This document shows positions 1-64,000 of a stretch of DNA of 64,000 nt, in pieces. The notes under the pieces were generated by a model. That model did no database searches. It saw nothing but the letters and a program-made list of their open reading frames with translations, and was not told where the DNA came from. Source of the DNA: Elainellaceae cyanobacterium (lineage in GTDB: Bacteria > Cyanobacteriota > Cyanobacteriia > CAZCXK01); contig JBNPEG010000084.1 in NCBI GenBank assembly GCA_051117555.1, positions 26,933 through 90,932 of the forward strand, given 5' to 3'. The translations under genes and the position numbers were made by a program. Positions within the stretch are counted from its first letter, which is position 1. Each line of letters begins with the position of its first letter.

Positions 1-2
1 GA

Positions 3-749
3 CACCCCTTATGGATTGAATGCAAAACAGGTCGAGACTATAATGGTTATCTCCAGCGCTACTCAAATCACCGAAAGGCACTCAGCATTGATATTTCCAA
101 AGCATTCCTTGCTATTCTTGATATTCCAGAAGAGCAACGTCAGTCAACGATGAGAATGTGGGATCTCACGGTGGCCGATCAGAACACGTTACTGCCTATG
201 ATTTCGGAAGTACTAAATCTAAATGCGATCGCTTCTACTGAGGTCGATGATCCTAATTCATCGTCAGAGACTTCTTTAGATATTGAGGAGTTGCTAAAAA
301 AGATTCAACCTCTTCCTGAGCAACGAGGTATCGTGATTCGGGAACTCATTCGTACCGTTGAAAATCTCCATGAGCCCATCACCTTTCGAGAGTTGAGAGG
401 TCTCATTTCAGAAGCAATCAATATTTCAAGGACACGAGTTCAGGCTGTGCTTCGAGCTTTATTTTGGTCGGGATATTTGCTCAATGATGCTCAAGAACCC
501 GTTGCCTCTTATAACAGTCCGATTAGTAGCTTACAAGACTCTCGAGAGGAAGTACTCGATCGGAAGTGTATCGAGCGCTATGCTGGCGTTATTCTTGAGG
601 TGTATCCCGACTACTTTGATGACGCAGATAATGTGAGGTTTTTCGAGGAAAGTGTTGGAGGACAAGCACCCGATCGGACAACGATTGAATGGCTCAAAAA
701 TAATCAGGATAATGATTTCGGAGATGAAGAAATTTCCTGCTCAAATTAG
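3..749 (+). CDS. 5'-truncated protein with a PD-(D/E)XK nuclease-like motif
   Basis: The frame is open from base 3 (HPLWIECKTGRDY...) into ORF 150..749; IECKTG resembles the (D/E)xK motif. The gene starts before the window. Confidence 0.55.
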   Translation, partial: HPLWIECKTGRDYNGYLQRYSNHRKALSIDISKAFLAILDIPEEQRQSTMRMWDLTVADQNTLLPMISEVLNLNAIASTEVDDPNSSSETSLDIEELLKKIQPLPEQRGIVIRELIRTVENLHEPITFRELRGLISEAINISRTRVQAVLRALFWSGYLLNDAQEPVASYNSPISSLQDSREEVLDRKCIERYAGVILEVYPDYFDDADNVRFFEESVGGQAPDRTTIEWLKNNQDNDFGDEEISCSN

Positions 750-774
750 TGAGATAGAAAGTTAGGTCGTAGTA

Positions 775-817
775 AAAAGCCAAGAGGATCAAGCATCGCT
801 TAATCCTCTTGGCTTTT
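775..817. terminator. bidirectional intrinsic terminator
   Basis: Perfect 15-bp inverted repeat AAAAGCCAAGAGGAT...ATCCTCTTGGCTTTT between convergent genes. Confidence 0.75.
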
Positions 818-965
818 GCACAGGGCTACTTGTTTAGATTGATTGCGTTAGCTAGATAGCTCAGGCTAGGACGCCTATTTGTGTATTGTCAATTTGAGGA
901 ATGATCCTCAGGGGGAGAAATAGCCCCACAGTCGTGGCTTCGCTAAAGCTCAGCAATGTGTTATT

Positions 966-1001
966 TAGTCCACAGAACGAAGGCGATCGCTCTGTGGACT
1001 A
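966..1001. repeat. hairpin with HIP1 in the loop, possible terminator of the S8 gene
   Basis: TAGTCCACAGA...TCTGTGGACTA enclosing GCGATCGC. Confidence 0.45.
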
Positions 1002-1122
1002 ATCCCTGTTAGCGCATTGGGTTACCAAAGTTCTGAGTCCAATAGTGTCCCCATTGCTGGTCGCCAATAGGAAGGATACAAAACATCCTCTCTTCTTTGA
1101 AATACGTAATGACTCAGCAAGA

Positions 1123-3297
1123 CTAATGTTGAGTCATTCGAACCGCGGCGGCGGCATTGACAAGACCATTGCCAAAGAAATACTGCTGAGCCGAAACAGG
1201 TTCAGGCAGTGGAAAGATACCTGATACTCGATCATCCCTTAAAGTCAGTCCAACATCTTGCTGTAATCGATAATGATTTAGGTCGGCTTGGGATAGGGTG
1301 AGGCCATCATAGTTAGCTGTTTCTTTGAGAATCGAGATAAGGCGATCGCGTCCTAAACCTGAGTTCTCGCCCTTCATTAACGCGATCACTCCTGAAACTG
1401 TCGGGGCTGAGAAGGAGGTGCCTTGAACTTGCACATACTCGCCTCTTGGATCAAGGCTGTATCCCCAGCCAAAATCAGGAACCTCCATCCCTTGCCAGAA
1501 GCTATCAACCCAGGTACCTCCTGTGGTCAAGATGCCACCGCTCAGCGCCGTTGCCGTTTCTCCACCCGGCGCTACTACGTCTAATCGCCCTCCGTAGCTA
1601 CTGTAATATGTGCGTCTACCATCCAGATTGGTTGCACCTACTGATACCACTCCTGGAGTAGCAGCAGGGAATGACACTCCATCAAAGCTTTCGTTACCGG
1701 CAGAAGCCACTATCACTAAATTGGTATGGTTATCTAACAGTTGAAAAATCTGATCGACTACCCCTTGATCGGGCATTACTCCACCTAGGCTCATATTGAT
1801 CACGTCAGCTCCTCGGTCTGCCGCATATCCTAAAGCTTCAATGAGACGAGCAGAGGTAATTTCACCTCCCAAACCAAACACCCGCACTGGCAAAATTTGC
1901 GATCGCGGCGCAACACCAATGGCTCCCGTACCTTCTTCAGGATGGGCAGCAATCACACCTGCTGACCACGTGCCGTGGAATTCAGCCGAAATCTCGCTGC
2001 GAATGATATTGCGAATTATACCTGCAACTTGCGTGCTGGAAATATTGGGATGCGAAGAACGAATTCGATTAGCAAGGCCATCATACTGCTCTAGCAAATC
2101 CGCATCGGAAAGGCGGAAGGCATTCTGAAAATGGGGGCGCAAGATAGCAACTTCATCATCACTGATACGGGTATCTGCATCTCCGGTCAGGCAACGATTC
2201 GCATCAGTCTTACTACAGACTAGAGTGTTACTGGTAAAATCCCAACCTTGTGATTCATAGGGAAATTCAGCCCTTTCTTCATCTAAGGTATAGACAGTAT
2301 TGATCAAGTTGGCATGATCCCACTGGATTAAACTATCAAGAACAGCTACTACCACCCCTTCACCACTATTACTCTGCTGCCATGCTTGAGTTGCACGGAC
2401 GTCCGTACGAGGAAGTAAGCGGCCTCGTTTAGGGGTACTGTTCAAATGCCACGCGAGGGGGAGTAAATTGCTAGAAAATAGTGTTTCAATTTGCGGCAAA
2501 TGAGCAAGCTGTTGCTGAATCACGTCCAGTGCATTGGGAGTAATGGCGAGGCTTGCATCCTGAATATCTTGTTCTTGCACACGATAGACTAATGATTGAA
2601 CAAAGTTAGGCGTTGCCGATTGAATGCCAACTACCCCGTTTAGCCGATTAGCGACATTGAGAACACCCATTCCCGTCTCTGTGCGCGATCGCACCAGATA
2701 GCGATTCTCGGTGAACTGGAGTGGGCGAATGACCTCTAGCCCATAGCGGTTGAAAAGCACCTGAATTTGGCTGTTTGATAAACCAGGTTCTAAACTGATG
2801 AGAATTTCATTGGGCAGCACAACATCTAACTCAGGACTATTCTCATCCCCTGTGTTCAGGGATAGAACGGGTAATGTGCCTTCAACGTAAGGCTGTTCTC
2901 GAATTTGCTGATCGACAGATGCTAGTCCTCGTGTTCCTGAAAGTTCGGTTACCAGAGCATAACGGGTTCCTAACGGTTCAATGTCTACGGATAGTGCCGA
3001 GCGGTAGGGCGAAGTGCGAATGGCTCGCGTCGTGCTGCTCGTGCCCTCTAAATCTTGCTGGAGCTGGAGATAAAGAGGTTGGCTCGATCCACCACGGGTG
3101 CTGCCTGCTTCGCGGAACGATACGGCGACGACATCAGTCCGCAAGGTGAGGGGGATTTGCTGCCCAAAGAAGGTATAGTACAAACCATCAGGTGTTTGGG
3201 CTTGGGCAATGGCAGTTGATTGCTGAATGGGTTGAAATGGCTGGGCGATCGCCAAAATACAGGCGGTTGCAACTAGGGTAGAATACAATCGTTTCAT
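1123..3297 (-). CDS. secreted S8 (subtilisin-like) serine peptidase
   Basis: Signal peptide; triad motifs VAVLDS, HGTWSAG and GTSFSAP; oxyanion motif ASAGN. Confidence 0.93.
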   Translation of the reverse strand: MKRLYSTLVATACILAIAQPFQPIQQSTAIAQAQTPDGLYYTFFGQQIPLTLRTDVVAVSFREAGSTRGGSSQPLYLQLQQDLEGTSSTTRAIRTSPYRSALSVDIEPLGTRYALVTELSGTRGLASVDQQIREQPYVEGTLPVLSLNTGDENSPELDVVLPNEILISLEPGLSNSQIQVLFNRYGLEVIRPLQFTENRYLVRSRTETGMGVLNVANRLNGVVGIQSATPNFVQSLVYRVQEQDIQDASLAITPNALDVIQQQLAHLPQIETLFSSNLLPLAWHLNSTPKRGRLLPRTDVRATQAWQQSNSGEGVVVAVLDSLIQWDHANLINTVYTLDEERAEFPYESQGWDFTSNTLVCSKTDANRCLTGDADTRISDDEVAILRPHFQNAFRLSDADLLEQYDGLANRIRSSHPNISSTQVAGIIRNIIRSEISAEFHGTWSAGVIAAHPEEGTGAIGVAPRSQILPVRVFGLGGEITSARLIEALGYAADRGADVINMSLGGVMPDQGVVDQIFQLLDNHTNLVIVASAGNESFDGVSFPAATPGVVSVGATNLDGRRTYYSSYGGRLDVVAPGGETATALSGGILTTGGTWVDSFWQGMEVPDFGWGYSLDPRGEYVQVQGTSFSAPTVSGVIALMKGENSGLGRDRLISILKETANYDGLTLSQADLNHYRLQQDVGLTLRDDRVSGIFPLPEPVSAQQYFFGNGLVNAAAAVRMTQH

Positions 3298-3332
3298 GGT
3301 TGTTACTCCTCAAGGGGTGAGCTATTTACACT

Positions 3333-3360
3333 TATCTCTGAGGTAAAGAGCGATATGGAA
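3333..3360 (-). promoter_or_regulatory. TTCCATA-N14-AGAGATA motif upstream of the S8 peptidase
   Basis: Reverse complement reads TTCCATA tcgctctttacctc AGAGATA, 36 nt before the ATG. Confidence 0.75.
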
Positions 3361-3399
3361 AATAGCTTGTAGGCGATCGCTCTTAATCAATTCATGCTG

Positions 3400-6300
3400 T
3401 TACAGGCCGTTGCCGATGAGGATGAAGGGTGCCCAGTAGTAAGGGTGGCTGAAACGAGTCTGAGATGATTGAGCTGTCGATTGCCCTTCATCAGTATCGA
3501 GTTCTTCTGGATTGGGTTCTATTGCAATGCCTCGATCATCGGAGCGATCGCCTGTTTCTTCCCCTCTGAGCAGACTCAGTTGAGCATCGCGCAAGGCTTG
3601 AGCAATGGTGCCTGGATTATCAGCGGTATTTTCAGCCAAGTTATGGTAAAAGCTCTGCATCAACTGACTGGTGCTGGCATCGTTCACCTGCCAAAGCGAC
3701 GCAACGACCGTATCCACGCCTGCATCAATAAAAGTCTGGGCAATACCTGAAATTTCTCTGCCGTCTAGTTCGGAAACTGCTGCTTGATTAGATGAGCGAC
3801 CGCCTAGAGCCGTTTCGCATGCTGAGAGCACCACCATGCTCAGAGACCGAAATTCGGCTCCAATATCTTGAATTTGGGAGATGCGCCAGTCTTCTTTGGT
3901 GCCCAGCATCAAGTAGGAGGAGTACAGGTTGGTGGGCATGTAGACGCCGTGGGTGGCGATGTGGAGAATGTTGTGCCCGGCCAAGCTGTAAAACACATTT
4001 TTATCAAACTGACTATTTAGTAACTCTTGACCCGAATAAATCCCGACTTCATCAGTGCGATCGCCACGCTGAACAATCACATCCAGTTCGTCGGGCACAT
4101 AACGCAGCCCCCTAAAACCGAACACATCGTCTGCCGGATCAACATCGGGTACTGCTTCTGACAGCCCCAAGGCCATTACGGAAATCGCGTTGGGGTCTTG
4201 GGGAAGAGGGGTATCTGCATGGCTCAACCAGGCGGCGGTGACGGTAGAAACAGTGTAGTTTTCAATCAGGTATTGGCTGCCGTCAAACAGCGCCGCCATC
4301 GGGATGTAGCGAACGGACCGATCCAGGGCAAAGACCAGGTTTTGAATATCATTTTGCTCTAGCTGCTCGCGCAACTGGGCAGGCATCAGCCAGTCATAAA
4401 GCTGCTGAGAAACCGCTTGAATCTCAGAGACAGGACTACACCGTCCCAATTCACATTGCGCCATCAGTTCATGGAAGCGAAACACCGCCTGGTTGATTTG
4501 CTCTTCACTGACGCCCTCCACATAAATGGGTTCTGCCAACCCTCCCTGAGTTGCCCACATGATTAAAAGCCGATCGTCTAGCACAATGGGATAAATCAAC
4601 ACCGTGCCTGGTTGAGCCTCAACGATTTTCTGCACATCCTCATAAATCAAGTCTTGTGGATCAGGGGCTTGATCATCAGCGGCGCGTCGCTGGCTCATAG
4701 CAGTTTCAAGCGTGCGAACGGCGTCGTTATAAGCAGTATTGCGTTCAGTGCGCTGTTGTTTGAGGCGGGTTAGCTCTTGTTGACCGCACTCTGGATCAGA
4801 TTCACAGGTGAGAATTGCCGAGCCCAACTGAATCAGGTCATAGTAGGCAGCCGCCGTGGTTTCTTCTTCAGGGAACTGATCGACCTCACGGGAGGCAACC
4901 CCACTGCGGGTATAGTCTCGAATTTCTTGAAGCTTTAGCAGCTCAATAACTTGCAGGGCTTCGAGGAGACGCCCTTGGGAAACGAGCAAGTCAGCGAGGC
5001 GGCGATAGGTATGGGAAACTGTATCAGTGTATGACTGCTGAAGTGCTTGGTCGAGCTGTTGAATGCCTCCCCGAATTTGTTCACGCGTATTGACGGACTG
5101 CTTTAAGAACACGATGGCAAGTTCGGGTTGGTCTTGAGTATCAAACAGGTGACCGATATTGTTAAGCGTAATGCCTTTTCCTGATTGATCCCCCACTTCA
5201 GTTCTGATGGCTAAGGCTTGCTGAAGGTACTCCAGCGCTTGCTGATACTGACCCAGATTGCGATACACCAAGCCAGTGTTGTTGAGGGTGGTGCCTTCAC
5301 CCGCGCGATCGCCTATTTCAATTGTGATAGCTAAGGCTTGCTGGTAATAGTCCAGTGCTTGAGAGTACTGACCTAGACTGTCATACACCCCGCCAATGTT
5401 GTTGAGGGTGGCTCCTTCTCCAGCGCGATCGCCAATGTCAGTTTTGATGGCTAAGGCTTGCTGATAGTGGTCCAGTGCTTGAGAGTACTGACCCAGAATG
5501 TCATACACCGAGCCAATATTGTTGAGGGTGACTCCTTCGCCAAATCGATCGCCCACTTCAGTTCTAATGGCTAAGGCTTGCTGGTAATAGTCCAGTGCTT
5601 GAGAGTATCGACCCAGATTGTCGTACACCAAGCCAATATTGTTGAGGGTGACTCCTTCGCCAAATCGATCGCCAATATCAGTTTTGATGGCTAAGGCTTG
5701 CTGATAATAGTCCAGTGCTTGAAAGTACTGACCCAGATTGACGTACACCCCGCCAATGTTGTTGAGGGTGGTTCCTTCTCCACGGCGATCGCCAATGTCA
5801 GTTTTGATGGCTAAGGCTTGCTGGTAATAGTCCAGTGCTTGAGAGTACTGACCCAGATTGGCGTACACCCCGCCAATGTTGTTGAGGGTGGTTCCTTCTC
5901 CAGCGCGATCGCCCACTTCAGTTCTGATGATTAAGGCTTGCTGATAATAGTCCAGTGCTTGAGAGTACTGACCCAGATGGATGTACACCAAGCCAATGTT
6001 GTTAAGGGTAGTTCCTTCGCCACGGCGTTGGCGGAACCTCTCTCCTGGAGAATTACCCCCTTCAGCGTGGATGGCTAAGGCTTGCTGGAAATAGTCAAAG
6101 GCTTGCTCATATTGGCCTAGTTTGAAGTACATTTCACCGATATTGTTGAGGGTGGCTCCTTCTCCAGCGCGATCGCCCACTTCGGTTCTGATGGCTAAGG
6201 CTTGCTGGTAGTAGTCGAGGGCTTGCTGATAGTCGCCCAGATTGCTATACACCAAACCAATGCCAGTGAGAATAGTTACTTCTCTAGATCGATCACCAGT

Positions 6301-6657
6301 TTCAACATTGATTTCTAATGCCTGCTGATAATAGTCCAGTGCTTGAGAGTACTGACCAACACTGTAAGCAATTGCCCCTAGCCCTGTTACGCTTCGTCCT
6401 TCTCCACGGCGATCGCCAATTTCTCGATAAATCTCGAACGCCCTTTGAAGCATCGATAGCGCTTGCTGATAGTCGCCTCGCTGCCAAAACTGAACTGACC
6501 TATCAAACAGTGCATCGGCTTCTGCTTGGCGATCGCCCTCTCCCACATCTTGAGCTAACGCCGTTGATTCCTTAAATGACAGAGAGAAGGGCGATGGAAC
6601 AATGAGCGATAGCAGAACCGTAGACGTCAACAAACCAAGCAAGCGGTGAGAGCGCAT
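3400..6657 (-). CDS. signal peptide + 40-aa TPR array + CHAT protease
   Basis: MRSHRLLG signal; TLNNIG/YQQALAI repeats; HIATHG and LSACET dyad; HPYYWAPFILIGNGL end. Confidence 0.93.
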   Translation of the reverse strand: MRSHRLLGLLTSTVLLSLIVPSPFSLSFKESTALAQDVGEGDRQAEADALFDRSVQFWQRGDYQQALSMLQRAFEIYREIGDRRGEGRSVTGLGAIAYSVGQYSQALDYYQQALEINVETGDRSREVTILTGIGLVYSNLGDYQQALDYYQQALAIRTEVGDRAGEGATLNNIGEMYFKLGQYEQAFDYFQQALAIHAEGGNSPGERFRQRRGEGTTLNNIGLVYIHLGQYSQALDYYQQALIIRTEVGDRAGEGTTLNNIGGVYANLGQYSQALDYYQQALAIKTDIGDRRGEGTTLNNIGGVYVNLGQYFQALDYYQQALAIKTDIGDRFGEGVTLNNIGLVYDNLGRYSQALDYYQQALAIRTEVGDRFGEGVTLNNIGSVYDILGQYSQALDHYQQALAIKTDIGDRAGEGATLNNIGGVYDSLGQYSQALDYYQQALAITIEIGDRAGEGTTLNNTGLVYRNLGQYQQALEYLQQALAIRTEVGDQSGKGITLNNIGHLFDTQDQPELAIVFLKQSVNTREQIRGGIQQLDQALQQSYTDTVSHTYRRLADLLVSQGRLLEALQVIELLKLQEIRDYTRSGVASREVDQFPEEETTAAAYYDLIQLGSAILTCESDPECGQQELTRLKQQRTERNTAYNDAVRTLETAMSQRRAADDQAPDPQDLIYEDVQKIVEAQPGTVLIYPIVLDDRLLIMWATQGGLAEPIYVEGVSEEQINQAVFRFHELMAQCELGRCSPVSEIQAVSQQLYDWLMPAQLREQLEQNDIQNLVFALDRSVRYIPMAALFDGSQYLIENYTVSTVTAAWLSHADTPLPQDPNAISVMALGLSEAVPDVDPADDVFGFRGLRYVPDELDVIVQRGDRTDEVGIYSGQELLNSQFDKNVFYSLAGHNILHIATHGVYMPTNLYSSYLMLGTKEDWRISQIQDIGAEFRSLSMVVLSACETALGGRSSNQAAVSELDGREISGIAQTFIDAGVDTVVASLWQVNDASTSQLMQSFYHNLAENTADNPGTIAQALRDAQLSLLRGEETGDRSDDRGIAIEPNPEELDTDEGQSTAQSSQTRFSHPYYWAPFILIGNGL
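6028..6051 (-). mobile_element. 24-nt in-frame insertion at a degenerate HIP1 position (SDR5-like)
   Basis: SPGERFRQ interrupts the TPR GDR motif; nearly the same insert is at 29050-29073. Confidence 0.65.
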
Positions 6658-6693
6658 AAATTCTCCAGCAGGATAATGACCGACACTACTATA

Positions 6694-6721
6694 TAGCTCT
6701 GAGGCTGGAGAGGGTATGGAA
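6694..6721 (-). promoter_or_regulatory. TTCCATA-N14-AGAGCTA motif upstream of TPR-CHAT 6657
   Basis: Reverse complement reads TTCCATA ccctctccagcctc AGAGCTA, 37 nt before the ATG. Confidence 0.75.
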
Positions 6722-6770
6722 TTTAAGAGAAAATTTTAGGTTGTGAATGAGAAACAACCATAAACCGTCC

Positions 6771-6911
6771 GTAGGAGCGTACGGCATACGCCCAGTGCAA
6801 GGTATTGGTTTTATGCAATGGATTGAGGGGCGATCGCCAGTGGATTCGTTTATTTCAATGGTTGGGTTGATGAAAACGTGTTGCGCTGGGCGAGTTGTAA
6901 TTCGCCCCTAC
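6771..6911. repeat. GTAG-type REP-like palindrome pair
   Basis: GTAGGAGCGTACGGCATACGCCC ... GGGCGAGTTGTAATTCGCCCCTAC; related units near 7707, 14735, 28100, 39290, 39406, 43895, 48299 and 52614. Confidence 0.65.
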
Positions 6912-6954
6912 ACGGATGGTGTTGATGGGTGGGGGCGATCGCCAACGTCTGGAA

Positions 6955-7530
6955 CTACCGCAATTGCAGAACTTGAGCTGGTGACAGATTCAAATCTCCG
7001 AATTGGGGAGAAATAATTGCCCTGTCTTCCCGATGTACCGTTTCTTCGTAAATCCCTTCTACCCACTCCAACACCACTATTTGCTGATCTATCGGGTCAA
7101 CAATCCAGTATTCTGCAATATTCCGTGCTGCATACTCGGTACGCTTGTAGCGATAGTCTCGATTTTGCTGTCCTGGGCTCACAATCTCAACAACCAACAC
7201 AGGAGGAGGCATATCAGACAAGATAGTTGATTGGCTAGCCCCTTCTAAAGCAGTTGCCAATTCCTCTGAGATTACCATCAAATCGGGGCGTCTAACAGTT
7301 GTGCGCGCCCCACTCACAACAATTTCGGTGCCAATCCTCACTCGATATGAAGGGATTCCCTGGTTCAAGAAAAAAGCGAATAGTAAAGACGCAATCCGAA
7401 TATTTAATTCGCTTTCGGGCGGCATTTTGACCAGCGTTCCATTCACTAATTCATGCGGGGTTTCTGTGCCATCGTCATAACTGAGATACTCTTCGAGCGT
7501 CATGGGTTGCGATTTGAGGGCCATGATCAC
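6955..7530 (-). CDS. Uma2 family endonuclease
   Basis: RRPDLMV, LVVEIVSPG, KRTEYA and EYWIVDP motifs. Confidence 0.9.
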   Translation of the reverse strand: MIMALKSQPMTLEEYLSYDDGTETPHELVNGTLVKMPPESELNIRIASLLFAFFLNQGIPSYRVRIGTEIVVSGARTTVRRPDLMVISEELATALEGASQSTILSDMPPPVLVVEIVSPGQQNRDYRYKRTEYAARNIAEYWIVDPIDQQIVVLEWVEGIYEETVHREDRAIISPQFGDLNLSPAQVLQLR

Positions 7531-7773
7531 GCTATCTCCTGCATCAAGGGATGGCTCTATTATTACAGATGGCTAAAGCGCGATCGCCCGCTCGTAGAAC
7601 TGATTCGGGTTGCTTTTTGTACCAGGTCAAGGCAGGACAACCGCTGATATCAATTGATCCCGGTGCGATCGCCCTTTTAACCCATTGCGTGTGAATTTAA
7701 TACGTTGTACGGGTGTACGGCATACGCCTCTCTTCTATGCATCTGAACCAATATTCTAGCCATTATCCAGGGC

Positions 7774-7841
7774 AGATCCCCGGCTTCTTAATCAGGGGTC
7801 TCCAATACCAGTCAGAGACTTACCACAGAAGCCGGGGATCT
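7774..7841. repeat. 68-bp element with 15-bp terminal inverted repeats (core orientation A)
   Basis: AGATCCCCGGCTTCT-N38-AGAAGCCGGGGATCT. Confidence 0.85.
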
Positions 7842-7891
7842 AAACCGCCATATTAGGTCGCTGATGAACAATCCCTAAAGTTTTCTTCAAA

Positions 7892-7919
7892 TTCCATACC
7901 ATCTCCTGTGCCAGAGATA
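7892..7919 (+). promoter_or_regulatory. TTCCATA-N14-AGAGATA motif
   Basis: Exact match, 37 nt before ATG 7956. Confidence 0.75.
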
Positions 7920-7955
7920 TACACTAATGTCGGTCATTATCCTGCTGGAGAATTT

Positions 7956-8443
7956 ATGCGCTCTCACCGCTTGCTTGGCTTGTTGATGTTTACAGTTTTG
8001 CTATTGCTTAATGTGCCGCTGCGGATTATTGGGTTAGTGGGGGAGTTAAGGGCTGTAGCGCAAGATGTGGGCAAGGGCGATCGCCCTTGCCCCCTCTGAC
8101 ACCGATGATGGCCTACTCACCTCTACCAAAATCTTTTGGCTTAGACTTAAACGCTGAATTCGTCATCCTCAGTGCCTATGACACTGGGCGAGGGCCAATT
8201 ACAGGGGATGGCGTGATTGGGCTAGCGCGATCGCTGATTACCGCAGGCGTTCCCAGCGTTATGGTTTCATTGTGGTCGGTTCCCGACGCGCCCACCGACG
8301 AACTGATGACCAAATTCTATCGCCAGTTGCAGCAAAACCCCGACCAATCTCAAGCACTGCGTCAGGCCATGCTGATTACGATTCAAACTCATCCCCATCC
8401 TCGCAATTGGGCAGCATTCACGCTAATTGGGGAATCTGAATAA
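7956..8443 (+). pseudogene. internally deleted TPR-CHAT gene
   Basis: MRSHRLLG...GKGDR is joined at HIP1 (8077-8084) to a CHAT C-terminus (AIALAPSDTDDGLLTS...), with frameshifts and catalytic Cys changed to Tyr (LSAYDTG). Confidence 0.85.
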
Positions 8444-8457
8444 TCTAAACCTTTAAT

Positions 8458-8485
8458 TTCCATAGCATTGCTCCGCATAGAGATA
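8458..8485 (+). promoter_or_regulatory. TTCCATA-N14-AGAGATA motif upstream of the sigma-like gene
   Basis: TTCCATA gcattgctccgcat AGAGATA. Confidence 0.75.
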
Positions 8486-8552
8486 AGCGATTGTAGTGGA
8501 GGATGCCCCTTCCACGCCTATTCGTACCGTTACTAATCCAGAGACTTCCATC

Positions 8553-10004
8553 ATGGATGAACCATCCAAATACTGGACATTCGTTCGACTAACAGCTGCT
8601 GGAAAACCTCAGGTTATTGAAGTTGAGCCTGCAAAAGGCTTTTTCAGGCGAGAGTTCCCTCATTTGGTAGGACAAACTGATATTGCTCATAACATGATTC
8701 AGCTTCGGTTGCATCAGCTTTACGACACTACGCCTATCAGAGGAGATGAAATGTCTGAAAGTTGGTTGGCTGAGTGCTGTCTTCGCTGTTTTATCTCAAA
8801 TAGAATTGAGCAAGTCTGTTCCCAAATCCAAAAACAGTTTGGTAAGCAGCATGGATTCACCCAATATGATCTGTTACCTTACGTGCTCAATGATGGTGAT
8901 TTGACTACTACAGGAAGAAGACGTTCTTCAAATTCTCAAAACTCCTCAGACCATCCGTCATTAGCTACAGAAATTTTACAAACGTTTACCCCGAAGCGAG
9001 GAAATTTAGGCAGTTGGGTAACTCGTTTGGTTCGTCATCATAAAGGTTTGAATAATGTTTTGCTTGAACACGGCGTTTATTTGTTGAGCGATTGGGCAAT
9101 TCTTAACGACACTCGGATTCCTCAGCTAGAGCGTATCTTGACCGAATTTTGCCCGCTTCCCAGACATGAGGTCTTTCAAGCGTCCGTATTGCTAGAGAGC
9201 TACCATGCAATCTATCGCCGAGATCGCATGAAACACCGTCAGGCAAATCGTCGATGCTTACCCCCATCCAACGAGCAGCTTTGCCGAATGAAACAATGGA
9301 TGCAAAACGAATTCTCAATGGAGCGATCGCCCGATCAAATTGTGGCAGGGCTTCAAGATTTGGCTCAGCATCTCCGAGACTACCGGATCTTTGTCCGAAG
9401 TAATTATCTACCTGTTCAATCTATGGATGATCCCGATCACCAGACTGCAATTGAGTCTATCCAAATGACGGATGAAAACGATGAAGAAGACGAGATCAAT
9501 GAGTTTCTTCACTTCTATCGTCAGCAGTTTGATGAGGGCTTAAACCAGGCTATAGCCAAGGTTATTCAACAACGGATTGAGTTCCTGAAGCGTAAGCGAA
9601 ACCCGAAACACCATGTTTATCTCACGGGCTTACAGCTATTTCATTGCCAAGGTCTCTCTATGAGTGCCATCGCCCCTCACATTGGTCTACAACGCCAAGA
9701 TCAAGTAACATACTTGCTCAAACTCAAATCACTCCGAGCAGATGTTCGACATACCTTGCTCACGATTCTGCGCGATCGCATTCTCAAAAAGGCCCAAGAC
9801 TACATTGATCCTGAGCGCCTTCATCATTTAGATCAGCAGATTGACGATGCTTTAGAATCGCATGCTAGTGCTGTAATCGAAGAAGCTCAAGATGAGGCAA
9901 GCACAGCCCGGAATCAACCCCTTCGCAGCGTGTTTGCTCGTCAATTATGTCGCCATCTTGACAAATTGATGATTGATTCCCCACCTTCCCACCCAAACCC
10001 TTAA
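8553..10004 (+). CDS. sigma-70-like / HetZ-related HTH regulator
   Basis: Region-2-like FTPKRGNLGSWVTRLVRH and C-terminal HTH GLSMSAIAPHIGLQRQDQVTYLL. ATG 8553 is preferred over GTG 8496, which lies only 11 nt after the motif. Confidence 0.6.
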   Translation: MDEPSKYWTFVRLTAAGKPQVIEVEPAKGFFRREFPHLVGQTDIAHNMIQLRLHQLYDTTPIRGDEMSESWLAECCLRCFISNRIEQVCSQIQKQFGKQHGFTQYDLLPYVLNDGDLTTTGRRRSSNSQNSSDHPSLATEILQTFTPKRGNLGSWVTRLVRHHKGLNNVLLEHGVYLLSDWAILNDTRIPQLERILTEFCPLPRHEVFQASVLLESYHAIYRRDRMKHRQANRRCLPPSNEQLCRMKQWMQNEFSMERSPDQIVAGLQDLAQHLRDYRIFVRSNYLPVQSMDDPDHQTAIESIQMTDENDEEDEINEFLHFYRQQFDEGLNQAIAKVIQQRIEFLKRKRNPKHHVYLTGLQLFHCQGLSMSAIAPHIGLQRQDQVTYLLKLKSLRADVRHTLLTILRDRILKKAQDYIDPERLHHLDQQIDDALESHASAVIEEAQDEASTARNQPLRSVFARQLCRHLDKLMIDSPPSHPNP

Positions 10005-10040
10005 CCACAATAATGACGATTGCCTCACCGGAGATTTACG

Positions 10041-11354
10041 ATGATGACTAATTCCCTATCTATTACCACTATGTTTGATGCCGATTCAGCCTCGCCCAAT
10101 ACTATTTTTCTATCCAACAGCCAGATTGACCAGGCGATCGCACTGAGTGAACAGGTACGAGAACCCGAGCAGTGGCAAGTCTATCGGCAGGCGATCGCTT
10201 TAACTGCATTCAAACAATGGCTCGACGAAAGAGATTCCCAACTATTCGTTCAAGATGATCGCTCGACCCTTCAGTTTCCAGAATATGCCAGCTTAATTAA
10301 TGCTGTTTGCAATATTCAAATTGGTCACTATCGAATCTGTCTCATTCCAACAGGAAGTGTCGCAGATACTGTAGTATTTTTGCCACGAGCAACCGTTGAA
10401 ATCTCAGACTTCGTTCCTCATCTATACGTGCTCATTGAGGTGTCAGATGAGTATGAACACGTCCAAATTAAAGGGTGTCTGCGTCGCGATTCGCTTTTCT
10501 ATCATCTAAAGTCTGTTCATTTGCCTACCAATGCTGACTGGACCTATTCAATTCCTCTAGACTGGTTTAGTCTTGACCCTGAGCGCATTCTTCTGTATCT
10601 TCGCTGCTTAGAACCCAATGCAATCCAAAGCCAAACAGTCGCTCCTCACGCACACGCTTCAGTTGCTCAGGTGAAAGCCGATCTAACTCTATTGCGTCCT
10701 CGTATTCAATCCAGCGATCGCCCGCTTTGGCGACTTTTAATGTGGGAGCAAGCATCAACTATCCTCTGCAATCCTGAGCTATTGGATCAAGTCTATTCCA
10801 GAACCCAGACAGGTGCGCACGCGTTGCAGGATTTGAAACAACGAGCCATCAACGTAGGATTGTGGCTACAAAATCAAGTAGATGAACTAGCACAGGAATG
10901 GATTTTACTCCCTCCGCCAGTACTTGAAACTGTAACCGCTCAAGCAATGCGATCGCCCGTCGAGCAGTTTGATGATGTCATTTCTGCCTTAACTCAGCAA
11001 GGCATGATGATTCCGTCTCACGCAAGAGGAGCCTATCAAGATCTGAAAGGAGCAAATGCGGCTCTTCGGCTGTATGCCGTCACGTGGAAATTGCCTGAGT
11101 TGTCTCATTCCGATGAATGGACTCTGCTGCTCATGCTAGGGGCACAACCTGGCGCCCAACTACCTGAAGGGGTTCGGCTTCAAGTTCACGACGAACATCA
11201 CGTCCTAGATGAACAAGTTTTGACCACCTCTACTTCAGATGCCCATCTTTTTTCACGGGTGATTGGAGATCTCAACGAGCAGTTTTCGGTCACAATTAAG
11301 TTGGCAAATGGGGAAGTGGTGACTCGTCAGCCCTTTGTATTTCACCTATCTTAA
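10041..11354 (+). CDS. DUF1822-like protein (candidate anti-sigma factor)
   Basis: Typical layout (FKQWLDER, HLYVLIEV, C-terminal LPEGVRLQV Ig-like domain) directly behind the sigma-like gene; start uncertain (10020/10041). Confidence 0.7.
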   Translation: MMTNSLSITTMFDADSASPNTIFLSNSQIDQAIALSEQVREPEQWQVYRQAIALTAFKQWLDERDSQLFVQDDRSTLQFPEYASLINAVCNIQIGHYRICLIPTGSVADTVVFLPRATVEISDFVPHLYVLIEVSDEYEHVQIKGCLRRDSLFYHLKSVHLPTNADWTYSIPLDWFSLDPERILLYLRCLEPNAIQSQTVAPHAHASVAQVKADLTLLRPRIQSSDRPLWRLLMWEQASTILCNPELLDQVYSRTQTGAHALQDLKQRAINVGLWLQNQVDELAQEWILLPPPVLETVTAQAMRSPVEQFDDVISALTQQGMMIPSHARGAYQDLKGANAALRLYAVTWKLPELSHSDEWTLLLMLGAQPGAQLPEGVRLQVHDEHHVLDEQVLTTSTSDAHLFSRVIGDLNEQFSVTIKLANGEVVTRQPFVFHLS

Positions 11355-11362
11355 AAGCCATC

Positions 11363-13822
11363 ATGCCTGAACAGTCTATATTTCAACTCAACGTTCATCA
11401 GGTCGACCAGCAATGTTTGTTTGAGTTGTCCTGGAGCCAGGGACGACGGCTTACAGCTCTGCTTAGTTATCCTCAGTCATTGATAGAACTCTATCAGCAG
11501 TGGCGACAGTTTTATCTCAGTTTCTATCGCACCGTTCAGATCCCGTTGGTTTTATCTCCACACGTGGAAAACGGACTGCGAGGCAGACGTGCAGAAAGCG
11601 GCAGCATTATCTCAACGCCGAAAGACTGGCAGGCTAAACTTGTTGAAGTCGAAGCAAAGTTTTTATACGCATTCCACCATTGGTTGCGCAGCGCCGAACT
11701 CTACGAGATCCGTGCCAAACTCGCTGAGGCAAGTCGTCTAAATAGAGATGGGCAACCCGTTGATCTGTTTCTCACCTGCACGCCTATTCAACTCTCTCGA
11801 CTACCGTGGGAAACGTGGGAAATAGGCACTGAATTTGCCTCAATGGGCGGAATCCGCATTGCCCGTTCTCCTGCCAATATCAGAGTAGAAGCAAATCCTA
11901 GAAATTCACTTCCGCGTCGCCGAACACGAATTCTGGCGATTTTGGGAGACGACACTGGCCTAAATTTCAAAGTCGACCGGGATGCGGTGCAGTCTCTTTC
12001 GCGCTTTGCAGATATAGAGTTTGTTGGCTGGCAACCGGGCAAATCCATTGACGAGCTAAAAACTGAAATCACCCAGGCGATCGCTCATCCGCTGGGTTGG
12101 GATATCCTATTCTTTGCTGGACACAGTAACGAAACTACTATGACCGGCGGAGAACTGGCGATCGCTCCCCAAACCCACATCGCCCTGCGTGACATTGCTC
12201 CCCAACTGGCGATCGCCAAAGAACGGGGTTTGCAGTTTGCTATCTTCAATTCCTGCAACGGCATCAATATTGCCGAAACGCTCATTGACTTGGGACTCAG
12301 TCAAGTGGCTGTGATGCGAGAACCCATTCACAATCGAGTTGCACAGGAGTTCCTAATCCGGTTCTTGCAAAGTCTTGCTGACCACAAAGATGTTCATGAG
12401 TCATTGATTACAGCCAGTCAGTTTCTAAAGACGACTAAGAACCTGACCTATCCGTCTGCGTATTTGGCACCCTCTCTATTTCGCCATCCCGACTCGACGC
12501 TGTTTCGTGTTCAACCGATAGGTTGGAAGCAACAATTCAGGCGACTTATGCCCAAGCGCTATGAGGCGATCGCTCTAGCAGTTTTGATGATTCTGGGTAG
12601 TTATGGTTCTGTTCAATATCGACTGTTAGAAGGCAGAGTTCTGGCTCAGGCTCGCTACCGTCAATGGACACACCGAGTTCAGTCTGATAAACCTTCCCCC
12701 TTACTTCTCGTTCGAGTGGATGGAGAGTCCCTTGATCGAGAAAATATCTTGGAACGGAACCCAATTCCACCTGATTATCTGGCTAGTTTGATAACACAAT
12801 TATCGGCTCGTGACGTAAGTGTAATCGGAATTGATTATTTGATCGACCGCCAACAAGAAGGCAGTGATTTGATGGCGAAGGCTGTAAGGGAGGTAGCAGG
12901 ACAAGGAACGATATTTGTATTTGCAAGTATCCAAGATAATCATGCTCGGTGGATGAAAACCACGCCAGAGATTGCCGATCCAGTCTATAGCATTCATGGG
13001 GATGCAGCCCGTGCTTGGGGAAATGACTATCGGATGCCACTCTTAATTGAAGGACGAGAACATCTCCTCCCGTTTGCACTATTGATGGTGTTGCTCCAGC
13101 AAAATTCTGGAACTTCCTCTATATCAAATGAACCTGTTGGCTTAGCCATTTTTGATAACCCCGGTCAGCTTACAGAATTGTTTTCGCCTCGCCTCTATTG
13201 GCAGTCGATTTCACGCCTGAGTTACCGTTTCAAACAATATTGGTTGCATCCAATTACCGATTTTTCGCTCCCACCTCATCAGGTTTATCAATCAATACCA
13301 GCCTGGAAGCTGCTAGAACAGCCAAACGCGCCTGAATTGAAGCACTTACCCCAGCAAGCGGTGATGATCGCAGCAGGAGGCTATGAGGAAGCAGGATTAA
13401 TTCCGGGTGATGATAATGAAAACTTTGAAGCTCCAGACGCGATGAGCTACTGGTATCGACAGGAGAATCCTCATAACCCTTATCGTGAGATGACTGGGGG
13501 CGAACAGCATGCCTATCTCTTCCATCATTTTTTGAATCGTCGATTTGTTATCCCTGTCCCCAATCTGTGGATGATATTACTTGCAGCGATCGCTGGAAAG
13601 GTCACAGTTTTGCTACTCGCGCGACAGCGTTCAACGAATACCAAGGCATACCAGCGTTATGAAGGGTTGATTGGTTCAGGACTTTTAATTAGCACCGCAA
13701 TATATGCGCTGATGAGCCTTGAGTTATATGTATCGACACTGGCGATCGCATTTCCTATTGTTCTTCCCATCGCAGCCTATTGGGGCTATGTATTGCCATC
13801 GTTATTTCGAAATAAACCATGA
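11363..13822 (+). CDS. CHAT protease - TM - CHASE2 sensor - 3TM membrane protein
   Basis: LPWETW, FFAGHS and FNSCNG dyad; a TM segment; LLLVRVD and VIGIDY CHASE2 motifs; three C-terminal hydrophobic helices. Confidence 0.85.
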   Translation: MPEQSIFQLNVHQVDQQCLFELSWSQGRRLTALLSYPQSLIELYQQWRQFYLSFYRTVQIPLVLSPHVENGLRGRRAESGSIISTPKDWQAKLVEVEAKFLYAFHHWLRSAELYEIRAKLAEASRLNRDGQPVDLFLTCTPIQLSRLPWETWEIGTEFASMGGIRIARSPANIRVEANPRNSLPRRRTRILAILGDDTGLNFKVDRDAVQSLSRFADIEFVGWQPGKSIDELKTEITQAIAHPLGWDILFFAGHSNETTMTGGELAIAPQTHIALRDIAPQLAIAKERGLQFAIFNSCNGINIAETLIDLGLSQVAVMREPIHNRVAQEFLIRFLQSLADHKDVHESLITASQFLKTTKNLTYPSAYLAPSLFRHPDSTLFRVQPIGWKQQFRRLMPKRYEAIALAVLMILGSYGSVQYRLLEGRVLAQARYRQWTHRVQSDKPSPLLLVRVDGESLDRENILERNPIPPDYLASLITQLSARDVSVIGIDYLIDRQQEGSDLMAKAVREVAGQGTIFVFASIQDNHARWMKTTPEIADPVYSIHGDAARAWGNDYRMPLLIEGREHLLPFALLMVLLQQNSGTSSISNEPVGLAIFDNPGQLTELFSPRLYWQSISRLSYRFKQYWLHPITDFSLPPHQVYQSIPAWKLLEQPNAPELKHLPQQAVMIAAGGYEEAGLIPGDDNENFEAPDAMSYWYRQENPHNPYREMTGGEQHAYLFHHFLNRRFVIPVPNLWMILLAAIAGKVTVLLLARQRSTNTKAYQRYEGLIGSGLLISTAIYALMSLELYVSTLAIAFPIVLPIAAYWGYVLPSLFRNKP

Positions 13823-13831
13823 GGAAAAGTC

Positions 13832-14665
13832 ATGTTCGGTATCTACTCAGCAATCCGTATATTTCCAAGACTTTGCTTACTTCTTTGTGCTTCCCTCCCA
13901 TTTGCGATATGGGAAGTTGGAATCCTTAATATACGTGCGGCACATGCAATATTTTTTCAAGCACAAAACTCATCTCCAAATCCATCACCGCCGCCGCCAA
14001 TTCAGGGAATTTCTAGTCTTCGTACTCTTTGGAATACTATATTCAGCAGTCCACCTCCACCTCCCCCCCAACAAGGAATTTCAAGAGGACGTTATTTTTG
14101 CTTGATTGCCCCATATTCATTTGAAGAAGAAGTATGGAGCGATCGCCCAACGTTAGTATGGCAAGGTTCGGCGAGCAGCGTAGAACTCTATCAACAAGGC
14201 GGTTCAGAACCCATTTGGACATATCCCCTATCTGAATCGGATCAAATCCCTGGACTAGATGGTGCCCAGACAGAAGAATTTGATGAACCCGTCTATCAAG
14301 TTACCTATGATGGCGAACCACTTGAACCCGGACAAGCTTATGTATGGAGGGTGATTCAACCGTTCGCTCCTCGTCCGATTTCCTTCCAGATAATGACCAC
14401 TGAAGAGCAAGAGAAAATTACGGATGATTTGACTGCTTTAGAATCTCAGCTTGAAGCCGAAGACACAGATGAAACTCTCGCCATTCAAAAAGCGGACTAC
14501 TTTGCAGATCAACAACTCTGGTCAGACTTTTGGCAACAAATTCTCGCAGTTGAATCTCCATCCGATGAATTAAAAACTGTTTTGGATGAAACCATTGCAG
14601 AATTGTGCCCTCCGCCACCAGACCCTGATGCCAATTCGAGAGAATTCAGGGGTTCTGTGCGTTAA
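13832..14665 (+). CDS. exported DUF928-like protein
   Basis: Signal peptide, Pro-rich linker, ISRG..CLIAP, RPTLVW, LEPGQAYVW, YFADQQLWSD. Confidence 0.75.
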   Translation: MFGIYSAIRIFPRLCLLLCASLPFAIWEVGILNIRAAHAIFFQAQNSSPNPSPPPPIQGISSLRTLWNTIFSSPPPPPPQQGISRGRYFCLIAPYSFEEEVWSDRPTLVWQGSASSVELYQQGGSEPIWTYPLSESDQIPGLDGAQTEEFDEPVYQVTYDGEPLEPGQAYVWRVIQPFAPRPISFQIMTTEEQEKITDDLTALESQLEAEDTDETLAIQKADYFADQQLWSDFWQQILAVESPSDELKTVLDETIAELCPPPPDPDANSREFRGSVR

Positions 14666-14807
14666 GCATATGAGGTGATGTGACAGGAGCGATCGCCCCT
14701 TTTGCCTATTGCATAAAATTCGATACATTGCATTGGTCGTACGCCGTACGCCCCTACGTGCGTTTCATTGGTCGTTTCTCGTTCAAAGCCCAAAATTTTC
14801 TCTTAAG

Positions 14808-14835
14808 TTCCACAGGGTCTCCAGCCTCAGAGCTA
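14808..14835 (+). promoter_or_regulatory. TTCCACA-N14-AGAGCTA motif variant
   Basis: One mismatch; 35 nt before ATG 14870. Confidence 0.7.
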
Positions 14836-14869
14836 TATAGTAATATCACCCCCAAGAGCCAACGAAATC

Positions 14870-17725
14870 ATGCATTACTCAGCAAAGCTGCTCAGTTTAG
14901 TTGCAACCACGGCGTTGATGATTCCCCTTGTCCAAATCCGAGGGTTCTCCCAAGACTCCTCCCATTTTCTGCAAACAGATTTCGTCTTAGCTCAAAGTGA
15001 ACCTGCTGAAGCCCGCTTGAACCGAGCTAATCGTCTTTTGCAGCAGGGCATTCAGCAAGCTCTAGTCAGTCATTTTCGAGAGGCGTTACAGTCGTGGCAG
15101 CAAGCTCTAGAGATTTATCGAGAACCAGAGGTTCAAGCAGCATTTCCTCAGGAGAGTCGCCAAGGTGAAGGAAACGCCCTAGGCAATTTGGGCATTGCTT
15201 ACAGAAATTTGGGAGACTATCAGCAAGCCATCGACTTATATGAGCAATACCTTGCCATTGCCCGCGAGATAGGCGATCGTCGAGGAGAAGGAAACGCTCT
15301 GGGCAATTTGGGCCTTGCTTACTGGAGTCTGGGAGACTATCCGCAAGCCATCGACTTGTATGAGCAACAGCTTGTGATTGCCCGCGAGATAGGCGATCGC
15401 CGTGGAGAAGGAAATGCCCTAGGCAATTTAGGCATTACTTACGATAATTTGGGAGACTATCAGCAAGCCATCGACTTGTATGAGCAACAGCTTGTGATTG
15501 CCCGCGAGATAGGCGATCGCAGTGGGGAAGGAACCGCCCTGGGCAATTTGGGCATTGCTTACGATAATTTGGGAGACTATCAGCAAGCCATCGACTTCTA
15601 TGAGCAACAGCTTGTTATTACCCGCAAGATAGGCGATCGCCAAGGGGAAGGAGCTGCCTTGGGCAATTTGGGCAGTGCTTACCTGAGTCTGGGGGACTAT
15701 CCGCAAGCCATCGACTTTTATGAGCAAGTGCTTGTGATTTTCCGCAAGATAGGCGATCGCAGTGGGGAAGGAACCGCCCTGGGCAATTTGGGCAGTGCTT
15801 ACCTGAGTCTGGGAGACTATCAGCAAGCCATCGACTTGTATGAGCAACGTCTTGCCATTGCCCGCGAGATAGGCGATCGCAGTGGGGAAGGAACCGCCCT
15901 GGGCAATTTGGGCAGTGCTTACCTGAGTCTGGGAGACTATCAGCAAGCCATCGAACGCTATCAGCAGGCGCTGGCAATCGCTCAAGAAATTGGCGATCGA
16001 TCGAGTGAAGGCGTGTGGCTTAGCTATATCGGTTCTCTTCTCGCACAGCAAGAGCAGCCGGAGCTTGCCATTGTCTTCTACAAACAGTCGGTCAATGTCC
16101 GCGAGGCTATTCGAGATGATTTGCGTGAATTGCCCCGGGAGCAGCAGCAGTCCTTCACCGATACCGTCGCTGATGACTACCGAGAACTTGCCGATCTCCT
16201 TCTGCAAGCCGATCGCGTCCTCGAAGCCCAGCGGGTTCTCGACTTGCTCAAAGTCCAGGAGCTGGATGACTACTTGCACGATGTGCGCGGCAATGACCAG
16301 ACAGAAGACGGCGTTGAACTCGTTGACCCTGAAGCTCAAATCAGCAACAAAGCCATTCTTATCGGGCACGAACTGGCAGACCTCCGAGCCATCCCGTATG
16401 CCCAACTTTCTGACGAGCAAAAACAGCGGCTTGCAGATTTAGACGAGGCTCAGCGAGCCATCATTGCCGACTTCCGGGGCTTTATCAACAGTCCTGAAAT
16501 TCAAGCACTGGTGGCCCAACTCAGCGTCGAAGCTCGTGAACAGGACGTGCTGGCCGAATTGGATGAATTCATCAACCTGCAAAACAATCTGAGGGAAATC
16601 GATCAGAATGCCGTTCTGATTTATCCCCTGATTCTCGAAGACCGCCTAGAATTGGTGCTCATCACCCCCTTCAGCGAACCCACTCGCTACCCCGTTGAAG
16701 TAGACCGAGCCGAACTCAACGAAACCATCGTCGCCTTCCGTCAGGCTCTCGACGACCCCACTAGCGCCCCTCAATCGCTCGCCCAACAGCTTTATGACTG
16801 GCTGATTTCTCCGATGGCGAATGACCTAGAGGCGATTGGAGCTGAAACTATCCTCTATGCACCTGACGGGGTGTTGCGCTACATTCCTCTAGCAGCACTC
16901 CATGATGGAGAGCGGTGGCTCGTCGAGCAGTTTCACATCAACCATATTACTGCTGCTAGCCTGCAAGACTTTGATCTGCAACCCCGAATTGACGACCCTC
17001 AAATTTTGGCTGCTGCTTTCAGCGAAGGTTTCCATGAAGTGCAGGCAGGCGATCGCACCTTCCCCTTCGATGGCCTTCCTTTTGCTGGACAAGAGGTGGA
17101 AAACCTAGCTGCCGCTTTTCCCGGCACCACCAAGCTGCTCGACGAAGACTTCAGCCGCACCGCCACCGAACCCATCATGGACAGTCACACCATTGTCCAT
17201 CTCGCCACCCATGCTGCCTTTGTTCAAGGCTCCCCCAGCGACTCGTTTATCCTCTTTGGTAATGGCGATTATGTCACCTTAGAGGAGATCAAAAGCTGGG
17301 AAGGACGCTTCAACCAAGTAGACCTGATTGTGCTGAGTGCCTGCGAAACTGGACTAGGCGGACTCGCTTTCGGTGATTCAGAACTGGGCAACGGTGAAGA
17401 AATTCTCGGCTTTGGTTACTTGATGCAGCAAGCAGGAGCAGCAGCAGCGATCGCTTCTCTTTGGCCAGTCAACGACGGCGGCACTCAGGTGCTGATGGAT
17501 GCGTTCTATGCGGCTCTGCGAAACGGCTATTCTAAAGCAGAAGCACTGCAACGAGCACAGATTGCTCTGATTACTCGTGATGAAACCGTGCTGGAACTAG
17601 AGGGCGATCGCGGTGTGGCGGTAGAAATCATTGACACCCGTAACGGGCAGCCGCTCTCTCAAAGTAATGGTTTGGCGCATCCCTATTACTGGGCACCCTT
17701 CATTCTCATCGGCAACGGTCTTTGA
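14870..17725 (+). CDS. signal peptide + TPR array + CHAT protease
   Basis: ALGNLG-type 40-aa TPRs; HLATHA and LSACETG. Confidence 0.93.
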   Translation: MHYSAKLLSLVATTALMIPLVQIRGFSQDSSHFLQTDFVLAQSEPAEARLNRANRLLQQGIQQALVSHFREALQSWQQALEIYREPEVQAAFPQESRQGEGNALGNLGIAYRNLGDYQQAIDLYEQYLAIAREIGDRRGEGNALGNLGLAYWSLGDYPQAIDLYEQQLVIAREIGDRRGEGNALGNLGITYDNLGDYQQAIDLYEQQLVIAREIGDRSGEGTALGNLGIAYDNLGDYQQAIDFYEQQLVITRKIGDRQGEGAALGNLGSAYLSLGDYPQAIDFYEQVLVIFRKIGDRSGEGTALGNLGSAYLSLGDYQQAIDLYEQRLAIAREIGDRSGEGTALGNLGSAYLSLGDYQQAIERYQQALAIAQEIGDRSSEGVWLSYIGSLLAQQEQPELAIVFYKQSVNVREAIRDDLRELPREQQQSFTDTVADDYRELADLLLQADRVLEAQRVLDLLKVQELDDYLHDVRGNDQTEDGVELVDPEAQISNKAILIGHELADLRAIPYAQLSDEQKQRLADLDEAQRAIIADFRGFINSPEIQALVAQLSVEAREQDVLAELDEFINLQNNLREIDQNAVLIYPLILEDRLELVLITPFSEPTRYPVEVDRAELNETIVAFRQALDDPTSAPQSLAQQLYDWLISPMANDLEAIGAETILYAPDGVLRYIPLAALHDGERWLVEQFHINHITAASLQDFDLQPRIDDPQILAAAFSEGFHEVQAGDRTFPFDGLPFAGQEVENLAAAFPGTTKLLDEDFSRTATEPIMDSHTIVHLATHAAFVQGSPSDSFILFGNGDYVTLEEIKSWEGRFNQVDLIVLSACETGLGGLAFGDSELGNGEEILGFGYLMQQAGAAAAIASLWPVNDGGTQVLMDAFYAALRNGYSKAEALQRAQIALITRDETVLELEGDRGVAVEIIDTRNGQPLSQSNGLAHPYYWAPFILIGNGL

Positions 17726-17764
17726 TTAGAGGACGGGTATCCCTTAAGGCAGGAAGCTTTGCCA

Positions 17765-17837
17765 GGAATGGAATTCAGGAGTCAGGAGCCAGAAGTCAGC
17801 CCTCTCCTGAATTCTGACTCCTAGGTTCTGGCTCCCT
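17765..17837. repeat. inverted heptamer (STRR-like) repeats
   Basis: AGGAGTC/AGAAGTC runs followed by their complements; AAAATCC heptamers also occur near 17925 and 18245. Confidence 0.55.
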
Positions 17838-18034
17838 ATCCAACCAGGATTTCCCGGCACCAATTCCCCCCAATAGAGCTACAGATGACCAACCTGAAAG
17901 CCTGGCAGGGCAAAGGCATTTCAATCCAAAATCTAAAATCCAAAATTGGCAAATCATGCTCCGAGTATCAACGCGGATACCTTCAACATTGCGGCGGATA
18001 TCTTTTGGGCAAGTTGCGACCTGGCTCACCCATT

Positions 18035-18062
18035 TTCCATACCCGCCGTTGTCCCAGATATA
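18035..18062 (+). promoter_or_regulatory. TTCCATA-N14-AGATATA motif variant
   Basis: One mismatch; about 145 nt before ATG 18207. Confidence 0.55.
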
Positions 18063-18206
18063 GATAACCGTGAAGGCTTTATTAGCCTGGTCACGATATA
18101 TTGCAATGGGGCAGCCGCCTTTCTCCGGCGTCTTTGACTCCCTTCCCTGCAAAATCTCATCTCCTTCTCCCAACGAAAAGTACGTAGTCACGAGAGGATT
18201 TAACTG

Positions 18207-21200
18207 ATGACGATCGCTCCCTCCAACTCCAGGTTCCGACCCCTCCAAAATCCAAAATCTAAAATCCAAAATCGCACACTGTTTGCTGTCTTAATCACCG
18301 CAGGCTTACTGATGGGCGTGGCTGAACCTGTGATTGGGCAGATGCGGCTGGCTCAGGCAGAAGAATCGTCGGAGGTGGGGGCGATCGCCCCTTTCACCAT
18401 CGAAGGAACCTTGGACGAGAACAGCGACGTGCTTGAGGATGATGGCAGCTATTACAACGTCCATACCTTTGAGGGGCAGGCAGGCCAGACTGTGGCGATC
18501 GAGTTAGTGAGTGATGACTTTGATACTTACCTGCTGTTCCAGTCACCCGATGGCACTCTCCTAAGCCAGGACGATGATGGAGCTGGGGGAACCAATTCCC
18601 GCATTCTCTTATCCCTCCCCACAACGGGAACTTATACAATCCTTGCCAACACCTACGCAGCCGGAGAAACTGGACGCTACACTCTCAGCCTACAGCCTGC
18701 ATCCAGTCAAGAGGTCACAGCGGCTGAGCAGTTGGCCGAGGCAGAACAACTCGGCCAGCAGGTCACCCAGCTTTATCAGCAAGGCCGCTATGCCGACGCC
18801 ATTCCCCTCGCTCAGCGTGTCCTAGAAATTCTTGAAACCGCCCTGGACGAGAATCATCCCCTTGTCGCCACCAGCCTCAATAATCTGGCAGAGTTGTATC
18901 GTGCTCAGGGCAATTACGCAGCAGCAGAACCCCTCTATCAGCGATCGCTCTCAATTGTTGAAACCGCCCTGGGCGACACTCATCCCTATTTCGCCCTCAG
19001 CCTCAATAACCTTGCGTCAGTGTATCGTGCTCAGGGCAATTATGCAGCAGCAGAACCCCTCTATCGACGATCGCTCTCGATCTATGAAACCGCCCTGGAC
19101 AACACTCATCCCAATGTCGCCCTAAGCCTCAATAATCTGGCATTGTTGTATCAAGAGCAGGGCAATTACGCGGCAGCAGAACCCCTCTACCAGCGATCGC
19201 TCTCCATTCTTGAAACCGCCCTGGGCGAGAACCACCCCGATTTCGCCCTCAGCCTCAATAATCTGGCAGAGTTGTATCGTGCTCAGGGCAATTACGCAGC
19301 AGCAGAACCCCTCTATCAGCGATCGCTCTCGATTTTTGAAACCGTCCTGGGCGACACCCATCCCAACGTCGCCTTAAGCCTCAATAATTTAGCAGAGTTA
19401 TATCGTACTCAGGGCAATTACGCGGCGGCAGAACCCCTCTATCAGCGATCGCTCTCGATTCGTGAAACCGCCCTGGGCGAAAACCATCCCGATGTCGCCA
19501 ATAGCCTCAATAATCTGGCAGGGTTATATCGTGCTCAGGGCAATTATGCAGCGGCAGAACCTCTCTTGCGGCGATCGCTCTCAATTGTTGAAACCGCCCT
19601 GGGCGACACTCATCCCTATTTCGCCCTCAGCCTCAATAATCTGGCAGAGTTGTATCGTGCTCAGGGCAATTATGCAGCAGCAGAACCCCTCTATCGACGA
19701 TCGCTCTCGATCTATGAAACCGCCCTGGACAACACTCATCCCAATGTCGCCCTAAGCCTCAATAATCTGGCATTGTTGTATCAAGAGCAGGGCAATTACG
19801 CGGCAGCAGAACCCCTCTACCAGCGATCGCTCTCCATTCTTGAAACCGCCCTGGGCGAGAACCACCCCGATTTCGCCCTCAGCCTCAATAATCTGGCAGA
19901 GTTGTATCGTGCTCAGGGCAATTACGCAGCAGCAGAACCCCTCTATCAGCGATCGCTCGCCATTAGTGAAACCGCCCTGGGCGAGACTCATCCCGACGTC
20001 GCCTTGAGCCTCAACAATCTGGCATTGTTGTATCAAGCTCAAGGCAATTACGCGGCGGCAGAACCCCTCTATCAGCGATCGCTCGCCATTAGTGAAACCG
20101 CCTTGGGCGAGACTCATCCCCTTGTCGCCACCAGCCTCAATAATCTGGCAGTGTTGTATCGCAATCAAAATGATCTTCCCCAAGCCATTGAATTTTTAAG
20201 GTCAGGACTGACGGTGGAAGAAACCAACTTGGCCTCAACCCTGGCGATTGGCTCAGAAGCACGAAAGCGAGCCTATGTGAGAACCATTGCTGGAACTACC
20301 GATGCGGCAATTTCGCTACATCAGCAGGCTGCCGCCACAGATCCTGATGCAGCTCGCCTTGCCCTCACCACCGCCTTCCGCCGCAAGGGGCGCATCCTCG
20401 ATGCCGTCACCGACTCGTTCCAGCGCCTGCGCCAAAACCTCAGCCCCGATGAACAGTCATTGCTCGATGACTACACCGCAATTCAAACCCAGTTAGCCAC
20501 CCTGCTCTACAGCGGCTTGGGTGACCAAGACCCCGATGCCTACCGTGCTCAAGTTGACACGCTACGTCAGGAAAGTGAGCGGCTGGAAAACGAACTGGCT
20601 CGCCGCAGTGCCGAATTCCGGGTCGAGGCAGCACCGATTGAGATTGAGACCGTGCAAGCTCTGATTCCCGAGGGTGCAGTGTTGGTGGAACTGGTGCGCT
20701 ATCGCCCCGTTGACCCACAGGCATCCCAATCCGAGCGGTTCGGCGACCCCCGCTACGCCGCCTACACCCTCGATGCCTCTGGCACCATCCAGTCCGTCGA
20801 TCTGGGCGACGCCGCCACCATCGACCAGGCCGTTGATGATTTCCTCATCGCTCTGCAAAATCCAGCCCGTCTACAGCGCACTCGCCAAACCGCCCGTCAA
20901 CTTGACCAGCTCGTCATGCAGCCCATCCGCCAGCTCATCGGCGACACCCCCCATCTGCTCCTCTCCCCCGACGGCCAGCTCAACCTCATCCCCTTCGCCG
21001 CCCTCGTCGATGAAACCGACCAATACCTCGTCGAAACCTACCAAATCACCTACCTCACCTCCGGTCGCGACCTGCTCAAGCTCCAGCTCGACGCCCCCAG
21101 CCGTCAAGCTCCTGTCATCGTCGCCAACCCCGACTTCGACGCTGCCGATGGGCAGGCGAGTTTGGCAGCAGCCGGAGTGATCCCCCCTAGCCCCCCTTTA

Positions 21201-22055
21201 CAAGGGGGGAACCGGAGTCTGTTGGCGCAGGCTGAAGGACAAAGTCCCCCTTATCAAGAGGGAAACCGGAACCAAAGTCCCCCTTATCAAGGGGGATTTA
21301 GGGGGATAGAACCTCTCACTGCCTCAGACACTCGCCGCTCCTCCGACCTCACCGACCTCCAATTCGGCCCCCTCCCCGGCACCGAACGCGAGGCCCAAGC
21401 GATCGTCCCTCTCCTCCCCGACGCCACCCTCCTCACCGAGACCCAGGCCACCGAAAACCTCCTCAAACAGCTCGACGCCCCATCCATTCTCCACATCGCC
21501 ACCCACGGCTTCTTCCTCCAGGACGTGCATTTCCTGCTGCCCCTCCTCGAAGGCGATCGCGGCATCGCCCTCGACTACTTCGACAACCCCAACGCCCAGC
21601 GCACAGACCGCCCCGTCAACAACGAAAACCCCCTGCTGCGCTCCGGCCTCGCCCTGGCAGGCTTCAACCCCCGCCAAAGCGGCGACGAAGACGGGGTGCT
21701 CACTGCCCTAGAAGCCTCTAGGTTGAACCTCTACGGTACTGAACTGGTAGTACTCTCCGCCTGTGAGACGGGCGTTGGTTCTGTAGCGAATGGGGAAGGC
21801 GTCTACGGCCTACGTCGTGCCTTTGTTATCGCCGGAGCCGACAGCTTGCTGATGAGCCTGTGGAAAGTCAGCGACCAGGGTACTGCCGACCTAATGACTC
21901 GCTACTACCAGCGTTTACTGGATGGCGAAGGGCGTAGTGACGCCTTGCGAGCGACCCAGCTTGAGATGCTGCAAACCCCCGGCTATGAACATCCTTTCTA
22001 TTGGGCCTCGTTCATCTTTTCGGGAGACTGGCGATCGCTGGAGGACCGGGAGTGA
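18207..22055 (+). CDS. signal peptide + PPC domain + 42-aa kinesin-light-chain-type TPR array + CHAT protease
   Basis: FDTYLLF/DDDGAGGTNSRI PPC motif; SLNNLAELY repeats; HIATHG and LSACETG. Confidence 0.93.
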   Translation: MTIAPSNSRFRPLQNPKSKIQNRTLFAVLITAGLLMGVAEPVIGQMRLAQAEESSEVGAIAPFTIEGTLDENSDVLEDDGSYYNVHTFEGQAGQTVAIELVSDDFDTYLLFQSPDGTLLSQDDDGAGGTNSRILLSLPTTGTYTILANTYAAGETGRYTLSLQPASSQEVTAAEQLAEAEQLGQQVTQLYQQGRYADAIPLAQRVLEILETALDENHPLVATSLNNLAELYRAQGNYAAAEPLYQRSLSIVETALGDTHPYFALSLNNLASVYRAQGNYAAAEPLYRRSLSIYETALDNTHPNVALSLNNLALLYQEQGNYAAAEPLYQRSLSILETALGENHPDFALSLNNLAELYRAQGNYAAAEPLYQRSLSIFETVLGDTHPNVALSLNNLAELYRTQGNYAAAEPLYQRSLSIRETALGENHPDVANSLNNLAGLYRAQGNYAAAEPLLRRSLSIVETALGDTHPYFALSLNNLAELYRAQGNYAAAEPLYRRSLSIYETALDNTHPNVALSLNNLALLYQEQGNYAAAEPLYQRSLSILETALGENHPDFALSLNNLAELYRAQGNYAAAEPLYQRSLAISETALGETHPDVALSLNNLALLYQAQGNYAAAEPLYQRSLAISETALGETHPLVATSLNNLAVLYRNQNDLPQAIEFLRSGLTVEETNLASTLAIGSEARKRAYVRTIAGTTDAAISLHQQAAATDPDAARLALTTAFRRKGRILDAVTDSFQRLRQNLSPDEQSLLDDYTAIQTQLATLLYSGLGDQDPDAYRAQVDTLRQESERLENELARRSAEFRVEAAPIEIETVQALIPEGAVLVELVRYRPVDPQASQSERFGDPRYAAYTLDASGTIQSVDLGDAATIDQAVDDFLIALQNPARLQRTRQTARQLDQLVMQPIRQLIGDTPHLLLSPDGQLNLIPFAALVDETDQYLVETYQITYLTSGRDLLKLQLDAPSRQAPVIVANPDFDAADGQASLAAAGVIPPSPPLQGGNRSLLAQAEGQSPPYQEGNRNQSPPYQGGFRGIEPLTASDTRRSSDLTDLQFGPLPGTEREAQAIVPLLPDATLLTETQATENLLKQLDAPSILHIATHGFFLQDVHFLLPLLEGDRGIALDYFDNPNAQRTDRPVNNENPLLRSGLALAGFNPRQSGDEDGVLTALEASRLNLYGTELVVLSACETGVGSVANGEGVYGLRRAFVIAGADSLLMSLWKVSDQGTADLMTRYYQRLLDGEGRSDALRATQLEMLQTPGYEHPFYWASFIFSGDWRSLEDRE
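21180..21307. repeat. CCCCCTT..AAGGGGG dispersed repeat cluster inserted in frame in a CHAT domain
   Basis: ATCCCCCCTAGCCCCCCTTTACAAGGGGGG ... CCCCCTTATCAAGGGGGATTTAGGGGGAT; a related unit lies at 61751-61818. Confidence 0.75.
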
Positions 22056-22132
22056 AAGAGGATTGTGTAGCTTAACCTGGTAAATAAACCCTGTGTCGTT
22101 CTTTCCACTGATATCTTTCTTACTTGTGAAGT

Positions 22133-22474
22133 ATGACAACATCTCATCTGCCAACCCTCTTGCAATCTCGATTAGCGACCACCCCAGAGCAGGTGAAAGC
22201 CTTTTGCCAGCGGTGGTGTATTTCAGAATTTGCTCTTTTTGGATCTGTTTTGCGACCGGACTTTCAACCTGAAAGTGACGTGGATGTTTTGGTAAGTTTT
22301 AATGAGTCGGGAGACAACCGTTGGAGCATCTTCGATCTAATTCGGATGCAGCAAGAACTAGAATCCCTTTTTCAACGAGAGGTCGATTTAGTAGAAAAAG
22401 CGGGTCTGCAAAATCCATATCGTCGGGCTGAAATCTTGGATACCTGTCGGGTTATCTTTAGCGACAAATGGTAA
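22133..22474 (+). CDS. minimal nucleotidyltransferase (MNT) antitoxin
   Basis: LFGSVLR..F..SDVDVLV and REVDLV motifs. Confidence 0.9.
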   Translation: MTTSHLPTLLQSRLATTPEQVKAFCQRWCISEFALFGSVLRPDFQPESDVDVLVSFNESGDNRWSIFDLIRMQQELESLFQREVDLVEKAGLQNPYRRAEILDTCRVIFSDKW

Positions 22475-22836
22475 GTAACAAACGTGATGCTGCTTCTCTC
22501 TGGGATATGGTGCAGGCTATCCGGGATCTGCAAGCCTTTACGGCGGGTCTTTCCTATGAGAACTATATCAGTAACCTGATGGTGCAGCGGGCCGTAGAGC
22601 GGCAACTAGAAATTCTAGGAGAGGCTGCCCGACGGGTTTCCCAGGATTTCTGCCAATCCCATCCGGAGATAGATTGGACGGGCATCATTGGCCTTCGGAA
22701 CGTATTAGCCCATCGCTATGATCAGATTCGCTGCGATCGCATCTGGGCTATTCTTGACGAGGAACTCCCTCTGTTGCTGACTCGGCTAGAACAATTGCTA
22801 CCGCCTTTACCAGACAATTCAAGCTTTGAAGAATGA
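22468..22836 (+). CDS. HEPN/DUF86 (HepT-like) ribonuclease toxin
   Basis: RNVLAHRY (Rx4HxY) and ERQLEILGEA; overlaps the MNT gene. Confidence 0.9.
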   Translation: MVSNKRDAASLWDMVQAIRDLQAFTAGLSYENYISNLMVQRAVERQLEILGEAARRVSQDFCQSHPEIDWTGIIGLRNVLAHRYDQIRCDRIWAILDEELPLLLTRLEQLLPPLPDNSSFEE

Positions 22837-22874
22837 GGTTATGTCAAAAAGGCAATCGCTGGAGGACCTGTGAA

Positions 22875-23030
22875 ATGCTGACAATTCGCTTGCTAACAGC
22901 CTTTGTCCCTCTGCTCATGATTCCTACTGTTATTCCTGGTTCCCAGCCACTGCTAGCTGAGCCAGTGATGGCTCAAGTAGCCTCAATCGAAGAACGAAAG
23001 GTGGAGGGCGATCGCCGAAACTCTAAATAG
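22875..23030 (+). pseudogene. N-terminal remnant of a TPR-CHAT-type gene ending just after HIP1
   Basis: Signal peptide plus AQVASIEERKVEGDR, which resembles the TPR-CHAT N-cap, then a stop after GCGATCGC at 23008-23015. Confidence 0.55.
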
Positions 23031-23059
23031 CCTTTGTGAACTAGAGGAGTGACGAAAAG

Positions 23060-26000
23060 ATGTCTGATATTAAAACTCGCATTGCCACATTCAAGAGGGT
23101 TATCTCTATGAACAGACTGATGCGTAGATGCTTTGCAATTTCAAGCTGTGTGCTCATCTTTTCTGGTGTAACTCCAGCTTGGTATTTATTGAGTTCTAGC
23201 CAAGCTATTGCACAAGAGTTATCTAATACGGAGAGAAGTGAAGAGGGCGATCGCTTTTTTGAGCGAGGTTTGCAAGAATTTGAGGCTGGTCAATTTTCAA
23301 ATGCAATGGAGTCTCTTGAGCAAGCACTTGCAATCTATCGAGAAATTGGCGATCGTTCTGTGAAAGCAGAAACACTTGATGCTATGGGAGAGATTTATCG
23401 TCAAGTAGGTCAGTATTTTCAAGCGTTAGCATTTCATGAGCAAGCCTTGGAAATCTTCGAAGATTTAGACAATTCTCTTGGACAAGCATCTGCGCTAAGT
23501 AACATCGGGCTTGCACAGTTTAGAGTTAATCAATTTAATGACGCTTTAGAATCCCTAAGGCTAGCTCTAGAAATTCACAGGGAACTTGGAAATTTTTATC
23601 AAGAAGCTGAAACTCTCACGAATATAGGTGTTATACAACGACAATTGAGCCAATACACGCAGGCATTAGAAGCACATGAGCAAGCACTACAGATCTTTAG
23701 GGAAAACAATAATTCACTTGAACAAGCATATTCACTGAACAATATTGGGCTTGTACAGCAGCATATAGGAAATTATGCGATCGCCTTAACATATTTTGAA
23801 CAGTCTTTAGAAATTTTTAGCGAAGTTGATAGTATCGAAGGTCAACAAACTACGCTAAGCAACATCGGAGTTGTTTATCAAAGTTTAGGACAATATACAG
23901 AAGCTCTTTCGTTCCTACAACGGAGTCAAGCTTTTGCTCAGATGTCTGACCCATTCTCTAGTAGGAGTGTGCTTCTAAATATGGGTAGTATATATAGAAG
24001 TATGGGTCAATGTCCTCAGGCATTAGAAGCCTATCAACAGGCACTAACAATTACTACAGAAATAGGCGATCGATCTTCAGAGGGTCGCATATTATCAAAT
24101 ATTGGTGCAATCTATGATTGTTTAGGCGATTATTCAAATGCATTAGATTCGTATGAACAAGCCTTAGCTATTAGCAGCGAAACAGGTGACCGTGTTAGTG
24201 AAGGAGTCATTGCTAATAATATTGGCACTATTTATCTTAATCTCAAAGATTTCTCCATAGCACTAAATTATTTCCGTCAGTCTTTGTCAACTGCAAAAGG
24301 GATTGGAGATCAATATGGTGAAGCTATCATACTCAACAACATTGGAGATGCCTATCTCGGATTAAATGAATATAGTCGAGCACTGAACTATCATAGCCAA
24401 GCATTATCTATTCGAAATCGAATAGGAGATCGATACGGAATCGCGCAGACACTTTACAGCATTGGCTTAAGTTTAGAAGCACAAGAAAATACAGAGCTTG
24501 CAATCATATTTCTTAAACGCTCAGTAAACACCTGGGAATCGATCAGAAAAGACTTAACCTCTTTATCAGTAGAGCAGCAGAAATCTTTTACCGATAGCGT
24601 CGCGGGTGCCTATCGCCGCCTTGCCGATATTCTTCTAGCGACAAATAGAATTTTAGAGGCACAGCAAGTTCTAGATTTGCTTAAAGTTCAAGAGCTTGAT
24701 GACTATCTGCGAGGCGTTCGCGGAAATGCGGTAACTGCTAGCGGCATTGAGTTTTGGCAACCTGAACAAGAAATCTTAGAACGCTTCAACGCTCAACAAC
24801 AGCAAGCCATAGAACTAGGCCAAGAACTCACCGAACTGCGGCAAATCCCAGAAGACGATCGCACACCTACCCAACAACAACGCATCGACGAACTCGTGCG
24901 CATAGAAGAAGACCTCAATCGTCAGTTCAACGACTTCATCGACAGCGACGAAATTCTCGATCTCGTCAGCCAGCTCAACGTCACTACCCAACGACAAACT
25001 CTCAATCTTGAAGATGTCGCCCGCTTGCGAGACGACCTGCGTCAACTCAATGCCGTCCTACTCTATCCCCTCATCCTCGACGATCGCCTCGAACTCGTCA
25101 TCACGACACCCGACTCTCCTCCCCTACGTCGTACCGTCGAAGTCAGCCGTGAAGAGTTCAACCAAACCATCCTCGACTTCCGACAAGCTCTCGAAGATCC
25201 CCGCAGTGATGCGATCGCCCCAGCTCACCAACTCTACCAGTGGCTCATCGAACCCCTGGAAGCCGACCTCGCCAGTGCCGACATCGACACCATCCTCTAC
25301 GCCCCCGATGGCCAGTTGCGCTACATCCCCCTGGCCGCCCTGCACGATGGCGATCGCTACCTCGTCGAGCGCTACGCCATCAACAACATCACTGCGCGAT
25401 CGCTCACCGACCTGGATGCTCAACCCGACGCCACTCCCCGCGTCCTGGCCGGAGCCTTCGCTGACCAAATCCTCAGCTATCCGGTGCAGGTGGGCCAGCG
25501 CAGCGTGGACTTTCGCGGCTTACCCTTTGCCGGTATCGAAGTCGAAACCCTGGTGGCCACCCTGCCCAACGCTACCTCCTTCCTCGACCAGAACTTCAGC
25601 CTGGAAGCGGTGCGATCGCGCCTCAACGAATACGACATCCTCCACTTTGCCACCCACGCGGCCTTTGTCCCCGGTATTCCCGAAGACTCCTTCATCCTGT
25701 TCGGCAATGGCGATCGCCCCACCCTTGCAGATATTCGTGACTGGTCCTTGCAAAACGTAGATTTAGTGGTGCTAAGCGCGTGTGAAACAGGGTTAGGGGG
25801 GTTCGGCAATGGGGAAGAGATTTTAGGATTGGGCTACCAGTTTCAGCGGGCAGGGGCACGAGCGGCGATCGCTTCTCTTTGGCCAGTCAACGACGGCGGC
25901 ACTCAGGTGCTGATGGATGCGTTCTATGCGGCTCTGCGAAACGGCTATTCTAAAGCAGAAGCACTGCAACGAGCACAGATTGCTCTGATTACTCGTGATG

Positions 26001-26143
26001 AAACCGTGCTGGAACTAGAGGGCGATCGCGGCATCGAAGTAGAAATCATGGACACTCATACTGGGCAGCCCCTCTCCCAAAGCAGCAGCCTGACCCATCC
26101 CTACTACTGGGCACCGTTTATTCTCATTGGCAATGGGTTGTAA
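23060..26143 (+). CDS. signal peptide + TPR array + CHAT protease
   Basis: Divergent AT-rich TPRs; HFATHA and LSACETG; the start may be 23108. Confidence 0.93.
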   Translation: MSDIKTRIATFKRVISMNRLMRRCFAISSCVLIFSGVTPAWYLLSSSQAIAQELSNTERSEEGDRFFERGLQEFEAGQFSNAMESLEQALAIYREIGDRSVKAETLDAMGEIYRQVGQYFQALAFHEQALEIFEDLDNSLGQASALSNIGLAQFRVNQFNDALESLRLALEIHRELGNFYQEAETLTNIGVIQRQLSQYTQALEAHEQALQIFRENNNSLEQAYSLNNIGLVQQHIGNYAIALTYFEQSLEIFSEVDSIEGQQTTLSNIGVVYQSLGQYTEALSFLQRSQAFAQMSDPFSSRSVLLNMGSIYRSMGQCPQALEAYQQALTITTEIGDRSSEGRILSNIGAIYDCLGDYSNALDSYEQALAISSETGDRVSEGVIANNIGTIYLNLKDFSIALNYFRQSLSTAKGIGDQYGEAIILNNIGDAYLGLNEYSRALNYHSQALSIRNRIGDRYGIAQTLYSIGLSLEAQENTELAIIFLKRSVNTWESIRKDLTSLSVEQQKSFTDSVAGAYRRLADILLATNRILEAQQVLDLLKVQELDDYLRGVRGNAVTASGIEFWQPEQEILERFNAQQQQAIELGQELTELRQIPEDDRTPTQQQRIDELVRIEEDLNRQFNDFIDSDEILDLVSQLNVTTQRQTLNLEDVARLRDDLRQLNAVLLYPLILDDRLELVITTPDSPPLRRTVEVSREEFNQTILDFRQALEDPRSDAIAPAHQLYQWLIEPLEADLASADIDTILYAPDGQLRYIPLAALHDGDRYLVERYAINNITARSLTDLDAQPDATPRVLAGAFADQILSYPVQVGQRSVDFRGLPFAGIEVETLVATLPNATSFLDQNFSLEAVRSRLNEYDILHFATHAAFVPGIPEDSFILFGNGDRPTLADIRDWSLQNVDLVVLSACETGLGGFGNGEEILGLGYQFQRAGARAAIASLWPVNDGGTQVLMDAFYAALRNGYSKAEALQRAQIALITRDETVLELEGDRGIEVEIMDTHTGQPLSQSSSLTHPYYWAPFILIGNGL

Positions 26144-26509
26144 AGGTCAGAAGAAATCTGACACTAGCAATCACTAACCTAAATTAGAAGTAAGTGGCGA
26201 TCGCCCTTTCTAGCTTCAACGTGTAGAAAGAGCGATCGCTAACATTGCAGTTTTCTACACCATTGATGACCGAATACTGCTATATGCCCTTCTAGTGTTA
26301 GCAGTAGATCTGGCATGAAATACTCATGATCTGATTCGTTGCTTTCTCTATTATTTGGACTATGGTCTTACGCTCTCGCGTTAGGACGCTGAACGTCTAT
26401 TGAACCCGCGCGGGGTCTACACACAAACCTAAGCCCATAGATCTATGTCAGCACTCATGGGGATAAACACTGTATTGAGAGCGACTGCACACAATTGTTA
26501 TGAAGTAAA

Positions 26510-26537
26510 TTCCATATCTGCTTCATGCCTAGAGATA
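26510..26537 (+). promoter_or_regulatory. TTCCATA-N14-AGAGATA motif
   Basis: Exact match, 43 nt before ATG 26580. Confidence 0.75.
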
Positions 26538-26579
26538 AGTCTGGATAGAAGTTCCAATTACTCATAAGGAAAGACCACC

Positions 26580-27116
26580 ATGCAACGTTTTTTAAGTCTT
26601 ACTGCCCTAGCTGCAACCGTTGTCTTTGCTATCTCTTTGAAGCTTCCTTTGACACATGTTTCCTTGGCTCAAGTATCACCCGAACAAGCCACACCCGAAC
26701 AATCCCCTGATCCTCGTATTGGAGAGGCATTGGAAGCATTGAATTTAAGCTACGAAATAGAAGACGATGGCGCCTATCGAGTCGGCCTTCAATTCAATGA
26801 TGGTCGAACTCAAACCGCTTGGATTAGCTCTCGCACTAACGTCATCGGCCCGTTTGAGATTCGGAAAATTATATCTCCAGCATATCGGTCAGACGAGGAA
26901 CTTTCATCCGAAGTTGCCAATATGCTGCTTCAAGATACTGCTCGTAAGAAGTTAGGGGCATGGCAAACATTCAGCAGAGAACAGACTCACGTTGCCGTAT
27001 TTACTGCCCAGATCAATGCAGATAGCAGCGCAGAAGAATTGGGAGTCGCGCTCTCCGTGGTTTTGCAATCTGCTGACCAAATGGAAGAAGAATTGACCAA
27101 TGGCGATCGCTTTTAA
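26580..27116 (+). CDS. exported YbjN/T3SS-chaperone-fold-like protein
   Basis: Signal peptide; YEIEDDGAYRV..GRTQ; KKLGAW; ADQMEEELT.GDRF end. Confidence 0.55.
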   Translation: MQRFLSLTALAATVVFAISLKLPLTHVSLAQVSPEQATPEQSPDPRIGEALEALNLSYEIEDDGAYRVGLQFNDGRTQTAWISSRTNVIGPFEIRKIISPAYRSDEELSSEVANMLLQDTARKKLGAWQTFSREQTHVAVFTAQINADSSAEELGVALSVVLQSADQMEEELTNGDRF

Positions 27117-27199
27117 TCTGGAGAGAATATAATTTCAGTGCGGTTATCGCTGTGCTGACCCCTAGGTGCCGACATGCTAAATCGCTAAATCTGGAAATT

Positions 27200-27227
27200 T
27201 TCCATATCTGTGTATCTACCAGAGATA
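27200..27227 (+). promoter_or_regulatory. TTCCATA-N14-AGAGATA motif
   Basis: Exact match, 41 nt before ATG 27268. Confidence 0.75.
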
Positions 27228-27267
27228 AGCATAATTGACACAAGATCAGGATGAGAGAGGTTGAGCA

Positions 27268-28020
27268 ATGCTACTCCCGATGTTTGCTTTTAAGACAGAT
27301 TCGACTACGTTATTGACTGTTAGCCTCAATTCGACGTCTGCTCAAACTGGAGAATATTTCAGTAGACTTGGGGCTGCCTATCGTCAGGCTGGAAAATTTT
27401 CAGAGGCAATTCAACACTATGAACGTGCATTAAAATTTTTCAGTGCAACAAACAACAATGTCGGGGTTGGGCGAAGTCTGAACAATTTAGGTGTTTTATA
27501 TGGTCAGCTTGGAGAGCCAGACCGTGAACATCATCTTTGTCAAATCGCAATCGGTATTTTAGAGGATTCTCAAGACCAAGAAGGTCGAGCGATCGCCCTC
27601 TACAACGCGGGAGTCGCATCTTGTAAACTCAATCAGCATCAACAGGCAAGGCTTTACTTTGAGAAAGCTTTGCCTGTCTGGGTCGCAACTGGAATATATG
27701 CAAAAGAGGCAGCAACGCTCGGTCGTTTGGCTAAAATCTATGATTGTCTTGGCAACTCGACCAGTGCGCTATGTTGTTATCAGGAAGCGGCGTTCATCTA
27801 TAAGGAATTGGGCGATCGCTATCGTGAAGCCTTTATACTTCGGGCAATGGCGGATATCTATCGAGACAGTAGTCTGCACTATTCTGCGATTGACTGTTAT
27901 GAGCGATCGATCAGGTTGTTTCAGAAGACGGGACATATATCGGAGGCTGGACAGATCGTAAACCAGTTGGAGAAGGTGCGCCAGACGTTGGGAGATGCAT
28001 GTATTGAATTTTCTCATTGA
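27268..28020 (+). CDS. TPR-only protein
   Basis: About five 40-aa TPRs and no CHAT domain. Confidence 0.8.
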   Translation: MLLPMFAFKTDSTTLLTVSLNSTSAQTGEYFSRLGAAYRQAGKFSEAIQHYERALKFFSATNNNVGVGRSLNNLGVLYGQLGEPDREHHLCQIAIGILEDSQDQEGRAIALYNAGVASCKLNQHQQARLYFEKALPVWVATGIYAKEAATLGRLAKIYDCLGNSTSALCCYQEAAFIYKELGDRYREAFILRAMADIYRDSSLHYSAIDCYERSIRLFQKTGHISEAGQIVNQLEKVRQTLGDACIEFSH

Positions 28021-28166
28021 ATCGGCTGGCGATCGCCCTTAAAACAGCGTTCTATGTCTCGTTTGATGGGCGATCGCCACCCAACAATCAACATCCACCG
28101 TAGGGGCAAATCGTGATTTGCCCAGTGCAACAGGTGAGTGTTTCTCTACAATCAAGGGCTCGACAC

Positions 28167-28400
28167 AGAAGCCGGGGATCTAAATCGTCACATAAACCTC
28201 TGATGAGCAATCCCTAAAGTTTTCTTCAAATTCCATACTGTCTTCTTACTCATGGAGATATATTGATGTCGGTCATCATCCCCTCGGAGAATTTATGCGT
28301 CCCCATCGCTTTCTCAGCTCGGTGATATCTACGGTTCTGCTGGCGCTTATTATTCCACCATCTTCTCACGATGTTTACGGCATAGCATCGCATTGGCATG
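28167..28400 (+). pseudogene. decayed promoter/signal-peptide cassette of the MRSHR family
   Basis: Right IR arm, TTCCATA at 28231 with the second box mutated (ATGGAGA), GGAGA RBS, MRPHRFLSSVISTVLLALIIP from 28295; no TPR follows. Confidence 0.75.
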
Positions 28401-28440
28401 ACCTTGCCGTAGGCAAACCGTGCTGAATACTCACATCTTT

Positions 28441-28468
28441 TTCCATACCTCTCTTTGGCTCAGAGATA
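28441..28468 (+). promoter_or_regulatory. TTCCATA-N14-AGAGATA motif
   Basis: Exact match, 42 nt before ATG 28510. Confidence 0.75.
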
Positions 28469-28509
28469 GTTATTGATAGCCCATCCATCGTGAATCTGGA
28501 GATTGCTCC

Positions 28510-31500
28510 ATGCGCCCCTGGTCGAATCGCCCTAAAGCTCCGTATTCGAAACTCTTAACTTTTCCTCTCTTGCCGTTCACTGTTTTACTGATTTGCGCTT
28601 CTCCCCTACTCCCCCTCTCCATAACCCTCCCTCCCGCTGCTGCTCAAGAAGCCCCTCCTGAAGATCGCTTAAATGAAGCCGATCGCCTCTTGCAGCAGGG
28701 CATTCAGCAATATCAAGTCAGCCAGTTTCGCGAAGCGTTGCAATCCTGGCAGCAAGCGCTGGAGATTTATCGAGAACCAGGTATTCAAGCGGCGTTTCCC
28801 CAGCGGAGTCGCCAAGGGGAGGGAGTCATCCTGGGCAATTTGGGTGCCGCATACCTGGGTATAGGTAACTACCAACAAGCCATTGACTTTTTTGAGCAAC
28901 GTCTTGCCATTGCTCGCGAAATTGGCGATCGCGCTGGGGAAGGTAGAGCCATAGGCAATTTGGGTGCTGCATACCTCGAGATAGGTAACTATCAGCGAGC
29001 CATTGACTTCTCTGAGCAACATCTTGCCATTGCTCGCGAGATTGGCGATTCTCCAGAAGAGAGGCTTCGCCAACGCGCCGAGGAAGGTGGAGCTATAGGC
29101 AATTTGGGTGCTGCATACCTCGGTATAGGTAACTACCAACAGGCCATTGACTACTCTGAGCAAAGCCTTATCATTGCTCGCGAGATTGGCGATCGCGCTG
29201 GGGAAGGTCATACTCTAGGCAATTTGGGTGTTGCGTACCTCCGTATAGGTAACTACCAACAAGCCATCGACTACTCTGAGCAACATCTTACCATTGCTCG
29301 CGAGATTGGCGATCGCGCCGAGGAAGGTAGAGCCCTAGGCAATCTGGGTGCTGCATACTGGAGTCTGGGTCAATATCAGCGAGCCATTGACTTCCCTGAG
29401 CAACATCTTACCATTGCTCGCGAAATTGGCGATCGCGCTGGGGAAGGTAGAGCCATAGGCAATTTGGGCATTGCTTACTTTAGTCTGGGTGACTATCAGC
29501 AAGGCATTAACTTCTTTGAGCAACGTCTTGCCATTGCTCAAGAAATTGGCGATCGTGCCGGGGAAGGAAAAGCCCTAGGCAATTTGGGCCTTGCTTACTT
29601 TAGTCTGGGTGACTATCAGCAAGGCATTAACTTCTTTGAGCAAAGCCTTGCCATTGCTCGCGAGATTGGCGATCGTGCTGGGGAAGGAACCTCCCTAGGC
29701 AATTTGGGCCTTGCTTACTTTAGTCTGGGTGACTATCAGCAAGGCATTAACTTCTTTGAGCAACGTCTTGCCATTGCTCAAGAAATTGGCGATCGTGCCG
29801 GGGAAGGAAAAGCCCTAGGCAATTTGGGCCTTGCTTACTTTAGTCTGGGTGACTATCAGCAAGGCATTAACTTCTTTGAGCAAAGCCTTGCCATTGCTCA
29901 AGAGATTGGCGATCGCCAAATGGAAGGAACCGCCCTAGGCAATTTAGGCAATGCTTATCGGGACATGGGAGACTATCAGCAAGCCATTGACTTCTCTGAG
30001 CAAAGCCTTGCCATTGCCCGCGAAATTGGCGATCGCGCTGGCGAGAGGATAGATCTCAACAACATAGGTGTCTTGTGGGAAGAGCAAAATCAGCCAGAAT
30101 TAGCCATTGCCTTTCTCAAACAGTCAGTAAATGTGAGCGAGTCAATTCGCGGTCGCATTCGTAGGCTTGATCAAGACCTCCAGCAATCGTATACCGACAC
30201 TGTCGCTGACACCTATCGTCGTCTTGCTAATCTGCTATTAGCCAGAGGAGATATTCTAGAAGCGCAGCAGGTTCTAGAACTGCTGAAAATTCAAGAACTG
30301 CAAGAATATACGCGGGGGCGTGTGACCAATCTTGAAACCCGCGAGTATGAACTAAGCGAAACCGAAAAAGCAGTTGTGGATACCTATGGCAGTCTTGCAG
30401 AACTGGGGCTAGCCGCTGAGCAATGCAAAGATTCTCCCGACTGTAGTGATGCAGAATGGGCAACTCTCAACAATCAGCTTGATGCTCTCGCTATTGAGTA
30501 TGAGGAAGCTGTTGATGCTCTGGAGGCAGAAGTGCAGGCGCGACGTAATCAAGACCGGGAACGTCTGCATCCTGATAAATTTGTTGGTGCTGCCGCCAAC
30601 ATCATAGAAGCACAACCGGGAACTGTCCTGATTTATCCAGTTGTTCTAGACGACAAACTGTGGATATTGTGGGGTTCCGAAGGAGGAGTTGCAAACTCTA
30701 TTGAAGTACCCATCACGATGCAAGAAATCGGTGACGCTGTGTTGCGATTTCGCCGACTTATGACTCAGTGTGAACATGGTCGCTGTAGCGATGTCGCTGA
30801 TATTCAAGCGGTGTCACAAGAACTCTACAACTATCTGTTTCCTCAACAGCTCGAAGATGAACTGCAAGCAATTCGTGAAACGCTCCCAGATGGGCAGGTT
30901 CCTAATCTGGTCTTTGCTCTCGATCGCGTCACGCGCTACATTCCGATGGCAGCCCTGTTTGACGGCGAGCAGTATTTGATCGAGAACTATACGGTGTCGA
31001 CCATTCTCTCGGCTGAACAGACCCAGTTTGATAATCCTTTACCCCAAAATATCGATCGCACGTCTGTCTTAGCACTAGGGCTTTCCAATCCCGTTCCTGA
31101 ACACGGTTTCCCTTATGCCCTGGTGAATGTTCCAACGGAGTTGGATGCTATTGTCCAGCAAACTGCTACAGAATCACTCGGAATCTATTCGGGAGAGCAA
31201 CTTCTCAATGAAGCATTTGACTCATCTGCATTTCGTCAATTGCGAAATGGTCAGCAAGTTCTCCACATTGCCACCCACGGTGTCTTTGCGCCCAATGTGC
31301 ATGACCTGTCCTATCTGATGCTGGGCACAGGTGAACCAATGTACATCAGTGAGCTAGAAAGCGCTAAACGACATTTCACCGATTTGAGTCTGGTAGTTCT
31401 CTCTGCTTGTCAAACAGCACTGGCAGACACGGATCAAAGCGGATTGGAGATTGCTAGCATTGCAAATACTTTTATTGATGCCCAAGTTGATACGGTTGTC

Positions 31501-31800
31501 GCGTCGCTTTGGCTCGTAAACGATGAGAGCACTAGTCTACTAATGGAAGAGTTCTATCGCAACCTTTCCCAGGGGACAGAAGCTGCACCGATTACCATTT
31601 CTCAAGCCCTTCGAGAAGCGCAACTAAGCTTAATTCGAGGAGCAGCAGAGAGCGATCGCGCTACTAATCGAGGCATTGAATTAGAACCCATTTCAGATGC
31701 TGGCAGTAGTGAAGGGCGATCGCCTTCTCAATCATCCCAAACTCGCTTCGGTCATCCTTACTACTGGTCGCCCTTTATCATCATCGGCAACGGTCTCTGA
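28510..31800 (+). CDS. signal peptide + TPR array + CHAT protease
   Basis: GNLG-type TPRs; HIATHG and LSACQT. Confidence 0.93.
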   Translation: MRPWSNRPKAPYSKLLTFPLLPFTVLLICASPLLPLSITLPPAAAQEAPPEDRLNEADRLLQQGIQQYQVSQFREALQSWQQALEIYREPGIQAAFPQRSRQGEGVILGNLGAAYLGIGNYQQAIDFFEQRLAIAREIGDRAGEGRAIGNLGAAYLEIGNYQRAIDFSEQHLAIAREIGDSPEERLRQRAEEGGAIGNLGAAYLGIGNYQQAIDYSEQSLIIAREIGDRAGEGHTLGNLGVAYLRIGNYQQAIDYSEQHLTIAREIGDRAEEGRALGNLGAAYWSLGQYQRAIDFPEQHLTIAREIGDRAGEGRAIGNLGIAYFSLGDYQQGINFFEQRLAIAQEIGDRAGEGKALGNLGLAYFSLGDYQQGINFFEQSLAIAREIGDRAGEGTSLGNLGLAYFSLGDYQQGINFFEQRLAIAQEIGDRAGEGKALGNLGLAYFSLGDYQQGINFFEQSLAIAQEIGDRQMEGTALGNLGNAYRDMGDYQQAIDFSEQSLAIAREIGDRAGERIDLNNIGVLWEEQNQPELAIAFLKQSVNVSESIRGRIRRLDQDLQQSYTDTVADTYRRLANLLLARGDILEAQQVLELLKIQELQEYTRGRVTNLETREYELSETEKAVVDTYGSLAELGLAAEQCKDSPDCSDAEWATLNNQLDALAIEYEEAVDALEAEVQARRNQDRERLHPDKFVGAAANIIEAQPGTVLIYPVVLDDKLWILWGSEGGVANSIEVPITMQEIGDAVLRFRRLMTQCEHGRCSDVADIQAVSQELYNYLFPQQLEDELQAIRETLPDGQVPNLVFALDRVTRYIPMAALFDGEQYLIENYTVSTILSAEQTQFDNPLPQNIDRTSVLALGLSNPVPEHGFPYALVNVPTELDAIVQQTATESLGIYSGEQLLNEAFDSSAFRQLRNGQQVLHIATHGVFAPNVHDLSYLMLGTGEPMYISELESAKRHFTDLSLVVLSACQTALADTDQSGLEIASIANTFIDAQVDTVVASLWLVNDESTSLLMEEFYRNLSQGTEAAPITISQALREAQLSLIRGAAESDRATNRGIELEPISDAGSSEGRSPSQSSQTRFGHPYYWSPFIIIGNGL
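29050..29073 (+). mobile_element. 24-nt in-frame insertion inside a HIP1 site (SDR5-like)
   Basis: GCGAT[TCTCCAGAAGAGAGGCTTCGCCAA]CGC. Confidence 0.75.
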
Positions 31801-31864
31801 CAAACCACAGTCAATAAGTCGCTGTATAAATCTATATCGTTTATCGAGGATTTGAGAGAGTGCG

Positions 31865-32821
31865 ATGAAAACCAACATCACCAAGAGATTTGTCCTACCA
31901 TTTCTTGCAGGGTTACTCGGCATTTGGATATTCAGTAGTTTCCTTCCAAAGGTTTCAATCGTATCGGCTCAAACAGATCCTAAGACTCGCTCGGAGATTA
32001 TACCCATCACTGTGATTCACGATATTTCAACTGCCGAGCTTGACATCGAGCCTGAATCATTTATTCCGCCAGGCGTAGATCTATCGCTTCAGCCTACTGA
32101 GGGAGGACGCGGCATCATCAGCAATGACGATCGGGTTTTGATGACCAGCGATCAATTTCCCTGGTCAACGGTGGGGCGAGTCGAGGGAATGAAAGCCGAT
32201 GGCGATCGGTTCAATCGCTGCACAGGCACCCTCATTGGTATGAATCTTGTTTTAACGAATGCTCACTGCGTCGTTGATGAATCTACCCACGAAGTCAATT
32301 ATGCAATGTGGTTTCAGCCCAATTTAGTCAATGGTCAGTTACAAGACGCATCTGACGAAGCAGCAGTAGTCACAGTGGCGTATGGAACAGATTTTCGTAA
32401 CTCGGCAACCTCTCACATCAATGATTGGGCATTACTCTGGCTTGATCGACCGCTCGGCGAAACCTATGGAACAATAGGATGGCGATCGCCATCACTCTCC
32501 TTCTTCCAGGAAAACGTGGAGACGCTCATCATGGTTGGATATTCGGGCGATTTCCCGACAGATAACCCTGGCGAAACGGCTGCTGCCCATATCGGATGCA
32601 GCATTTTAGATGAGAGCAACGGTATCTTTTTCCACGACTGCGATAGCACGAATGGTGCCTCTGGCGGTCCCATTTTTGCTGAGGTCGATGGCAGTGTTTA
32701 CTTAGTTGCGCTCCATGCTGGAGCTAGACATCATCCGGATACGAATGAAATCACAGCTAACTATGCTGTCAAAATGGCTTGGCTAGCAGATCAGTTCAAC
32801 ATTATTTCTGAAAGAGAGTAA
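31865..32821 (+). CDS. secreted trypsin-like (V8/S1B-type) serine protease
   Basis: TNAHC, DWAL and GASGGP triad; signal peptide and propeptide. Confidence 0.92.
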   Translation: MKTNITKRFVLPFLAGLLGIWIFSSFLPKVSIVSAQTDPKTRSEIIPITVIHDISTAELDIEPESFIPPGVDLSLQPTEGGRGIISNDDRVLMTSDQFPWSTVGRVEGMKADGDRFNRCTGTLIGMNLVLTNAHCVVDESTHEVNYAMWFQPNLVNGQLQDASDEAAVVTVAYGTDFRNSATSHINDWALLWLDRPLGETYGTIGWRSPSLSFFQENVETLIMVGYSGDFPTDNPGETAAAHIGCSILDESNGIFFHDCDSTNGASGGPIFAEVDGSVYLVALHAGARHHPDTNEITANYAVKMAWLADQFNIISERE

Positions 32822-32869
32822 TTTGGTTTCGGTGCAATCTACTGCTCTTGTTCAAGGGAGCTTTGTCTT

Positions 32870-35548
32870 ATGCGATACTTTTCTCTGTCCCGTGCATCCT
32901 CTTTGATTGTTTTACTTACGACGTTGCCTATCAGCTATTGGTGTGTCAATGTCATCAATGAATCACGTATCAGTGCTCAAATCTCATCTGGTGAGCATTC
33001 TCGAGCAGATGCAGAGCATCTGCTATTACAGGGTTATCAAGAATATAATCAAAACGAATTTTATGCTGCCCTTGAAATTTGGCAGATGGCCTTAGCTATC
33101 TATCAACAAATAGGCGATCGCGATCGTGAAGCAACGACTTTATCGTGTATTGGAATCGCTCATGATCGATTAAGTAATACTCAGGAGGCGATGTTTGCAA
33201 TTGAACAAGCACAATCTATTGAAGATGGTGAGACAGATTGTAAGGCGAGTGTCGTAACTTCCAATGGAGGGAACGCTAGCTTTCACGTGGTGTATTCGTT
33301 TACCTGGGAAAGTGGGATTGAGGCGGCAACTTTTGGGGATTCTGGAGCCTGCATCAATCGCAACCAATACTATTCTTCATTTAGAATTAGCTTCGCTGAA
33401 GGATCAGCGAGCTATTATTCAAATTTAATTCAATCTTTGCAACAGACTCTTAATATAGCTCGGCAGCAGGGTAATCATTATGGCGAAATTAACACACTAA
33501 CGGAGATTGGAAATATCTATTTCAATCTAGAAAACTATCAAGAGGCAAGTGATTACTATCGTCAATCGCTGGCGATCGCTCAACGCATCAGTAGTCTAGA
33601 TCATACTACTTTCCTCCTAGGACAACTAGGAACTATAAGTAGTCTTCGTGGTGAATATACGCGAGCGTTAGATTTGCATCAACAACAGCTTGAACAGGCA
33701 CAAGCACTAGGCAGTCGCTACGATCAGACTCTCGCACTAGAAAATTTTGGCAATGTTTACAGTGCCCGTCAAGACTACCAGCAGGCAATGATGGCCTATC
33801 AACAGGCTCTCTTCATGCAAAATGAAACCGGCGATTGTGAAGCTGACGGACGAATTCTGAGCAAGATTGGATTTGTTTTGGATGCTCAAGATCAGTCTGA
33901 GTTAGCCATTCTCTTCTTCAAACAATCAGTCAATATCCGTGAGGAAATTCGACAAGAGATTCAAACCGCCTCGCCTAGGTTACGTCAACATTATCTCCAA
34001 TCAGTTTCTGATACATATCGTCGTCTTGCTGAGTTACTGCTTCAACAAAACCGGGTGCTTGAAGCACAGCGAGTCCTTGATTTGCTCAAAGTGCAAGAAC
34101 TGGATGACTACTTGCACGATGTGCGCGGTGATGAGGATACCGAAGACGGCGTTGAGTATTGGCAACCAGAGCAGCGAATCCTTGACCTCTATCAAGAACT
34201 GCTGCTGACGGGGGAAGAACTGAACTATTTACGAAACCAGCCCTATGATGACCTCACTTCCGGTGAGCAGGCAAGACTGAGTGAGCTAGTGGCCAAAGAA
34301 GGAGAGCTATTAGATAGCTTTGAGCAGTTCATCGAGTTTCCCGATGTTGCTGCCGCTCTCAATCAACTGCGCCAGTCCAGCCAGGGGCAAAACATCGAGA
34401 TGGCAAACCTCACCGAATTGCAGAACAATCTGGCGAATTTGGGCAATGCCGTCTTGCTGTATCCGCTGATTCTGGACGACCGATTAGAATTGGTGTTGGT
34501 CGCGCCCAACTCGCCACCTATTCGTCGTCCTGTTGAGGTGTCCTCAACCGACCTTAATCGCGCCATTGTTGCCTTTCGCGATGCCCTCCGCAGCCCTCGC
34601 AGTGATGCCGAAGCTCCAGCCCAGCAGCTTTACGAGTGGTTGATTCAACCTCTGGAAGCAGACTTGGCAGCGGCAGGGGCAGAGTTGATTGTCTATGCGC
34701 CTGACGGGGCACTGCGCTATGTGCCCTTGGCAGCTCTGCATAACGGTGACGATTGGCTGGCACAACGGTTTGGCATCACCCATATCACCGCTGCTTCCCT
34801 CACCGACTTTGATACTCAACCCCAAGGCGATTTGAGCGTCCTTGCCGCAGCCTGTGCAGACTGTAGCTTTGAATTTGAGGTGGGCGATCGCCGATTTAGT
34901 TTTCCAGATTTGCCGTTCACTCAGGTTGAAGTCGAAGCCTTAGCCAACAAAATTTCTGATACGGATACTCTAATCAACCAGTCCTTCAGTCCTGATGCCA
35001 CAGTACCGCGTCTGGGCAGCTACAGCGTGATTCACCTGGCAACCCATGCTGCTTTTGTTCAAGGAGAACCAGATGAATCATTTATCGTGTTTGGCAATGG
35101 CGATCGCGTTACCCTGCGAGACATCCGCCGCTGGAATTTGGGAAATGCAGATTTGGTAGTGCTGAGTGCCTGCGAGACGGGGCTAGGTGAGCAAGACCTA
35201 GGCAACGGCACTGAGATTCTTGGCTTTGGTTATCAGATGCAGCGTACGGGCGCCAAAGCAGCGATCGCCTCTCTTTGGCAAGTCAGCGATGGGGGCACTC
35301 AGGCGTTGATGAATGCCTTCTATACAGCTTTAGGAAATGGATACAGCAAAGCTGAAGCGTTGCAACGTGCGCAGATTGCGCTCATTCAGGATGATGCATC
35401 AGTGTTAGAACCCTCAGAACGGGGTATTCAAATTGAATCAACCGAAACAGGAGAACCACTAGAGAGTGTCTCAAGCAGCAATTTACAAGGAAACCTCAAC
35501 CATCCCTACTACTGGGCACCATTCATCCTGATTGGCAACGGACTTTGA
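32870..35548 (+). CDS. signal peptide + interrupted TPR array + CHAT protease
   Basis: HLATHA and LSACETG; a Cys-flanked insert within the TPRs. Confidence 0.92.
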   Translation: MRYFSLSRASSLIVLLTTLPISYWCVNVINESRISAQISSGEHSRADAEHLLLQGYQEYNQNEFYAALEIWQMALAIYQQIGDRDREATTLSCIGIAHDRLSNTQEAMFAIEQAQSIEDGETDCKASVVTSNGGNASFHVVYSFTWESGIEAATFGDSGACINRNQYYSSFRISFAEGSASYYSNLIQSLQQTLNIARQQGNHYGEINTLTEIGNIYFNLENYQEASDYYRQSLAIAQRISSLDHTTFLLGQLGTISSLRGEYTRALDLHQQQLEQAQALGSRYDQTLALENFGNVYSARQDYQQAMMAYQQALFMQNETGDCEADGRILSKIGFVLDAQDQSELAILFFKQSVNIREEIRQEIQTASPRLRQHYLQSVSDTYRRLAELLLQQNRVLEAQRVLDLLKVQELDDYLHDVRGDEDTEDGVEYWQPEQRILDLYQELLLTGEELNYLRNQPYDDLTSGEQARLSELVAKEGELLDSFEQFIEFPDVAAALNQLRQSSQGQNIEMANLTELQNNLANLGNAVLLYPLILDDRLELVLVAPNSPPIRRPVEVSSTDLNRAIVAFRDALRSPRSDAEAPAQQLYEWLIQPLEADLAAAGAELIVYAPDGALRYVPLAALHNGDDWLAQRFGITHITAASLTDFDTQPQGDLSVLAAACADCSFEFEVGDRRFSFPDLPFTQVEVEALANKISDTDTLINQSFSPDATVPRLGSYSVIHLATHAAFVQGEPDESFIVFGNGDRVTLRDIRRWNLGNADLVVLSACETGLGEQDLGNGTEILGFGYQMQRTGAKAAIASLWQVSDGGTQALMNAFYTALGNGYSKAEALQRAQIALIQDDASVLEPSERGIQIESTETGEPLESVSSSNLQGNLNHPYYWAPFILIGNGL

Positions 35549-35597
35549 TGTCTATGCTTTGACTACACTTCAACCGACCACTTTACAAGGAAAAACC

Positions 35598-37139
35598 ATG
35601 CGTTCTAATCATTTCGTCTCAAATTCTTTCGTTTATGGAGCACTACTATCTACTTTTGCCGCCGTTCTGGCCTCCACCATGTTTGGACTGATTTCCACAA
35701 AAGCCAATGCCAACGGAGCGATCGCCCCGACACGCAGTGCAGGTGCTGCTACTGAGGAAGGCGTTCAGCTCAGCCCTATTGAACAAGAGATTTTAGAAGA
35801 ACATGACAGTCTTATCGAAATGGGGCGAGAACTAGCTGAACTACAACGCATCCCAACTGGCGATCGCACCCCAGAGCAAGAGACAAGAATGGCAGAACTG
35901 CTTCAAGCACAACAGCAGATTAGAGAAGCATTTCAGGAATTTCTTGCACGTCCGGATGTAGAAGCCACCATTGCCCAGTTGAGACAGTCTCAGAGACAAC
36001 AAACCCTTGACCTTCGCTCTATTGAGGCATTGCAAGACAACCTGAGACAGCTCGAACAAGAGGCAGTATTGCTGTATCCGCTTATTCTAGAAGATCGGCT
36101 TGAACTGGTTTTACTGACTGCTGATGCTCCTCCAATTCGTCGCTCTATTAATGTGAGTCAAACAGAACTCAATCAAACAGTTTTAGAATTTCGTCAGGCA
36201 CTACAAAATCCACGTAGTAACCCCCAAACTTCAGCCCAGCAGCTTTATAACTGGCTCATTCAACCTTTTGAAAATGAACTAGAAGCAGCCGATGCTGACG
36301 CAATTCTCTATGCTCCAGATGGTGTTTTGCGTTATGTTCCCCTCGCCGCACTTCACACAGGCGAGCAGTGGTTGGTGGAAAATTACATCGTGAATACCAT
36401 TACGGCTGCGTCTCTCACCGATTTTGGTCAATCTCCCCAGCAGCCACCACGGGTTTTAGCGGCTGCACACACTGAAGGGAGCTTTGAAGTTACAGTAGGC
36501 GATCGCTCATTGCAGCTATCAGGCTTCCAATTTGCAGCTCCAGAAGTCGAAGCGATCGCTGAGTTGATGCCCGACACAACCGTACTTCTTAACGACGAAT
36601 TCACTCCTGATAACCTATTCCTTCAAATGAATGATTACACCATTGTTCATATTGCTGCGAATGTTTGGATTGTCCCTAGTGGCCCAGATGATTCATTTAT
36701 TTTGTTCGGTAATGGCGATCGCGTCTCGTTGTCAGACATGCGGAATTGGAATCTCAGCAACGTAGATTTGCTGGTGTTGAGTGCGTGTGAGACTGGAGTG
36801 GGCGAGACATTGGGCAGTGGAGACGAAATCCTTGGCTTTGGTTACACAGTGCAACGAGCAGGGGCACGAGCGGCAATCGCCCCGCTGTGGCAGGTCGATG
36901 ATTTTGGCACCAAAGAGTTGATGGTGGCGTTTTATCGATCGCTTCAGCAAGGGCAAAGTTATGCAGAAGCGCTGCGGCAAGCTCAACTTTCACTCATTAC
37001 ATTTGAATCAATGCCTGCACCTCGACAGCTCAAAGGAATAGAAGTTGGGGCACCTGTTGAGGCACCTGTAGACAGGCAAGGGCGCTTTAGTCATCCCTAC
37101 TACTGGGCACCGTTTATCCTAATTGGAAATGGGTTATAG
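35598..37139 (+). CDS. exported CHAT-only protein lacking the catalytic His
   Basis: No TPR; HIAANV replaces H(L/I/F)ATH(A/G); LSACETG is kept; AGG RBS before ATG 35598. Confidence 0.85.
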   Translation: MRSNHFVSNSFVYGALLSTFAAVLASTMFGLISTKANANGAIAPTRSAGAATEEGVQLSPIEQEILEEHDSLIEMGRELAELQRIPTGDRTPEQETRMAELLQAQQQIREAFQEFLARPDVEATIAQLRQSQRQQTLDLRSIEALQDNLRQLEQEAVLLYPLILEDRLELVLLTADAPPIRRSINVSQTELNQTVLEFRQALQNPRSNPQTSAQQLYNWLIQPFENELEAADADAILYAPDGVLRYVPLAALHTGEQWLVENYIVNTITAASLTDFGQSPQQPPRVLAAAHTEGSFEVTVGDRSLQLSGFQFAAPEVEAIAELMPDTTVLLNDEFTPDNLFLQMNDYTIVHIAANVWIVPSGPDDSFILFGNGDRVSLSDMRNWNLSNVDLLVLSACETGVGETLGSGDEILGFGYTVQRAGARAAIAPLWQVDDFGTKELMVAFYRSLQQGQSYAEALRQAQLSLITFESMPAPRQLKGIEVGAPVEAPVDRQGRFSHPYYWAPFILIGNGL

Positions 37140-37177
37140 AAATAAGTTCTGAGTGTGTCGTTCAAGGCTTAGATTTT

Positions 37178-37205
37178 TTCCATATCTGATTTGTGGTCAG
37201 AGCTA
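37178..37205 (+). promoter_or_regulatory. TTCCATA-N14-AGAGCTA motif
   Basis: TTCCATA tctgatttgtggtc AGAGCTA upstream of the CAP/RTX gene. Confidence 0.7.
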
Positions 37206-37292
37206 TGTATTGGTGAAGGGTGATGAACTCTCCATTATTTGATCACAATCAACTGCAACATTCTAATCAAAGCAAAAGGAACTTCGTGCACA

Positions 37293-38279
37293 ATGACAGT
37301 TAACATTTATGCGCCTTCACCGTTAGATGGTCTAGAGCAAGAGGAAAACGGGCTGTATAAACTGGTCAACCGCTATCGCGCTCGCAATGACTTGCCACCC
37401 ATCCCTGCATCCAGCTCGTTGACGCTGGTGGCGAATCGTCATGTGCTCGATCTCCAGGAAAACATCGGAACCTTAACCCATGGCTGGAGTGATGCACCTT
37501 ATGACAGCAGCGATTCCAGCACTTGGCCGTCAATGTGGACGGCTCCCCAGCGATTCAATACAAGCTATCCGGGCAATGGGTATGAAAATGCCTACTGGAA
37601 TAGCGCTGGAGCAACGGCAACGAGCGCACTCATTGGCTGGCAGGGCAGTACGGGGCACAATAACGTAATTCTCAATCGCAGTATTTGGGTAGACAATCAC
37701 TGGAATGCTTTGGGAGTCGGCATTTATGAAGACTATGCGGTTCTTTGGTTTGGAGAAGAAATAGATCCGACAGGGGCACCCACCAGTCTCGATAGCAGCA
37801 TTTTAACGGGGAATCATCAACGGAATACTGTCCGAGGGTCTGCAAGCAATGACATCATTACAGGATTGGGGCAGAGAGACACGCTCGCGGGGAGACGCGG
37901 CAGCGATGTCATCGGTGGGGGAGCAGGTCGAGATAAATTATTGGGGGGAGGCGGCAATGACTTTCTCTTTGGTGAAGGTGGCAACGATAGACTAGTTGGA
38001 CACCGTGGTCGAGATCGGCTGTTTGGCGGTGGGGGGCGAGATGTTTTAGTCGGTGGTCCAGGACGCGACTTATTCGGGCTGCAAACGGGCAACAATTTCG
38101 ATATCATCAAAGACTTTGGTAACGGTAATGATCAACTGAAGCTGCCTCAAGGTTCGACGTTCAGAGATGTAGAACTAAGCCAACGGGGAAACACGGCTCT
38201 GATTAGCATCGACGATGATCTACTGGCTAAATTAAGAGGCGTGCAAATTAGCCAGCTTTCGTCGGCGGACTTTCAATAA
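37293..38279 (+). CDS. CAP (SCP) domain protein with RTX Ca-binding repeats
   Basis: LVNRYR, GYENA, W..STGHNNVIL, ALGVG; GGGGND nonapeptide repeats. Confidence 0.88.
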   Translation: MTVNIYAPSPLDGLEQEENGLYKLVNRYRARNDLPPIPASSSLTLVANRHVLDLQENIGTLTHGWSDAPYDSSDSSTWPSMWTAPQRFNTSYPGNGYENAYWNSAGATATSALIGWQGSTGHNNVILNRSIWVDNHWNALGVGIYEDYAVLWFGEEIDPTGAPTSLDSSILTGNHQRNTVRGSASNDIITGLGQRDTLAGRRGSDVIGGGAGRDKLLGGGGNDFLFGEGGNDRLVGHRGRDRLFGGGGRDVLVGGPGRDLFGLQTGNNFDIIKDFGNGNDQLKLPQGSTFRDVELSQRGNTALISIDDDLLAKLRGVQISQLSSADFQ

Positions 38280-38534
38280 AGATGTTTAATGCTTATTTGA
38301 AACGCTTCAAGATACGGTTGTGAAATACTATCGAATACGCTACTGTCAGAAACAGTACATATCAAGAAGTGTCCCCTGGAAGTGGTGGCTCACAACCAGA
38401 GGACTAATCCCCAAACTGCACAACCAGCTTGGAGACTATCGTTGATTTTACTCCGTTAGTCATCCCATTGTTTGCTGCGCGTATACGGGATGGCTTTTTG
38501 ATGGGGCAATTTCGTCCTGTTTTGGAGTATTATC

Positions 38535-38777
38535 ATGTGTTCTGACTCATGTTCTAACACCAATCCACAACCGTTTCTCGATCTGCGCGATCGCCCAGAT
38601 CCGAGGATTTTGCGCATCCTTGACATTGGCACTCTCGATGCAGTCAATCACCACATTATGGTGCAATATCAACTGCGCTACGCCGAACCCCGCGAATGGT
38701 CACGAGCTTTGCCCACGATCAATCCCGGTGAGGTGATGCGCATTCTCACGAAACGAATGCCGCCTAGCAATTTGTAA
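38535..38777 (+). CDS. small hypothetical protein
   Basis: YAEPREWSRALPTINPGEVMRILTK resembles, from recall only, a small conserved cyanobacterial family. Confidence 0.45.
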   Translation: MCSDSCSNTNPQPFLDLRDRPDPRILRILDIGTLDAVNHHIMVQYQLRYAEPREWSRALPTINPGEVMRILTKRMPPSNL

Positions 38778-38904
38778 TCGCTATCAGTCGGGGCGCACAC
38801 CTGTGCGTCCTGCATTTCCAGAGTGAGTCAAACTCTCATTGGCACAGAAGTAAGATAGATATATCGTTCAAACCAAAGTCACAATCAACGGTAGAGAGTA
38901 TTCC

Positions 38905-39225
38905 ATGTCCACCAGTGAATTAGAGGTTCAGCTACATAATCTAACCCCGGCGCGACGGGCGATCGCCCTCCAAACGCTGACTCAAACTTTAGGCAGCGGT
39001 GCACGGGGGATTACTAAAACAGACGGAGTATGTAGCGGAGAAGCCTGTATCGCTGGAACGCGCATACCCGTTTGGCTTCTTGTGGAGTCTCGTCGTCAAG
39101 GGGTTCGTGAAGCTCAACTACTCAACGACTATTCCCATATTAGTGCGGCTGATTTGGTCAATGCTTGGGCTTATGCAGAGGCTTATCCTGAAGAAATTGA
39201 AGCCGCAATTCAAAAAAATAAATAA
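38905..39225 (+). CDS. DUF433 family protein (antitoxin-like, orphan)
   Basis: GVCSGEACIAGTRIPV motif. Confidence 0.88.
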   Translation: MSTSELEVQLHNLTPARRAIALQTLTQTLGSGARGITKTDGVCSGEACIAGTRIPVWLLVESRRQGVREAQLLNDYSHISAADLVNAWAYAEAYPEEIEAAIQKNK

Positions 39226-39448
39226 TCAAAGACAATCGCTACAAGTGAGCGATCGCCCCCACCAATCAATACCCCATTCGGTACAAACGGTAGGGGCGAA
39301 TCGCGATTCGCCCAGTGCAAAAGGTTTCTATCAATCCAATCATTGAGATAAACGAATCAAAGGGCGATCGCCCCTTTTGTCCATTGCATGTGAATTTAAT
39401 ACGTTGTACGGGCGCACGGCGTACGCCCATCTCCTATGCAAGGTCAAC

Positions 39449-39615
39449 AACGACGTTTGCATGTGCCGCTTCAACGTATGTAGCTCTCGCAACGGCGTTT
39501 GCATGTGCCACTTTGTCGTTGCAGCGCTCAAAAACGACGTTTGCATGTGCCACTTCGACGTATGTAGCTCTCGCAACGGCGTTTACATGTGCCACTTTGT
39601 CGTTGCAGCGCTGAC
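39449..39615. repeat. 42-bp tandem repeat, order A-B-A-B
   Basis: Units start at 39449, 39491, 39533 and 39575; core AACGRCGTTTGCATGTGCCRCTT. Confidence 0.9.
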
Positions 39616-39726
39616 AACGATGTTGCAACGCTTGAATTGGATGTCAGAGCTTAAACTTCAACGCGGATTGCTCAGTTAAGCAATTTTAGACGTATCGCTG
39701 AGCCAATATTCTAGCCATCCCAGAAC

Positions 39727-39794
39727 AGATCCCCGGCTTCTGTTGTAAGTCTCTGACTGATATTAGAGACACTTGATTAAGAAGCCGGGGATCT
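39727..39794. repeat. 68-bp IR element (core orientation B)
   Basis: Same 15-bp arms as 7774-7841 with the core reverse-complemented. Confidence 0.85.
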
Positions 39795-39845
39795 AAACCG
39801 CCATACTTAGGTCGTTGATGAGCAATCCCTAAAGTTTTCTTCAAA

Positions 39846-39873
39846 TTCCATACCCTCTCCTGCACCAGAGATA
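39846..39873 (+). promoter_or_regulatory. TTCCATA-N14-AGAGATA motif
   Basis: Exact match, 37 nt before ATG 39910. Confidence 0.75.
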
Positions 39874-39909
39874 TACACTAATGTCGGTCATTATCCTTCT
39901 GGAGAATTT

Positions 39910-42705
39910 ATGCGCTCTCACCGCTTGCTTGGTTTAGTAACGTCTACGGTTCTGCTGTCGCTTGTTGTTCCGGTATCCTTATCGCTTTCGTTTAGAGAAT
40001 CAGCGGCATTAGCTCAAGAGGCGGGAGAGGGCGATCGCCAAGCAGAAGCTGATGCACTATATCAAGAAGCTCTCCAAGCTTGGCAGCAAAGCCAATATTC
40101 TCAAGCACTGGAAACACTTCAACAGGCATTGGAGATTTATCGAGAGATTGGCGATCGCGCTGGGGAAGGTCGTGCTCTAGGCAATTTGGGCCTTGCTTAC
40201 TTTAGTCTGGGTGACTATCAGCAAGGCATTAACTTCTTTGAGCAAAGCCTTGCCATTGCTCAAGAGATTGGCGATCGCCAAATGGAAGGAACCGCCCTAG
40301 GCAATTTAGGCAATGCTTATCGGGACCTGGGAGACTATCGGCAAGCCATCGACTTCTATGAGCAAAATCTTGCGATTACCCGCGAGATTGGAAACCGTGC
40401 AGGAGAAAGAAGTGCTTTATTTGCTTTGGGATGGTCTTATAACTTTCAAGCTCAGTATCAACTTGCGTTAGATTTTTTTTCACAAGCGCTCACAATCTCA
40501 CAAGACATAGGTGATTTGACTGCAGAAGCTGGTGCGCTTTACGCCCTTGGTTGGACTCATGATGATTTAGGGCAAAGATATGAAGCGATTGAACTTTACC
40601 AACAGGCTTTGGCTTTAGCTAGAGAGGATCAAAATTTTAGTCAAGAAGCACATATTTTGAATGGTTTTGGTTGGGTTTACACTTCACTTGAAGAATATCA
40701 GACGGCAACTAGTTTCTTTCAAAAACAACTGAGGTTAGCAAGAGATATCGGAGACCGTCGTCACGAGGCTAATGCATTGAATGGATTAGGCTTTGTACAT
40801 TCTCGTATAGGAGATTATGAGCAAGCGATTCAATATTCTTCGGAAGCTTTAACGATTCAACGCGAAATAGGCGACCTCCGTGAGCAAGCTTATTCATTGG
40901 GAGATTTAGGAAATATCTATGCGGCTTTGGAGGATTACCAGAAAGCAAATGAATATCTAGTGCATTGCTTACTTATTCAAAGAGAACTTGGTAATCGTTG
41001 GGGAGAGGCAATAACGCTAAGTGACATCGGAAAAATTATGGGAAATCAGAATGAGTCTGAATTAGCAATTGTCTATTTCAAAGAGTCGGTCAGAAGATGG
41101 GAAGAAATCCGTAGTGACATTCAAGGTTTGCCAATTGACAAGCAGGAGTCTTTCGTTGCAACTGTCTCACAGACCTATCGTCGCCTTGCCGACCTCCTCC
41201 TCCAAGAAAACCGAGTGCTTGAAGCCCAGCAAGTGCTTGATTTGCTTAAAGTCCAAGAACTCGATGAATACTTGCACAACGTTCGTGGCCCAGGGCAAGA
41301 CCTCACCATTCTTCGTCCTGAACAAACCATTCTCGACACTTATGGCGAACTGCAAAAATCGGCTATTGAGATCGGTCAAGAACTTGCCCAGCTTCAACAA
41401 AAAGCATCCCAAGGACAGCTCACTCCTCAAGAGACTGAGCGACGCAGCCAACTGATCGCCGTTCAGCAAGACCTCAATCAGGAATTCAACACCTTTGCCC
41501 GTCGAGAAGATGTTCGTGAATTGGTGAACCAACTCAGCTTTGAAGCCCAAGAGCAAGTCGTCAGCCTGGGGCGGCTCGATGCCCTGCGGGATAAGCTCAG
41601 ACAACTCGATGCGGTTATGCTCTATCCTCTGATTCTCGAAGACCGTCTTGAGCTGATCATTACCACTCCCGACTCGCCTCCCCTCCGCCGCACCGTTGAA
41701 AACCTGAGCCAAGCCGAACTCAATCGCGTCATTGTCGAATTTCGCCAAGCCCTACAAAGCCCTCGTTCAAATGCTGAAGCCCCCGCTCAGCAGCTTTATG
41801 AATGGCTGATTGCTCCCATCGAAGCAGACCTTGCCCAAGCCAATCCGCAAACGATTATCTACGCTCCCGATGGTGCATTACGCTATATCTCGTTGGCAGC
41901 TCTGCATGATGGTAATCAGTGGCTGGCCGAGCGCTATCAGGTCAACAACATTACCGCCGCATCGATTGAAGAACTCGTCACCGAACCCCAAGACGCGCCA
42001 CGGGTGCTGGCTGCGGCATTTGCCGATGTCAGTCAAACCTATTCCGTCGAAGTGGGCGATCGCACTATCCCATTCAGCGGCTTACCCTTTGCTGGAACCG
42101 AAGTCGAACGGCTCACCTCAACGCTGTCAGATATTGTCACCTTCGTTGATGACGGGTTCAGCAAAGCAGCCATTGAGTCAGAACTCGGCAACTACAACAT
42201 CATCCATTTTGCAACTCACGCCGCCTTTGTTCCGGGCGATCCGTCTCAGTCTTTCATTCTCTTTGGTAATGGCGATCGCCCAACATTGCGCGATGTTGAA
42301 ACCTGGTCACTAAACACCGTAGATCTAGTGGTGTTGAGTGCCTGCGAGACCGGCTTAGGCGGCTTTGATAATAACGGTGAGCAAATCTTAGGACTGGGGT
42401 ATGTTTTCCAGAATCGAGGCGCACGGGCCGTACTTGCCTCTCTCTGGCAAGTCAACGACGAAGGCACTCAGGTCCTGATGAACGCGTTCTATGAATACTT
42501 GCAGCAAGGCATGAGCAAAGCCGAGGCTCTACAAGCTGCACAGCAAGCATTAATCAGCAACTCCTCTACGGCACAGGAGAGCGATCGCGGCATTGGAATA
42601 GAACTCATTGAAGGTGAGCAGCGGGGAGAAAGTCAGAAGGGCGATCGCTCCCTCAGTCATCCTCACTATTGGGCACCTTTCATTCTGATTGGGAATGGAC
42701 TGTAG
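39910..42705 (+). CDS. signal peptide + TPR array + CHAT protease
   Basis: MRSHR signal; HFATHA and LSACETG. Confidence 0.93.
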   Translation: MRSHRLLGLVTSTVLLSLVVPVSLSLSFRESAALAQEAGEGDRQAEADALYQEALQAWQQSQYSQALETLQQALEIYREIGDRAGEGRALGNLGLAYFSLGDYQQGINFFEQSLAIAQEIGDRQMEGTALGNLGNAYRDLGDYRQAIDFYEQNLAITREIGNRAGERSALFALGWSYNFQAQYQLALDFFSQALTISQDIGDLTAEAGALYALGWTHDDLGQRYEAIELYQQALALAREDQNFSQEAHILNGFGWVYTSLEEYQTATSFFQKQLRLARDIGDRRHEANALNGLGFVHSRIGDYEQAIQYSSEALTIQREIGDLREQAYSLGDLGNIYAALEDYQKANEYLVHCLLIQRELGNRWGEAITLSDIGKIMGNQNESELAIVYFKESVRRWEEIRSDIQGLPIDKQESFVATVSQTYRRLADLLLQENRVLEAQQVLDLLKVQELDEYLHNVRGPGQDLTILRPEQTILDTYGELQKSAIEIGQELAQLQQKASQGQLTPQETERRSQLIAVQQDLNQEFNTFARREDVRELVNQLSFEAQEQVVSLGRLDALRDKLRQLDAVMLYPLILEDRLELIITTPDSPPLRRTVENLSQAELNRVIVEFRQALQSPRSNAEAPAQQLYEWLIAPIEADLAQANPQTIIYAPDGALRYISLAALHDGNQWLAERYQVNNITAASIEELVTEPQDAPRVLAAAFADVSQTYSVEVGDRTIPFSGLPFAGTEVERLTSTLSDIVTFVDDGFSKAAIESELGNYNIIHFATHAAFVPGDPSQSFILFGNGDRPTLRDVETWSLNTVDLVVLSACETGLGGFDNNGEQILGLGYVFQNRGARAVLASLWQVNDEGTQVLMNAFYEYLQQGMSKAEALQAAQQALISNSSTAQESDRGIGIELIEGEQRGESQKGDRSLSHPHYWAPFILIGNGL

Positions 42706-42871
42706 CACTTGATGGGCGATCGCTTATGGCAGGGAAATTGACACATTTTATGTTACTTCATCACGACAATCGAGCCCCTCCATCTTTGTATTTGTCTCTA
42801 CACTGATTCAGAACTATTCGACCACCCTTGACACATAGAAAACTTGTACTTAAAGCTCCCCCATAAACCAA

Positions 42872-43834
42872 ATGACCAAATTGACTAAATTCCTCCTTCA
42901 ATCTGTCGCTGGATGCATCGGTGTCATCTTATTCAGCACTTTTATTTGGACGTTGAGCATTGCGTCACCACTCTCAGCACAAATTCCACTGGATGATGTA
43001 TCGTTTCCGGCTGATATTCAAGCACCGTCTATCGTTGATTTAACGGTGAATCCAGCGTCTTACGTTCCTCCTAATTTAGACCAATCTGAAAATCCAACAG
43101 AGGGGACGCGAGCCCCAATTGGACTGGAAGATCGGGTACCGATGACGAGTAGTAACTATCCTTGGTCTGCCGTCGGTCGCATCATTGGCATCGGAGCCGA
43201 CCAATCTAGCTACTACTGCACTGGAAGCTTAGTGGCAACGGACATCGTGCTGACCAATTCTCATTGCGTCGTTGACCCAGAAACCCATGAACCTAGCATT
43301 GCAATTCAATTTCAACCCAATTTGGTCAACGGCCTTTTACAAGATGAAAATAATGCAGCAGCGGCGATCGCCGTTGAATACGGCACGGACTTCCGAGATG
43401 ATAATGCTGTTCCAAACCCAAATGACTGGGCGTTTATTCAACTTGATAAGCCTCTCGGTGAAATATACGGGACACTCGGCCTTGCGACTCTTTCCGTTGA
43501 AGAGTTAATCGACATCTACGATGGACAGCTTGTCATGGTGGGATATTCGAGAGATTTTCCATCGGATAACCCTGGTGAAACTGCCGGAGCTCATCGGGGA
43601 TGCAGCGTTTTGGGAGAAGTTCGAGATAGCCTGATTCATGAATGTGATTCGTTTGGCGGTGCGTCGGGCGGGCCAATCTTAGCCGACGTCGATGGTGAGC
43701 CTCGAATTGTCGCCCTTCATACGGGTGGGAGAACTCAAGAGTATCGAGAAGAAGGATCGAACTCAACGATTCGCGTCGGCGTTGTTAATTACGCCGTTAA
43801 AATTTCGCGGATTTTAGATGCTGTGAATCAATGA
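42872..43834 (+). CDS. secreted trypsin-like serine protease
   Basis: TNSHC, DWAF and GASGGP. Confidence 0.92.
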   Translation: MTKLTKFLLQSVAGCIGVILFSTFIWTLSIASPLSAQIPLDDVSFPADIQAPSIVDLTVNPASYVPPNLDQSENPTEGTRAPIGLEDRVPMTSSNYPWSAVGRIIGIGADQSSYYCTGSLVATDIVLTNSHCVVDPETHEPSIAIQFQPNLVNGLLQDENNAAAAIAVEYGTDFRDDNAVPNPNDWAFIQLDKPLGEIYGTLGLATLSVEELIDIYDGQLVMVGYSRDFPSDNPGETAGAHRGCSVLGEVRDSLIHECDSFGGASGGPILADVDGEPRIVALHTGGRTQEYREEGSNSTIRVGVVNYAVKISRILDAVNQ

Positions 43835-43848
43835 TAGGAAACTAGATG

Positions 43849-44041
43849 GCGATCGCCCATTCACCCATTGCGTGAAGATTTAATGCATTGCACTGGGCGT
43901 ACGGCGTCATTGGTGTCAACTTAAGCTGAAAGCTCCTATCATGAAAGGCTTTGCTGCGATCGCCCTCACCCCCAACCGCTCTCCCAATTTTGGGAGAGGA
44001 GAGAAAAATGTACGCCGTACGCCCCTGCATACGTTTCATTG
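43849..44041. repeat. REP-like unit interrupted by a nested repeat insertion
   Basis: Aligns with 14689-14770 but carries about 100 extra bp (43908-44009) flanked by GTACGGCGT and GTACGCCGT. Confidence 0.6.
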
Positions 44042-44059
44042 ATTACTGCTGGAGAAATT

Positions 44060-46831
44060 ATGCGTTCTCACCACTTGCTTGGCCTAGTGACTTCTACCAT
44101 TCTGCTGTCACTCATTGTCCCAGTTCCTGTTTTGCTATCGCTTGGAGAATCAACAGTTCTGGCTCAAGATGTGGGAGAAAGCGATCGCCAAGCTGACGCT
44201 GACGCTTTGTTCCAGCAATCAATTCGGGCCGGGCAGCAAGGTGACTATCAACAAGCGCTAGGAATGCTTCAGCAAGCCTTGGTAATTTACAGAGAGACTG
44301 GTAATCATCGTGGAGAAGGACTGACGTTAAGAGCCTTAGGAGCTATTTCAAACCGAATTCATCAGTATTCTCAGGCACTCGAATACTATCAACAAGCGTT
44401 AGATGTATTTTCTGAACTTGGCGATCGCTTGAGTGAAAGTACTGTTCTTAACAGAATGGGTTTAATTTACGACAATCTAAACCAATATCAGCAGGCTCTA
44501 GCTTCTTATCAGCAGGCGTTAGACATCAGTTCTGAGATTAGTATCCGTGAAGCATTTCCACAGGAAAGTCGTTCCGAACAAAGTAATGCTTTCAATAACA
44601 TTGCTGCCGTCTACTTCGACTTAGGTCAATATCAAGAGGCACTCAACTATTTTCAGCAAGCATTAGTTGTTGATATTGAACTAGGTGATCGACGCGGGGA
44701 AAGCACTATCCTCAACAATATTGGTGCCGTCTATGATAACCTCGGTCAATATCAGCAAGCTCTAGCCTCTTATCAACAGGCTCTGGCAATCGCGTCTGAA
44801 ATTGAATATCCTTCAGGAGAAGGTACTGCCTTAACCAATATTGGATTGGTCTACGCCAACTTGGGCCAATATCAACAGGCCCTCAACTCTCACCAACAGG
44901 CTTTGACTATCTTTACTGAGATTGGCAATCTTCAAGGGGAAGGATCTGCACTGACCAACATAGGTGCAGCATACCGCCACTTAGACCAATATCAGCAAGC
45001 TCTAGATGCCCATCGCTGTGCTTTAACTATTTTCACTGAAATCAACGATCGTCAAGGGCAAGGTTTCGCTTTCAATAATATTGGCTCGCTCTACGATAAC
45101 CTCGGCCAGTATGAGCAAGCTCTAGATTCTTATCATCAGGCGTTGCTCATTCTAGCTGAGCTTGGCAATCGCCGAGGTGAAGGTGTTACGCTTCATGGCA
45201 TTGGATTGGCGCATCAAAACTTAGGTCAGTATGAACAAGCACTGGAGTATTATCAACAATCCATCACGATCAGTATTGAGATTGGCGATCGCCGGGGTGA
45301 AGGCAGTACGCTCCATAATATTGGTGCTGTGTATTTAGAAACAGGACGCTATGCTGATGCAGAACAAACACTGTTTGAAGCATTGGCAGTACTGGAATCT
45401 TTGAGAGATGAGGATTTGGACGATGTCGATAAAGTCGCTTTATTTGAGACCCAACTCAATATCTACGAACTCCTCCAGCAAACCCTAACAACTCAAGGAA
45501 ACAATGAAATTGCTCTAGAGATTGCGGAACGCGGACGGGCACGCATCATGGTCGAGCTTCTGACCGAACAAGCTTCAGATCGCTTGTCACAAGAGATTTT
45601 CAGTGATGTACCTACTGTAGAAGAAATTCAGCACATTGCTCAGCAGCAGAACGCTACCCTCGTCAACTACTCCTTAATCAACTCAGGCGTGGGTGATCCA
45701 GCACTCTACATCTGGGTCGTACAACCAGATGGAACTATTGACTTTGTTGAAGTTCCCCTCAGCGACACTGAAACCCATACTCCATTCCGTAATCCGATCG
45801 CTCAGCTTGATGGTGCCTTCTATCGCGGGATATCTCGACCTGACGTGAGTTCTCCACTCGTCGCCGATCTCCGTTCTGCCCTTGGCACCGATCGCGGCAT
45901 TGAATTGGTTAGAACCGATGATGCCGAAACCACCAACCGCCTCCAAGAATTTCACCATCTTCTTATTGATCCGATCGCCCACCTCCTGCCTACTGACCCT
46001 AACGAGAAAGTCGTTTTTATTCCTCAAGGTAGCTTGTTTCTCATCCCCTTCGCCGCCCTCCAAGACGACAACGGGACCTATTTGATCGAACGTCATACGA
46101 TATTGACTGCACCCTCTATTCAAGTCTTAGGGCTCACTCAAGACATCCAAGCTAGTCTGAGCCGCGATCGTGTTCAATTCAGCGATTTAACAACCGAGGA
46201 AATGTTGATTGTTGGCAACCCCACCATGCCAGAAGCTTGGAACCCCGACAACTCTGAAATGGAGCAGTTGAGTCCTCTTCCGGGTGCCGAACGGGAGGCC
46301 AACGCGATCGCCCGCTTCCTCAACACCCATTCTCTTACTGGAGATGCGGCCACCGAGACCCAAATCCGGCAGCAGATACAAACTGCCCGGTTAATTCATT
46401 TAGCAACCCACGGGTTACTACAATACGGCATTCCTCAGGAGTCAGGAGTGAGAGACATACCCGGCGCAATCGCGTTAGCTCCCGGTAGCAGAGACGATGG
46501 ATTGCTCACGTCTGCCGAAATTCTAACTCTTGATCTTAATGCCGAATTAGTTGTATTAAGTGCCTGTGATACCGGACGAGGGGATATTCGAGGAGATGGA
46601 GTGATCGGTCTGTCGCGATCGCTCATCACAGCGGGAGTACCCAGCATTGTGGTCTCTCTGTGGCAGGTGCCCGATACTCCGACTGCTAATCTAATGACGG
46701 AATTTTATCGTCAGCTTCAGCAATCACCCGATAGAGCCGAAGCGTTACGACAAGCGATGCTGATTACAATGCAGGATCATCCCCATCCGATTAACTGGGC
46801 TGGATTCACGCTAATCGGGCAAGCAAATTAA
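44060..46831 (+). CDS. signal peptide + TPR array + CHAT protease (ERGRAR subtype)
   Basis: MRSHH signal after a GGAGA RBS; HLATHG and LSACDTG. Confidence 0.93.
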   Translation: MRSHHLLGLVTSTILLSLIVPVPVLLSLGESTVLAQDVGESDRQADADALFQQSIRAGQQGDYQQALGMLQQALVIYRETGNHRGEGLTLRALGAISNRIHQYSQALEYYQQALDVFSELGDRLSESTVLNRMGLIYDNLNQYQQALASYQQALDISSEISIREAFPQESRSEQSNAFNNIAAVYFDLGQYQEALNYFQQALVVDIELGDRRGESTILNNIGAVYDNLGQYQQALASYQQALAIASEIEYPSGEGTALTNIGLVYANLGQYQQALNSHQQALTIFTEIGNLQGEGSALTNIGAAYRHLDQYQQALDAHRCALTIFTEINDRQGQGFAFNNIGSLYDNLGQYEQALDSYHQALLILAELGNRRGEGVTLHGIGLAHQNLGQYEQALEYYQQSITISIEIGDRRGEGSTLHNIGAVYLETGRYADAEQTLFEALAVLESLRDEDLDDVDKVALFETQLNIYELLQQTLTTQGNNEIALEIAERGRARIMVELLTEQASDRLSQEIFSDVPTVEEIQHIAQQQNATLVNYSLINSGVGDPALYIWVVQPDGTIDFVEVPLSDTETHTPFRNPIAQLDGAFYRGISRPDVSSPLVADLRSALGTDRGIELVRTDDAETTNRLQEFHHLLIDPIAHLLPTDPNEKVVFIPQGSLFLIPFAALQDDNGTYLIERHTILTAPSIQVLGLTQDIQASLSRDRVQFSDLTTEEMLIVGNPTMPEAWNPDNSEMEQLSPLPGAEREANAIARFLNTHSLTGDAATETQIRQQIQTARLIHLATHGLLQYGIPQESGVRDIPGAIALAPGSRDDGLLTSAEILTLDLNAELVVLSACDTGRGDIRGDGVIGLSRSLITAGVPSIVVSLWQVPDTPTANLMTEFYRQLQQSPDRAEALRQAMLITMQDHPHPINWAGFTLIGQAN

Positions 46832-46833
46832 GC

Positions 46834-47484
46834 TTATACAGACTGGACTGCATCTGAAGTTAGAACGGTAGATTCTCCTGAAATAATGCCAATGAGAATG
46901 CGGAATAGCGGGTCTAGCTCCTCTGGAATGCGATAGAGGGTCGGGTCTTCTATCAAATGTTTGGGCGATCGCTGAAAGATACCAAACTGCCAAATTTGTC
47001 CAGTGCTCACCGCGCCATAGAGAATAGGAGTTTCGCTCTCCGTCCACTGATCAAGGGCGACGAGTTCGGCTCCAAGTTGAGTAAAGCCTGCATACAGGTT
47101 TTCCCGTTTTGCTTCAATAATCAGCAGATTGCTGGCCTGAAAGTAGTAATCCAAGGTGCCCCTCAGCCAATTGCTAATCGTTAGCGGATACTCAACCCGC
47201 ACTTTTTGCTGAGTTTGCCGACACACTTCACTGAGAATTGGCGCAATCAAAAATTCGCGCCGTGCTTGTTCGCTGCTGATTGTTGTAAATTGAAAGGCTG
47301 CATTCAGGCGATCGCACAATTCTTGTAACTGCAACTCTCCACTGTAGTAGGGCAAAGAGAGCCGCTGCATGGCGACTGTGCATCCGAGATCCGCTAGAAT
47401 GTCATCCCGCTCATAGGGCAATTCTGCATAGCGAGCAAAGGTGTAGGTCTCCTCCGGCTTGAGAATTTTGGGCTTGCGAGACAT
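46834..47484 (-). CDS. PD-(D/E)XK-like hypothetical protein
   Basis: GTLDY..LLIIEAK, GFTQL, YGAVSTGQIWQF. Confidence 0.75.
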   Translation of the reverse strand: MSRKPKILKPEETYTFARYAELPYERDDILADLGCTVAMQRLSLPYYSGELQLQELCDRLNAAFQFTTISSEQARREFLIAPILSEVCRQTQQKVRVEYPLTISNWLRGTLDYYFQASNLLIIEAKRENLYAGFTQLGAELVALDQWTESETPILYGAVSTGQIWQFGIFQRSPKHLIEDPTLYRIPEELDPLFRILIGIISGESTVLTSDAVQSV

Positions 47485-47595
47485 GATGACTTCTTTAGCT
47501 GATTGGTTTTCTCCATTCTAAAGCGGTTCTCAAGGGATTCATCCAGGCATAGATTCTCTTGTTAGACTGAAAGCAACTGTTCTGGATGTTGCCTT

Positions 47596-48234
47596 ATGGT
47601 CGCAGGGTCTAGTATTACAGAATCCATTAAAAGCATTCATGATTTGCAGAGCCAGTTTAACCTGCGGCAGACTGAGCACGATGACTTCTTCCATGAATGG
47701 ACGGGTTCTCTGCCTCGTCTAAATGAATTTGAGGAAGCTGGCGTTGAGCGCATCAAGCGTCGATATGACTACCATCGCGTTGATGGATTACTGCTTGAGG
47801 GCACGATTAATGTCGTGGTGGCTGCCCCCCTACTCGAATTAGCAGGATTTCTTGACCCACCGTTTCACATCCAATCTCCCTATGGCATTGCCCTAGAACT
47901 TGATGATCCTGATGAAACAATTCGCGGATTTATTGACGTACTGGTCGTTCAAGAGCAGCTTTGGATTTTAGTCGTCGAGTCAAAGCGCACTAGCATTCCT
48001 GTTCCAGCAGCATTACCTCAACTGCTGGCCTATATGCTGGCGAGTCCTCACTCAGAACGGCCTATATTTGGGATGGCAACGAATGGGGATGAGGTCGTGT
48101 TTCTCAAGCTTCAGCACGGCCAACAGCCAGAGTATGACGCTTCTCGAACGTTTTCCCTGTTTCCACGACGCCATGAATTGGGTGAAGTCTTGCAAATCAT
48201 GAAACGTCTAGGCCATGTTATTTTAAACGATTAG
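47596..48234 (+). CDS. PD-(D/E)XK protein, HsdR-N-like
   Basis: GFIDVLV..LVVESKR, ALPQLLAYM, GMATNG. Confidence 0.78.
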   Translation: MVAGSSITESIKSIHDLQSQFNLRQTEHDDFFHEWTGSLPRLNEFEEAGVERIKRRYDYHRVDGLLLEGTINVVVAAPLLELAGFLDPPFHIQSPYGIALELDDPDETIRGFIDVLVVQEQLWILVVESKRTSIPVPAALPQLLAYMLASPHSERPIFGMATNGDEVVFLKLQHGQQPEYDASRTFSLFPRRHELGEVLQIMKRLGHVILND

Positions 48235-48341
48235 CCGTTCTAGAACGTTGATGTTGGCGATCGCCCCTTTTGTCCATTGCATGTGAATTTAATACGTTGT
48301 ACGGGCGCACGGCGTACGCCCATCTCCTATGCAAGGTCAAC

Positions 48342-48466
48342 AACGACGTTTGCATGTGCCGCTTCAACGTATGTAGCTCTCGCAACGGCGTTTGCATGTG
48401 CCACTTCGTCGTTGCAGCGCTCAAAAACGACGTTTGCATGTGCCACTTTGTCGTTGCAGCGCTGAC
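48342..48466. repeat. 42-bp tandem repeat, order A-B-B
   Basis: Units start at 48342, 48384 and 48426. Confidence 0.88.
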
Positions 48467-48573
48467 AACGATGTTGCAACGCTTGAATTGGATGTCAGAG
48501 ACTAGACTTCGATGCGATCCAGTTAGGCAATTTTAGACGTATCGCTGAACCAATATTCTAGCCATCCCAGAAC

Positions 48574-48641
48574 AGATCCCCGGCTTCTGTTGTAAGTCTC
48601 TGACTGATATTAGAGACACTTGATTAAGAAGCCGGGGATCT
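48574..48641. repeat. 68-bp IR element (core orientation B)
   Basis: Identical by eye to 39727-39794. Confidence 0.85.
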
Positions 48642-48691
48642 AAACCGCCATATCAGGTCGCTGATGAGCAATCCCTAAAGTTTTCTTCAAA

Positions 48692-48719
48692 TTCCATACC
48701 CTCTCCTGCGTCAGAGATA
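48692..48719 (+). promoter_or_regulatory. TTCCATA-N14-AGAGATA motif
   Basis: Exact match, 37 nt before ATG 48756. Confidence 0.75.
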
Positions 48720-48755
48720 TACACTAATGTCGGTCATTATCCTGCTGGAGAATTT

Positions 48756-51700
48756 ATGCGCTCTCACCGCTTGCTTGGTTTAGTGACGTCCACAGTTCTG
48801 CTGTCGTTTGTTGTTCCGGTATCCTTGTCGCCGTCGTTTAGAGAATCAGCGGCATTAGCTCAAGAGGCGGGAGAGGGCGATCGCAAAGCCGAAGCTGATG
48901 CACTCTTTAATGGCTCAATTCAGTTTTGGCAGCGAGGCGACTATCAACAAGCGCTATCGATGCTTCAACAAGCGTTAGAGATTTATCGAGAGATTGGCGA
49001 TCGCCGTGGGGAAGGAGCCACCCTCACTGGCATTGGCGCGGTGTATCGCAATCTGGGTCAGTACTCTCAAGCCCTTGACTATTATCAGCAAGCATTAGAA
49101 ATCAATATTGAAACTGGCGATCGCCAGGGAGAAGGCACCACCCTCAACAACATTGGCGTGGTGTACGACAGTCTGGGTCAATATCAACAAGCGCTGGACT
49201 ATTACCAGCAAGCCTTAGCCATCCGAACTGACATTGGCGATCGCCGTGGAGAAGGAGTCACCCTCAACAACATTGGCGCGGTGTACGACAATCTGGGTCA
49301 GTATCAGCAAGCGCTGGACTACTATCAGCAAGCCTTAGCCATCACAACTGTCATTGGCGATCGATCCGATGAAGGGAATATCCTCGACAACATTGGCCAG
49401 GTGTATCACAATCTGGGTCAGTATCAGCAAGCGCTGGACTACTATCAGCAAGCCTTAGCTATCCGAACTGACATTGGCGATCGCCGTGGAGAAGGCACCA
49501 CCCTCAACAACATTGGCGGGGTGTACGACAGTCTGGGTCAGTATCAGCAAGCGCTGGACTACCTTCAGCGAGCCTTAGCCATCAGCATTGACATTGGCGA
49601 TCGATCTGGAGAAGGCACCACCCTCAACAACATTGGCGGGGTGTACGACAGTCTGGGTCAGTATCAGCAAGCGCTGGACTACTATCAGCAAGCCTTAGCC
49701 ATCCGAACTGACATTGGCGATCGCCGTGGAGAAAGAGTCACCCTCAGCAACATTGGTGAGGTGTATCGCAATCTCGGTCAGTATCAGCAAGCACTGGGCT
49801 ACTTTCAGCGAGCCTTAGCCATCAGCATTGACATTGGCGATCGCGCTGGAAAAGGAATAGCCCTTAATAGTATTGGCGCGGTGAGTGGCAATCTCGGTCA
49901 GTATCAGCAAGCACTGGACTACTTTCAGCGAGCCTTAGCCATCAGCATTGACATTGGCGATCGATCTGGAGAAGGCACCACCCTCAACAACATTGGCGGG
50001 GTGTACGACAGTCTGGGTCAGTATCAGCAAGCGCTGGACTACTATCAGCAAGCCTTAGCCATCCGAACCGAAGTGGGCGATCGCCGTGGAGAAGGACGGA
50101 CCCTCAACAACATTGGCTTGGTGTATCGCAAGCTGGGTGAGTATCAGCAAGCGCTGAACCACTATCAGCAAGCCTTAGCCATCCGAACTGAAGTGGGCGA
50201 TCGTTCTGGTGAAGGAGTCACCCTCAACAACATTGGCGTGGTGTACGACAGTCTGGGTCAATATCAACAAGCGCTGGACTATTACCAGCAAGCCTTAGCC
50301 ATCCGAACTGACATTGGCGATCGCGCGGGTGAAGGAACCACCTTCAACAACATCGGTGCGGTGTATCGCGATCTGGGTCAGTATCAGCAAGCGCTGGACT
50401 ATTATCAGCAAGCCTTAGCCATCACAACTGTCATTGGCGATCGCCGTGGAGAAGGACGGACCCTCAACAACATTGGCTTGGTGTACGACAGTCTGGGTGA
50501 GTATCAGCAAGCGCTGGACTATTACCAGCAAGCCTTAGTCATCATCACTGACATTGGCGATCGCGCGGGTGAAGGAGCCACCCTCAACAACATTGGTTAT
50601 ACGCTAGAGTCGCTTGGTCAGTCTGAATTAGCAATTGTTTTTCTCAAAGAATCCGTCAACCAGTGGGAAGAAATTCGCGGTGACATTCGCGGACTTTCCA
50701 TTGAACAGCAGCAGTCTTTTGCAGACAGCATTTCATCCAGCTATCGTCGTCTCGCCGACCTCCTCCTGCAAGCCGATCGCGTCCTCGAAGCCCAACGAGT
50801 CCTTGACCTGCTCAAAGTCCAAGAGCTTGACGAATACTTGCAAGATGTCCAGCGCAGTGCCCAAACCGAAGACGGAGTTCCACTATCTAATCCTGAAGTA
50901 CAAATTCAAGAGCGTCAGCAAGCTATTACCAATCGAGCCGTTGCCATTGGTGAAGAACTGGCTCAACTCCGTCAAATCGAGCCTGAAAATCGCACGCCAG
51001 AGCAGATGGCTCGCATCACCGAACTAGAAGCAATGCAGGCTGAAGTCATTGCCGAGTTTGAAGACTTTATCTACAGTGATGAAATCCAGGCACTGGTGGC
51101 TCAGCTTACCCGCGAGACTCGTCCCCAAGATTTGGTCAATGAACTCGATGAACTGATCACTATTCAAGACAACCTCCGCGCCCTCGAACAAAACGCAGTG
51201 TTGCTCTATCCGTTGATTCTCGACGATCGCATTGAACTTGTGCTCGTAACGCCTAACAGTCCACCAGCCCGCTATCCCATCAACGTCAGCCGCAGCGAAC
51301 TCAATGCCGCCATCGTCGAGTTTCGACAGGCATTAGAAACACCCACTAGCAATCCAGAAGCGATCGCCCAACAGCTCTACAACTGGCTGATTCAACCCCT
51401 CGCATCAGACCTCGAAGCCATCAACGCCGAAACCATCATCTACGCTCCTGATGGCGTACTGCGCTACGTGCCCCTAGCCGCTCTGCATGATGGCGATCGC
51501 TGGTTAGCCGAACGCTTTCGCGTCAACCACATCACCGCCGCCAGCCTCACCAATCTCAACCTACAGCCAGCCGCTCAGCCTGACATTTTAGCGGCTGCCT
51601 TTAGCGAAGGCTCCGTTGAATTTCAAGTGGGCGATCGCAACTTTGCCTTTGATGGGTTGCCCTATGCAGGTCAAGAAGTCGAAAACTTGGTCGCGGCGTT

Positions 51701-52295
51701 TCCTGGAACCACCAAGCTAATGGACGAAGACTTTAGCCCCACCGCAACCGTGGGCATCATGGATGACCACACCATCGTCCACCTGGCAACCCACGCCGAA
51801 TTTGTGCAAGGCACTCCTGCCGAGTCATTCATCGTGTTTGGCAATGGCGATCGCGTCACCCTCGAAGAAATTAAGCAGTGGCGAGGTCGCTTTCGGCAGA
51901 TTGATTTGATTGTGCTAAGTGCCTGTGAGACAGGTCTAGGAGAAAGCTTGGGTAACGGGGAGGAAATTCTCGGCTTTGGCTACCTAATGCAGCGGGCAGG
52001 CGCACGAGCGGCGATCGCGTCTCTCTGGGCTGTGAGCGACGGAGGCACTCAAAACCTAATGGATGCCTTCTACACTGCTATTCTCAATGGCTACAGCAAA
52101 ACCGAAGCCTTGCAACGAGCGCAAGTGGCTCTAATCCGCAATGACGCATCGGTGTTAGAACCATCCCAGCGAGGCATTCAGCTCGAATCCACCGAAACAG
52201 GTGAACCCTTGGAAATTCAGAGCAGATCCCTGCAAGGACGCCTCGGTCATCCCTACTATTGGGCTCCCTTCATCCTCATCGGTAACGGACTATGA
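48756..52295 (+). CDS. signal peptide + long TPR array + CHAT protease
   Basis: About 14 near-identical 120-bp TPR units; HLATHA and LSACETG. Confidence 0.93.
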   Translation: MRSHRLLGLVTSTVLLSFVVPVSLSPSFRESAALAQEAGEGDRKAEADALFNGSIQFWQRGDYQQALSMLQQALEIYREIGDRRGEGATLTGIGAVYRNLGQYSQALDYYQQALEINIETGDRQGEGTTLNNIGVVYDSLGQYQQALDYYQQALAIRTDIGDRRGEGVTLNNIGAVYDNLGQYQQALDYYQQALAITTVIGDRSDEGNILDNIGQVYHNLGQYQQALDYYQQALAIRTDIGDRRGEGTTLNNIGGVYDSLGQYQQALDYLQRALAISIDIGDRSGEGTTLNNIGGVYDSLGQYQQALDYYQQALAIRTDIGDRRGERVTLSNIGEVYRNLGQYQQALGYFQRALAISIDIGDRAGKGIALNSIGAVSGNLGQYQQALDYFQRALAISIDIGDRSGEGTTLNNIGGVYDSLGQYQQALDYYQQALAIRTEVGDRRGEGRTLNNIGLVYRKLGEYQQALNHYQQALAIRTEVGDRSGEGVTLNNIGVVYDSLGQYQQALDYYQQALAIRTDIGDRAGEGTTFNNIGAVYRDLGQYQQALDYYQQALAITTVIGDRRGEGRTLNNIGLVYDSLGEYQQALDYYQQALVIITDIGDRAGEGATLNNIGYTLESLGQSELAIVFLKESVNQWEEIRGDIRGLSIEQQQSFADSISSSYRRLADLLLQADRVLEAQRVLDLLKVQELDEYLQDVQRSAQTEDGVPLSNPEVQIQERQQAITNRAVAIGEELAQLRQIEPENRTPEQMARITELEAMQAEVIAEFEDFIYSDEIQALVAQLTRETRPQDLVNELDELITIQDNLRALEQNAVLLYPLILDDRIELVLVTPNSPPARYPINVSRSELNAAIVEFRQALETPTSNPEAIAQQLYNWLIQPLASDLEAINAETIIYAPDGVLRYVPLAALHDGDRWLAERFRVNHITAASLTNLNLQPAAQPDILAAAFSEGSVEFQVGDRNFAFDGLPYAGQEVENLVAAFPGTTKLMDEDFSPTATVGIMDDHTIVHLATHAEFVQGTPAESFIVFGNGDRVTLEEIKQWRGRFRQIDLIVLSACETGLGESLGNGEEILGFGYLMQRAGARAAIASLWAVSDGGTQNLMDAFYTAILNGYSKTEALQRAQVALIRNDASVLEPSQRGIQLESTETGEPLEIQSRSLQGRLGHPYYWAPFILIGNGL

Positions 52296-52306
52296 AATCT
52301 AATTTT

Positions 52307-52334
52307 TTCCATACCTGGAATTTCTTTAGAGATA
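52307..52334 (+). promoter_or_regulatory. TTCCATA-N14-AGAGATA motif upstream of the caspase
   Basis: TTCCATA cctggaatttcttt AGAGATA. Confidence 0.7.
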
Positions 52335-52354
52335 AGTCGTGTCAGAGAGACGCA

Positions 52355-52830
52355 GTAGAGGAGTGGAGGGGTAGATGGGTGGAGGGGTAGATGGGTGGAG
52401 GGGTAAAGATGAGAGCATTTAGGTCTCGTGTGAGTGCGACCGTCCTTGGTCGCGTGTGCCCTAACCGTGTGGGGATGTGAGCGAGACGCTATGCTCCGCA
52501 TTGCCAGGGCAAACGCACTTAACTACACAAAATTCGGAACACTCTCTAAAAATATCTGACGTTGCGAAATTGATGAATGATAGAGAAACCATTAGCTCAC
52601 CAACCACCCGTTGTACGGGCATGACAATGTCATGCCCCTCCGAAAATCATTCGCCGATGAGCAATGCCAAATATCTTTACCCATCCACTCTCCCACTCAT
52701 CTACTCATCCACTCTCCCATTCATCTACTCATCCGCCCATCCATTCTCCCACTCATCCATTCTCCCACCCATCCATTCTCCCACCCATCCATTCTCCCAC
52801 CCATCCATTCTCCCACTCATCCACTCTCTC
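52355..52830. repeat. inverted short-tandem-repeat tracts flanking hairpins
   Basis: G-rich tract (GGGTAGAT/GGGTGGAG) at 52355-52405 and complementary C-rich tract (CCCATCCA) at 52678-52830. Confidence 0.75.
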
Positions 52831-52865
52831 GCTCACAGCTAACAAACCTAAACGAACCTCTAACT

Positions 52866-55160
52866 ATGTCTAAAATCAATCGTCGTCAATTTTTACAATT
52901 TACTGGGTCTGCCCTCACCGCCGTTGGTCTGAGTCAATTTGATCTGATTCGGCAGAGCGATCGCTATGCCCGTGTGCTAGCTCAAGATACGCCTCGAAAG
53001 CTGGCTCTCCTAGTTGGGATTAATGACTATTCCAGAGAACGAGCGGGCTGGAACCCTCTCAGGGGATGCGTCAACGACGTGCTCATGCAGGAAGAACTGC
53101 TGGTACATCGCTTTGGCTTTAATCGCAGTGATATTGTCAAATTGACCAATAGCGAAGCAACCCGCGGCAATATCATCACTGCGTTTGAAGAACATTTGAT
53201 TGATCAAGCAAAGCCTGGAGATGTTGTCGTCTTTCACTATTCGGGGCATGGCTCTCGCGTGGTCGATCCAAACCCTTTAAGCACTGACCCACTCAATAGC
53301 ACCTTTGTCCCCATCGATAGTCCTTTACCGGACGGGTACGACAGTAGACGCGTCGAAGTTAACGACATCATGGGCCAGACCTTGTTTTTGCTGATGCTGT
53401 CGCTGCAAACAGAGATGGTGACTGCCGTATTAGATAGCTGCCACTCTGGAGGCGGCAAGCGGGGCGTGCTGACCATGCGAGCACGGGATGGAGCTAATGT
53501 ATTTGCTAATATCCATCCCAGTCAAGCAGAACTCGACACTCAAGAACGGCTGCGATCGCGCTTAGGCTTGTCAGACACAGAGGTGGCAGCGCTTCGAGAA
53601 CAAAATATTGCTAAAGGCGTCGTAATTGCTTCGGCTACAAAAAACCAACTGGCAGCAGATGCATCATTCAGCGGCTTCTATGCAGGTGCCTTTTCCTACT
53701 TGATGACACAATATCTGTGGCAGCAAACTATTAATGAGCCTATAGAAAGTACTGTCGCTAACATCAGCCGGATTACTCGTAATGTTTCCAATGACATTTC
53801 GCGGTTGGTGCAAGAGCCGGAGTTTGAGCAAAATCTTCCGACCGAATTGACCAACTCACCGATCTATTTCATTTCTCGCCAAACGCCAGCAGCTGAGGCT
53901 GTAATTACCAGCGTTGGAGAGGGCGATCGCCTCGGTGTTTGGCTAGGGGGAATCAGTCCCAGTGGTCTTGTGGCTATTGATGATGCCATATTCCTGGCAC
54001 TGGATGAAGCGGGACAAGAACTGGGGCAAGTACAAATCGTATCCAGAGATGGGCTAAGTGCAGAAGCCCAGTTAATTGAGGGGTCACGTTCTATCCCTCG
54101 ATCAGGAGTGTTTTTGCAGGAAGAAATTACTGGTGTTCCTGAAGATCTCAGGCTAAAGGTCGGGCTTGATCCGGCTTTAGGAGATGAGATGGCGATCGCA
54201 GACCAGGCACTATCTGCTATTTCTCGCTTAGACGTGAAGCCTCCCGATGTCGGTGATGTAGACTATCTGTTTGGCCGCATGACATCGGCTTATCAGTCAC
54301 AGCAAAGCCAACTAGTGAATGAAATTCCGCCAGAAGGCAGTCTGGGGCTATTTCTTCCAGGACAAGACGTGCTGAAAGGTTCATTTGGAGAGCCTGGAGA
54401 ATCGGTGAGTGATGCAGTAAATCGACTCCGCTCCAAATTCAGCGTACTGCTGGCTTCTCGGCTGTTAAAAGTGCTAGTCAATCCAGGGTCATCGCGGCTT
54501 AATGTGGTCGCTTCAATGCGCCCCGTAGGAACCGATGGAATTATGGCAACGGCTGAGACGTTGACGGTAAGGGGGCAACGGAGTATCCAAGAAGATGACA
54601 GCGCTACTCCAGTAGTACCACCGACTGATCTTCCTATCGATGCTAGCCGCTTGCCATTGGGAACTGTCGTCGAACTTGAAGTAAAAAACAATGAGGATGA
54701 AGAACTATACGTCAGCATTATCGTGATTGATGCAGAAGGAAACTTGGTTTTGCTGTTTCCCACCAACTGGGATGCACCGATCGCGGCATCTCTCGTTGAT
54801 GCTGGGGAAACGCTTCGGGTCCCTGATCCCAGTCGAGATAATTTTAGATTGCGATTGGTCGAACCTACTGGCATTGTGGAGGTTTTGGTGATTGCCAGCA
54901 AGTTTGAACTCCGGGATACGCTACGTGCCCTAGGAGATATTGCACTGACTAGAGGAGTGTCGCGGGGTAGCGCATTGGCAGGAGGGGAAGAATTTTTGGA
55001 TGTGGCTGATTCACTACTGCGTGATCTCGATAGTGGCACTCGCGGTACCCGTAGCGTCGCTCAAGAATATATTGGGCCAAATACGCGAGGGATCAGCAGC
55101 AACAGTCTAGCCGCATTCTCGATCGCATTTGAGCTGTATGATCCAGCGCAAGAAGCATAA
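52866..55160 (+). CDS. Tat-exported caspase-family (C14, meta/orthocaspase-like) protease with a DUF4384-like C-terminal domain
   Basis: MSKINRRQFLQ twin-Arg signal; KLALLVGINDY, HYSGHG, LDSCHSG; LYVSIIVIDAEG..LLFP. Confidence 0.9.
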   Translation: MSKINRRQFLQFTGSALTAVGLSQFDLIRQSDRYARVLAQDTPRKLALLVGINDYSRERAGWNPLRGCVNDVLMQEELLVHRFGFNRSDIVKLTNSEATRGNIITAFEEHLIDQAKPGDVVVFHYSGHGSRVVDPNPLSTDPLNSTFVPIDSPLPDGYDSRRVEVNDIMGQTLFLLMLSLQTEMVTAVLDSCHSGGGKRGVLTMRARDGANVFANIHPSQAELDTQERLRSRLGLSDTEVAALREQNIAKGVVIASATKNQLAADASFSGFYAGAFSYLMTQYLWQQTINEPIESTVANISRITRNVSNDISRLVQEPEFEQNLPTELTNSPIYFISRQTPAAEAVITSVGEGDRLGVWLGGISPSGLVAIDDAIFLALDEAGQELGQVQIVSRDGLSAEAQLIEGSRSIPRSGVFLQEEITGVPEDLRLKVGLDPALGDEMAIADQALSAISRLDVKPPDVGDVDYLFGRMTSAYQSQQSQLVNEIPPEGSLGLFLPGQDVLKGSFGEPGESVSDAVNRLRSKFSVLLASRLLKVLVNPGSSRLNVVASMRPVGTDGIMATAETLTVRGQRSIQEDDSATPVVPPTDLPIDASRLPLGTVVELEVKNNEDEELYVSIIVIDAEGNLVLLFPTNWDAPIAASLVDAGETLRVPDPSRDNFRLRLVEPTGIVEVLVIASKFELRDTLRALGDIALTRGVSRGSALAGGEEFLDVADSLLRDLDSGTRGTRSVAQEYIGPNTRGISSNSLAAFSIAFELYDPAQEA

Positions 55161-55230
55161 AACATGATAACGGCGATCGCCCTTTTCTGACGGATGTCTT
55201 GATTTTTCACGATTTAGCCCAAATCTCTAT

Positions 55231-56241
55231 GTGTTTGCTATGAACTGGACTTCTAAGCTCTCAAAATTTACCTTATCCCTGATACTAGGAGCGGCAATTT
55301 CCCTCCTCTTAAGCATCAGTGCAAACCTGCTACCCACCCCCGCTTCAGCACAGTTCCAACCCACATCTGTCCCTGACCTGCCTGCTGCCTCAACTGCTCC
55401 CAGCAGTTTGGCAGACTTGAATTTTGCTGTGGAGATTGACGCTTTCGTCCCTCCTGAATTGCCCCAGTCTGACAGTCCGGTGGAAGGAGGGCGGGGTATC
55501 ATTGGCCCAGACAATCGCCTGCCGATGACTAGCAGTGCTTATCCCTGGTCGGCTATTGGTCGCATCTTGAGCCTTACTCCTCTGGGAGATGAGCAGTTTG
55601 CGGTTTCTGCCTGCACTGGAACCCTGATTCAGATTGATATGGTGCTCACTAATGCCCATTGCGTGGTCGATCCGGCAACCCATGAATTTAAGCAGAGCGT
55701 CTACTTCCAGCCCAATCTGGTAAATGGTCAGCTTCAGAACGAGGAGGATTTGGCGATCGCCACCACCGTCTGGGCAGCCACCGATTTTCGAGAGGATAAC
55801 ATACCACCCAATGCTGATGATTGGGCGTTGCTCAAACTCGATAAACCCCTCGGTGATACCTATGGCACGATCGAGTGGAGGCCATTACCTCTGGAAACGC
55901 TGGTCGAAGAATACCAGGAAAAACTTATCTTAGCCGGGTATTCTGGCGATTTCCCTGCTGACAATCCTGGCGAAACAGCGGGTGTCCATGAAGGGTGCAG
56001 TATTTTTGGAGACTATGAAGACAGCGTAATTCACGACTATGACACTACAAGCGGCGCGTCAGGTGGGCCAATTTTGGCAGAGGTAGATAGCAAGATGCGC
56101 ATTTTGGCTGTCAATTCAGCCGAACAAACTGAACTACTCACTCAAGAAGGACATTCTGAACCTCGTCGGGTTGGTGTGGTGAATTATGCTGTTCAAATTT
56201 CTCGTATCGTAGAGACTCTCGTGGCTCAACAAGGACGTTAG
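55231..56241 (+). CDS. secreted trypsin-like serine protease
   Basis: TNAHC, DWAL and GASGGP; Tyr replaces the Cys of HDCD/HECD seen in the paralogs. Confidence 0.9.
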   Translation: MFAMNWTSKLSKFTLSLILGAAISLLLSISANLLPTPASAQFQPTSVPDLPAASTAPSSLADLNFAVEIDAFVPPELPQSDSPVEGGRGIIGPDNRLPMTSSAYPWSAIGRILSLTPLGDEQFAVSACTGTLIQIDMVLTNAHCVVDPATHEFKQSVYFQPNLVNGQLQNEEDLAIATTVWAATDFREDNIPPNADDWALLKLDKPLGDTYGTIEWRPLPLETLVEEYQEKLILAGYSGDFPADNPGETAGVHEGCSIFGDYEDSVIHDYDTTSGASGGPILAEVDSKMRILAVNSAEQTELLTQEGHSEPRRVGVVNYAVQISRIVETLVAQQGR

Positions 56242-56430
56242 TTGTGGGTTTGGCAAAAGCCCACGTTTGTCCTGAGAATGTGTGGAAGCGATCGCCTCTT
56301 TGAAAGCAGACGTGGAAAAATCCTAGTTTTCTTGACTATGGCGATGGCCTTTGATCCCCCGCTGAATGGTGCATGAGCTACCGTTTAATTGTGCTTATGA
56401 AATTTTAAAGTTTATCCTTATCTCAACACC

Positions 56431-56706
56431 ATGACTCGACTCAAACAGCGATTTCAAAGTTTTGAGGAATACCTGTCTTATGAGGATGAGACAGATGACC
56501 TCTATGAGCTATTTAATGGGGAATTGATTGCGGTGCCACCTGAATCTGGCTTGAATGTTGAGATTGCCAATTTTCTATTTGCAACGCTGTTGCCGATTGT
56601 CGGCTACCGCCGCCTCAGAGGCCACAGACTAGAACTCGAAGTTCGAGGAGAACCGAGAAACCGTTATCCTGATCTGACTGTGATTCAGGAAAAACATATT
56701 GAGCAG
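56431..56706 (+). pseudogene. Uma2 endonuclease, 3'-truncated
   Basis: FEEYL, YELFNGELIAVPPES, RYPDLTV, then an abrupt switch to CHAT sequence. Confidence 0.8.
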
Positions 56707-56707
56707 T

Positions 56708-57061
56708 CTCACCGCCCTAGAAGCCTATAACTTGAACCTCTATGGCACTGAACTGGTCGTCCTCTCTGCCTGCGAAACAGGCGTCGGTTCCATCAACATC
56801 GGCGAAGGCGTCTATGGATTACGTCGTGCTTTTGTGATTGCCGGAGCTGAGAGTTTGATGATGAGCCTCTGGCAAGTGAGCGATCACGGCACAGCAGACT
56901 TGATGACCCGCTACTATCAACGGTTACTAGAGGGTGAAGGGCGTAGTACAGCACTGCGTGACACTCAGCTTGAGCTGATGCAAACCCCTAGATATGAGCA
57001 TCCCTACTACTGGGCATCATTCATCTTCTCGGGAGAATGGGCACCGATGGGAGATAGGTAG
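56708..57061 (+). pseudogene. CHAT C-terminal remnant of the 18207 subtype
   Basis: LTALEAYNLNLYGTELVVLSACETG...HPYYWASFIFSGEW. Confidence 0.85.
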
Positions 57062-57064
57062 GAC

Positions 57065-57646
57065 TCAAGTCAATTGCGATGATGAGAAGAACTGGCCAAC
57101 TGGAGCAGCAAATCCATCAAGAACTGGGCTGGTCAGTTCATCATGGATATAAAGCACCATTGCTAACTTCAAGATCCCTTGATCGCGCTGATAAACTTCC
57201 AAAGCCTGCTGTTCACGATTGACGATCCAGTACTCCAAGACTCCATAACTAGAATAAAGCTTTAGCTTCAATTCTCTATCACGTCGCTGATTTCTCTCAC
57301 CTGGAGACAACACCTCCACAACCAGTTCAGGGGCAGCAACTAGATGACCTGCTTCATCCAGCATGGTTGCCAGACGGTCATGGCTAGCCCACACCACATC
57401 TGGAATGACGCTATCTGCTTCGGAGAACACTAAGCCTGGATTAATCGCGGCTTCACCTAGACCACTTTCCATTGACCAACGTTCGAGTGCCATGCCAATT
57501 CGGACTGCAACATTCTGATGCTTCCAGTGGGGAGCCCTCGTCACAAACAACTCTCCATCAATGATTTCATAGCGTCGCCCATCGTCAGGGAGAAGCTCCA
57601 AATCTGAGGTCGTCCATCGAATTGTGTCAGTAGTTTGGCGAGACAT
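57065..57646 (-). CDS. Uma2 family endonuclease
   Basis: RYEIIDGEL, PDVVW, APELVVEVLSPG, EYWIV. Confidence 0.92.
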   Translation of the reverse strand: MSRQTTDTIRWTTSDLELLPDDGRRYEIIDGELFVTRAPHWKHQNVAVRIGMALERWSMESGLGEAAINPGLVFSEADSVIPDVVWASHDRLATMLDEAGHLVAAPELVVEVLSPGERNQRRDRELKLKLYSSYGVLEYWIVNREQQALEVYQRDQGILKLAMVLYIHDELTSPVLDGFAAPVGQFFSSSQLT

Positions 57647-57849
57647 GGGTAACTTCTCACTAGACGTGACTCGAACAGCTCGGCTCTCACAGAATAGGGA
57701 CGCGATCGCTCCTCATTCTTCTTCACTATTAACACAACAAAGCAGAATTCATTATTTATGAATGGCACGATGGTGTTGAGTAAGGAGATAATGCAATCGA
57801 GTAATAGGATCAGAATATCAGGCACCCGCAAGACAAAATGTAATTCAGC

Positions 57850-58130
57850 AACAGCATTTGCATGTGCCAATTTATCGTTGCAACGCTCAATAATGACATT
57901 TGCATGTGCCACTTCGTTTGTTTTAGCCCTTGCGACGATGTTTGCATATGCCACTTCATTTAATGTAGCCCTTGCGTCGTTTAGAGAATTAGCGGCGTTA
58001 GCTCAAGATAGGGGAGAGGGCGATCGCCAAGCAGAAGCCGATGCACTCTTTAATGGCTCAATTCAGTTTTGGCGACAAGGCAACTATCAGGAAGCGTTAG
58101 AGGTGCTTCAGGAAGCCTCGGTTATCTATT
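57850..58130 (+). pseudogene. degenerate 42-bp repeats fused to a TPR-CHAT N-terminal remnant
   Basis: Units at 57850, 57892 and 57934, then SFRELAALAQDRGEGDRQAEADALFNGSIQFW, similar to gene 48756. Confidence 0.8.
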
Positions 58131-58205
58131 TTGCCGTTCCTCAGAGTTTGCAGAGCATACTCATCCCAAAATTTGCCCCTTACCAAAACAGGAAAGTGAG
58201 GCTTA

Positions 58206-59939
58206 TTAAAATGGTTGATAGCGAAGCGAGAAGTAAAGACCGTCTTCTTGCAGTGAGCTTGTGTCATTCTCAACATCGATGAGAGGAATCCCGTAATCTA
58301 AGCGGGCAACTAAGTCAGATCCAATTAGAAGACGCAATCCAAGCCCAACACCGACGATCGTCGACGGGTCAGGATCGGGAGTTCGATTGTTCCAAACAGT
58401 CCCTGCTTCAATAAATGGAGTGAGTTGTAACCGCTGAGGATTTGCAGTAACTGGAATCCGAAATTCAACGCCGCCTAGCACACCGTTATCGGCAACCAAC
58501 TGGTTTTGAGCATATCCCCTGACAGTGTCCACACCGCCAATACTAAACTGTTCAAGAGAAAGCAGTGAGTCTGGCGTGAGCTGAGTGCTGAGGCGAGTGA
58601 TGACCAAATTTCTAGACGAAAGCTGTTGCACCCACTGAAATTGCCCCACCCAGCTAAAGAACCGCGCATCTGTTCCTAAGCCATTCACAGTTGCGTTAAA
58701 TGCATCAATGCCGAAACTAAATTGCGATCGCGCTGCAAGTACTCGCCGAGGCCCTCGATCCACCCAATCCTGAAAAAATCGCACCACTGATGTGTTTGAC
58801 TGTCCCTCTTCGGGACCTTCTGAAAACGAGAAGGGGATATCATCTAAAATAAACGTCGTGCGCCGACGTAAGTCAAAGCCAACGCCAACTGCAAATTCGC
58901 GCTCCGGTTTTCTCAGCACGGGTTGGCGAAAGCTGACCGAATACGTTCGGGTTTCACTTTGAATTTCCAAGTCTTCAAATTCATCGTCGATGATTTCGCT
59001 TTCGCTACTGTTAAATTGAAAATTAAACGTACCTTCCCTCGCATTAAGGGGCACTGATAGCCCCACATCAAAAATATCTAATCCATCCGTTCGTCCATAT
59101 TCAGCGCTAATGCGATCGCCCACGCCAATCAAATTGCTGTATGACGCTTGCACACTTAGTTGACCCGAACCAATACTAGGCGGACGGTAGTTGTCTCCCC
59201 CAATACCGGCACGAAAGGACGATCGCTCATCTAATTCGACCAGTAAAATATTTTGTCCTGGTGTTGTCCCTGCCGTTAGTTCTGCATTGACTCTCGCAAC
59301 ATTCGGATCGATCTGGAGTAGCTGAAGTGCTTCCTCCAAGTCGGCTTGGTTAAGAGGCGGATCAGTTCTCAGTTGGAGGCGATCGCGCACGTAGCTCTCT
59401 TGAAGATGACGTAATCCTCGTACTTCAATACGCTCAATTTCTCCCTCAACAACCTGGATTTCAACCACACCATCATCTAATACCTGATTGGTTGGCAGAA
59501 ATGCGCCTGACGTAACGTAGCCATTCCGAATATAAAGCTGAGTGATTTCAGAGCGCAGGGCTAGTAGTTCACTAAATGTTACTTCCTTGTTTTCATACTG
59601 AGCCACAAGCCTAGCAATGTCCTCATCCAAGACAGTGCTTCCTTGCACGTCAATCCGCTCAACGGGGAAACTGACTTCAGGAAGCGCAGGTTCTTCAGGC
59701 GTTTCGGGTGACGTAGGCAGTTGTAAGCTTGGGAGAGGCTGTTCAGCAGGCTCTTCAGGAACAGAGTCAGGGGGTTCAGATGGGCGATCGGGTACGGATT
59801 GTTCAATGGTTTCCGGCGTATCGGGAGGAAGCTCAACTCCTGGAGGAGGCGTGGATTGGGCGATCGCCTTTGGGAGACTAGTAAACAGCAGCAACAGGCT
59901 TGATCCAGTCAAGTTTATGCAAGCACCTGATAAATTCAC
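58206..59939 (-). CDS. ShlB/FhaC/HecB (TpsB, Omp85) outer-membrane transporter
   Basis: POTRA motif YIRNGYVTSGA, VEGEIE, TVRGY motif, terminal Phe. Confidence 0.92.
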   Translation of the reverse strand: MNLSGACINLTGSSLLLLFTSLPKAIAQSTPPPGVELPPDTPETIEQSVPDRPSEPPDSVPEEPAEQPLPSLQLPTSPETPEEPALPEVSFPVERIDVQGSTVLDEDIARLVAQYENKEVTFSELLALRSEITQLYIRNGYVTSGAFLPTNQVLDDGVVEIQVVEGEIERIEVRGLRHLQESYVRDRLQLRTDPPLNQADLEEALQLLQIDPNVARVNAELTAGTTPGQNILLVELDERSSFRAGIGGDNYRPPSIGSGQLSVQASYSNLIGVGDRISAEYGRTDGLDIFDVGLSVPLNAREGTFNFQFNSSESEIIDDEFEDLEIQSETRTYSVSFRQPVLRKPEREFAVGVGFDLRRRTTFILDDIPFSFSEGPEEGQSNTSVVRFFQDWVDRGPRRVLAARSQFSFGIDAFNATVNGLGTDARFFSWVGQFQWVQQLSSRNLVITRLSTQLTPDSLLSLEQFSIGGVDTVRGYAQNQLVADNGVLGGVEFRIPVTANPQRLQLTPFIEAGTVWNNRTPDPDPSTIVGVGLGLRLLIGSDLVARLDYGIPLIDVENDTSSLQEDGLYFSLRYQPF

Positions 59940-59987
59940 GAGAACACCCTCTATTCTCTATATCAATAAAATTCTACAGCAGAATTT

Positions 59988-60986
59988 TTAATGGCGACGA
60001 AGAACCAACCCCATCACACCAATCAGAGTCAGTAAACCAACTAGCACCGAGGGTTCGGGGACAGACTCTGATACCTCCATCTGTGCGATCGCGGCTTCAT
60101 CGTCTGCTAAGGCAAAGGTTTGATGACTGTCATTCGTAGGGTAGGGCGATCGCGACTGCGAGCGACTAAAGGCTGTCGATTGTCCATTCACAATAGACGA
60201 AATCCAGGGGAAAAATGCAGAGACGCGAGTAAATCCTGAAATGTTGCCATACCGGGATGCCGCCGACGGATAACCAAAGGAGGTAACACCCGCAAGCGCC
60301 CCATTAATGAACAGAGCTCCTCCGCTATCTCCATTAGCGGTTGCCCCTTCTAATGAGAGCGGCACGTACGAACCCAACGAATTTGAGGTTCCCCAGGGAT
60401 TATCAAAATCAGTTAGAAGAATTGTATCTGACCATCCATATATGAGTCCGGTTGCATCAACCACATTGTCAGCAGCTCGCTTTAAGCCGTCATTTGATGT
60501 AGGCCCCGTTACTCCGGTCCCGGTATCACCAAAACCAACTGCAGTGCTAATTTGACCCACTTCATTAAACCCAGTGTTGAGAAGGGAGGGAGCAACAGTG
60601 TGAACCGGAGTGTTGAGCTGTAGAAGTGCGATATCAACCCCTCGAAACAGGTTGCCTCCGTTCTGCAGCCAGTCTGGGTAAGTGTAGTAATAAGCAACTG
60701 GATAGGTAAACTGGCCAATATCAAAGCTTGCAGCGCTTAACCCGTCCGTGCAGTGGGCAGCCGTGAGTACCCAGTGGGCAGCAATCAGCGTGCCTGAACA
60801 GGTGCTGGCATTCGAGAAAGAGTCACTAATCTGCAAGCGTCCTACGCTTGGGAAGAAATATCCTCGATTTTGATAGAACACATCCAGGCTATCGTGGCGA
60901 ATCGTAATAGACTGGGCAACTGACGACACGCCTACCGTGGCAATTAAAGCACTGATGACTGAAATCATTGAGCTGTAGATTTTCAT
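59988..60986 (-). CDS. trypsin-like protease with a PEP-CTERM sorting signal
   Basis: LTAAHC, DIALL, GDSGG; VPEPS + TM + RRH; likely start MKIYSS at 60986. Confidence 0.9.
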   Translation of the reverse strand: MKIYSSMISVISALIATVGVSSVAQSITIRHDSLDVFYQNRGYFFPSVGRLQISDSFSNASTCSGTLIAAHWVLTAAHCTDGLSAASFDIGQFTYPVAYYYTYPDWLQNGGNLFRGVDIALLQLNTPVHTVAPSLLNTGFNEVGQISTAVGFGDTGTGVTGPTSNDGLKRAADNVVDATGLIYGWSDTILLTDFDNPWGTSNSLGSYVPLSLEGATANGDSGGALFINGALAGVTSFGYPSAASRYGNISGFTRVSAFFPWISSIVNGQSTAFSRSQSRSPYPTNDSHQTFALADDEAAIAQMEVSESVPEPSVLVGLLTLIGVMGLVLRRH

Positions 60987-61159
60987 CTTATTCTTCTCCG
61001 AGTGGTTAAGCCACGTCCACAGAGTGAACTCCAATTGATATATAGCTACAGTCCTATCGCTCATGCAATTCTTCAGACGATTAAATTTCGTGATGAAGGA
61101 GGCGATCGCTCATCCTCCTATAGCAAACCCAGATGAGTTGTGAGCGGTGAGCGGGCGCC

Positions 61160-61347
61160 GCCCGCCTGAAATTGCATTAGTGGCTCTGATGGAACGCTAT
61201 CAAGATGGTCATGATTTCGCTGAGGCACAGCGATCGACGTCGTTGGCGTGTTTTCAAGCCACTGCTGAGCAGTTGACGTTGCCAGAGAGGTTCAAACGAT
61301 TGGCAGAAGTCATCGACGCGGACAAAGAGTCCTTCTAAACTAGACAT
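61160..61347 (-). mobile_element. IS982-family transposase N-terminal fragment
   Basis: Minus strand reads [27 protein letters not shown]...[18 protein letters not shown] (absent from the ORF track). Confidence 0.8.
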
Positions 61348-61725
61348 AACGGAGAGTAAGGCTGTTGAGTTTGCACTCTCAGTTTACCTGCTCTCGTTTT
61401 TTCTTTCTCTTCTTAAATCCCGAACTGTCCTTTTTTTTTAGTAATGCTCCGCCCTTGAAATCTTGTTCGATACTTTTTCTTCGTCTTTGATGAACTGGAG
61501 AACTCACAGTATTTGCAAGGAGAGGTTGATCTAACGTACGTCCTTGAAACCTTATTGGAGACTGACAGGGGCGATCGCCATCTTTTGAGAAATTTGTGTC
61601 TAATCCTTTAGCATAAATACCTTTAGACCAAGATATTCTGGTATTCTCAAACGATGGGAGCTGTTTTATCGTTAGCATTGCTCTACTGCCTAATGAATTG
61701 AACGTAAAACTGATTGAGATATAAT

Positions 61726-61833
61726 AGGACTTACGCAAGTCACGATAGGGTGTCCCCCAACCCCCAATCTTGGAGGGTATTAGATTGGAAATCCCCACAT
61801 GTGGGGGATTTAGGGGGCAAACGTGTAAGTCCT
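61726..61833. repeat. MITE-like element with terminal inverted repeats
   Basis: AGGACTTAC...GTAAGTCCT ends enclosing CCCCC/GGGGG hairpins. Confidence 0.6.
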
Positions 61834-61872
61834 GATATATATTAGAAGGATGAAGACGTTTCAAATAACCTC

Positions 61873-62673
61873 TTATGCTACTTTTCTCCAACTTGAATCA
61901 TTAATTTGCACATAAGGAACAATCCTGGCCTCGTATCGCATTTGCCCATTAATATCAGGGCGTAGAACTTGTTTGGGTCGTGTACCAACTTGGATTCCCC
62001 CATTGAAGAAGCTATACACTTGGTTAATCAAGTGCTCGCCATAATAGGTATTGTTGAACCAAAGATGGAATGTTGGCATTGAATTATGGATATCACGCTT
62101 CAGTCCGAGCGTCGCTCCACTAGAGTGCTGAACGACGGTTCCACTAAAAGGTAAATCGTATCGAATTCCACCAGATGAGAACGACTGTGCTATCTGTGCT
62201 TCGGCAGATTCAAAGACAGATGCATCAAATGTTGAATCTGTAATACTGAGATTTTCCTCCCCAAACTCTTGATTTTCAGACTTAGGTAGAGACTCATTCG
62301 AGATACCATTTGACTTAATCAAATCACTCTCATGCCATGAAGCCATCAAGTCAGCATTAACAGCCACCCCATCACCAAGCAAAGTATCAGTGGTAGCTTC
62401 TAATTGCGTTGGGTGAACATCTTTATAAATATTGCTTAAATTTGATGTCGCTCCTTCAACGATGCCCGGAATAAGATTATCAAAACTGGGTAAGGACACC
62501 TCAAGTAAAGCCAAACTTGAGTCAAGGGTAGTCACATCATTTGAGTGCAGCTGACTCGCTTGTTGCGATGACGTATCTGGAATATCAACCGAGGTAAAAT
62601 GAATGCTTGATAGCGATAGTTGTGATACTTGAGACAACTCAGAGATAGCAGTACTAAAATCTTGCGCGTTCAT
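61873..62673 (-). CDS. hypothetical protein
   Basis: 266-aa ORF with a GGAGA RBS, acidic Ser-rich N-terminal half and globular C-terminal half. Confidence 0.55.
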   Translation of the reverse strand: MNAQDFSTAISELSQVSQLSLSSIHFTSVDIPDTSSQQASQLHSNDVTTLDSSLALLEVSLPSFDNLIPGIVEGATSNLSNIYKDVHPTQLEATTDTLLGDGVAVNADLMASWHESDLIKSNGISNESLPKSENQEFGEENLSITDSTFDASVFESAEAQIAQSFSSGGIRYDLPFSGTVVQHSSGATLGLKRDIHNSMPTFHLWFNNTYYGEHLINQVYSFFNGGIQVGTRPKQVLRPDINGQMRYEARIVPYVQINDSSWRKVA

Positions 62674-63061
62674 ATTTAGGTCTCCGGCTAATGGATGAAA
62701 TTACAACCGTTGATGTCTGCAGAAAATCACAGAGTTCAGAACTCAATTTTTTTTTGAACCCTTACACCTCCGTTCATCTAAGATGGTTTAATGTTAGAAA
62801 AGGTACAAGGCATTTGCACGTAATCTTTCCGCACATCTAAGTGTAGAAACTAGAGCATTCGATTGCAGAAATCTGCAATACTATTCCAAACCTTATCGTG
62901 CCAATTATAAAAGGTACCCATTACAGCATCATTACAAACCAACTTAAGCTCGACTTTATCCATTAGGCAGCATAACAAAGTAAATCAGACCAAGTATTCC
63001 AGAGATCACGAGGAACTTTCACCATGTCTGATTCTACAGTAGAGGTCTGAAAAATCTGTAT

Positions 63062-63799
63062 CTACCAAAGCTGTCTCCGAACAAGCGCTAGAGCATCAGC
63101 AAAGGTAGGTCGCGATTTGCGATACCAAGCGGTCTTTGGTAGGAGAATCGAATGTTGGTGGTGCTGCTGCTGCGCAAGGGCGGTCACGATTTAGAACAAG
63201 CCGAGAAAAACAGGGGTCGTACGGGCGATCGCTAGAGACGACCCCTGGCATTGAGTCTCAACCCCTAGATAGGCTTGCACTTCCTCAAAGATGACCTCAA
63301 GCTGCCATCGTTGCCGAAACCAATACAAGATTTGTTCTGGAGTCGCACTCAAGTTCGTGTACAAAAGCACCTGAGTTTCAAAGTTCCCCTTGGGGTCTCG
63401 AATCAGTACCCAGCGAATGGGAACCGCTGGCATCCCCGTTTTGTACCACAGTGCCGTCGCTGAGGTGATCTGCAGCCCATAGTCCCCCCGACTATACCAA
63501 TCGGTCATCGTGACCGACTGCCAAGGCGTGTATGGGGTATTGACCAACGCTTTGAGCGCAGGCAACCGTCGGCCGACCTTGCGAGGACGGCCCATCTGTT
63601 TGGGGCGACGTACGGGTGGGGGGTCATAACGTTCGGTATCCAACCGCAGGCGGGTGACGACATGAACGGGATTGGGCATCTGAGCCAAAGCAGAGAGAAA
63701 TTCGAAGGCCGCAAAGCTGCTATCGCTCACCAAAACAATTGAGCGCTCTGGCACCCAGCGACGAACTTGATAGAGCATTTGTCTCCCCCAATCCGTCAA
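63062..63799 (-). mobile_element. IS701-like DDE transposase pseudogene
   Basis: GRPRKVG and QRWQLEVIFEEV motifs; in-frame TAA at 63191, after which it continues AWYRKSRPTFADAL; 5' part missing. Confidence 0.78.
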
Positions 63800-63950
63800 T
63801 CATTCATCAATTCCATTGGCAGTAAGCTTCTTACGACACTTCTATATCTGCCTGCTGCTTTCCTGATTGCCTCAAATAGACTTAATCGGAAATTAGGGAA
63901 TTCGTTAGAATAAGTATCGAGTCGAAGGAGTAATCGGTGACTTGATGAGA

Positions 63951-64000
63951 ATGCAGTACGCTGAGCTGAAAAATAAGCCTCGCACGCTTCGAAGCTTGAC
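63951..64000 (+). mobile_element. possible start of a transposase running off the window
   Basis: MQYAELKNKPRTLRSL resembles IS5-group transposase N-termini. Confidence 0.3.

Follow-up and report, generated by a model that had tools for sequence, protein, structure and literature searches.

An island of predicted exported proteases in a cyanobacterium shares a conserved arginine, most likely a site where one protease would cut another

Within the 64-kb window (the whole stretch of DNA analysed) lies a cyanobacterial gene island which, as read from sequence, holds about fifteen predicted exported proteases of four kinds with a conserved Arg in flexible loops common to them. The inventory comprises nine paralogous TPR-CHAT cysteine proteases, with TPR arrays of differing length and decayed copies alongside, one orthocaspase, three V8/YdgD-like serine proteases and one subtilase (Table 1; genes are named by their first coordinate). 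All nine TPR-CHATs, assigned with Pfam, contain the motif Arg-Gly-(Ile/Val)-x-(Ile/Val/Leu)-(Glu/Asp/Val), at three non-homologous places: in seven (3400, 14870, 23060, 28510, 32870, 39910 and 48756) it occupies one homologous place, an insert separating the last helix of the CHAT domain from its last strand; 18207 has it in the loop following the catalytic His, and 44039 in the linker preceding the CHAT core. The His-less CHAT 35532, whose gene overlaps the preceding gene 32870 by 17 nt, has Lys-Gly at the homologous place. An earlier note on this DNA had listed these motifs, including LKGIEV in the His-less protein, together with those of the other proteases, and every one of them was found when the coordinates were checked.

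Table 1. Protease genes and promoter-like boxes of the island (positions in the window)
Feature	Position	Strand	Detail	Basis
S8 subtilase	1123..3297	-	signal-like N-terminus	Pfam PF00082 1.2e-44
Box	3333..3360	-	upstream of S8 gene	
TPR-CHAT	3400..6657	-	Arg1042 motif nt 3517-3534, C-terminal insert	Pfam CHAT 9.5e-55
Box	6694..6721	-	upstream of TPR-CHAT 3400	
Box	7892..7919	+	upstream of decayed CHAT gene (C-terminal fragment 8135-8434)	
TPR-CHAT	14870..17725	+	Arg914 motif nt 17609-17626, C-terminal insert; Asp-Arg HIP1-encoded	Pfam
Box	18035..18062	+	145 nt upstream of TPR-CHAT 18207	
TPR-CHAT, canonical short-tailed type	18207..22055	+	Arg1118 motif nt 21558-21575, post-His loop	Pfam
TPR-CHAT	23060..26143	+	Arg990 motif nt 26027-26044; CHAT domain modelled	Pfam, AlphaFold
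Box	26510..26537	+	upstream of 178-aa predicted exported protein at 26580, weakly YbjN-like	
Box	27200..27227	+	upstream of TPR-only protein at 27268	
Box	28441..28468	+	upstream of TPR-CHAT 28510	
TPR-CHAT	28510..31800	+	Arg1054 motif nt 31669-31686; directly 5' of serine protease 31865	Pfam
V8/YdgD-like S1 zymogen (predicted)	31865..32821	+	junction Arg82-Gly83 nt 32108-32113	Pfam Trypsin, Trypsin_2
TPR-CHAT	32870..35548	+	Arg851 motif nt 35420-35437	Pfam
CHAT without TPR or catalytic His, Cys kept	35532..37139	+	Lys501-Gly nt 37032-37049	Pfam
Box	37178..37205	+	upstream of CAP + RTX-repeat protein at 37239	
Box	39846..39873	+	upstream of TPR-CHAT 39910	
TPR-CHAT	39910..42705	+	Arg893 motif nt 42586-42603; directly 5' of serine protease 42872	Pfam
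V8/YdgD-like S1 zymogen (predicted)	42872..43834	+	junction Arg80-Ala81 nt 43109-43114	Pfam, sequence
TPR-CHAT, third subtype	44039..46831	+	Arg619 motif nt 45893-45910, linker before CHAT core	Pfam
Box	48692..48719	+	upstream of TPR-CHAT 48756	
TPR-CHAT	48756..52295	+	Arg1139 motif nt 52170-52187	Pfam
Box	52307..52334	+	upstream of orthocaspase/serine-protease pair	
Orthocaspase, Peptidase_C14 + DUF4384	52611..55160	+	Arg811-Gly nt 55041-55046, C-terminal tail	Pfam
V8/YdgD-like S1 zymogen (predicted)	55231..56241	+	junction Arg88-Gly89 nt 55492-55497; directly 3' of orthocaspase	Pfam, sequence

Each of the nine TPR-CHATs and of the three serine proteases begins with a hydrophobic signal-like stretch, as does the S8 subtilase. 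The orthocaspase carries a twin-arginine signal after Met86, which on reading of the sequence is probably where translation truly starts (nt 52866). A hydrophobic N-terminal 12-mer was found in 84/102 CHAT homologues and 96/116 serine-protease homologues, vs 685/2272 genome ORFs; the island proteases look exported, as had been proposed. A bipartite promoter-like box (TTCCATAYC, 9-13 nt, YAGAKMTA) has 12 copies in the 6.06 Mb genome, all of them within or beside the island, and would support co-regulation of the island proteases. Genes 28510, 31865, 32870 and 35532 probably form one operon, as do 39910, 42872 and 44039. The pairing of CHAT and serine-protease genes seen in the window recurs elsewhere, with a CHAT gene directly upstream on the same strand in 45/78 serine-protease loci, directly downstream in 10/78, and anywhere within 6 kb in 60/78. 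With regard to the other upstream neighbours, seven of the 28 scanned are C14 + DUF4384 orthocaspases, and orthologues of the S8 subtilase, orthocaspase and CHATs are, by their coordinates, co-located in many genomes.

Among the motif bearers, the serine proteases offer the firmest case for processing. Their junction Arg is invariant in the 120 homologues (120/120) and in 78/78 independent genome loci, and is followed by Gly (70 of the 120), Ala (31) or Val (16), and then by Ile or Val. A family profile search of solved structures gave as best full-length match the glutamyl endopeptidase 1p3c of Bacillus intermedius (E 1.3e-17, profile 83-294 to chain 2-197). Residue 2 of this chain aligns one position past the residue that follows the invariant Arg, and chain residue 1 is therefore the residue right after the Arg, which by this alignment stands exactly at the pro/mature junction, in agreement with the earlier suggestion that the motif marks the end of the propeptide. 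While this position of the chain N-terminus is shared with 1p3c and V8-family zymogens, the island enzymes differ from them in a folded propeptide of about 45 residues (in the model), the invariance of the junction Arg, and a conserved CHAT or orthocaspase neighbour. In the AlphaFold model of the 31865 pro-enzyme (mean pLDDT 87.9), mean values for the blocks covering residues 41-80 run from 81 to 96. Two segments alone fall below 50, a value denoting a segment without confident modelling and nothing more: residues 34-38 at the end of the signal peptide and 81-85 at the junction, the sole internal one. The residues preceding the junction Arg did not evidently differ between loci with a CHAT gene upstream and loci with another neighbour, and indicate no single activator.

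For the CHATs, a pattern derived from the nine instances matched 57 ORFs out of the 6559 in the genome that reach 100 aa (1.88 million aa in total), but nine of these are the CHATs themselves and the count is circular; Arg-(Gly/Ala)-hydrophobic is also common (2.4 per 1000 aa), and is found even within TPR helices of the island's own proteins. The independent sequence-level test of the CHAT motif beyond chance is its conservation in homologues, a check that the earlier note had named, and the Arg proved to be kept above loop background in the CHATs, serine proteases, orthocaspase and S8 subtilase alike. In the 120 closest CHAT homologues, the insert Arg is kept in 113 and followed by Gly (94), Ala (12) or Ser (8; together 114/120), with a variable residue before it (Gln 34, Glu 21, Asp 18). 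Of 150 CHAT representatives at 50% identity, 106 have Arg, three have Lys and 29 have no insert; among the 121 with the insert (Arg in 106), Gly, Ala or Ser comes next in 103, and the neighbouring positions vary. Retention is lower at the other two places, amounting to about half of the linkers of 44039-type relatives (13/28 by a loose rule, 9/28 by a strict one) and a fifth of the post-His loops of 18207-type relatives (full motif in 6/30). In the AlphaFold model of the CHAT domain of 23060 (mean pLDDT 83.5), the fold of which matches Csx29, DdvA, separase and gingipain R, the sole segment below 50 is residues 389-396, containing Arg394. The HIP1 repeat (GCGATCGC; 149 copies in the window) encodes Asp-Arg in 4/9 CHATs, in line with an earlier caveat, but it cannot account for the conserved Arg because the preceding residue is Asp in only 18/120 homologues, and the Arg itself is kept without it in the other 102.

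Motifs in the orthocaspase and the S8 subtilase had been counted in the same set, and here the Arg sites are conserved but not enriched. In the orthocaspase tail Arg811 is kept in 29/30 orthologues, Arg826 in 18/30 and Arg781 in 14/30; in the N-terminal pro-region of the S8 subtilase Arg68 (nt 3094-3096; 15/18 orthologues) and the Arg94 column (nt 3016-3018; 18/18) lie on either side of a conserved helix, and Arg123 is kept in 6/18. A simple count of Arg-(Gly/Ala)-(Ile/Val/Leu/Pro) revealed no enrichment: the S8 subtilase has 2 where 1.7 would be expected, and the orthocaspase 4 against an expectation of 2.1.

What has been observed directly is the presence and conservation of the motifs, how flexible they are in the models, the adjacency of the genes, the promoter box private to the island and the N-termini that resemble signals. 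The reading which we prefer, and to which we give an even chance, is that the proteins are exported zymogens processed after Arg by clan-CD proteases, i.e. the CHATs and/or the orthocaspase, and the shared Arg is most likely the point where one protease would cut another, switching its target on. Co-regulated exported proteases would be made as inactive or partly active precursors, in which Arg and a small residue (Gly, Ala or Ser) in a flexible segment would form the processing site for an Arg-specific CHAT and/or orthocaspase. The activity of V8-family proteases depends on the exact new N-terminus. In the island serine proteases a cut after the invariant Arg would remove the folded propeptide (the signal region ends at about 36, and the Arg is at 82) and create the N-terminus that relatives of the V8 family require, with the activating enzyme most likely supplied by the CHAT or orthocaspase gene immediately upstream. 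Through the comparable sites of the S8 pro-region, the orthocaspase tail and the loops and linkers of the CHATs, these proteases would be able to mature themselves or one another. Cutting at these Arg sites, the identity of the cutter and the order of steps are the parts of the model that we infer. The Arg specificity that the earlier note ascribed to the CHATs is backed by HetF, a cyanobacterial CHAT described as cutting PatU3 between Arg117 and Ser118, where cleavage is lost when Arg117 is changed and reduced in Ser118Ala (PMC9457339), but not by the Craspase TPR-CHATs, for which the sites given are Ala|Ser, Leu|Asp and Met|Lys (PMC11106740). Orthocaspases are described as cleaving after positively charged residues (PMC6426788).

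The serine proteases could activate themselves, and it is conceivable, though unlikely, that the direction is reversed, with Arg-specific serine proteases self-activating at the junction and then cutting the Arg sites of the CHATs, orthocaspase and S8 subtilase. The serine protease would then be the activator and the cysteine proteases its substrates, as with V8 and staphopain B in Staphylococcus, where the V8-type enzyme is described as activating a co-transcribed cysteine protease (PMC3454333). The mature serine-protease domains contain few Arg-(Gly/Ala) sites (1, 2 and 1, vs about 2.6 expected each), which would speak for this direction, but the depletion is not significant. The position six before the catalytic Ser, which we take to be the site of trypsin's Arg-binding Asp, is Asp in 116/120 family members, but the alignment places the same Asp-Thr in the Glu-specific 1p3c, and it is therefore no sign of Arg specificity. 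Also against this direction, JGI labels on the homologues read 'V8-like Glu-specific endopeptidase' or 'protease YdgD', and six of the nine TPR-CHATs have no adjoining serine-protease gene.

It is rather improbable that the Arg stays uncut and serves as a latch or docking element, either as a pseudosubstrate in its own or a partner's active site or as a short strand binding a TPR groove, with true processing confined to the serine-protease junction. All three places in the CHATs could reach the active site, to judge from the fold, and hydrophobic residues alternate past the Arg as is typical of a strand; the inactive His-less paralogue 35532 retains the element, with Lys, and in other CHAT subfamilies of this genome a strand-like insert occupies the corresponding position, with no Arg fixed in it. 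However, the small residue after the Arg matches the clan's preference following a cut, in line with the slowing of HetF by Ser118Ala, the CHAT segment is modelled below pLDDT 50 and not as docked, and the same class of motif marks a processing junction in the solved relative 1p3c.

The earlier note had gone further, to a multi-tier scheme likened to complement. TPR arrays, diversified among the paralogues, would on binding a ligand trigger the CHATs, which would activate one another first and the serine proteases next. Every point that supports processing by clan-CD proteases also supports this cascade, as do the nine paralogues with their varied TPR arrays and decayed neighbours, and a cytoplasmic CHAT-to-caspase cascade has been described (bioRxiv 10.1101/2023.06.23.546230). 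No step order or TPR sensing emerges from the present analysis, however, and by eye about 38 of those 45 CHATs that precede a serine protease in other genomes have no C-terminal insert; the pairing therefore does not depend on self-processing of the CHAT at that loop. We consider the full cascade doubtful, and the earlier interpretation holds in part, namely for the export signals, Arg conservation, pro/mature junction and gene adjacency, but not for its DUF928 item. That the motifs have no function and stem from paralogue ancestry, HIP1 and chance is very improbable and largely refuted, since despite the homology of seven of the nine CHAT sites and S8 and orthocaspase counts at expectation, the Arg is retained across 50%-identity clusters and without a preceding Asp, is invariant in the serine proteases, and turns up again at non-homologous places, which are conserved in their own right.

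Processing of exported zymogens by clan-CD proteases has partial counterparts in known systems. The staphylococcal cascade runs from aureolysin to the SspA/V8 serine protease and on to the SspB cysteine protease (sspABC operon), and is likewise described as one of secreted zymogens, activated in series, in which the propeptide of the V8-type protease has to be removed by a different protease and its gene is co-transcribed with that of a cysteine protease (PMC3454333). The island differs in having no metalloprotease starter, in cysteine proteases that are clan-CD CHAT and C14 rather than papain-like and come first in gene order, in the invariant Arg at the junction, and in its host, a cyanobacterium that carries about fifteen protease genes in a single island. 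In Haliangium ochraceum (type III-B CRISPR/CBASS), SAVED-CHAT is described as specifically cleaving and activating PCaspase, a protease encoded by a neighbouring gene (bioRxiv 10.1101/2023.06.23.546230), and the island CHAT model matches the fold of the SAVED-CHAT filament 8tl0. That system is, by the same account, cytoplasmic, triggered by cyclic oligoadenylate through SAVED and directed at a caspase, whereas the island proteins have export signals, TPR arrays instead of SAVED, and an S1 serine-protease neighbour. HetF-PatU3 of Anabaena PCC 7120 shares a cyanobacterial CHAT and a cut between Arg and a small residue, but HetF is described as a cell-division and heterocyst regulator with a cytoplasmic substrate and without a TPR array or serine-protease partner, and that account reports no export signal (PMC9457339). 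The TPR-then-CHAT order is that of Craspase Csx29 (type III-E CRISPR), the best fold match (8eex_B, E 3.2e-16); unlike the island proteins, Csx29 is described as cytoplasmic, bound to Cas7-11 and cutting Csx30 at non-Arg sites (PMC11106740), and in the alignment the Scalindua Csx29 chain has Ser opposite the Asp that is invariant in the island CHATs (Trp-x-Val-x-Asp).

The block at 8496-14665 is a neighbour of the motif-sharing set, from which it differs in having neither the Arg-Gly loop motif nor a promoter box directly before its genes. The protein at 13832-14665, put forward as a DUF928 case of the motif, matched no DUF928 model (E up to 1), which leaves that case unsupported. In the block, DUF1822 precedes a CHAT/caspase-like protein that carries a CHASE2 fusion, and this fits the gene set given for the EACC2-caspase-CHASE2 systems, which are described as including an ECF sigma factor and DUF1822 (Kaur, Iyer, Burroughs, Aravind 2021; PMC8195603).

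Protease genes dominate the 64 kb window of this HIP1-rich host genome (6.06 Mb), and they are named here by their start coordinates. Each TPR-CHAT, each of the three related serine proteases and the S8 subtilase starts with basic residues, followed by a hydrophobic segment and a small-x-small site, and a twin-arginine signal can be read in the orthocaspase sequence after Met86. By a crude hydropathy test, hydrophobic N-termini are present in 84/102 CHAT homologues and 96/116 serine-protease homologues, vs 685/2272 genome ORFs of at least 300 aa, and on this measure signal-like N-termini are a family trait of both groups. The orthocaspase ORF opens with approximately 85 codons of a His/Pro/Ser-rich repeat (52611-52865) before the twin-arginine signal, and this part is probably an untranslated leader with a DNA tandem repeat, not protein.

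Positions of the protease genes and of the genes preceded by the promoter box in the window
Feature	Position	Strand
TPR-CHAT	start 3400	-
TPR-CHATs	starts 14870, 18207, 23060, 28510, 32870, 39910, 44039, 48756	+
CHAT without TPR, catalytic His replaced, Cys kept	35532-37139	
CHAT-CHASE2 fusion, DUF1822 ahead	10020-13822	
Orthocaspase with DUF4384	start 52611	+
Three closely related trypsin-fold proteases	starts 31865, 42872, 55231	
Fourth trypsin-fold protease, different family	59988-61064	-
S8 subtilase	start 1123	-
Box 34-43 nt before the start codon	S8 subtilase; CHATs 3400, 28510, 39910, 48756; exported protein 26580; TPR protein 27268; CAP-RTX protein 37239	
Box at greater distance	CHAT 18207; orthocaspase; decayed CHAT copy	

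Judged from alignments and predicted structure, the clearest signal for an Arg cut site lies in the three related serine proteases, which are V8/YdgD-like S1 enzymes (COG3591). This family scores above the cut-off for PF00089 and PF13365, has His134, Asp187 and Ser266 invariant in 51 sequences, and has 7uxg and 1p3c as its closest solved relatives. The Arg at the predicted pro/mature boundary (the junction Arg; Arg82 in 31865, Arg80 in 42872 and Arg88 in 55231) is present in 120/120 homologues; the next residue is Gly in 70, Ala in 31 and Val in 16, Ile/Val and a stretch of invariant residues come after it, and the sequence ahead of the Arg is variable. The Arg is also present at 78/78 loci that were recovered independently from species-representative genomes. 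The family profile matches the glutamyl endopeptidase 1p3c (E 1.3e-17) with chain residue 2 aligned one past the post-Arg residue, and chain residue 1 therefore corresponds to the residue directly after the junction Arg. We take this chain to begin at the mature N-terminus, and activity in the V8/glutamyl-endopeptidase family requires an exact new N-terminus. AlphaFold models the pro-enzyme with a mean pLDDT of 87.9 and block averages of 81-96 over residues 41-80, and values below 50 occur only at residues 34-38, the signal peptide end, and 81-85, the junction; the propeptide is thus modelled as folded and the junction predicted to be flexible. Beyond the junction, the three proteins (31865-32821, 42872-43834 and 55231-56241) contain 1, 2 and 1 Arg-(Gly/Ala) pairs vs about 2.6 expected in each, a scarcity which is suggestive of avoided cut sites and not significant.

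The genomic neighbourhood of these serine proteases is also recurrent, with a CHAT gene directly upstream on the same strand at 45/78 loci (71 of the 78 having at least 1500 nt of upstream DNA), directly downstream at 10 and within 6 kb at 60. For the 33 loci without an upstream CHAT, 28 upstream ORFs were scanned, which gave seven C14 + DUF4384 orthocaspases, divergently placed, three trypsins, four TPR proteins and otherwise unrelated genes. There was no evident difference in the residues before the junction Arg between loci with a CHAT upstream and those with other neighbours. In many genomes, orthologues of the S8 subtilase, the orthocaspase and the CHATs are a few kilobases apart.

The earlier note had listed Arg-Gly motifs in the loops of all nine TPR-CHATs and similar motifs in further proteins of the window, and every one of these is present in the sequence. 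In seven TPR-CHATs, Arg-Gly-(Ile/Val)-x-(Ile/Val/Leu)-Glu occupies one homologous place, the C-terminal insert, which separates the final helix of the CHAT domain from its final strand and presumably is the counterpart of the L4 loop in caspases; the His-less CHAT 35532 has Lys-Gly at this position. In 18207 the motif is located past the catalytic His, in the post-His loop, and in 44039 it is in the linker before the CHAT core. Conservation among orthologues, which the earlier note had proposed as a check of the Arg-Gly pair, holds for the Arg of the insert: it is present in 113/120 of the closest homologues (Lys in 3), preceded by Gln (34), Glu (21) or Asp (18) and followed by Gly (94), Ala (12) or Ser (8). 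Among 150 representatives of 50%-identity clusters the counts are Arg 106, Lys 3 and insert absent 29, with Gly (66), Ala (23) or Ser (14) as the next residue, and no other insert position exceeds 85/150. Between the small residue and an alternating hydrophobic pair there are 0-2 variable residues, and because of this variable spacing the strict Arg-Gly-hydrophobic pattern is a local form of a looser family motif. Of the relatives of the 44039 type, 28 cover the linker, and 13 of these have Arg-(Gly/Ala/Ser) with the hydrophobic pair at the same spot (9 by the strict rule), often with a second Arg-Gly ahead; the full motif is present in the post-His loop of 6/30 relatives of the 18207 type, where by eye all 12 loops of at least 33 residues have an Arg followed by Gly/Ser and preceded by a small or hydroxyl residue. 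Going by these alignments, the linker and loop positions are not accidental, and since the same short element is located in three flexible places of three CHAT subfamilies, it behaves as a functional linear motif.

The earlier note was right to caution that HIP1 may favour the motif, as this octamer accounts for the Asp-Arg of four of the nine CHAT motifs. It was rejected as the only cause, since the Arg is also conserved behind other residues. There are 149 copies of HIP1 in the 64 kb window, and it also encodes the in-frame Gly-Asp-Arg of many TPR repeats.

The orthocaspase matches PF00656 (2e-21), and the His- and Cys-containing active-site stretches can be read in its sequence. Its Arg811 is kept in 29/30 orthologues, in a variable tail with conserved blocks on either side, with Thr (17) or Ser (8) before it and Gly (18), Ser (6) or Asn (4) after it; Arg826 and Arg781 are found in 18/30 and 14/30, respectively. 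Orthocaspases are described in PMC6426788 as cutting after positively charged residues, and the conserved Arg811 would be compatible with this family preference and with self-processing. In the S8 subtilase, Arg68 is conserved in 15/18 orthologues (with a preceding Thr in 14) and Arg123 in 6/18, and an Arg column after a conserved helix is present in 18/18. The earlier note had placed this site at Arg91; the conserved column lies three residues later, and the residue in the window is Arg94 by alignment. The downstream segment looks like a subtilase inhibitor-type propeptide, and as the Arg sites lie ahead of it, they would not form the end of the pro-region. Motif counts do not add to this: the tripeptide class Arg-(Gly/Ala)-hydrophobic occurs 2.4 times per 1000 aa, is found within CHAT TPR helices too, and shows no enrichment in the S8 subtilase (2 vs 1.7 expected) or in the orthocaspase (4 vs 2.1 expected), so the argument for both sets of sites is positional conservation. 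A further site had been proposed in a DUF928 protein (13832-14665), a label that did not hold up: neither Pfam (E <=1) nor NCBIfam gave a DUF928 match. The ORFs 8496, 13832, 46834 and 61873 had no match in Pfam or NCBIfam.

To our knowledge, the CHAT family is very large and almost unstudied, with substrates known only for a few cytoplasmic members (separase, HetF, Craspase and SAVED-CHAT); a CHAT-domain search gave 105,078 representative proteins at E <=0.001 and 5,506 at 1e-30. With a PF12770 cut-off of 24 bits, the nine TPR-CHATs score 176-295, 35532 scores 212 and the CHASE2 fusion 30.6. The catalytic His and Cys columns are kept in 9/9 TPR-CHATs, with Asn for His and the Cys kept in 35532, and in the alignment of the CHAT domains of the window H165 and C211 are invariant and H169 nearly so. 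The AlphaFold model of a CHAT (mean pLDDT 83.5, pTM 0.82) matched Csx29 (3.2e-16), DdvA (3.3e-10), separase (1.3e-08) and gingipain R (3.3e-05) in Foldseek, as well as SAVED-CHAT, and this model has the caspase/separase-like fold of CHAT domain proteases.

With regard to specificity, a Trp-x-Val-x-Asp motif lies beyond the strand C-terminal to the catalytic Cys, and its Asp is invariant in all ten CHAT domains of the window and in 82/82 aligned relatives. This Asp is a candidate determinant of Arg specificity and, by analogy with separase, may form an Arg pocket. A CHAT-only profile reached DdvA and Csx29 among solved structures and did not match separase, so the proposed Arg-binding Asp is not tied to the separase pocket; with a profile of the whole TPR-CHAT, the matches were swamped by TPR proteins. 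In the CHAT-only alignment DdvA also has Asp at this position, and the chain of the Scalindua Craspase has Ser. PMC9457339 reports that HetF, the founding cyanobacterial CHAT protease, cuts PatU3 between Arg117 and Ser118, with cleavage abolished on changing Arg117 and lowered by Ser118Ala, and its authors note that family C50 prefers Arg. Counter to Arg as a rule for all CHATs, PMC11106740 gives Ala|Ser, Leu|Asp and Met|Lys as the cut sites of Craspase TPR-CHATs, with Leu|Asp for the Scalindua enzyme, and the Asp in the window CHATs vs the Ser in Scalindua Craspase fits this split between Arg cutting by HetF and non-Arg cutting by Craspase.

The protease genes also share a private promoter-like box. 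The 10-mer WTTCCATAYC is found 11 times in the window vs 0.47 expected (0/100 shuffles reach 11), always on the strand of the following gene. Its bipartite form (TTCCATAYC, 9-13 nt, YAGAKMTA) occurs 12 times in the whole 6.06 Mb genome, all on the contig of the window, with 11 in the window (3333-52334) and one approximately 950 nt before it (contig positions 25957-25984). The serine proteases and the CHATs 32870, 35532 and 44039 come shortly after boxed genes, and their co-transcription with these is probable. The bipartite box points to a regulator of its own, perhaps an alternative sigma factor; ORF 8496-10004 and ECF-type sigma factors are candidates.

The analysis shows the motifs with their conservation, their flexibility in the models, the synteny, the export signals and the shared promoter; that the sites are cut, by which enzyme and in what sequence is what we infer. 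The preferred reading, to which we give roughly even chances, is that the products of this island are exported precursors and that their Arg-small-residue sites are cut by clan-CD enzymes. The step judged most likely is that the gene immediately ahead of each V8-like zymogen, for a CHAT or an orthocaspase, would supply its activator; sites of this class in the loops of the CHATs, in the tail of the orthocaspase and in the S8 pro-region may serve self- or cross-maturation. Activation could also run in the opposite direction, or the serine proteases could activate themselves, which we regard as unlikely. Source labels give a putative Glu specificity for the V8/YdgD-like proteases, of which no reliable determinant could be read. 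A less probable alternative still is that the Arg element stays uncut and acts as a latch or docking site. Other CHAT subfamilies carry strand-like inserts, which raises a conserved structural hairpin as a reading of the insert; the AlphaFold model of the CHAT did not support such a hairpin, as its single segment below 50 pLDDT, residues 389-396, includes the loop Arg. As doubtful as the latch is the full ligand-triggered, multi-tier cascade of the earlier note, a bolder subset of the preferred reading: approximately 38 of the 45 upstream CHATs, mostly from Nostocales, are by eye of a short-tailed type without the C-terminal insert, which counts against this wider model. That the motifs have no function is very improbable given the conservation of the Arg.

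The component families and bacterial zymogen cascades are already known. In a cytoplasmic, CRISPR-linked system a CHAT activates a neighbouring caspase (bioRxiv 10.1101/2023.06.23.546230), and PMC3454333 describes a secreted cascade in Staphylococcus with a V8-type zymogen and a co-transcribed cysteine protease; the observations made here that bear on a cascade of this type are synteny, shared motifs and the shared promoter box. In PubMed Central Creative Commons papers and bioRxiv we found no description of exported TPR-CHAT/V8-like zymogen pairs, and no exoproteome evidence. As far as these searches reach, the conserved exported pair of TPR-CHAT and V8-like zymogen, the invariant junction Arg, and one site class across four protease families under one private promoter are new. 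Such a pair with an invariant Arg offers a concrete candidate substrate and cut site, testable in vitro. The site common to four protease classes and the island-only box suggest one regulated extracellular proteolytic system in filamentous cyanobacteria, whose role may be defence, cell death, matrix remodelling or feeding. It is conceivable, and rather improbable, that this is an extracytoplasmic, innate-immunity-like protease network of multicellular cyanobacteria, in which diversifying TPR arrays of exported CHATs would recognise foreign or damage-derived ligands, and the activated CHATs and orthocaspase would cut the common Arg-small-residue site and switch on serine and subtilisin-type effectors, under the private promoter and a dedicated regulator; if true, bacteria would have an equivalent of the complement, Toll or prophenoloxidase cascades.

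Several further features of the window concern the same gene families. The gene of the His-less CHAT 35532 shares 17 nt with the active TPR-CHAT gene ahead of it, and the His-less product may be a pseudo-protease partner or decoy. One decayed CHAT copy (7892-8434) has kept the promoter box, followed only by a C-terminal CHAT fragment (8135-8434), and its 5' end is identical to that of CHATs 3400, 39910 and 48756; from a second copy, of the 18207 type, a C-terminal fragment is left (56699-57037). Both copies adjoin a Uma2-family gene (6955-7530 and 57065-57646, respectively). The block at 8496-14665 comprises a 502-aa protein without family, DUF1822, the CHAT/caspase-like + CHASE2 fusion and an exported 277-aa protein rich in Pro; it is similar to a gene set in PMC8195603, EACC2-caspase-CHASE2 with DUF1822. 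The fourth trypsin-fold protease has a C-terminus that looks like a PEP-CTERM sorting signal, and its gene adjoins one for a ShlB/FhaC-type POTRA transporter (58206-59939, minus strand). Finally, the protein encoded at 37239-38279 combines a CAP (cysteine-rich secretory protein) domain with RTX calcium-binding repeats in one fusion.

Follow-up and report, generated by a model that had tools for sequence, protein, structure and literature searches.

What reads a two-part sequence that recurs, in one fixed geometry, in front of gene after gene of a single cyanobacterial island? We addressed this question for a 64,000-nucleotide stretch of DNA (hereafter the window). The initial annotation, made from the letters alone, had proposed that the sequence represents the -35/-10-like elements of a dedicated alternative sigma factor. 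Our analysis supports this proposal through motif spacing, sense placement, conservation, enrichment in relatives, co-variation of one box with a predicted protein helix and the presence of a sigma-like protein in the island. We estimate a probability of about 0.8, from sequence comparison and structural models, that the motif is a promoter read by the protein encoded at 8553-10004. The motif copies and the genes that follow them are:

3333..3360, minus strand: motif copy 35 nt before the S8 subtilase gene 1123-3297
6694..6721, minus strand: motif copy of the duplicated family, 36 nt before the TPR-CHAT gene 3400-6657
7892..7919, plus strand: motif copy of the duplicated family, before the internally deleted TPR-CHAT relic 7956-8443
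8458..8485, plus strand: motif copy before the sigma-like gene, a predicted autoregulatory promoter
14808..14835, plus strand: one-mismatch copy derived from the duplicated family, 34 nt before the TPR-CHAT gene 14870-17725
18035..18062, plus strand: one-mismatch copy before the PPC-TPR-CHAT gene 18207-22055
26510..26537, plus strand: motif copy 42 nt before the 178-aa gene 26580-27116, which has a signal-peptide-like start
27200..27227, plus strand: motif copy 40 nt before the TPR-only gene 27268-28020
28231..28258, plus strand: decayed copy whose second box is broken; it is followed by a remnant of the duplicated TPR-CHAT gene start
28441..28468, plus strand: motif copy 41 nt before the TPR-CHAT gene 28510-31800, the first of a run to 37139 that continues with trypsin, TPR-CHAT and CHAT genes
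37178..37205, plus strand: motif copy before the CAP and RTX-repeat gene 37239-38279
39846..39873, plus strand: motif copy of the duplicated family, 36 nt before the TPR-CHAT gene 39910-42705, with trypsin and TPR-CHAT genes after it up to 46831
48692..48719, plus strand: motif copy of the duplicated family, 36 nt before the TPR-CHAT gene 48756-52295
52307..52334, plus strand: motif copy before the caspase (C14)-DUF4384 gene 52611-55160, then the trypsin gene 55231-56241

The two-part motif in the island

The repeated motif, TCCATA-N14-AGAG(A/C)TA, is genuine. The window holds 13 copies (11 exact, two with one mismatch) against a chance expectation of 0.04, and none of 100 shuffled controls attained 13. 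A pattern scan reproduced all 13 positions and strands listed in the initial annotation, whose total of '12 copies' was a miscount, there being 11 exact copies in the window and 12 in the genome. The spacer is always 14 nt, and every window copy is intergenic and lies on the coding strand of the next gene, as had been claimed; across the genome, 12 exact matches occur at spacer 14 and none at spacers of 10-13 or 15-19. The twelfth exact match, which is the 14th intact site, lies immediately beyond the window (G000:C13:25957), and all exact matches of the genome are on the window's own contig. A two-mismatch scan of the window added no site to the 13, so no motif stands before the Uma2, MNT-HepT, DUF433 or DDE genes, in agreement with its earlier reported absence before Uma2, toxin-antitoxin and IS genes. 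With a weight matrix, the 13 island sites scored 28-33, the 14808 variant 15.6 and the next-best site 21, and no convincing target was found in the genome outside contig C13.

Nine copies end 34-42 nt upstream of an ATG; the initial annotation had the same nine, with gaps of 35-43 nt that count one nucleotide more. The other gaps are 67 nt (8458) and 144 nt (18035), together with 33 nt (37178) and 276 nt (52307), both of these counted up to mechanical TTG starts. The 178-aa product of 26580-27116, earlier called YbjN-like, matched no Pfam or NCBIfam family. The copies at 6694, 7892, 39846, 48692 and 14808 belong to a duplicated-flank family (the first four 68-95% alike, 14808 58% like 6694), of which the decayed copy at 28231, correctly recognized before as preceding a broken gene, is visibly a member. 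Flanks of the independent sites are only 19-35% alike. Because flanks are duplicated in five intact sites, the 14 intact sites amount to about 10 independent ones, and the earlier statement that the motif is not just a product of duplication holds for these ten or so.

A divergent sigma-like protein as the candidate reader

Directly downstream of the copy at 8458 lies a four-gene set:

8553..10004, plus strand: most likely a divergent sigma-70-type factor, 483 aa from ATG
10041..11354, plus strand: DUF1822 protein (PF08852, E 5.8e-39), predicted anti-sigma
11363..13822, plus strand: CHAT-CHASE2 protein (PF12770 and PF05226), a putative membrane sensor-protease
13832..14665, plus strand: fourth operon gene with a signal-peptide-like start, its slot held by DUF928 in the neighbouring operon

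The predicted model of 8553-10001 (pLDDT 86.5) comprises a sigma-2 fold (residues ~42-176), a SANT/Myb-like insert (~181-295) and a sigma-4-like helix-turn-helix (HTH, ~352-400). In the VIA fold search, the top seven rows were sigma factors, led by SigA domain 2 (Z 8.2, rmsd 3.3, 99 aligned, residues 46-174), and for the C-terminal part (residues 335-418) sigma region-4 chains filled six of the eight top rows (Z 5.3-5.8), with the response-regulator domain EsrB giving the HTH part its highest Z (6.1); these scores are middling, as a Z below ~8 can mirror a common helical arrangement, and DeoR domains also resemble the HTH. Foldseek likewise returned sigma factors in its top five rows, at E 0.03-0.13 and with no match at E 0.001 or better, and among ESM Atlas neighbours at 0.91-0.95, Sigma70_r4 (PF04545) is present on 12-87% of members. 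The protein itself matches no Pfam or NCBIfam family, Sigma70_r2/r4 and TIGR02937 included; among four relatives scanned, one gave a match to TIGR02937 (E 0.005) that falls well short of the cut-off, and no sigma family is among the 25 families listed for 81 relatives. Sequence searches against solved structures returned nothing meaningful. The family is large (595 clusters at 50% identity, E up to 1e-10), and scanning metagenomes with the HTH sequence yielded one locus, of the TGCATA type. The protein is most likely a very divergent ECF-like sigma factor, its modelled fold and its own bipartite promoter, rather than a sequence profile, indicating membership.

Conservation of the motif among relatives

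The usual form of the motif in relatives is TGCATA-N14-AGA..TA. Of 80 loci, 50 have it upstream of the sigma gene with a 14-nt spacer, compared with 0-3 for other spacers; 30 of the 80 have no exact motif within 600 nt, some owing to contig ends; the architecture is kept before sigma genes that are just 27-50% identical. In 140 related loci, 124 distinct matches were found versus three for the reversed pattern. Only five of the 124 lie inside ORFs, 109 have a sense start within 350 nt and 23 an opposite-strand start, and 105 of the 109 sense-start distances are at least 31 nt, a floor of ~31 nt before start codons.

The comparison with relatives that the initial annotation had suggested also reveals genome-wide enrichment in carriers of the sigma family. 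In 30 genomes that carry a core-type sigma, TGCATA-N14-AGANNTA has 272 matches (control 27); in 20 where no sigma was matched it has 31 (control 15). Exceptions are three core-type genomes with 1-2 matches and three of those lacking a sigma match with 4-5. The description of the motif as island-wide is true of the present genome, unlike many relatives, where sites are scattered over many contigs. On plasmid pNPUN01 of Nostoc punctiforme PCC 73102, which carries NPUN_RS34160 (sigma) and RS34165 (DUF1822), motifs stand at record positions 93257, 93472, 107928 and 118553. A W-clade variant with the second box (A/G)CATCTA is clear before sigma genes, and its genome-wide counts are 9, 8, 7, 4 and 12 against controls of 4, 14, 2, 3 and 6. 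Neither hexamer is present as text in the Trichodesmium primary-transcriptome table srep06187-s3.xls.

Co-variation of the upstream box with the predicted recognition helix

The upstream box tracks the predicted recognition helix of the sigma-like protein: Arg387 goes with TGCATA, loss of Arg387 in the window clade with TCCATA, and Val383 with TGAATA. The window protein itself has Arg381, Asp383 and Tyr387, and family members with His, Lys, Asn, Gln or Cys in place of Arg387 also occur. TCCATA to TGCATA counts in genomes whose sigma lacks Arg387 are 15:3 (the present genome, G000), 6:0 (G061) and 6:2 (G062), and in three further genomes the outcome was predicted in advance (G445 5:1, G447 8:0, G444 8:1). 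The Val383 genomes G068, G146 and G354 have 12, 10 and 7 TGAATA sites, mostly clustered near the sigma gene, and 0, 1 and 0 TGCATA sites. Exceptions are G013, which has a fragment of a TCCATA-type sigma yet one TCCATA and two TGCATA sites; G450, with one TCCATA and the self-promoter TCTATA; G019, with just two TGAATA sites; and L157, which has Val383 without TGAATA. Arg381 and Asp383 alone are excluded as the cause of TCCATA, since loci L141, L142 and L148 combine both residues with Arg387 and TGCATA. The TCCATA types form a single clade (support 99), and a weakly supported group (85) contains seven of the eight Val383 rows. Each of the specificity switches probably happened just once, so other residues that the clade shares could be responsible.

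Operon partners

DUF1822 is the next gene after the sigma gene in 70 of 74 loci, and the motif also stands upstream of DUF1822 in eight relatives. The predicted complex of the two proteins scored 0.80 versus 0.00 for the best of three controls, with at least 77% of contacts shared between runs and a partner pLDDT of at least 74; of 157 solved complexes, 116 attained the score mark, as did 2 of 215 mismatched pairs. The predicted interface takes in sigma residues 383-407. We consider it probable that DUF1822 is the anti-sigma of the 8553-10004 protein.

The CHAT-CHASE2 protein is ordered as an N-terminal region, with ~130 residues preceding the CHAT match, CHAT (His and Cys present), a hydrophobic segment, CHASE2 and C-terminal hydrophobic segments. 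All 52 aligned relatives retain the His/Cys dyad; a CHAT-CHASE2 gene is present within 2.5 kb at only 41 of the 65 loci, and no cleavage site was identified in DUF1822. By analogy with the systems compared below, we put the chance that this CHAT protease releases the sigma at about even. The fourth gene has no Pfam match, and its relatives lie downstream in 40 of 59 loci.

Comparison with known systems

The sigma/DUF1822/caspase-fold gene trio was catalogued in 2021 in a computational study, which suggested that the sigma may regulate many genes (PMC8195603). The window has the same neighbourhood as described there, a caspase-fold protein with an outside CHASE2 domain, DUF1822 and a sigma-like gene, and its sigma and DUF1822 genes adjoin a caspase-fold protein with a C-terminal sensor, as in EACC2-caspase neighbourhoods. 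In contrast to the present account, the description of the trio in that article mentions no regulon, no anti-sigma role for DUF1822 and no 480-aa form with insertions (PMC8195603), and the word 'promoter' is absent from its main text. We found no promoter, regulon or specificity code of the trio in print, nor a tested function of the sigma/DUF1822/CHAT set in the literature; one of two papers found to name DUF1822 does so just in a variant table, and a search for TGCATA with cyanobacteria, promoter and sigma gave nothing related among the matches listed, as judged by title and the start of the abstract.

Three characterized systems offer parallels. Sigma-HetZ of Anabaena PCC 7120 is an oversized ECF-type sigma with insertion domains, again from a filamentous cyanobacterium, and PatU3, in a manner resembling the predicted role of DUF1822, is a co-transcribed inhibitor that covers sigma-4 and the insertions and is cut by a CHAT protease (PMC13342950, PMC9457339). 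The inhibitor gene is sigma-driven there, a parallel to the motif upstream of DUF1822 in eight relatives, and the -35 box starts with TCC; the HetZ promoter, however, is TCCGGA and TGnA at 16-17 bp, whereas the boxes here are T(C/G/A)CATA-type and AGA..TA at 14 bp (PMC13342950). HetZ targets are described as heterocyst genes; here the predicted inhibitor is DUF1822 and the predicted targets are exported proteases. The 8553-10004 protein gave no sign of homology to HetZ (hhalign probability 1.4% with a two-sequence profile, against this genome's HetZ-related proteins); NF037964 (HetZ) finds three other places in the genome, and no HetZ chain was among the fold-search results (library to April 2026). 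The motif also differs from the HetZ DIF1 promoter TCCGGA-N16/17-TGnA. CASP-sigma/Csx30/Csx29 of type III-E CRISPR shares a CHAT protease, a soluble anti-sigma and sigma motifs within its own locus, but its trigger is crRNA-target RNA via Cas7-11 (PMC10028731), and the protease here is a membrane CHASE2 receptor; no Cas gene was found among the scanned ORFs of the window. DdvS/DdvA of Myxococcus xanthus combines a single ECF sigma, several promoters and one CHAT-rich island (PMC11506125), whereas here the predicted anti-sigma is encoded apart from the protease, and exported proteases are the predicted output.

Proposed mechanism and alternatives

We propose that the sigma-4-like helix reads the T(C/G/A)CATA-type upstream box as a -35 element by direct binding and that AGA..TA, 14 nt on, would be the -10 region; with a transcription start that puts the hexamer at -35 to -30, the second box would lie at -15 to -9. 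The sigma would switch on the operon in which it is encoded, along with TPR-CHAT, subtilase, trypsin and caspase genes, an arsenal whose products are mostly exported. DUF1822 is predicted to mask the inserted domain and the helix that reads the -35 box, which would keep the sigma inactive. An outside signal perceived at CHASE2 may then activate the cytoplasmic CHAT domain, which would cut DUF1822 and free the sigma, as we infer by analogy with HetF-PatU3-HetZ and Csx29-Csx30-CASP-sigma.

The last step is where a different account has most room. Promoter and sigma could be as proposed while the switch is self-cleavage of the receptor, another island protease or no proteolysis at all, which we consider less likely than cleavage of DUF1822 by CHAT-CHASE2 but a serious contender. 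Activation as an autopeptidase was proposed by Kaur et al. (PMC8195603), the trigger of DdvA CHAT activity stayed unknown (PMC11506125), and the receptor gene is nearby at only 41 of the 65 loci; against this, the dyad is invariant and placed on the cytoplasmic side by domain order, HetF-CHAT cuts PatU3 (PMC9457339) and Csx29 cuts Csx30 (PMC10028731).

It is unlikely that the motif is instead an operator, with the 8553-10004 protein an ordinary activator or repressor whose two DNA-binding domains occupy two half-sites while another or the housekeeping sigma initiates. The boxes do share ATA at a distance of 21 bp, or two helical turns, the SANT/Myb-like domain and the likeness of the HTH to response-regulator and DeoR domains would suit such a protein, and box-helix co-variation would fit equally. 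However, the protein has a sigma-2 fold, the part that binds core polymerase, ahead of its HTH, which is the domain order of sigma factors, the 31-nt floor and strict sense orientation better match a promoter core, and the motif is neither a palindrome nor a true direct repeat.

That the promoter is read by another factor (HetZ-type, a short DUF1822-linked sigma or a global sigma), the 483-aa protein being merely a regulon member, is very improbable. Candidates exist, as the genome has HetZ-related genes and three short sigma-like genes beside DUF1822, and the HetZ box TCCGGA (PMC13342950) is two bases off TCCATA; but the motif is limited to this island, is enriched only in genomes with the 483-aa family and varies with that protein's helix, and the neighbouring short sigma has a different motif of its own. 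Between the short DUF1822-linked sigmas and the 483-aa family no profile similarity was seen (probability 2.9%). Finally, a reading of the copies as leftovers of gene-start duplication or of a small mobile element without regulatory role, suggested by the shared flanks of the duplicated TPR-CHAT gene start and by two copies before broken genes, is already largely refuted by the unrelated flanks and spacers of the independent sites, where boxes and spacing are kept, and by the same architecture before strongly diverged sigma genes.

Implications

The sigma/DUF1822/CHAT set is common in filamentous cyanobacteria, and a promoter consensus would name the target genes in any genome and supply a reporter. 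It also predicts single-residue specificity switches, so the pathway is directly testable with the Anabaena polymerase system reconstituted in E. coli, recently used for HetZ (PMC13342950). Such work would also reveal what switches on the many exported TPR-CHAT proteases of these organisms. Natural TGCATA, TCCATA and TGAATA variants could give orthogonal sigma-promoter pairs for cyanobacterial engineering. Tentatively, a large unnamed family of oversized sigmas in filamentous cyanobacteria may constitute caspase-gated transmembrane switches with private promoters, the -35 base being set by two or three helix residues, so that diverged copies run insulated regulons. Their output would be an inducible extracellular arsenal of TPR-CHAT proteases resembling caspases, possibly an envelope-level immune or cell-contact response that parallels HetF-PatU3-HetZ with unrelated parts.

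Motif distribution in the window and the genome

The bipartite motif TTCCATA-N14-AGAG(A/C)TA is a real, conserved promoter-like element. It has 13 matches in the window at up to one mismatch, 11 of them exact, against an expectation of 0.04; none of 100 shuffles of the window approaches this number, and allowing a second mismatch adds no site. All 13 positions listed in the initial annotation, one-mismatch variants included, were recovered, whereas its figure of 12 copies is true of exact matches in the whole 6.06-Mb genome, every one on contig C13, and not of the window, which holds 11; one exact copy lies directly to the left (C13:25957). The fixed 14-nt spacer was borne out, as spacers of 10-13 and 15-19 nt gave no exact match genome-wide. 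The 14 intact sites are intergenic or at the extreme end of a gene, each oriented like the gene that follows it, as had been described. That the motif is not just a product of duplication holds in part: the duplicated start of a TPR-CHAT gene accounts for five intact sites and the decayed copy at 28231, yet about ten sites are independent, with flanks sharing 19-35% identity. Nine sites do end shortly before an ATG, at 34-42 nt rather than the 35-43 nt first given.

Gene content of the island

Pfam searches of the island identified nine full TPR-CHAT genes, all with His and Cys motifs retained in their products, one CHAT-only gene, and subtilase, four trypsin-like, caspase-DUF4384, CAP/RTX-repeat and ShlB-type transporter genes. 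Most target proteins have a signal-peptide-like N-terminus, as judged by eye. The Uma2, MNT-HepT, DUF433 and DDE genes interspersed among the protease genes are without the motif; its reported absence before Uma2, toxin-antitoxin and DDE genes stands at up to two mismatches. Several relics of the TPR-CHAT gene (an internal deletion, start remnants and a CHAT tail) reflect rapid turnover of the protease arsenal.

Features of the island and its surroundings (window coordinates unless marked)
8553-14665: four-gene operon for a 483-aa no-family protein (8553-10004, plus strand), DUF1822, a CHAT-CHASE2 membrane protein and a secreted-looking protein
7956-8443, 28295-28400, 56699-57061, 57758-58282: relics of the duplicated TPR-CHAT gene
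22133-22836, 38905-39225, 46834-48234: inserted MNT-HepT toxin-antitoxin pair, DUF433 gene and two related genes (divergently placed, one with a weak HSDR_N match), between protease genes and without the motif
58206-61064, minus strand: ShlB/Omp85 transporter and trypsin genes at the island end, no upstream motif at up to two mismatches
L001:3277-6657, 47 kb left, outside the window: TPS-domain gene adjoining the short-sigma operon
C13:13614-14270, minus strand: short 219-aa ECF-like sigma of a second DUF1822 operon

The candidate reader

The 483-aa protein was modelled with AlphaFold2 (81 sequences, pLDDT 86.5). The top seven rows of its VIA structural neighbours are sigma factors, the best (Z 8.2) aligning residues 46-174 with SigA domain 2, and the top five Foldseek rows are also sigma factors, at E-values of only 0.03-0.13. 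Residues 181-295 of the model resemble SANT/Myb domains. Residues 335-418, folded separately, retrieved sigma region-4 domains in six of the eight top rows (Z 5.3-5.8), the highest row being a response-regulator domain (Z 6.1), and language-model neighbours of the protein bear Sigma70_r4. The scores are middling, but the predicted arrangement, sigma-2 followed by an insertion and then sigma-4, matches an ECF-like sigma factor with insertions. HetZ was ruled out as its identity because HetZ-related genes are separate in the genome and a profile comparison gave no match. The family is large: one search retrieved 866 proteins, another 595 clusters at 50% identity, and 56 of the 401 genomes sampled from the phylum contain a match; members bearing a name are annotated as hypothetical, and the hosts, where the record gives an organism, are filamentous and other cyanobacteria.

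Conservation and regulon in relatives

Among the best 80 loci from 303 relatives found, 50 carry T[GC]CATA-N14-AGA..TA on the strand of the sigma gene and no more than 600 nt upstream of it, against 0-3 for other spacers. With 60 more loci, the 140 contain 124 distinct matches versus 3 for the reversed pattern. Only five of the 124 lie inside ORFs; a start occurs within 350 nt on the sense strand for 109 and on the opposite strand for 23, the distance being at least 31 nt in 105 of the 109. As scored, 59 of these 109 are directly upstream of the sigma gene. Non-sigma targets were scanned for 33 of 50 rows (six DUF1822 genes, three longer-start sigma ORFs, six duplicates or near-duplicates and two short ORFs were excluded), and comprise 14 TPR/TPR-CHAT genes, three subtilases, two DUF1822 genes, four others and ten of no family, the same gene kinds as in this island.

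Genome-wide, the 30 genomes with a core-type sigma have 272 matches to TGCATA-N14-AGANNTA (control 27, median 7), and the 20 genomes without a sigma match have 31 (control 15, median 1); related genomes are non-independent in these counts, 'no match' does not equal absence, and both groups contain exceptions. The search covered 71 genomes in all; the remaining 21, whose sigmas are divergent or TCCATA-type, were counted separately. The regulon may extend to RiPP genes: in Nostoc punctiforme pNPUN01 (L138:5254-5496), a response regulator gene and a LanM/Nif11/NHLP bacteriocin cluster have two copies of the motif upstream. A divergent pair of small genes conserved in G061 and G062 has TCCATA promoters placed back to back, with about 80 nt between them (L118, L122, L124, L125, L127).

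Co-variation of the upstream box and the recognition helix

Arg387, in the predicted recognition helix, is present in 246 of 265 aligned family proteins, and most members pair it with the box TGCATA. In the window protein and its clade, position 387 is Tyr, Ala, Ser or Phe, accompanied by Arg381 and Asp383, and the box is TCCATA; proteins with Arg381 and Asp383 that retain Arg387 retain TGCATA. TCCATA:TGCATA counts in genomes whose sigma lacks Arg387 are 15:3 in the source genome, 6:0 in G061 and 6:2 in G062. Genomes checked after the rule was framed agree (G445 5:1, G447 8:0, G444 8:1), as does G448 with Arg387 (0:2); G450 has just 1:0. The rule is broken by G013 (1:2), whose sigma gene is truncated by the contig end. 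Proteins with Val383 pair with TGAATA (12 sites in G068, 10 in G146 and 7 in G354, mostly grouped around the sigma gene), also in the self-promoters of L240 and L243; G019 has no more than two such sites, and L157 is an exception. A distant clade has TGCATA or TGTATA upstream and a second box altered to (A/G)CATCTA. In a FastTree phylogeny of 93 of 144 rows, the TCCATA group is a single clade and most Val383 rows form a single weak group, suggesting about three events of box change. This co-variation argues strongly that the sigma lineage reads the motif, and less strongly for which helix residue sets the preference.

A putative DUF1822 and CHAT-CHASE2 switch

DUF1822 immediately follows the sigma gene in 70 of the 74 loci that extend far enough, and CHAT-CHASE2 lies no more than 2.5 kb downstream in 41 of 65, its His/Cys dyad conserved in 52 of 52. 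The predicted sigma-DUF1822 complex scores 0.80 (best of three controls 0.00; in calibration, 116 of 157 solved pairs attained the mark, as did 2 of 215 mismatched ones), with contact agreement of at least 77% and partner pLDDT of at least 74, and supports binding of DUF1822 to sigma. The modelled interface joins the N-terminal half of DUF1822 to conserved sigma residues 174-195, the insertion and helix 383-407; covering this helix would block -35 reading. Sigma may then be released by proteolysis, by analogy with HetF, which cuts PatU3 (PMC9457339), with PatU3, which inhibits sigma-HetZ (PMC13342950), and with the Csx29-Csx30-CASP-sigma system (PMC10028731).

Further sigma systems in this and a related genome

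A second bipartite motif, CTGCACAAAA-N15-TGAGA, surrounds the second DUF1822 operon directly left of the window (C13:14325-25865; L002, L083). At this spacing it has four exact genome matches, at C13 14352 (minus), 14415, 16627 and 25837 (plus), and no others. The evidence for it is this clustering, since other spacings give 0-4 scattered genome matches; in relatives, 1 of 29 upstream regions matched, with two mismatches. A 545-aa no-family gene (C13:26044-27681, its tail at window 3-749) has both promoter types upstream (C13:25837 and 25957), and may therefore answer to both systems. Two further short-sigma/DUF1822/CHAT-CHASE2-like operons (L084:4794-9934 and L085:163-4251) both adjoin CRISPR-associated ORFs, RAMP-like and Cas6/WYL/Cas10-like from their translations. 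A long-to-short sigma cascade is hinted at in G055 (L221), where a short sigma gene with TGCATA-N14-AGAAGTA in front of it is located a few kb downstream of a long one.

Implications

In its main text, where the word 'promoter' is absent, Kaur et al. 2021 (PMC8195603) described the sigma gene neighbourhood and proposed that the sigma regulates many genes. The open-access literature searched yielded no account of promoter, regulon or code, and mentions DUF1822 in only two papers. Conservation, the sigma-like fold and helix co-variation make it most likely that the motif comprises -35/-10-like elements of a dedicated alternative sigma, as initially suggested, and that its reader is the divergent sigma factor of the island, part of a catalogued, putative protease/anti-sigma/sigma module. 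With this promoter and the specificity switches predicted for it, the pathway is open to direct testing.

Follow-up and report, generated by a model that had tools for sequence, protein, structure and literature searches.

The stretch of DNA analyzed here (the window, 64 kb) comes from a filamentous, HIP1-rich cyanobacterium and is most of a large accessory gene cluster. Ten full-length genes for CHAT (caspase-fold) proteases, A, C, D, E, G, H, I, J, K, and L, lie between positions 3400 and 52295, and nine of them encode N-terminal TPR arrays. All ten are intact ORFs on a single 91-kb contig of a draft assembly of 256 contigs. The cluster also codes for putatively exported trypsin-like, subtilisin-like (S8), and caspase proteases, for two-partner-secretion genes, and for TpsA, TpsB, RTX, and cadherin-like exoproteins; a separate TpsA gene is located farther upstream, at C13:3277-6657. 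Part of the region was present in one public sequencing run, from a soil metagenome (word share, 0.09). The main features are as follows, with signal peptides given as predicted.

3400..6657, minus strand: gene A; signal peptide, S1 N-cap, about 11 TLNNIG-type 40-amino-acid TPR units, helical linker with Cys pairs, A/G-clade CHAT (E = 9.5e-55)
7956..8443, plus strand: broken copy; S1-type 5' stub (7956-8099, MRSHRLLGL...) that continues, out of frame, as a K-type CHAT C-terminal fragment (8087-8443, E = 4.7e-34)
11363..13822, plus strand: gene B; weak CHAT/caspase domain with CHASE2, adjoining a DUF1822 gene (10020-11354)
14870..17725, plus strand: gene C; signal peptide, S2 N-cap common to G, about 8 GNLG-type TPR units, C/L-clade CHAT, tail as in E
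18207..22055, plus strand: gene D; signal peptide, PPC domain, 11 to 12 homogenized 42-amino-acid TPR units (60% GC), distinct CHAT (E = 7.6e-88)
23060..26143, plus strand: gene E; signal peptide, heterogeneous TPRs, E/J-clade CHAT, C-type converted tail (25865-26031)
27268..28020, plus strand: ORF F; TPR only, 250 amino acids
28295..28426, plus strand: solo S1-type 5' stub just upstream of G; promoter-like stretch and degenerate signal peptide, 43 codons and then a stop
28510..31800, plus strand: gene G; its own signal peptide, S2 N-cap, about 11 GNLG-type units, Cys-pair linker, A/G-clade CHAT (SACQT)
31865..32821, plus strand: putatively exported trypsin-like serine protease; paralogues at 42872-43834 and 55231-56241
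32870..35548, plus strand: gene H; signal peptide, degenerate TPRs, CHAT of its own lineage, tail as in L
35532..37139, plus strand: gene I; signal peptide, no TPRs, CHAT with Asn in place of the catalytic His, overlapping the end of H by 17 nt
39910..42705, plus strand: gene J; S1 5' module, two G-type TPR units and then divergent TPRs, E/J-clade CHAT
44039..46831, plus strand: gene K; S1 5' module, NNIG-like TPRs, distinct short CHAT
48756..52295, plus strand: gene L; S1 5' module, 14 full TLNNIG-type TPR units and one partial, C/L-clade CHAT, tail as in H
52611..55160, plus strand: Peptidase_C14 caspase and DUF4384 protein, an array neighbor
56699..57061, plus strand: D-type CHAT C-terminal fragment; broken copy adjoining Uma2 genes (E = 3e-41)
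58206..59939, minus strand: ShlB/FhaC-type TpsB outer membrane transporter, the first gene of a flank conserved in the congener G002

The locus is one of gene birth and death, with three broken copies, and 5' stubs and CHAT fragments persist in it. The CHAT fragment at 8087-8443 has its catalytic Cys replaced (SAYDT). The 5' regions of J and L match the region of the solo stub (28200-28356) at 78% identity. Gene B belongs to a neighboring system outside the mosaic set described below; gene D is a member of the array but is also outside that set. ORF F is either a fragment or a separate small TPR protein, and the true start of gene K is likely the Met of MRSHH at 44060. Each of the three trypsin-like paralogues comes after a CHAT or caspase gene.

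Domain architecture and predicted export

The PF12770 profile matched 11 of 24 large ORFs above its curated cutoff of 24 bits (30.6 to 295 bits), and two fragments matched as well. E values ranged from 1e-51 to 1e-88 in 10 of the ORFs, and the gene B match was weak. A putative His-Cys dyad, H(L/I/F)ATH and SAC(E/Q/D)T, is found in A, C, D, E, G, H, J, K, and L, with the His and Cys columns aligned to the dyad region of Csx29; all three members of the I clade have Asn in place of the His. An AlphaFold model of the C-terminal half of C (mean pLDDT, 77.3) had Csx29, DdvA, and separase as its top PDB matches (E = 3e-11 to 1e-7) and also matched SAVED-CHAT and gingipain R, which suggests a caspase/separase-like fold. 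The TPR-CHAT proteins are built in the order signal peptide with a conserved x-A-Q motif, N-cap, array of 40-amino-acid TPR units, helical linker of about 170 residues, and CHAT domain. What an earlier, sequence-only reading of this DNA called the tail is a hypervariable loop within the CHAT domain, just ahead of the conserved last strand HPYYWAPFILIGNGL, and not a C-terminal extension. This loop near the end of the domain is disordered and contains a conserved Arg/Lys-Gly.

Signal peptides were called by hydropathy and motif and not with a trained predictor. By these measures, an N-terminal hydrophobic 12-mer is present in all ten CHAT proteins, B excepted (Kyte-Doolittle [KD] value, 1.98 to 2.73), and an x-A-Q motif follows the hydrophobic stretch in 9 of the 9 CHAT proteins read for it (all but I). 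These N-terminal features recur in the S8 protease and in each of the trypsin-like paralogues, and the hydropathy measure found no hydrophobic N-terminal segment in ORF F. Among relatives, 71 of 82 full-length proteins have such an N terminus, versus 141 of 369 control ORFs. The linkers of A and G contain paired Cys residues. We infer that the TPR-CHAT proteins are Sec exported and extracytoplasmic, since all copies carry predicted signal peptides. A Pfam scan found no TPS domain (PF05860), the mark of TpsA cargo, in these proteins.

Mosaic genes and gene conversion

The sequence-only reading had proposed that TPR, CHAT, and tail modules are shuffled among these genes, with all four pairings of two TPR types and two CHAT types. 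The motifs it named are present where it put them. TLNNIG occurs eight times in A (3400, minus strand) and nine times in L (48756), GNLG occurs seven times in C (14870) and ten times in G (28510), CELGRCS and CEHGRCS are found, each with ALDR, in A and G, respectively, and W.GRF is found in C and L, so that the two-by-two set of TPR type against CHAT type is full. The tail DETVLELEGDRG is common to C and E (23060), the DASVLEPS... tail to H (32870) and L, and QSSQTRF.HPYYW to A and G. Separate assortment of the tails was borne out for the C/E and H/L pairs but not for the A/G pair (3400/28510), which is also the A/G CHAT pair; these two genes are sisters along the whole C-terminal half, so assortment is independent in only two of the three tail pairs.

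Trees made separately by segment, the check proposed with that reading, were incongruent, and congruent domain trees were the outcome it had set against itself. With groups chosen after the data had been seen (P values of 1e-3 to 1e-6), AU tests on the CHAT core rejected C plus E (P = 1.5e-5) and H plus L (P = 8.6e-4), and the test on the tail rejected C plus L (P = 1.2e-6). Sliding nucleotide identity showed that partners change along the genes. A and L are 81 to 83% identical over about 900 nt of the 5' half, whereas their CHAT halves share 32 to 35% protein identity. The mosaicism is far above chance. It also extends beyond the original proposal, with a 5' module (promoter, signal peptide, and N-cap) common to A, J, K, and L (3400, 39910, 44039, and 48756) and two G-type TPR units inside J (39910). 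The 5' module of A and L is 81% identical over 667 nt, 79 nt of it upstream of the genes; that of J and L is 89% identical over 300 nt and 87.5% over 809 nt, about 547 nt of it upstream.

Two longer tracts are identical between paralogues, and a third exact tract spans 51 nt.

17447..17613, plus strand: conversion tract in the C tail; all 167 nt match 25865-26031 in E
29815..29964, plus strand: conversion tract in G TPR units; 150 nt identical to 40177-40326 in J

Identity around the exact tracts drops stepwise. In windows 5' of the 167-nt tract, C and E share 54 to 76% nucleotide identity, and the TPR units of G and J are 90.7% identical over 270 nt around the 150-nt tract. The 167-nt and 150-nt tracts show recent gene conversion; comparison with relatives suggests that the C/E conversion ran from C to E. 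These results show that paralogues in this genome have swapped 5' modules, tail loops, and some of their TPR units by ectopic gene conversion or unequal crossing-over, and such exchange within the genome leaves mosaic genes together with broken leftovers.

An assembler or polisher working from short reads might create mosaic genes or exact tracts as chimeras of near-identical paralogues, and both the draft state of the genome and the length of the two longer tracts, which exceeds the usual assembly k-mers, are compatible with that origin. We regard it as very improbable: most of the shared modules are 80 to 91% identical rather than 100%, the ten ORFs are intact on one contig, identity falls stepwise at the tracts, and independent genomes also lack linkage of TPR type to CHAT clade and have orthologues with different TPR arrays. 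That parallel selection on short motifs made the TPR types and tails alike without DNA exchange is scarcely credible. TPR consensus motifs do recur widely, and relatives were typed by short regular expressions; however, the likeness is at the nucleotide level, including synonymous sites and the noncoding upstream DNA of the A/L and J/L modules, paralogues share exact tracts of 150 to 167 nt, and the first units in A and in L are orthologous by position. Convergence is contradicted by this nucleotide-level evidence.

Variation in the TPR units and among relatives

TPR units within a gene are 79 to 89% identical in nucleotide sequence. The variation falls almost wholly at unit positions 5, 9, 16, 19, and 20, the same five in both TPR types, and the arrays are homogenized elsewhere. 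Unit positions 9, 16, 19, and 20 correspond to TPR positions 2, 9, 12, and 13, which the cited part of one study places among the concave-face specificity positions (PMC1261162). Cross-validated dN/dS was 1.38 and 1.01 at the variable positions and 0.27 at other positions, computed from repeat units that are mutually nonindependent. The ratio at the variable positions was 2.7 to 2.9 within A or L alone and about 1.0 to 1.1 in C and G, and relaxed constraint and positive selection fit the values near 1 in the GNLG arrays equally. In this check, which the sequence-only reading had proposed, dN/dS is at or above 1 (range, 1.0 to 2.9) at the putative ligand-face positions. The units mostly group by gene, with the first units of A and L as the positional orthologues noted above.

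Among cyanobacteria the family is very common (at least 589 stretches), with a wide spread in the filamentous ones. In a tree of 98 CHAT cores, the window genes are scattered among genes of other genomes, and for 5 of 7 genes (C, E, H, and J, with L a near tie) the nearest core is in another genome, A and G being nearest each other; this distribution indicates that the paralogues are old lineages. The nearest matches of the 5' caps and tails, on the other hand, are within the same genome (67 to 91%), and TPR arrays are slightly more alike within the genome than between genomes (73 versus 70% and 69 versus 67%). In other genomes, where TPR types were assigned by short regular expressions, TPR type is unlinked to the CHAT tree and all four TPR/CHAT pairings occur. 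Given these pairings and the slight within-genome excess, several exchanges may be old and much of the reassortment may be ancient and inherited.

The locus was compared between species of one genus. An invariant locus, the other outcome set against shuffling, was not seen: one species has no member and another has a remnant. A search with this query found no subfamily member in G002 (99% complete), which matches only the right flank (94.7% over 5.7 kb), and G001 (61% complete) has a remnant of L in two pieces (93%). For at least 85 kb of contig C13, no match was found in the genome of a congener. On its left, the cluster is bordered by a dispersed repeat where the contig stops, so the extent of an "85-kb insertion" has no defined limit.

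These data bear on a neutral account, in which the array is an ordinary multigene family of exported housekeeping proteases serving sheath or exoprotein turnover, nutrient scavenging, or maturation of the nearby TPS, RTX, and cadherin-like exoproteins. Ectopic recombination would then occur because the DNA is repetitive and tandemly arranged, and the mosaics and variable positions would be a by-product of relaxed constraint. The ratios near 1 in C and G suit this account, as do the grouping of units by gene, which mechanical homogenization predicts, the presence in the cluster of TpsA, TpsB, RTX, and cadherin-like exoproteins as possible substrates, the commonness of the family in cyanobacteria, and a PADLOC search in which no known defense system was matched beyond generic TPR and caspase profiles. 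However, the same five positions vary in two TPR types, and four of these are concave-face specificity positions. Moreover, dN/dS reaches 2.7 to 2.9 in A and in L taken singly. A congener does without the cluster, which is unusual for housekeeping genes, and comparison of E against L018 shows, between orthologues, a conserved CHAT core with a replaced TPR array, which points to pressure on the recognition part. We hold the neutral account to be possible but doubtful.

Candidate function and known systems

We think it reasonably probable that the array is a birth-and-death, recombining repertoire of extracytoplasmic recognition-coupled proteases. The TPR groove would bind a periplasmic or extracellular target protein by an extended peptide, and the bound target would be presented to the CHAT site or would switch that site on allosterically. 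Module exchange and groove variation would supply new specificities, and candidate targets include phage or competitor proteins, other filaments, and the cell's own exoproteins. The diversifying receptor-protease repertoire proposed earlier keeps its module exchange, its groove-mapped TPR variation, and its birth and death of genes; the predicted signal peptides would set these proteins apart from the cytoplasmic NLR-type arrays that its analogy implies.

By analogy, such a repertoire might have an immune or allorecognition role. In its strongest form, which we put forward tentatively and consider unlikely, the array would be a germline-encoded, recombining receptor-protease repertoire, the periplasmic or cell surface counterpart of NLR/VLR-type diversifying immune receptors. 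Each TPR groove would have its own foreign protein to recognize, for instance, a tail or injection protein of a phage as it crosses the periplasm, a toxin exported by a competitor, or a protein on the surface of a non-kin filament. Binding would fire the fused CHAT protease. The disordered tail loop with its Arg/Lys-Gly could be an autoinhibitory pseudosubstrate or a self-cleavage latch, swappable between paralogues, and the I-type copy that lacks TPRs and the catalytic His could be a regulator, with the paired trypsin-like proteases as a downstream cascade.

TPR-CHAT proteins are abundant in filamentous bacteria, and the cited account names few that have been studied: separase, Csx29, HetF, and DdvA (PMC11506125). 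Receptor-like evolution, if true, would mean that bacteria have recognition-coupled proteases, periplasmic or extracellular, as a class alongside the single periplasmic sensor DdvA. It would also become possible to test what the cyanobacterial CHAT expansions do, a long-standing question, by comparing the ligands and phenotypes of paralogues whose groove differences are known. Should the mosaics be neutral, the locus would still be a clean natural case of ectopic gene conversion in a bacterial paralogue family, in which outgroups allow donor and recipient to be told apart.

Csx29 of the type III-E CRISPR-Cas Craspase (PDB 8EEX, 8D9G, and 7X8A) was the best structural match (E = 3e-11) and the best PDB sequence match (E = 3e-5). 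It likewise has TPRs followed by a CHAT domain with a caspase-like fold and is activated allosterically. Unlike the window proteins with their predicted signal peptides, Csx29 is cytoplasmic, single copy, and bound to Cas7-11 and crRNA. Against the Csx29 model NF041237, gene A scored 26.6 bits with a cutoff of 300, and the other scanned ORFs had no listed match; no Cas-like Pfam match was found in 45 scanned ORFs, and a repeat scan found no CRISPR-type repeat family. HetF of Anabaena/Nostoc is the founding cyanobacterial CHAT protease, a cysteine protease with reported activity on a specific substrate, PatU3 (PMC9457339 and PMC8406250). Likened here by description and not by sequence, it differs in being a conserved developmental and divisome protein with no variable tandem family.

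The caspase-based conflict systems of multicellular bacteria described by Kaur, Burroughs, Iyer, and Aravind are enriched in filamentous bacteria and, in the passages cited, combine caspase-superfamily and trypsin-like peptidases with TPRs and place variable modules around constant cores (PMC7159879 and PMC8195603). Their EACC2-caspase-CHASE2 plus DUF1822 arrangement (PMC8195603) is that of gene B and its neighbor. An exported TPR-CHAT tandem family or gene conversion between paralogues is not described in those passages, and Pfam scans of the window ORFs examined found no MoxR-vWA, GTPase, or EACC1 core.

The closest characterized analogue of the window proteins is DdvA, which ranked ninth among structural matches of the C model (E = 2e-9) and gave a weak profile match (E = 0.0029). 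Its TPR-CHAT domain is periplasmic, and in the part of the paper cited, its authors propose sensing of a periplasmic, possibly phage-derived protein that is answered by proteolysis (PMC11506125). In both, a CHAT domain with a His-Cys dyad comes after an array of TPRs; for the window proteins, a location outside the cytoplasm is predicted from sequence. DdvA differs as a single, membrane-anchored gene product whose cytoplasmic portion is a zinc anti-sigma domain and whose partner is an ECF sigma factor, whereas the window proteins have predicted signal peptides and no such anchor, form a recombining tandem family, and carry homogenized 40-amino-acid TPR units. A Pfam scan found no anti-sigma domain in them, and the N-cap and TPRs directly follow a signal-peptide-like segment of 30 to 50 residues.

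The mosaic protease array resembles the diversification of immune-receptor families. Fungal NLRs, with their highly internally conserved TPR, ANK, or WD repeats, and the Ectocarpus NB-ARC-TPR genes (PMC3341825) are repeat-based receptor families diversified by shuffling. They have in common with the window arrays tandem clusters, birth and death, near-identical repeats that differ at few ligand-facing positions, and repeat exchange between paralogues. Pfam found no NACHT or NB-ARC domain in the CHAT proteins. The fungal and Ectocarpus receptors are cytoplasmic and have a STAND NTPase core, whereas in the window proteins the effector is fused directly to the repeats and the whole is predicted to be exported.

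Gene content of the protease cluster

The window spans positions 26933-90932 of contig C13 of the source genome (G000), and its right edge is the end of this 90.9-kb contig. A Pfam scan of the window's ORFs found eleven CHAT-domain ORFs within 3400-52295. Nine of these have N-terminal TPR arrays, and gene I has none. We lettered these genes, with one TPR-only ORF, A to L.

Genes of the cluster and its neighbors (coordinates, strand, description)
A, 3400-6657, minus strand: CHAT ORF
B, 11363-13822, plus strand: weak CHAT domain fused to CHASE2, of a different kind from the other ten
C, 14870-17725, plus strand: CHAT ORF
D, 18207-22055, plus strand: CHAT ORF
E, 23060-26143, plus strand: CHAT ORF
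F, 27268-28020, plus strand: TPR-only ORF
G, 28510-31800, plus strand: CHAT ORF
H, 32870-35548, plus strand: CHAT ORF
I, 35532-37139, plus strand: CHAT ORF without TPRs
J, 39910-42705, plus strand: CHAT ORF
K, 44039-46831, plus strand: CHAT ORF
L, 48756-52295, plus strand: CHAT ORF
1123-3297, minus strand: neighboring S8 subtilase
31865-32821, 42872-43834 and 55231-56241, plus strand: neighboring trypsin-like proteases, three paralogues
59988, minus strand: neighboring fourth trypsin-like protease, with PEP-CTERM signal
52611, plus strand: neighboring Peptidase_C14 caspase with DUF4384
37239, plus strand: neighboring CAP-RTX protein
58206, minus strand: neighboring ShlB-type TpsB transporter
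22133-22836: neighboring MNT/HepT toxin-antitoxin pair

The three trypsin-like paralogues are 43-50% identical, with the His in LTNAHCV and the Ser in GASGGP. Each directly follows a gene for a CHAT protein or caspase (in order, G, J and the C14 caspase), which suggests repeated two-protease cassettes. Gene D is unlike the others, with 60% GC, an N-terminal PPC domain, a long insert within the CHAT domain and 11-12 near-identical 42-aa TPR units of the TPR_10/NPHP3 type. Two C-terminal CHAT fragments (8087-8443 and 56699-57061) both adjoin Uma2 endonuclease genes. The second is of the D type and lies 35 kb from D; a truncated Uma2 ORF (56431-56730) overlaps its 5' end, and an intact Uma2 gene follows it. 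Small mobile or defense-type genes are dispersed through the array (22133-22836; 6955-7530, 57065-57646, 46834-47484 and 63191-63799, these four on the minus strand), and they comprise the MNT/HepT pair, Uma2 genes (two intact and one truncated), a PD-(D/E)xK protein and an IS701-family transposase fragment. PADLOC recognized no defense system and returned only generic TPR, caspase, LmuA-like and PD-(D/E)xK matches.

Upstream on C13, a TpsA gene is directly followed by another TPR-CHAT gene and then by genes for DUF928, a second CHASE2-CHAT, DUF1822, RTX and PPC proteins. A module of DUF1822 with a weak caspase/CHAT-CHASE2 gene is present in two copies (window 8496-14665 and G000:C13:9476-14270), flanked by ORFs of no assigned family. 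DUF928 and a 219-aa ORF, which faintly matches sigma-70 region 4 (E 0.012), accompany the upstream copy. The two-copy module agrees with an arrangement described in PMC8195603, in which EACC2-caspase-CHASE2 occurs with DUF1822 and an ECF sigma factor. For ORFs 8496-10004, 13832-14665 and 61873-62673, Pfam yielded no informative match even at E values up to 1. A family of 42-nt tandem repeats at 39405-39597 and 48298-48490, 5' of J and L, is part of a duplicated region upstream of these genes, with one more copy at 57848-57956. Short dispersed repeats of ~85-125 nt (26361-26446, 52411-52835 and 7735-7855) recur in both congeneric genomes, in dozens of copies 80-97% identical, and look like miniature mobile elements.

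Gene I, which overlaps the end of H by 17 nt, belongs to a conserved TPR-less CHAT sublineage with members at two loci of other cyanobacteria (L018:17736-19463 and L094:3298-4644, both minus strand); the L018 gene is directly downstream of an E orthologue. All three members have Asn in place of the catalytic His (HIAANVW, HLASNSV and HLAANTW) but retain the Cys. The I-type protein may be a pseudo-protease partner or regulator.

Exchange of modules among the CHAT genes

The sequence-only reading held that TPR, CHAT and tail modules are shuffled combinatorially among these genes. All the motifs that it named were found in the genes it assigned them to, as were its four pairings of two TPR unit types (TLNNIG and GNLG) with two CHAT types (Cys-insert and W.GRF): A is TLNNIG/Cys-insert, G is GNLG/Cys-insert, L is TLNNIG/W.GRF and C is GNLG/W.GRF. 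Its claim that tails assort separately stood for the C/E and H/L tails but not for the A/G pair. A and G are mutually nearest along the whole C-terminal half (47-69% nt), so their tail pairing is part of an overall sisterhood and no evidence of separate assortment. The A/G CHAT domains share only 32-35% protein identity with the remaining CHATs, and the two CHAT types are evidently deep lineages.

Different parts of the same gene have different closest partners. The 5' halves of A and L are 81-83% identical at the nucleotide level over ~900 nt, of which 79 nt precede the start codon, and C has its N-cap (79% over 56 aa) and TPR array (69% aa) in common with G. C tracks L in the linker and CHAT core (63-77% nt) and then E in the tail (91-100%). 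Maximum likelihood trees built separately for four segments, a check that the same reading had proposed, disagree with one another. AU tests rejected C+E (P = 1.5e-5) and H+L (P = 8.6e-4) for the CHAT core and C+L (P = 1.2e-6) for the tail; these P values, though small, are optimistic because the groups were named after the data had been seen.

Longest exact matches between genes
C/E, 167 nt: 17447-17613 = 25865-26031
G/J, 150 nt: 29815-29964 = 40177-40326
J/L, 51 nt: 39988-40038 and 48834-48884
A/L, 31 nt

The tail is a loop inside the CHAT domain, and no other 15-aa segment varies as much among 63 family members (entropy 2.95 bits); its flanks are conserved. It is disordered in an AlphaFold model (pLDDT below 60; residues 523-528 below 50), and we speculate that a conserved Arg/Lys-Gly within it is a candidate self-cleavage or pseudo-substrate site.

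A further module, missed in the sequence-only reading, is a 5' unit of upstream DNA, signal peptide (MRSHRLLGL...) and N-cap common to A, J, K and L, with 67-81% amino acid identity over the signal peptide and cap. In J and L the common stretch continues for ~550 nt upstream (87.5% over 809 nt). The module also occurs as two dead copies:

7956-8099: continues, out of frame, as a K-type CHAT fragment that has lost the catalytic Cys
28295-28426: solitary, just upstream of G

The TPR region of gene J has two G-type units and then divergent TPRs. We estimate that the nine genes underwent five or more separate exchanges, counting the conflict among the four pairings, both tail events, the transfer between G and J and the dispersal of the 5' module. 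Misassembly could in principle have produced such mosaics, and convergence the likeness of the modules. Both are unlikely, since the common modules are mostly 80-91% and not 100% identical, include noncoding DNA, and TPR type and CHAT clade are decoupled in independent genomes as well.

The octamer HIP1 (GCGATCGC) occurs 149 times in the window against 1.39 expected, and its abundance, together with the relatives found, identifies the host as cyanobacterial. A preprint (10.1101/2024.09.10.611283) proposes that HIP1 acts in a Chi-like way. At the 167-nt C/E tract, GCGATCGC marks the exact start and a second copy finishes 2 nt before the end; the 51-nt J/L tract has a copy at its end. Across 484 paralogous alignments genome-wide (60-92% identity), the ends of exact runs fell at a HIP1 edge in 7.2% (12-19 nt), 3.5% (20-39 nt), 8.0% (40-79 nt) and 7.9% (at least 80 nt; 3 of 38 ends) of cases. 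Long runs were not enriched and the G/J tract is not bounded by HIP1, so we rejected HIP1 as a general boundary of conversion tracts; its presence at the C/E and J/L tract ends is probably a coincidence helped by HIP1 conservation. The loop codons of many TPR units spell HIP1, for example at 48877-50564 (L), 15393-15880 (C) and 18941-20082 (D), with up to one copy per 120-126 nt in the arrays versus about one per 430 nt across the window. In the 40-aa units the octamer falls within GGC GAT CGC, the codons for G-D-R; in the 42-aa units of D it appears, from the protein sequence, to lie in Q-R-S-L.

The TPR unit is 40 aa (120 nt) long, and units of A, L, C and G are 79-89% identical in nucleotides to a reference unit, with more divergent units at the ends. 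The distinct 42-aa unit of D is likewise homogenized. Units cluster chiefly by gene, the exceptions being the first units of A and L, which pair, and J80 and J120, which fall among G units. Such clustering matches concerted evolution within arrays with occasional transfer between genes. Amino acid entropy peaks at unit positions 5, 9, 16, 19 and 20 in both types. We take unit positions 11, 14, 15, 18, 27, 31 and 34 to be positions 4, 7, 8, 11, 20, 24 and 27 of the canonical TPR signature, and this alignment makes unit positions 9, 16, 19 and 20 TPR positions 2, 9, 12 and 13. The TLNNIG and GNLG types differ at TPR position 5 (Asn versus Gly). Magliery and Regan (PMC1261162) list TPR positions 2, 5, 9, 12, 13, 33 and 34 as most variable, all on the concave ligand-binding face.

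The sequence-only reading inferred a diversifying receptor-protease repertoire and pointed to dN/dS at variable TPR positions as a check. The ratio was at least 1 at these positions (1.01-2.85) versus 0.26-0.36 elsewhere, as descriptive pairwise Nei-Gojobori counts on nonindependent repeats. For cross-validation, hypervariable positions were chosen in one TPR type and dN/dS was measured in the other.

dN/dS at variable TPR positions and elsewhere
Cross-validated, A+L tested: variable 1.38; elsewhere 0.27
Cross-validated, C+G+J tested: variable 1.01; elsewhere 0.27
Within A alone: variable 2.70; elsewhere 0.26
Within L alone: variable 2.85; elsewhere 0.28
Within C alone: variable 1.09; elsewhere 0.28
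Within G alone: variable 1.07; elsewhere 0.36

The main rival to a diversifying repertoire, less probable but plausible, is neutral ectopic recombination within a repetitive housekeeping family. Confinement of the variation to the TPR groove and one CHAT loop is well supported by these sequence comparisons.

Age of the exchanges and variation between genomes

A subfamily profile scored A, C, E, G, H, I, J and L at 501-633 bits and the next best ORF elsewhere in the genome at 238, so the subfamily is confined to this locus. Of 28 CHAT matches in the whole genome, 13 lie here. A quick LG+G4 tree was built from 98 CHAT cores, 90 of them from other cyanobacteria and 8 from the window, and in it every window gene except A and G groups with genes of other genomes; the C core is 79% identical to a gene of an Elainellaceae MAG and the E core 77% to an uncultured-cyanobacterium gene. 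The window paralogues are, as this tree places them, old lineages and not a recent burst.

For five of seven genes the CHAT core is closest to one from a different genome: C (78%, locus L057), E (83%, locus L018), H, J and L (nearly tied with C). Caps (67-81%) and tails (80-91%) have their nearest relatives within the same genome. The E core orthologue at L018 has a tail unrelated to that of E, and the relatives of C have C-like tails, which points to conversion from C to E; the same outgroup logic points to an H tail derived from the L lineage. Other genomes likewise show all four TPR/CHAT pairings. With relatives typed by short motif counts (51 of 98 rows none/other), the family tree has 27 NNIG changes against a shuffled-label mean of 29.3 (100 of 500 shuffles as low) and 8 GNLG changes against 8.7. 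Given these near-shuffled counts and the pairings elsewhere, TPR/CHAT reassortment is old and recurrent in the family. The exchanges that can be shown to be recent here involve the 5' modules, tails and G/J units.

We compared the cluster with 30 related genomes. Two that are 99% complete, one of the same genus (G002) and one of the same family (G003), have only distant CHAT paralogues (~36% identical), and in a 61%-complete congener (G001) the match is a 105-aa piece, 95% identical. Close members (E below 1e-100) occur in 9 of 27 other-family genomes, several of them clustered. G002 DNA matches the right flank only (window 58238-63877, 94.7%); the rest of C13 (positions 1-85169) has only dispersed short repeats and weak paralogue similarity to it. 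A candidate left anchor (C13:115-330 = G002:C33:20008-20223, 91%) was rejected as a dispersed repeat that also matches G002:C47 and contig C21 of the source genome. The contig start lies in this repeat and so supplies no left border for the cluster. G001 retains two adjoining pieces of the L CHAT domain (93% nt) without the intervening 253 nt of the window, abutting sequence that lies elsewhere in the source genome, and these pieces are a remnant.

Relatives are encoded in at least 589 stretches of a public genome collection; all 80 examined are cyanobacterial by title, and 11 of 76 loci have at least two family members within ~20 kb. Three subfamily members lie within 12 kb at one locus of Leptolyngbya sp. 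Cla-17, in a record titled plasmid unnamed5, which hints that TPR-CHAT arrays can travel on mobile replicons. One public run matched, a set of soil metagenome contigs (0.09 word share; at 88% likeness, short pieces mostly 90-95% alike); its joints had sides of 21-35 letters, an unreliable length, and we drew no evidence from the run. No RNA run containing the region was found among the public runs searched. The comparisons give good support to the reading that the cluster is accessory and its paralogues old, with gene conversion and unequal crossing-over having reshuffled them.

Predicted export, fold and known systems

Apart from B, every CHAT protein (ten in all) has a hydrophobic N-terminal 12-mer (KD 1.98-2.73), followed by a conserved x-A-Q motif in aligned A, C, E, G, H, J, K and L and in D. 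The S8 protease and the three trypsin-like proteins have the same N-terminal features. Such an N terminus occurs in 71 of 82 full-length relatives versus 141 of 369 other ORFs of the same loci. From this hydropathy and motif we infer that the CHAT proteins are exported. Two Cys pairs lie in the linker and the opening part of the CHAT domain of A and G, which would fit an oxidizing compartment.

In the PDB, a profile of the C-terminal halves matched chains of Csx29 at E 3e-5 and DdvA at E 0.003. The AlphaFold model of the C-terminal half of C (63-sequence alignment; mean pLDDT 77.3, pTM 0.67) has seven long helices and then an alpha/beta domain, and Foldseek matched it to Csx29 (E 3e-11), DdvA (2e-9), human separase (1e-7), SAVED-CHAT and gingipain R, with low TM-scores (0.2-0.27) that we attribute to differing domain arrangements. 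By profile, dyad and predicted fold, the window proteins are CHAT family members.

By analogy with TPR-peptide recognition, DdvA, Csx29 and separase, the function is probably recognition-coupled proteolysis outside the cytoplasm. The TPR groove would bind an extended stretch of a target protein, and the bound target would either be presented to the His-Cys site or activate it. Candidate targets are foreign (phage, competitor or non-kin filament) or the cell's own exoproteins.

We found no description of exported, recombining TPR-CHAT arrays in the open-access papers and bioRxiv preprints searched. DdvA is the one studied periplasmic TPR-CHAT; its authors propose (PMC11506125) that it responds to a protein signal, perhaps a phage protein on its way through the periplasm, by cleaving itself. 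The window proteins are not anti-sigma factors of the DdvA type, having neither the zinc anti-sigma domain nor a membrane anchor. Nor are they Csx29, since the score is 26.6 bits against a cutoff of 300, no cas genes are among the scanned ORFs and a putative signal peptide is present. They are not STAND/NLR proteins, as they have no NTPase domain, but they have repeat architecture and mode of evolution in common with them.
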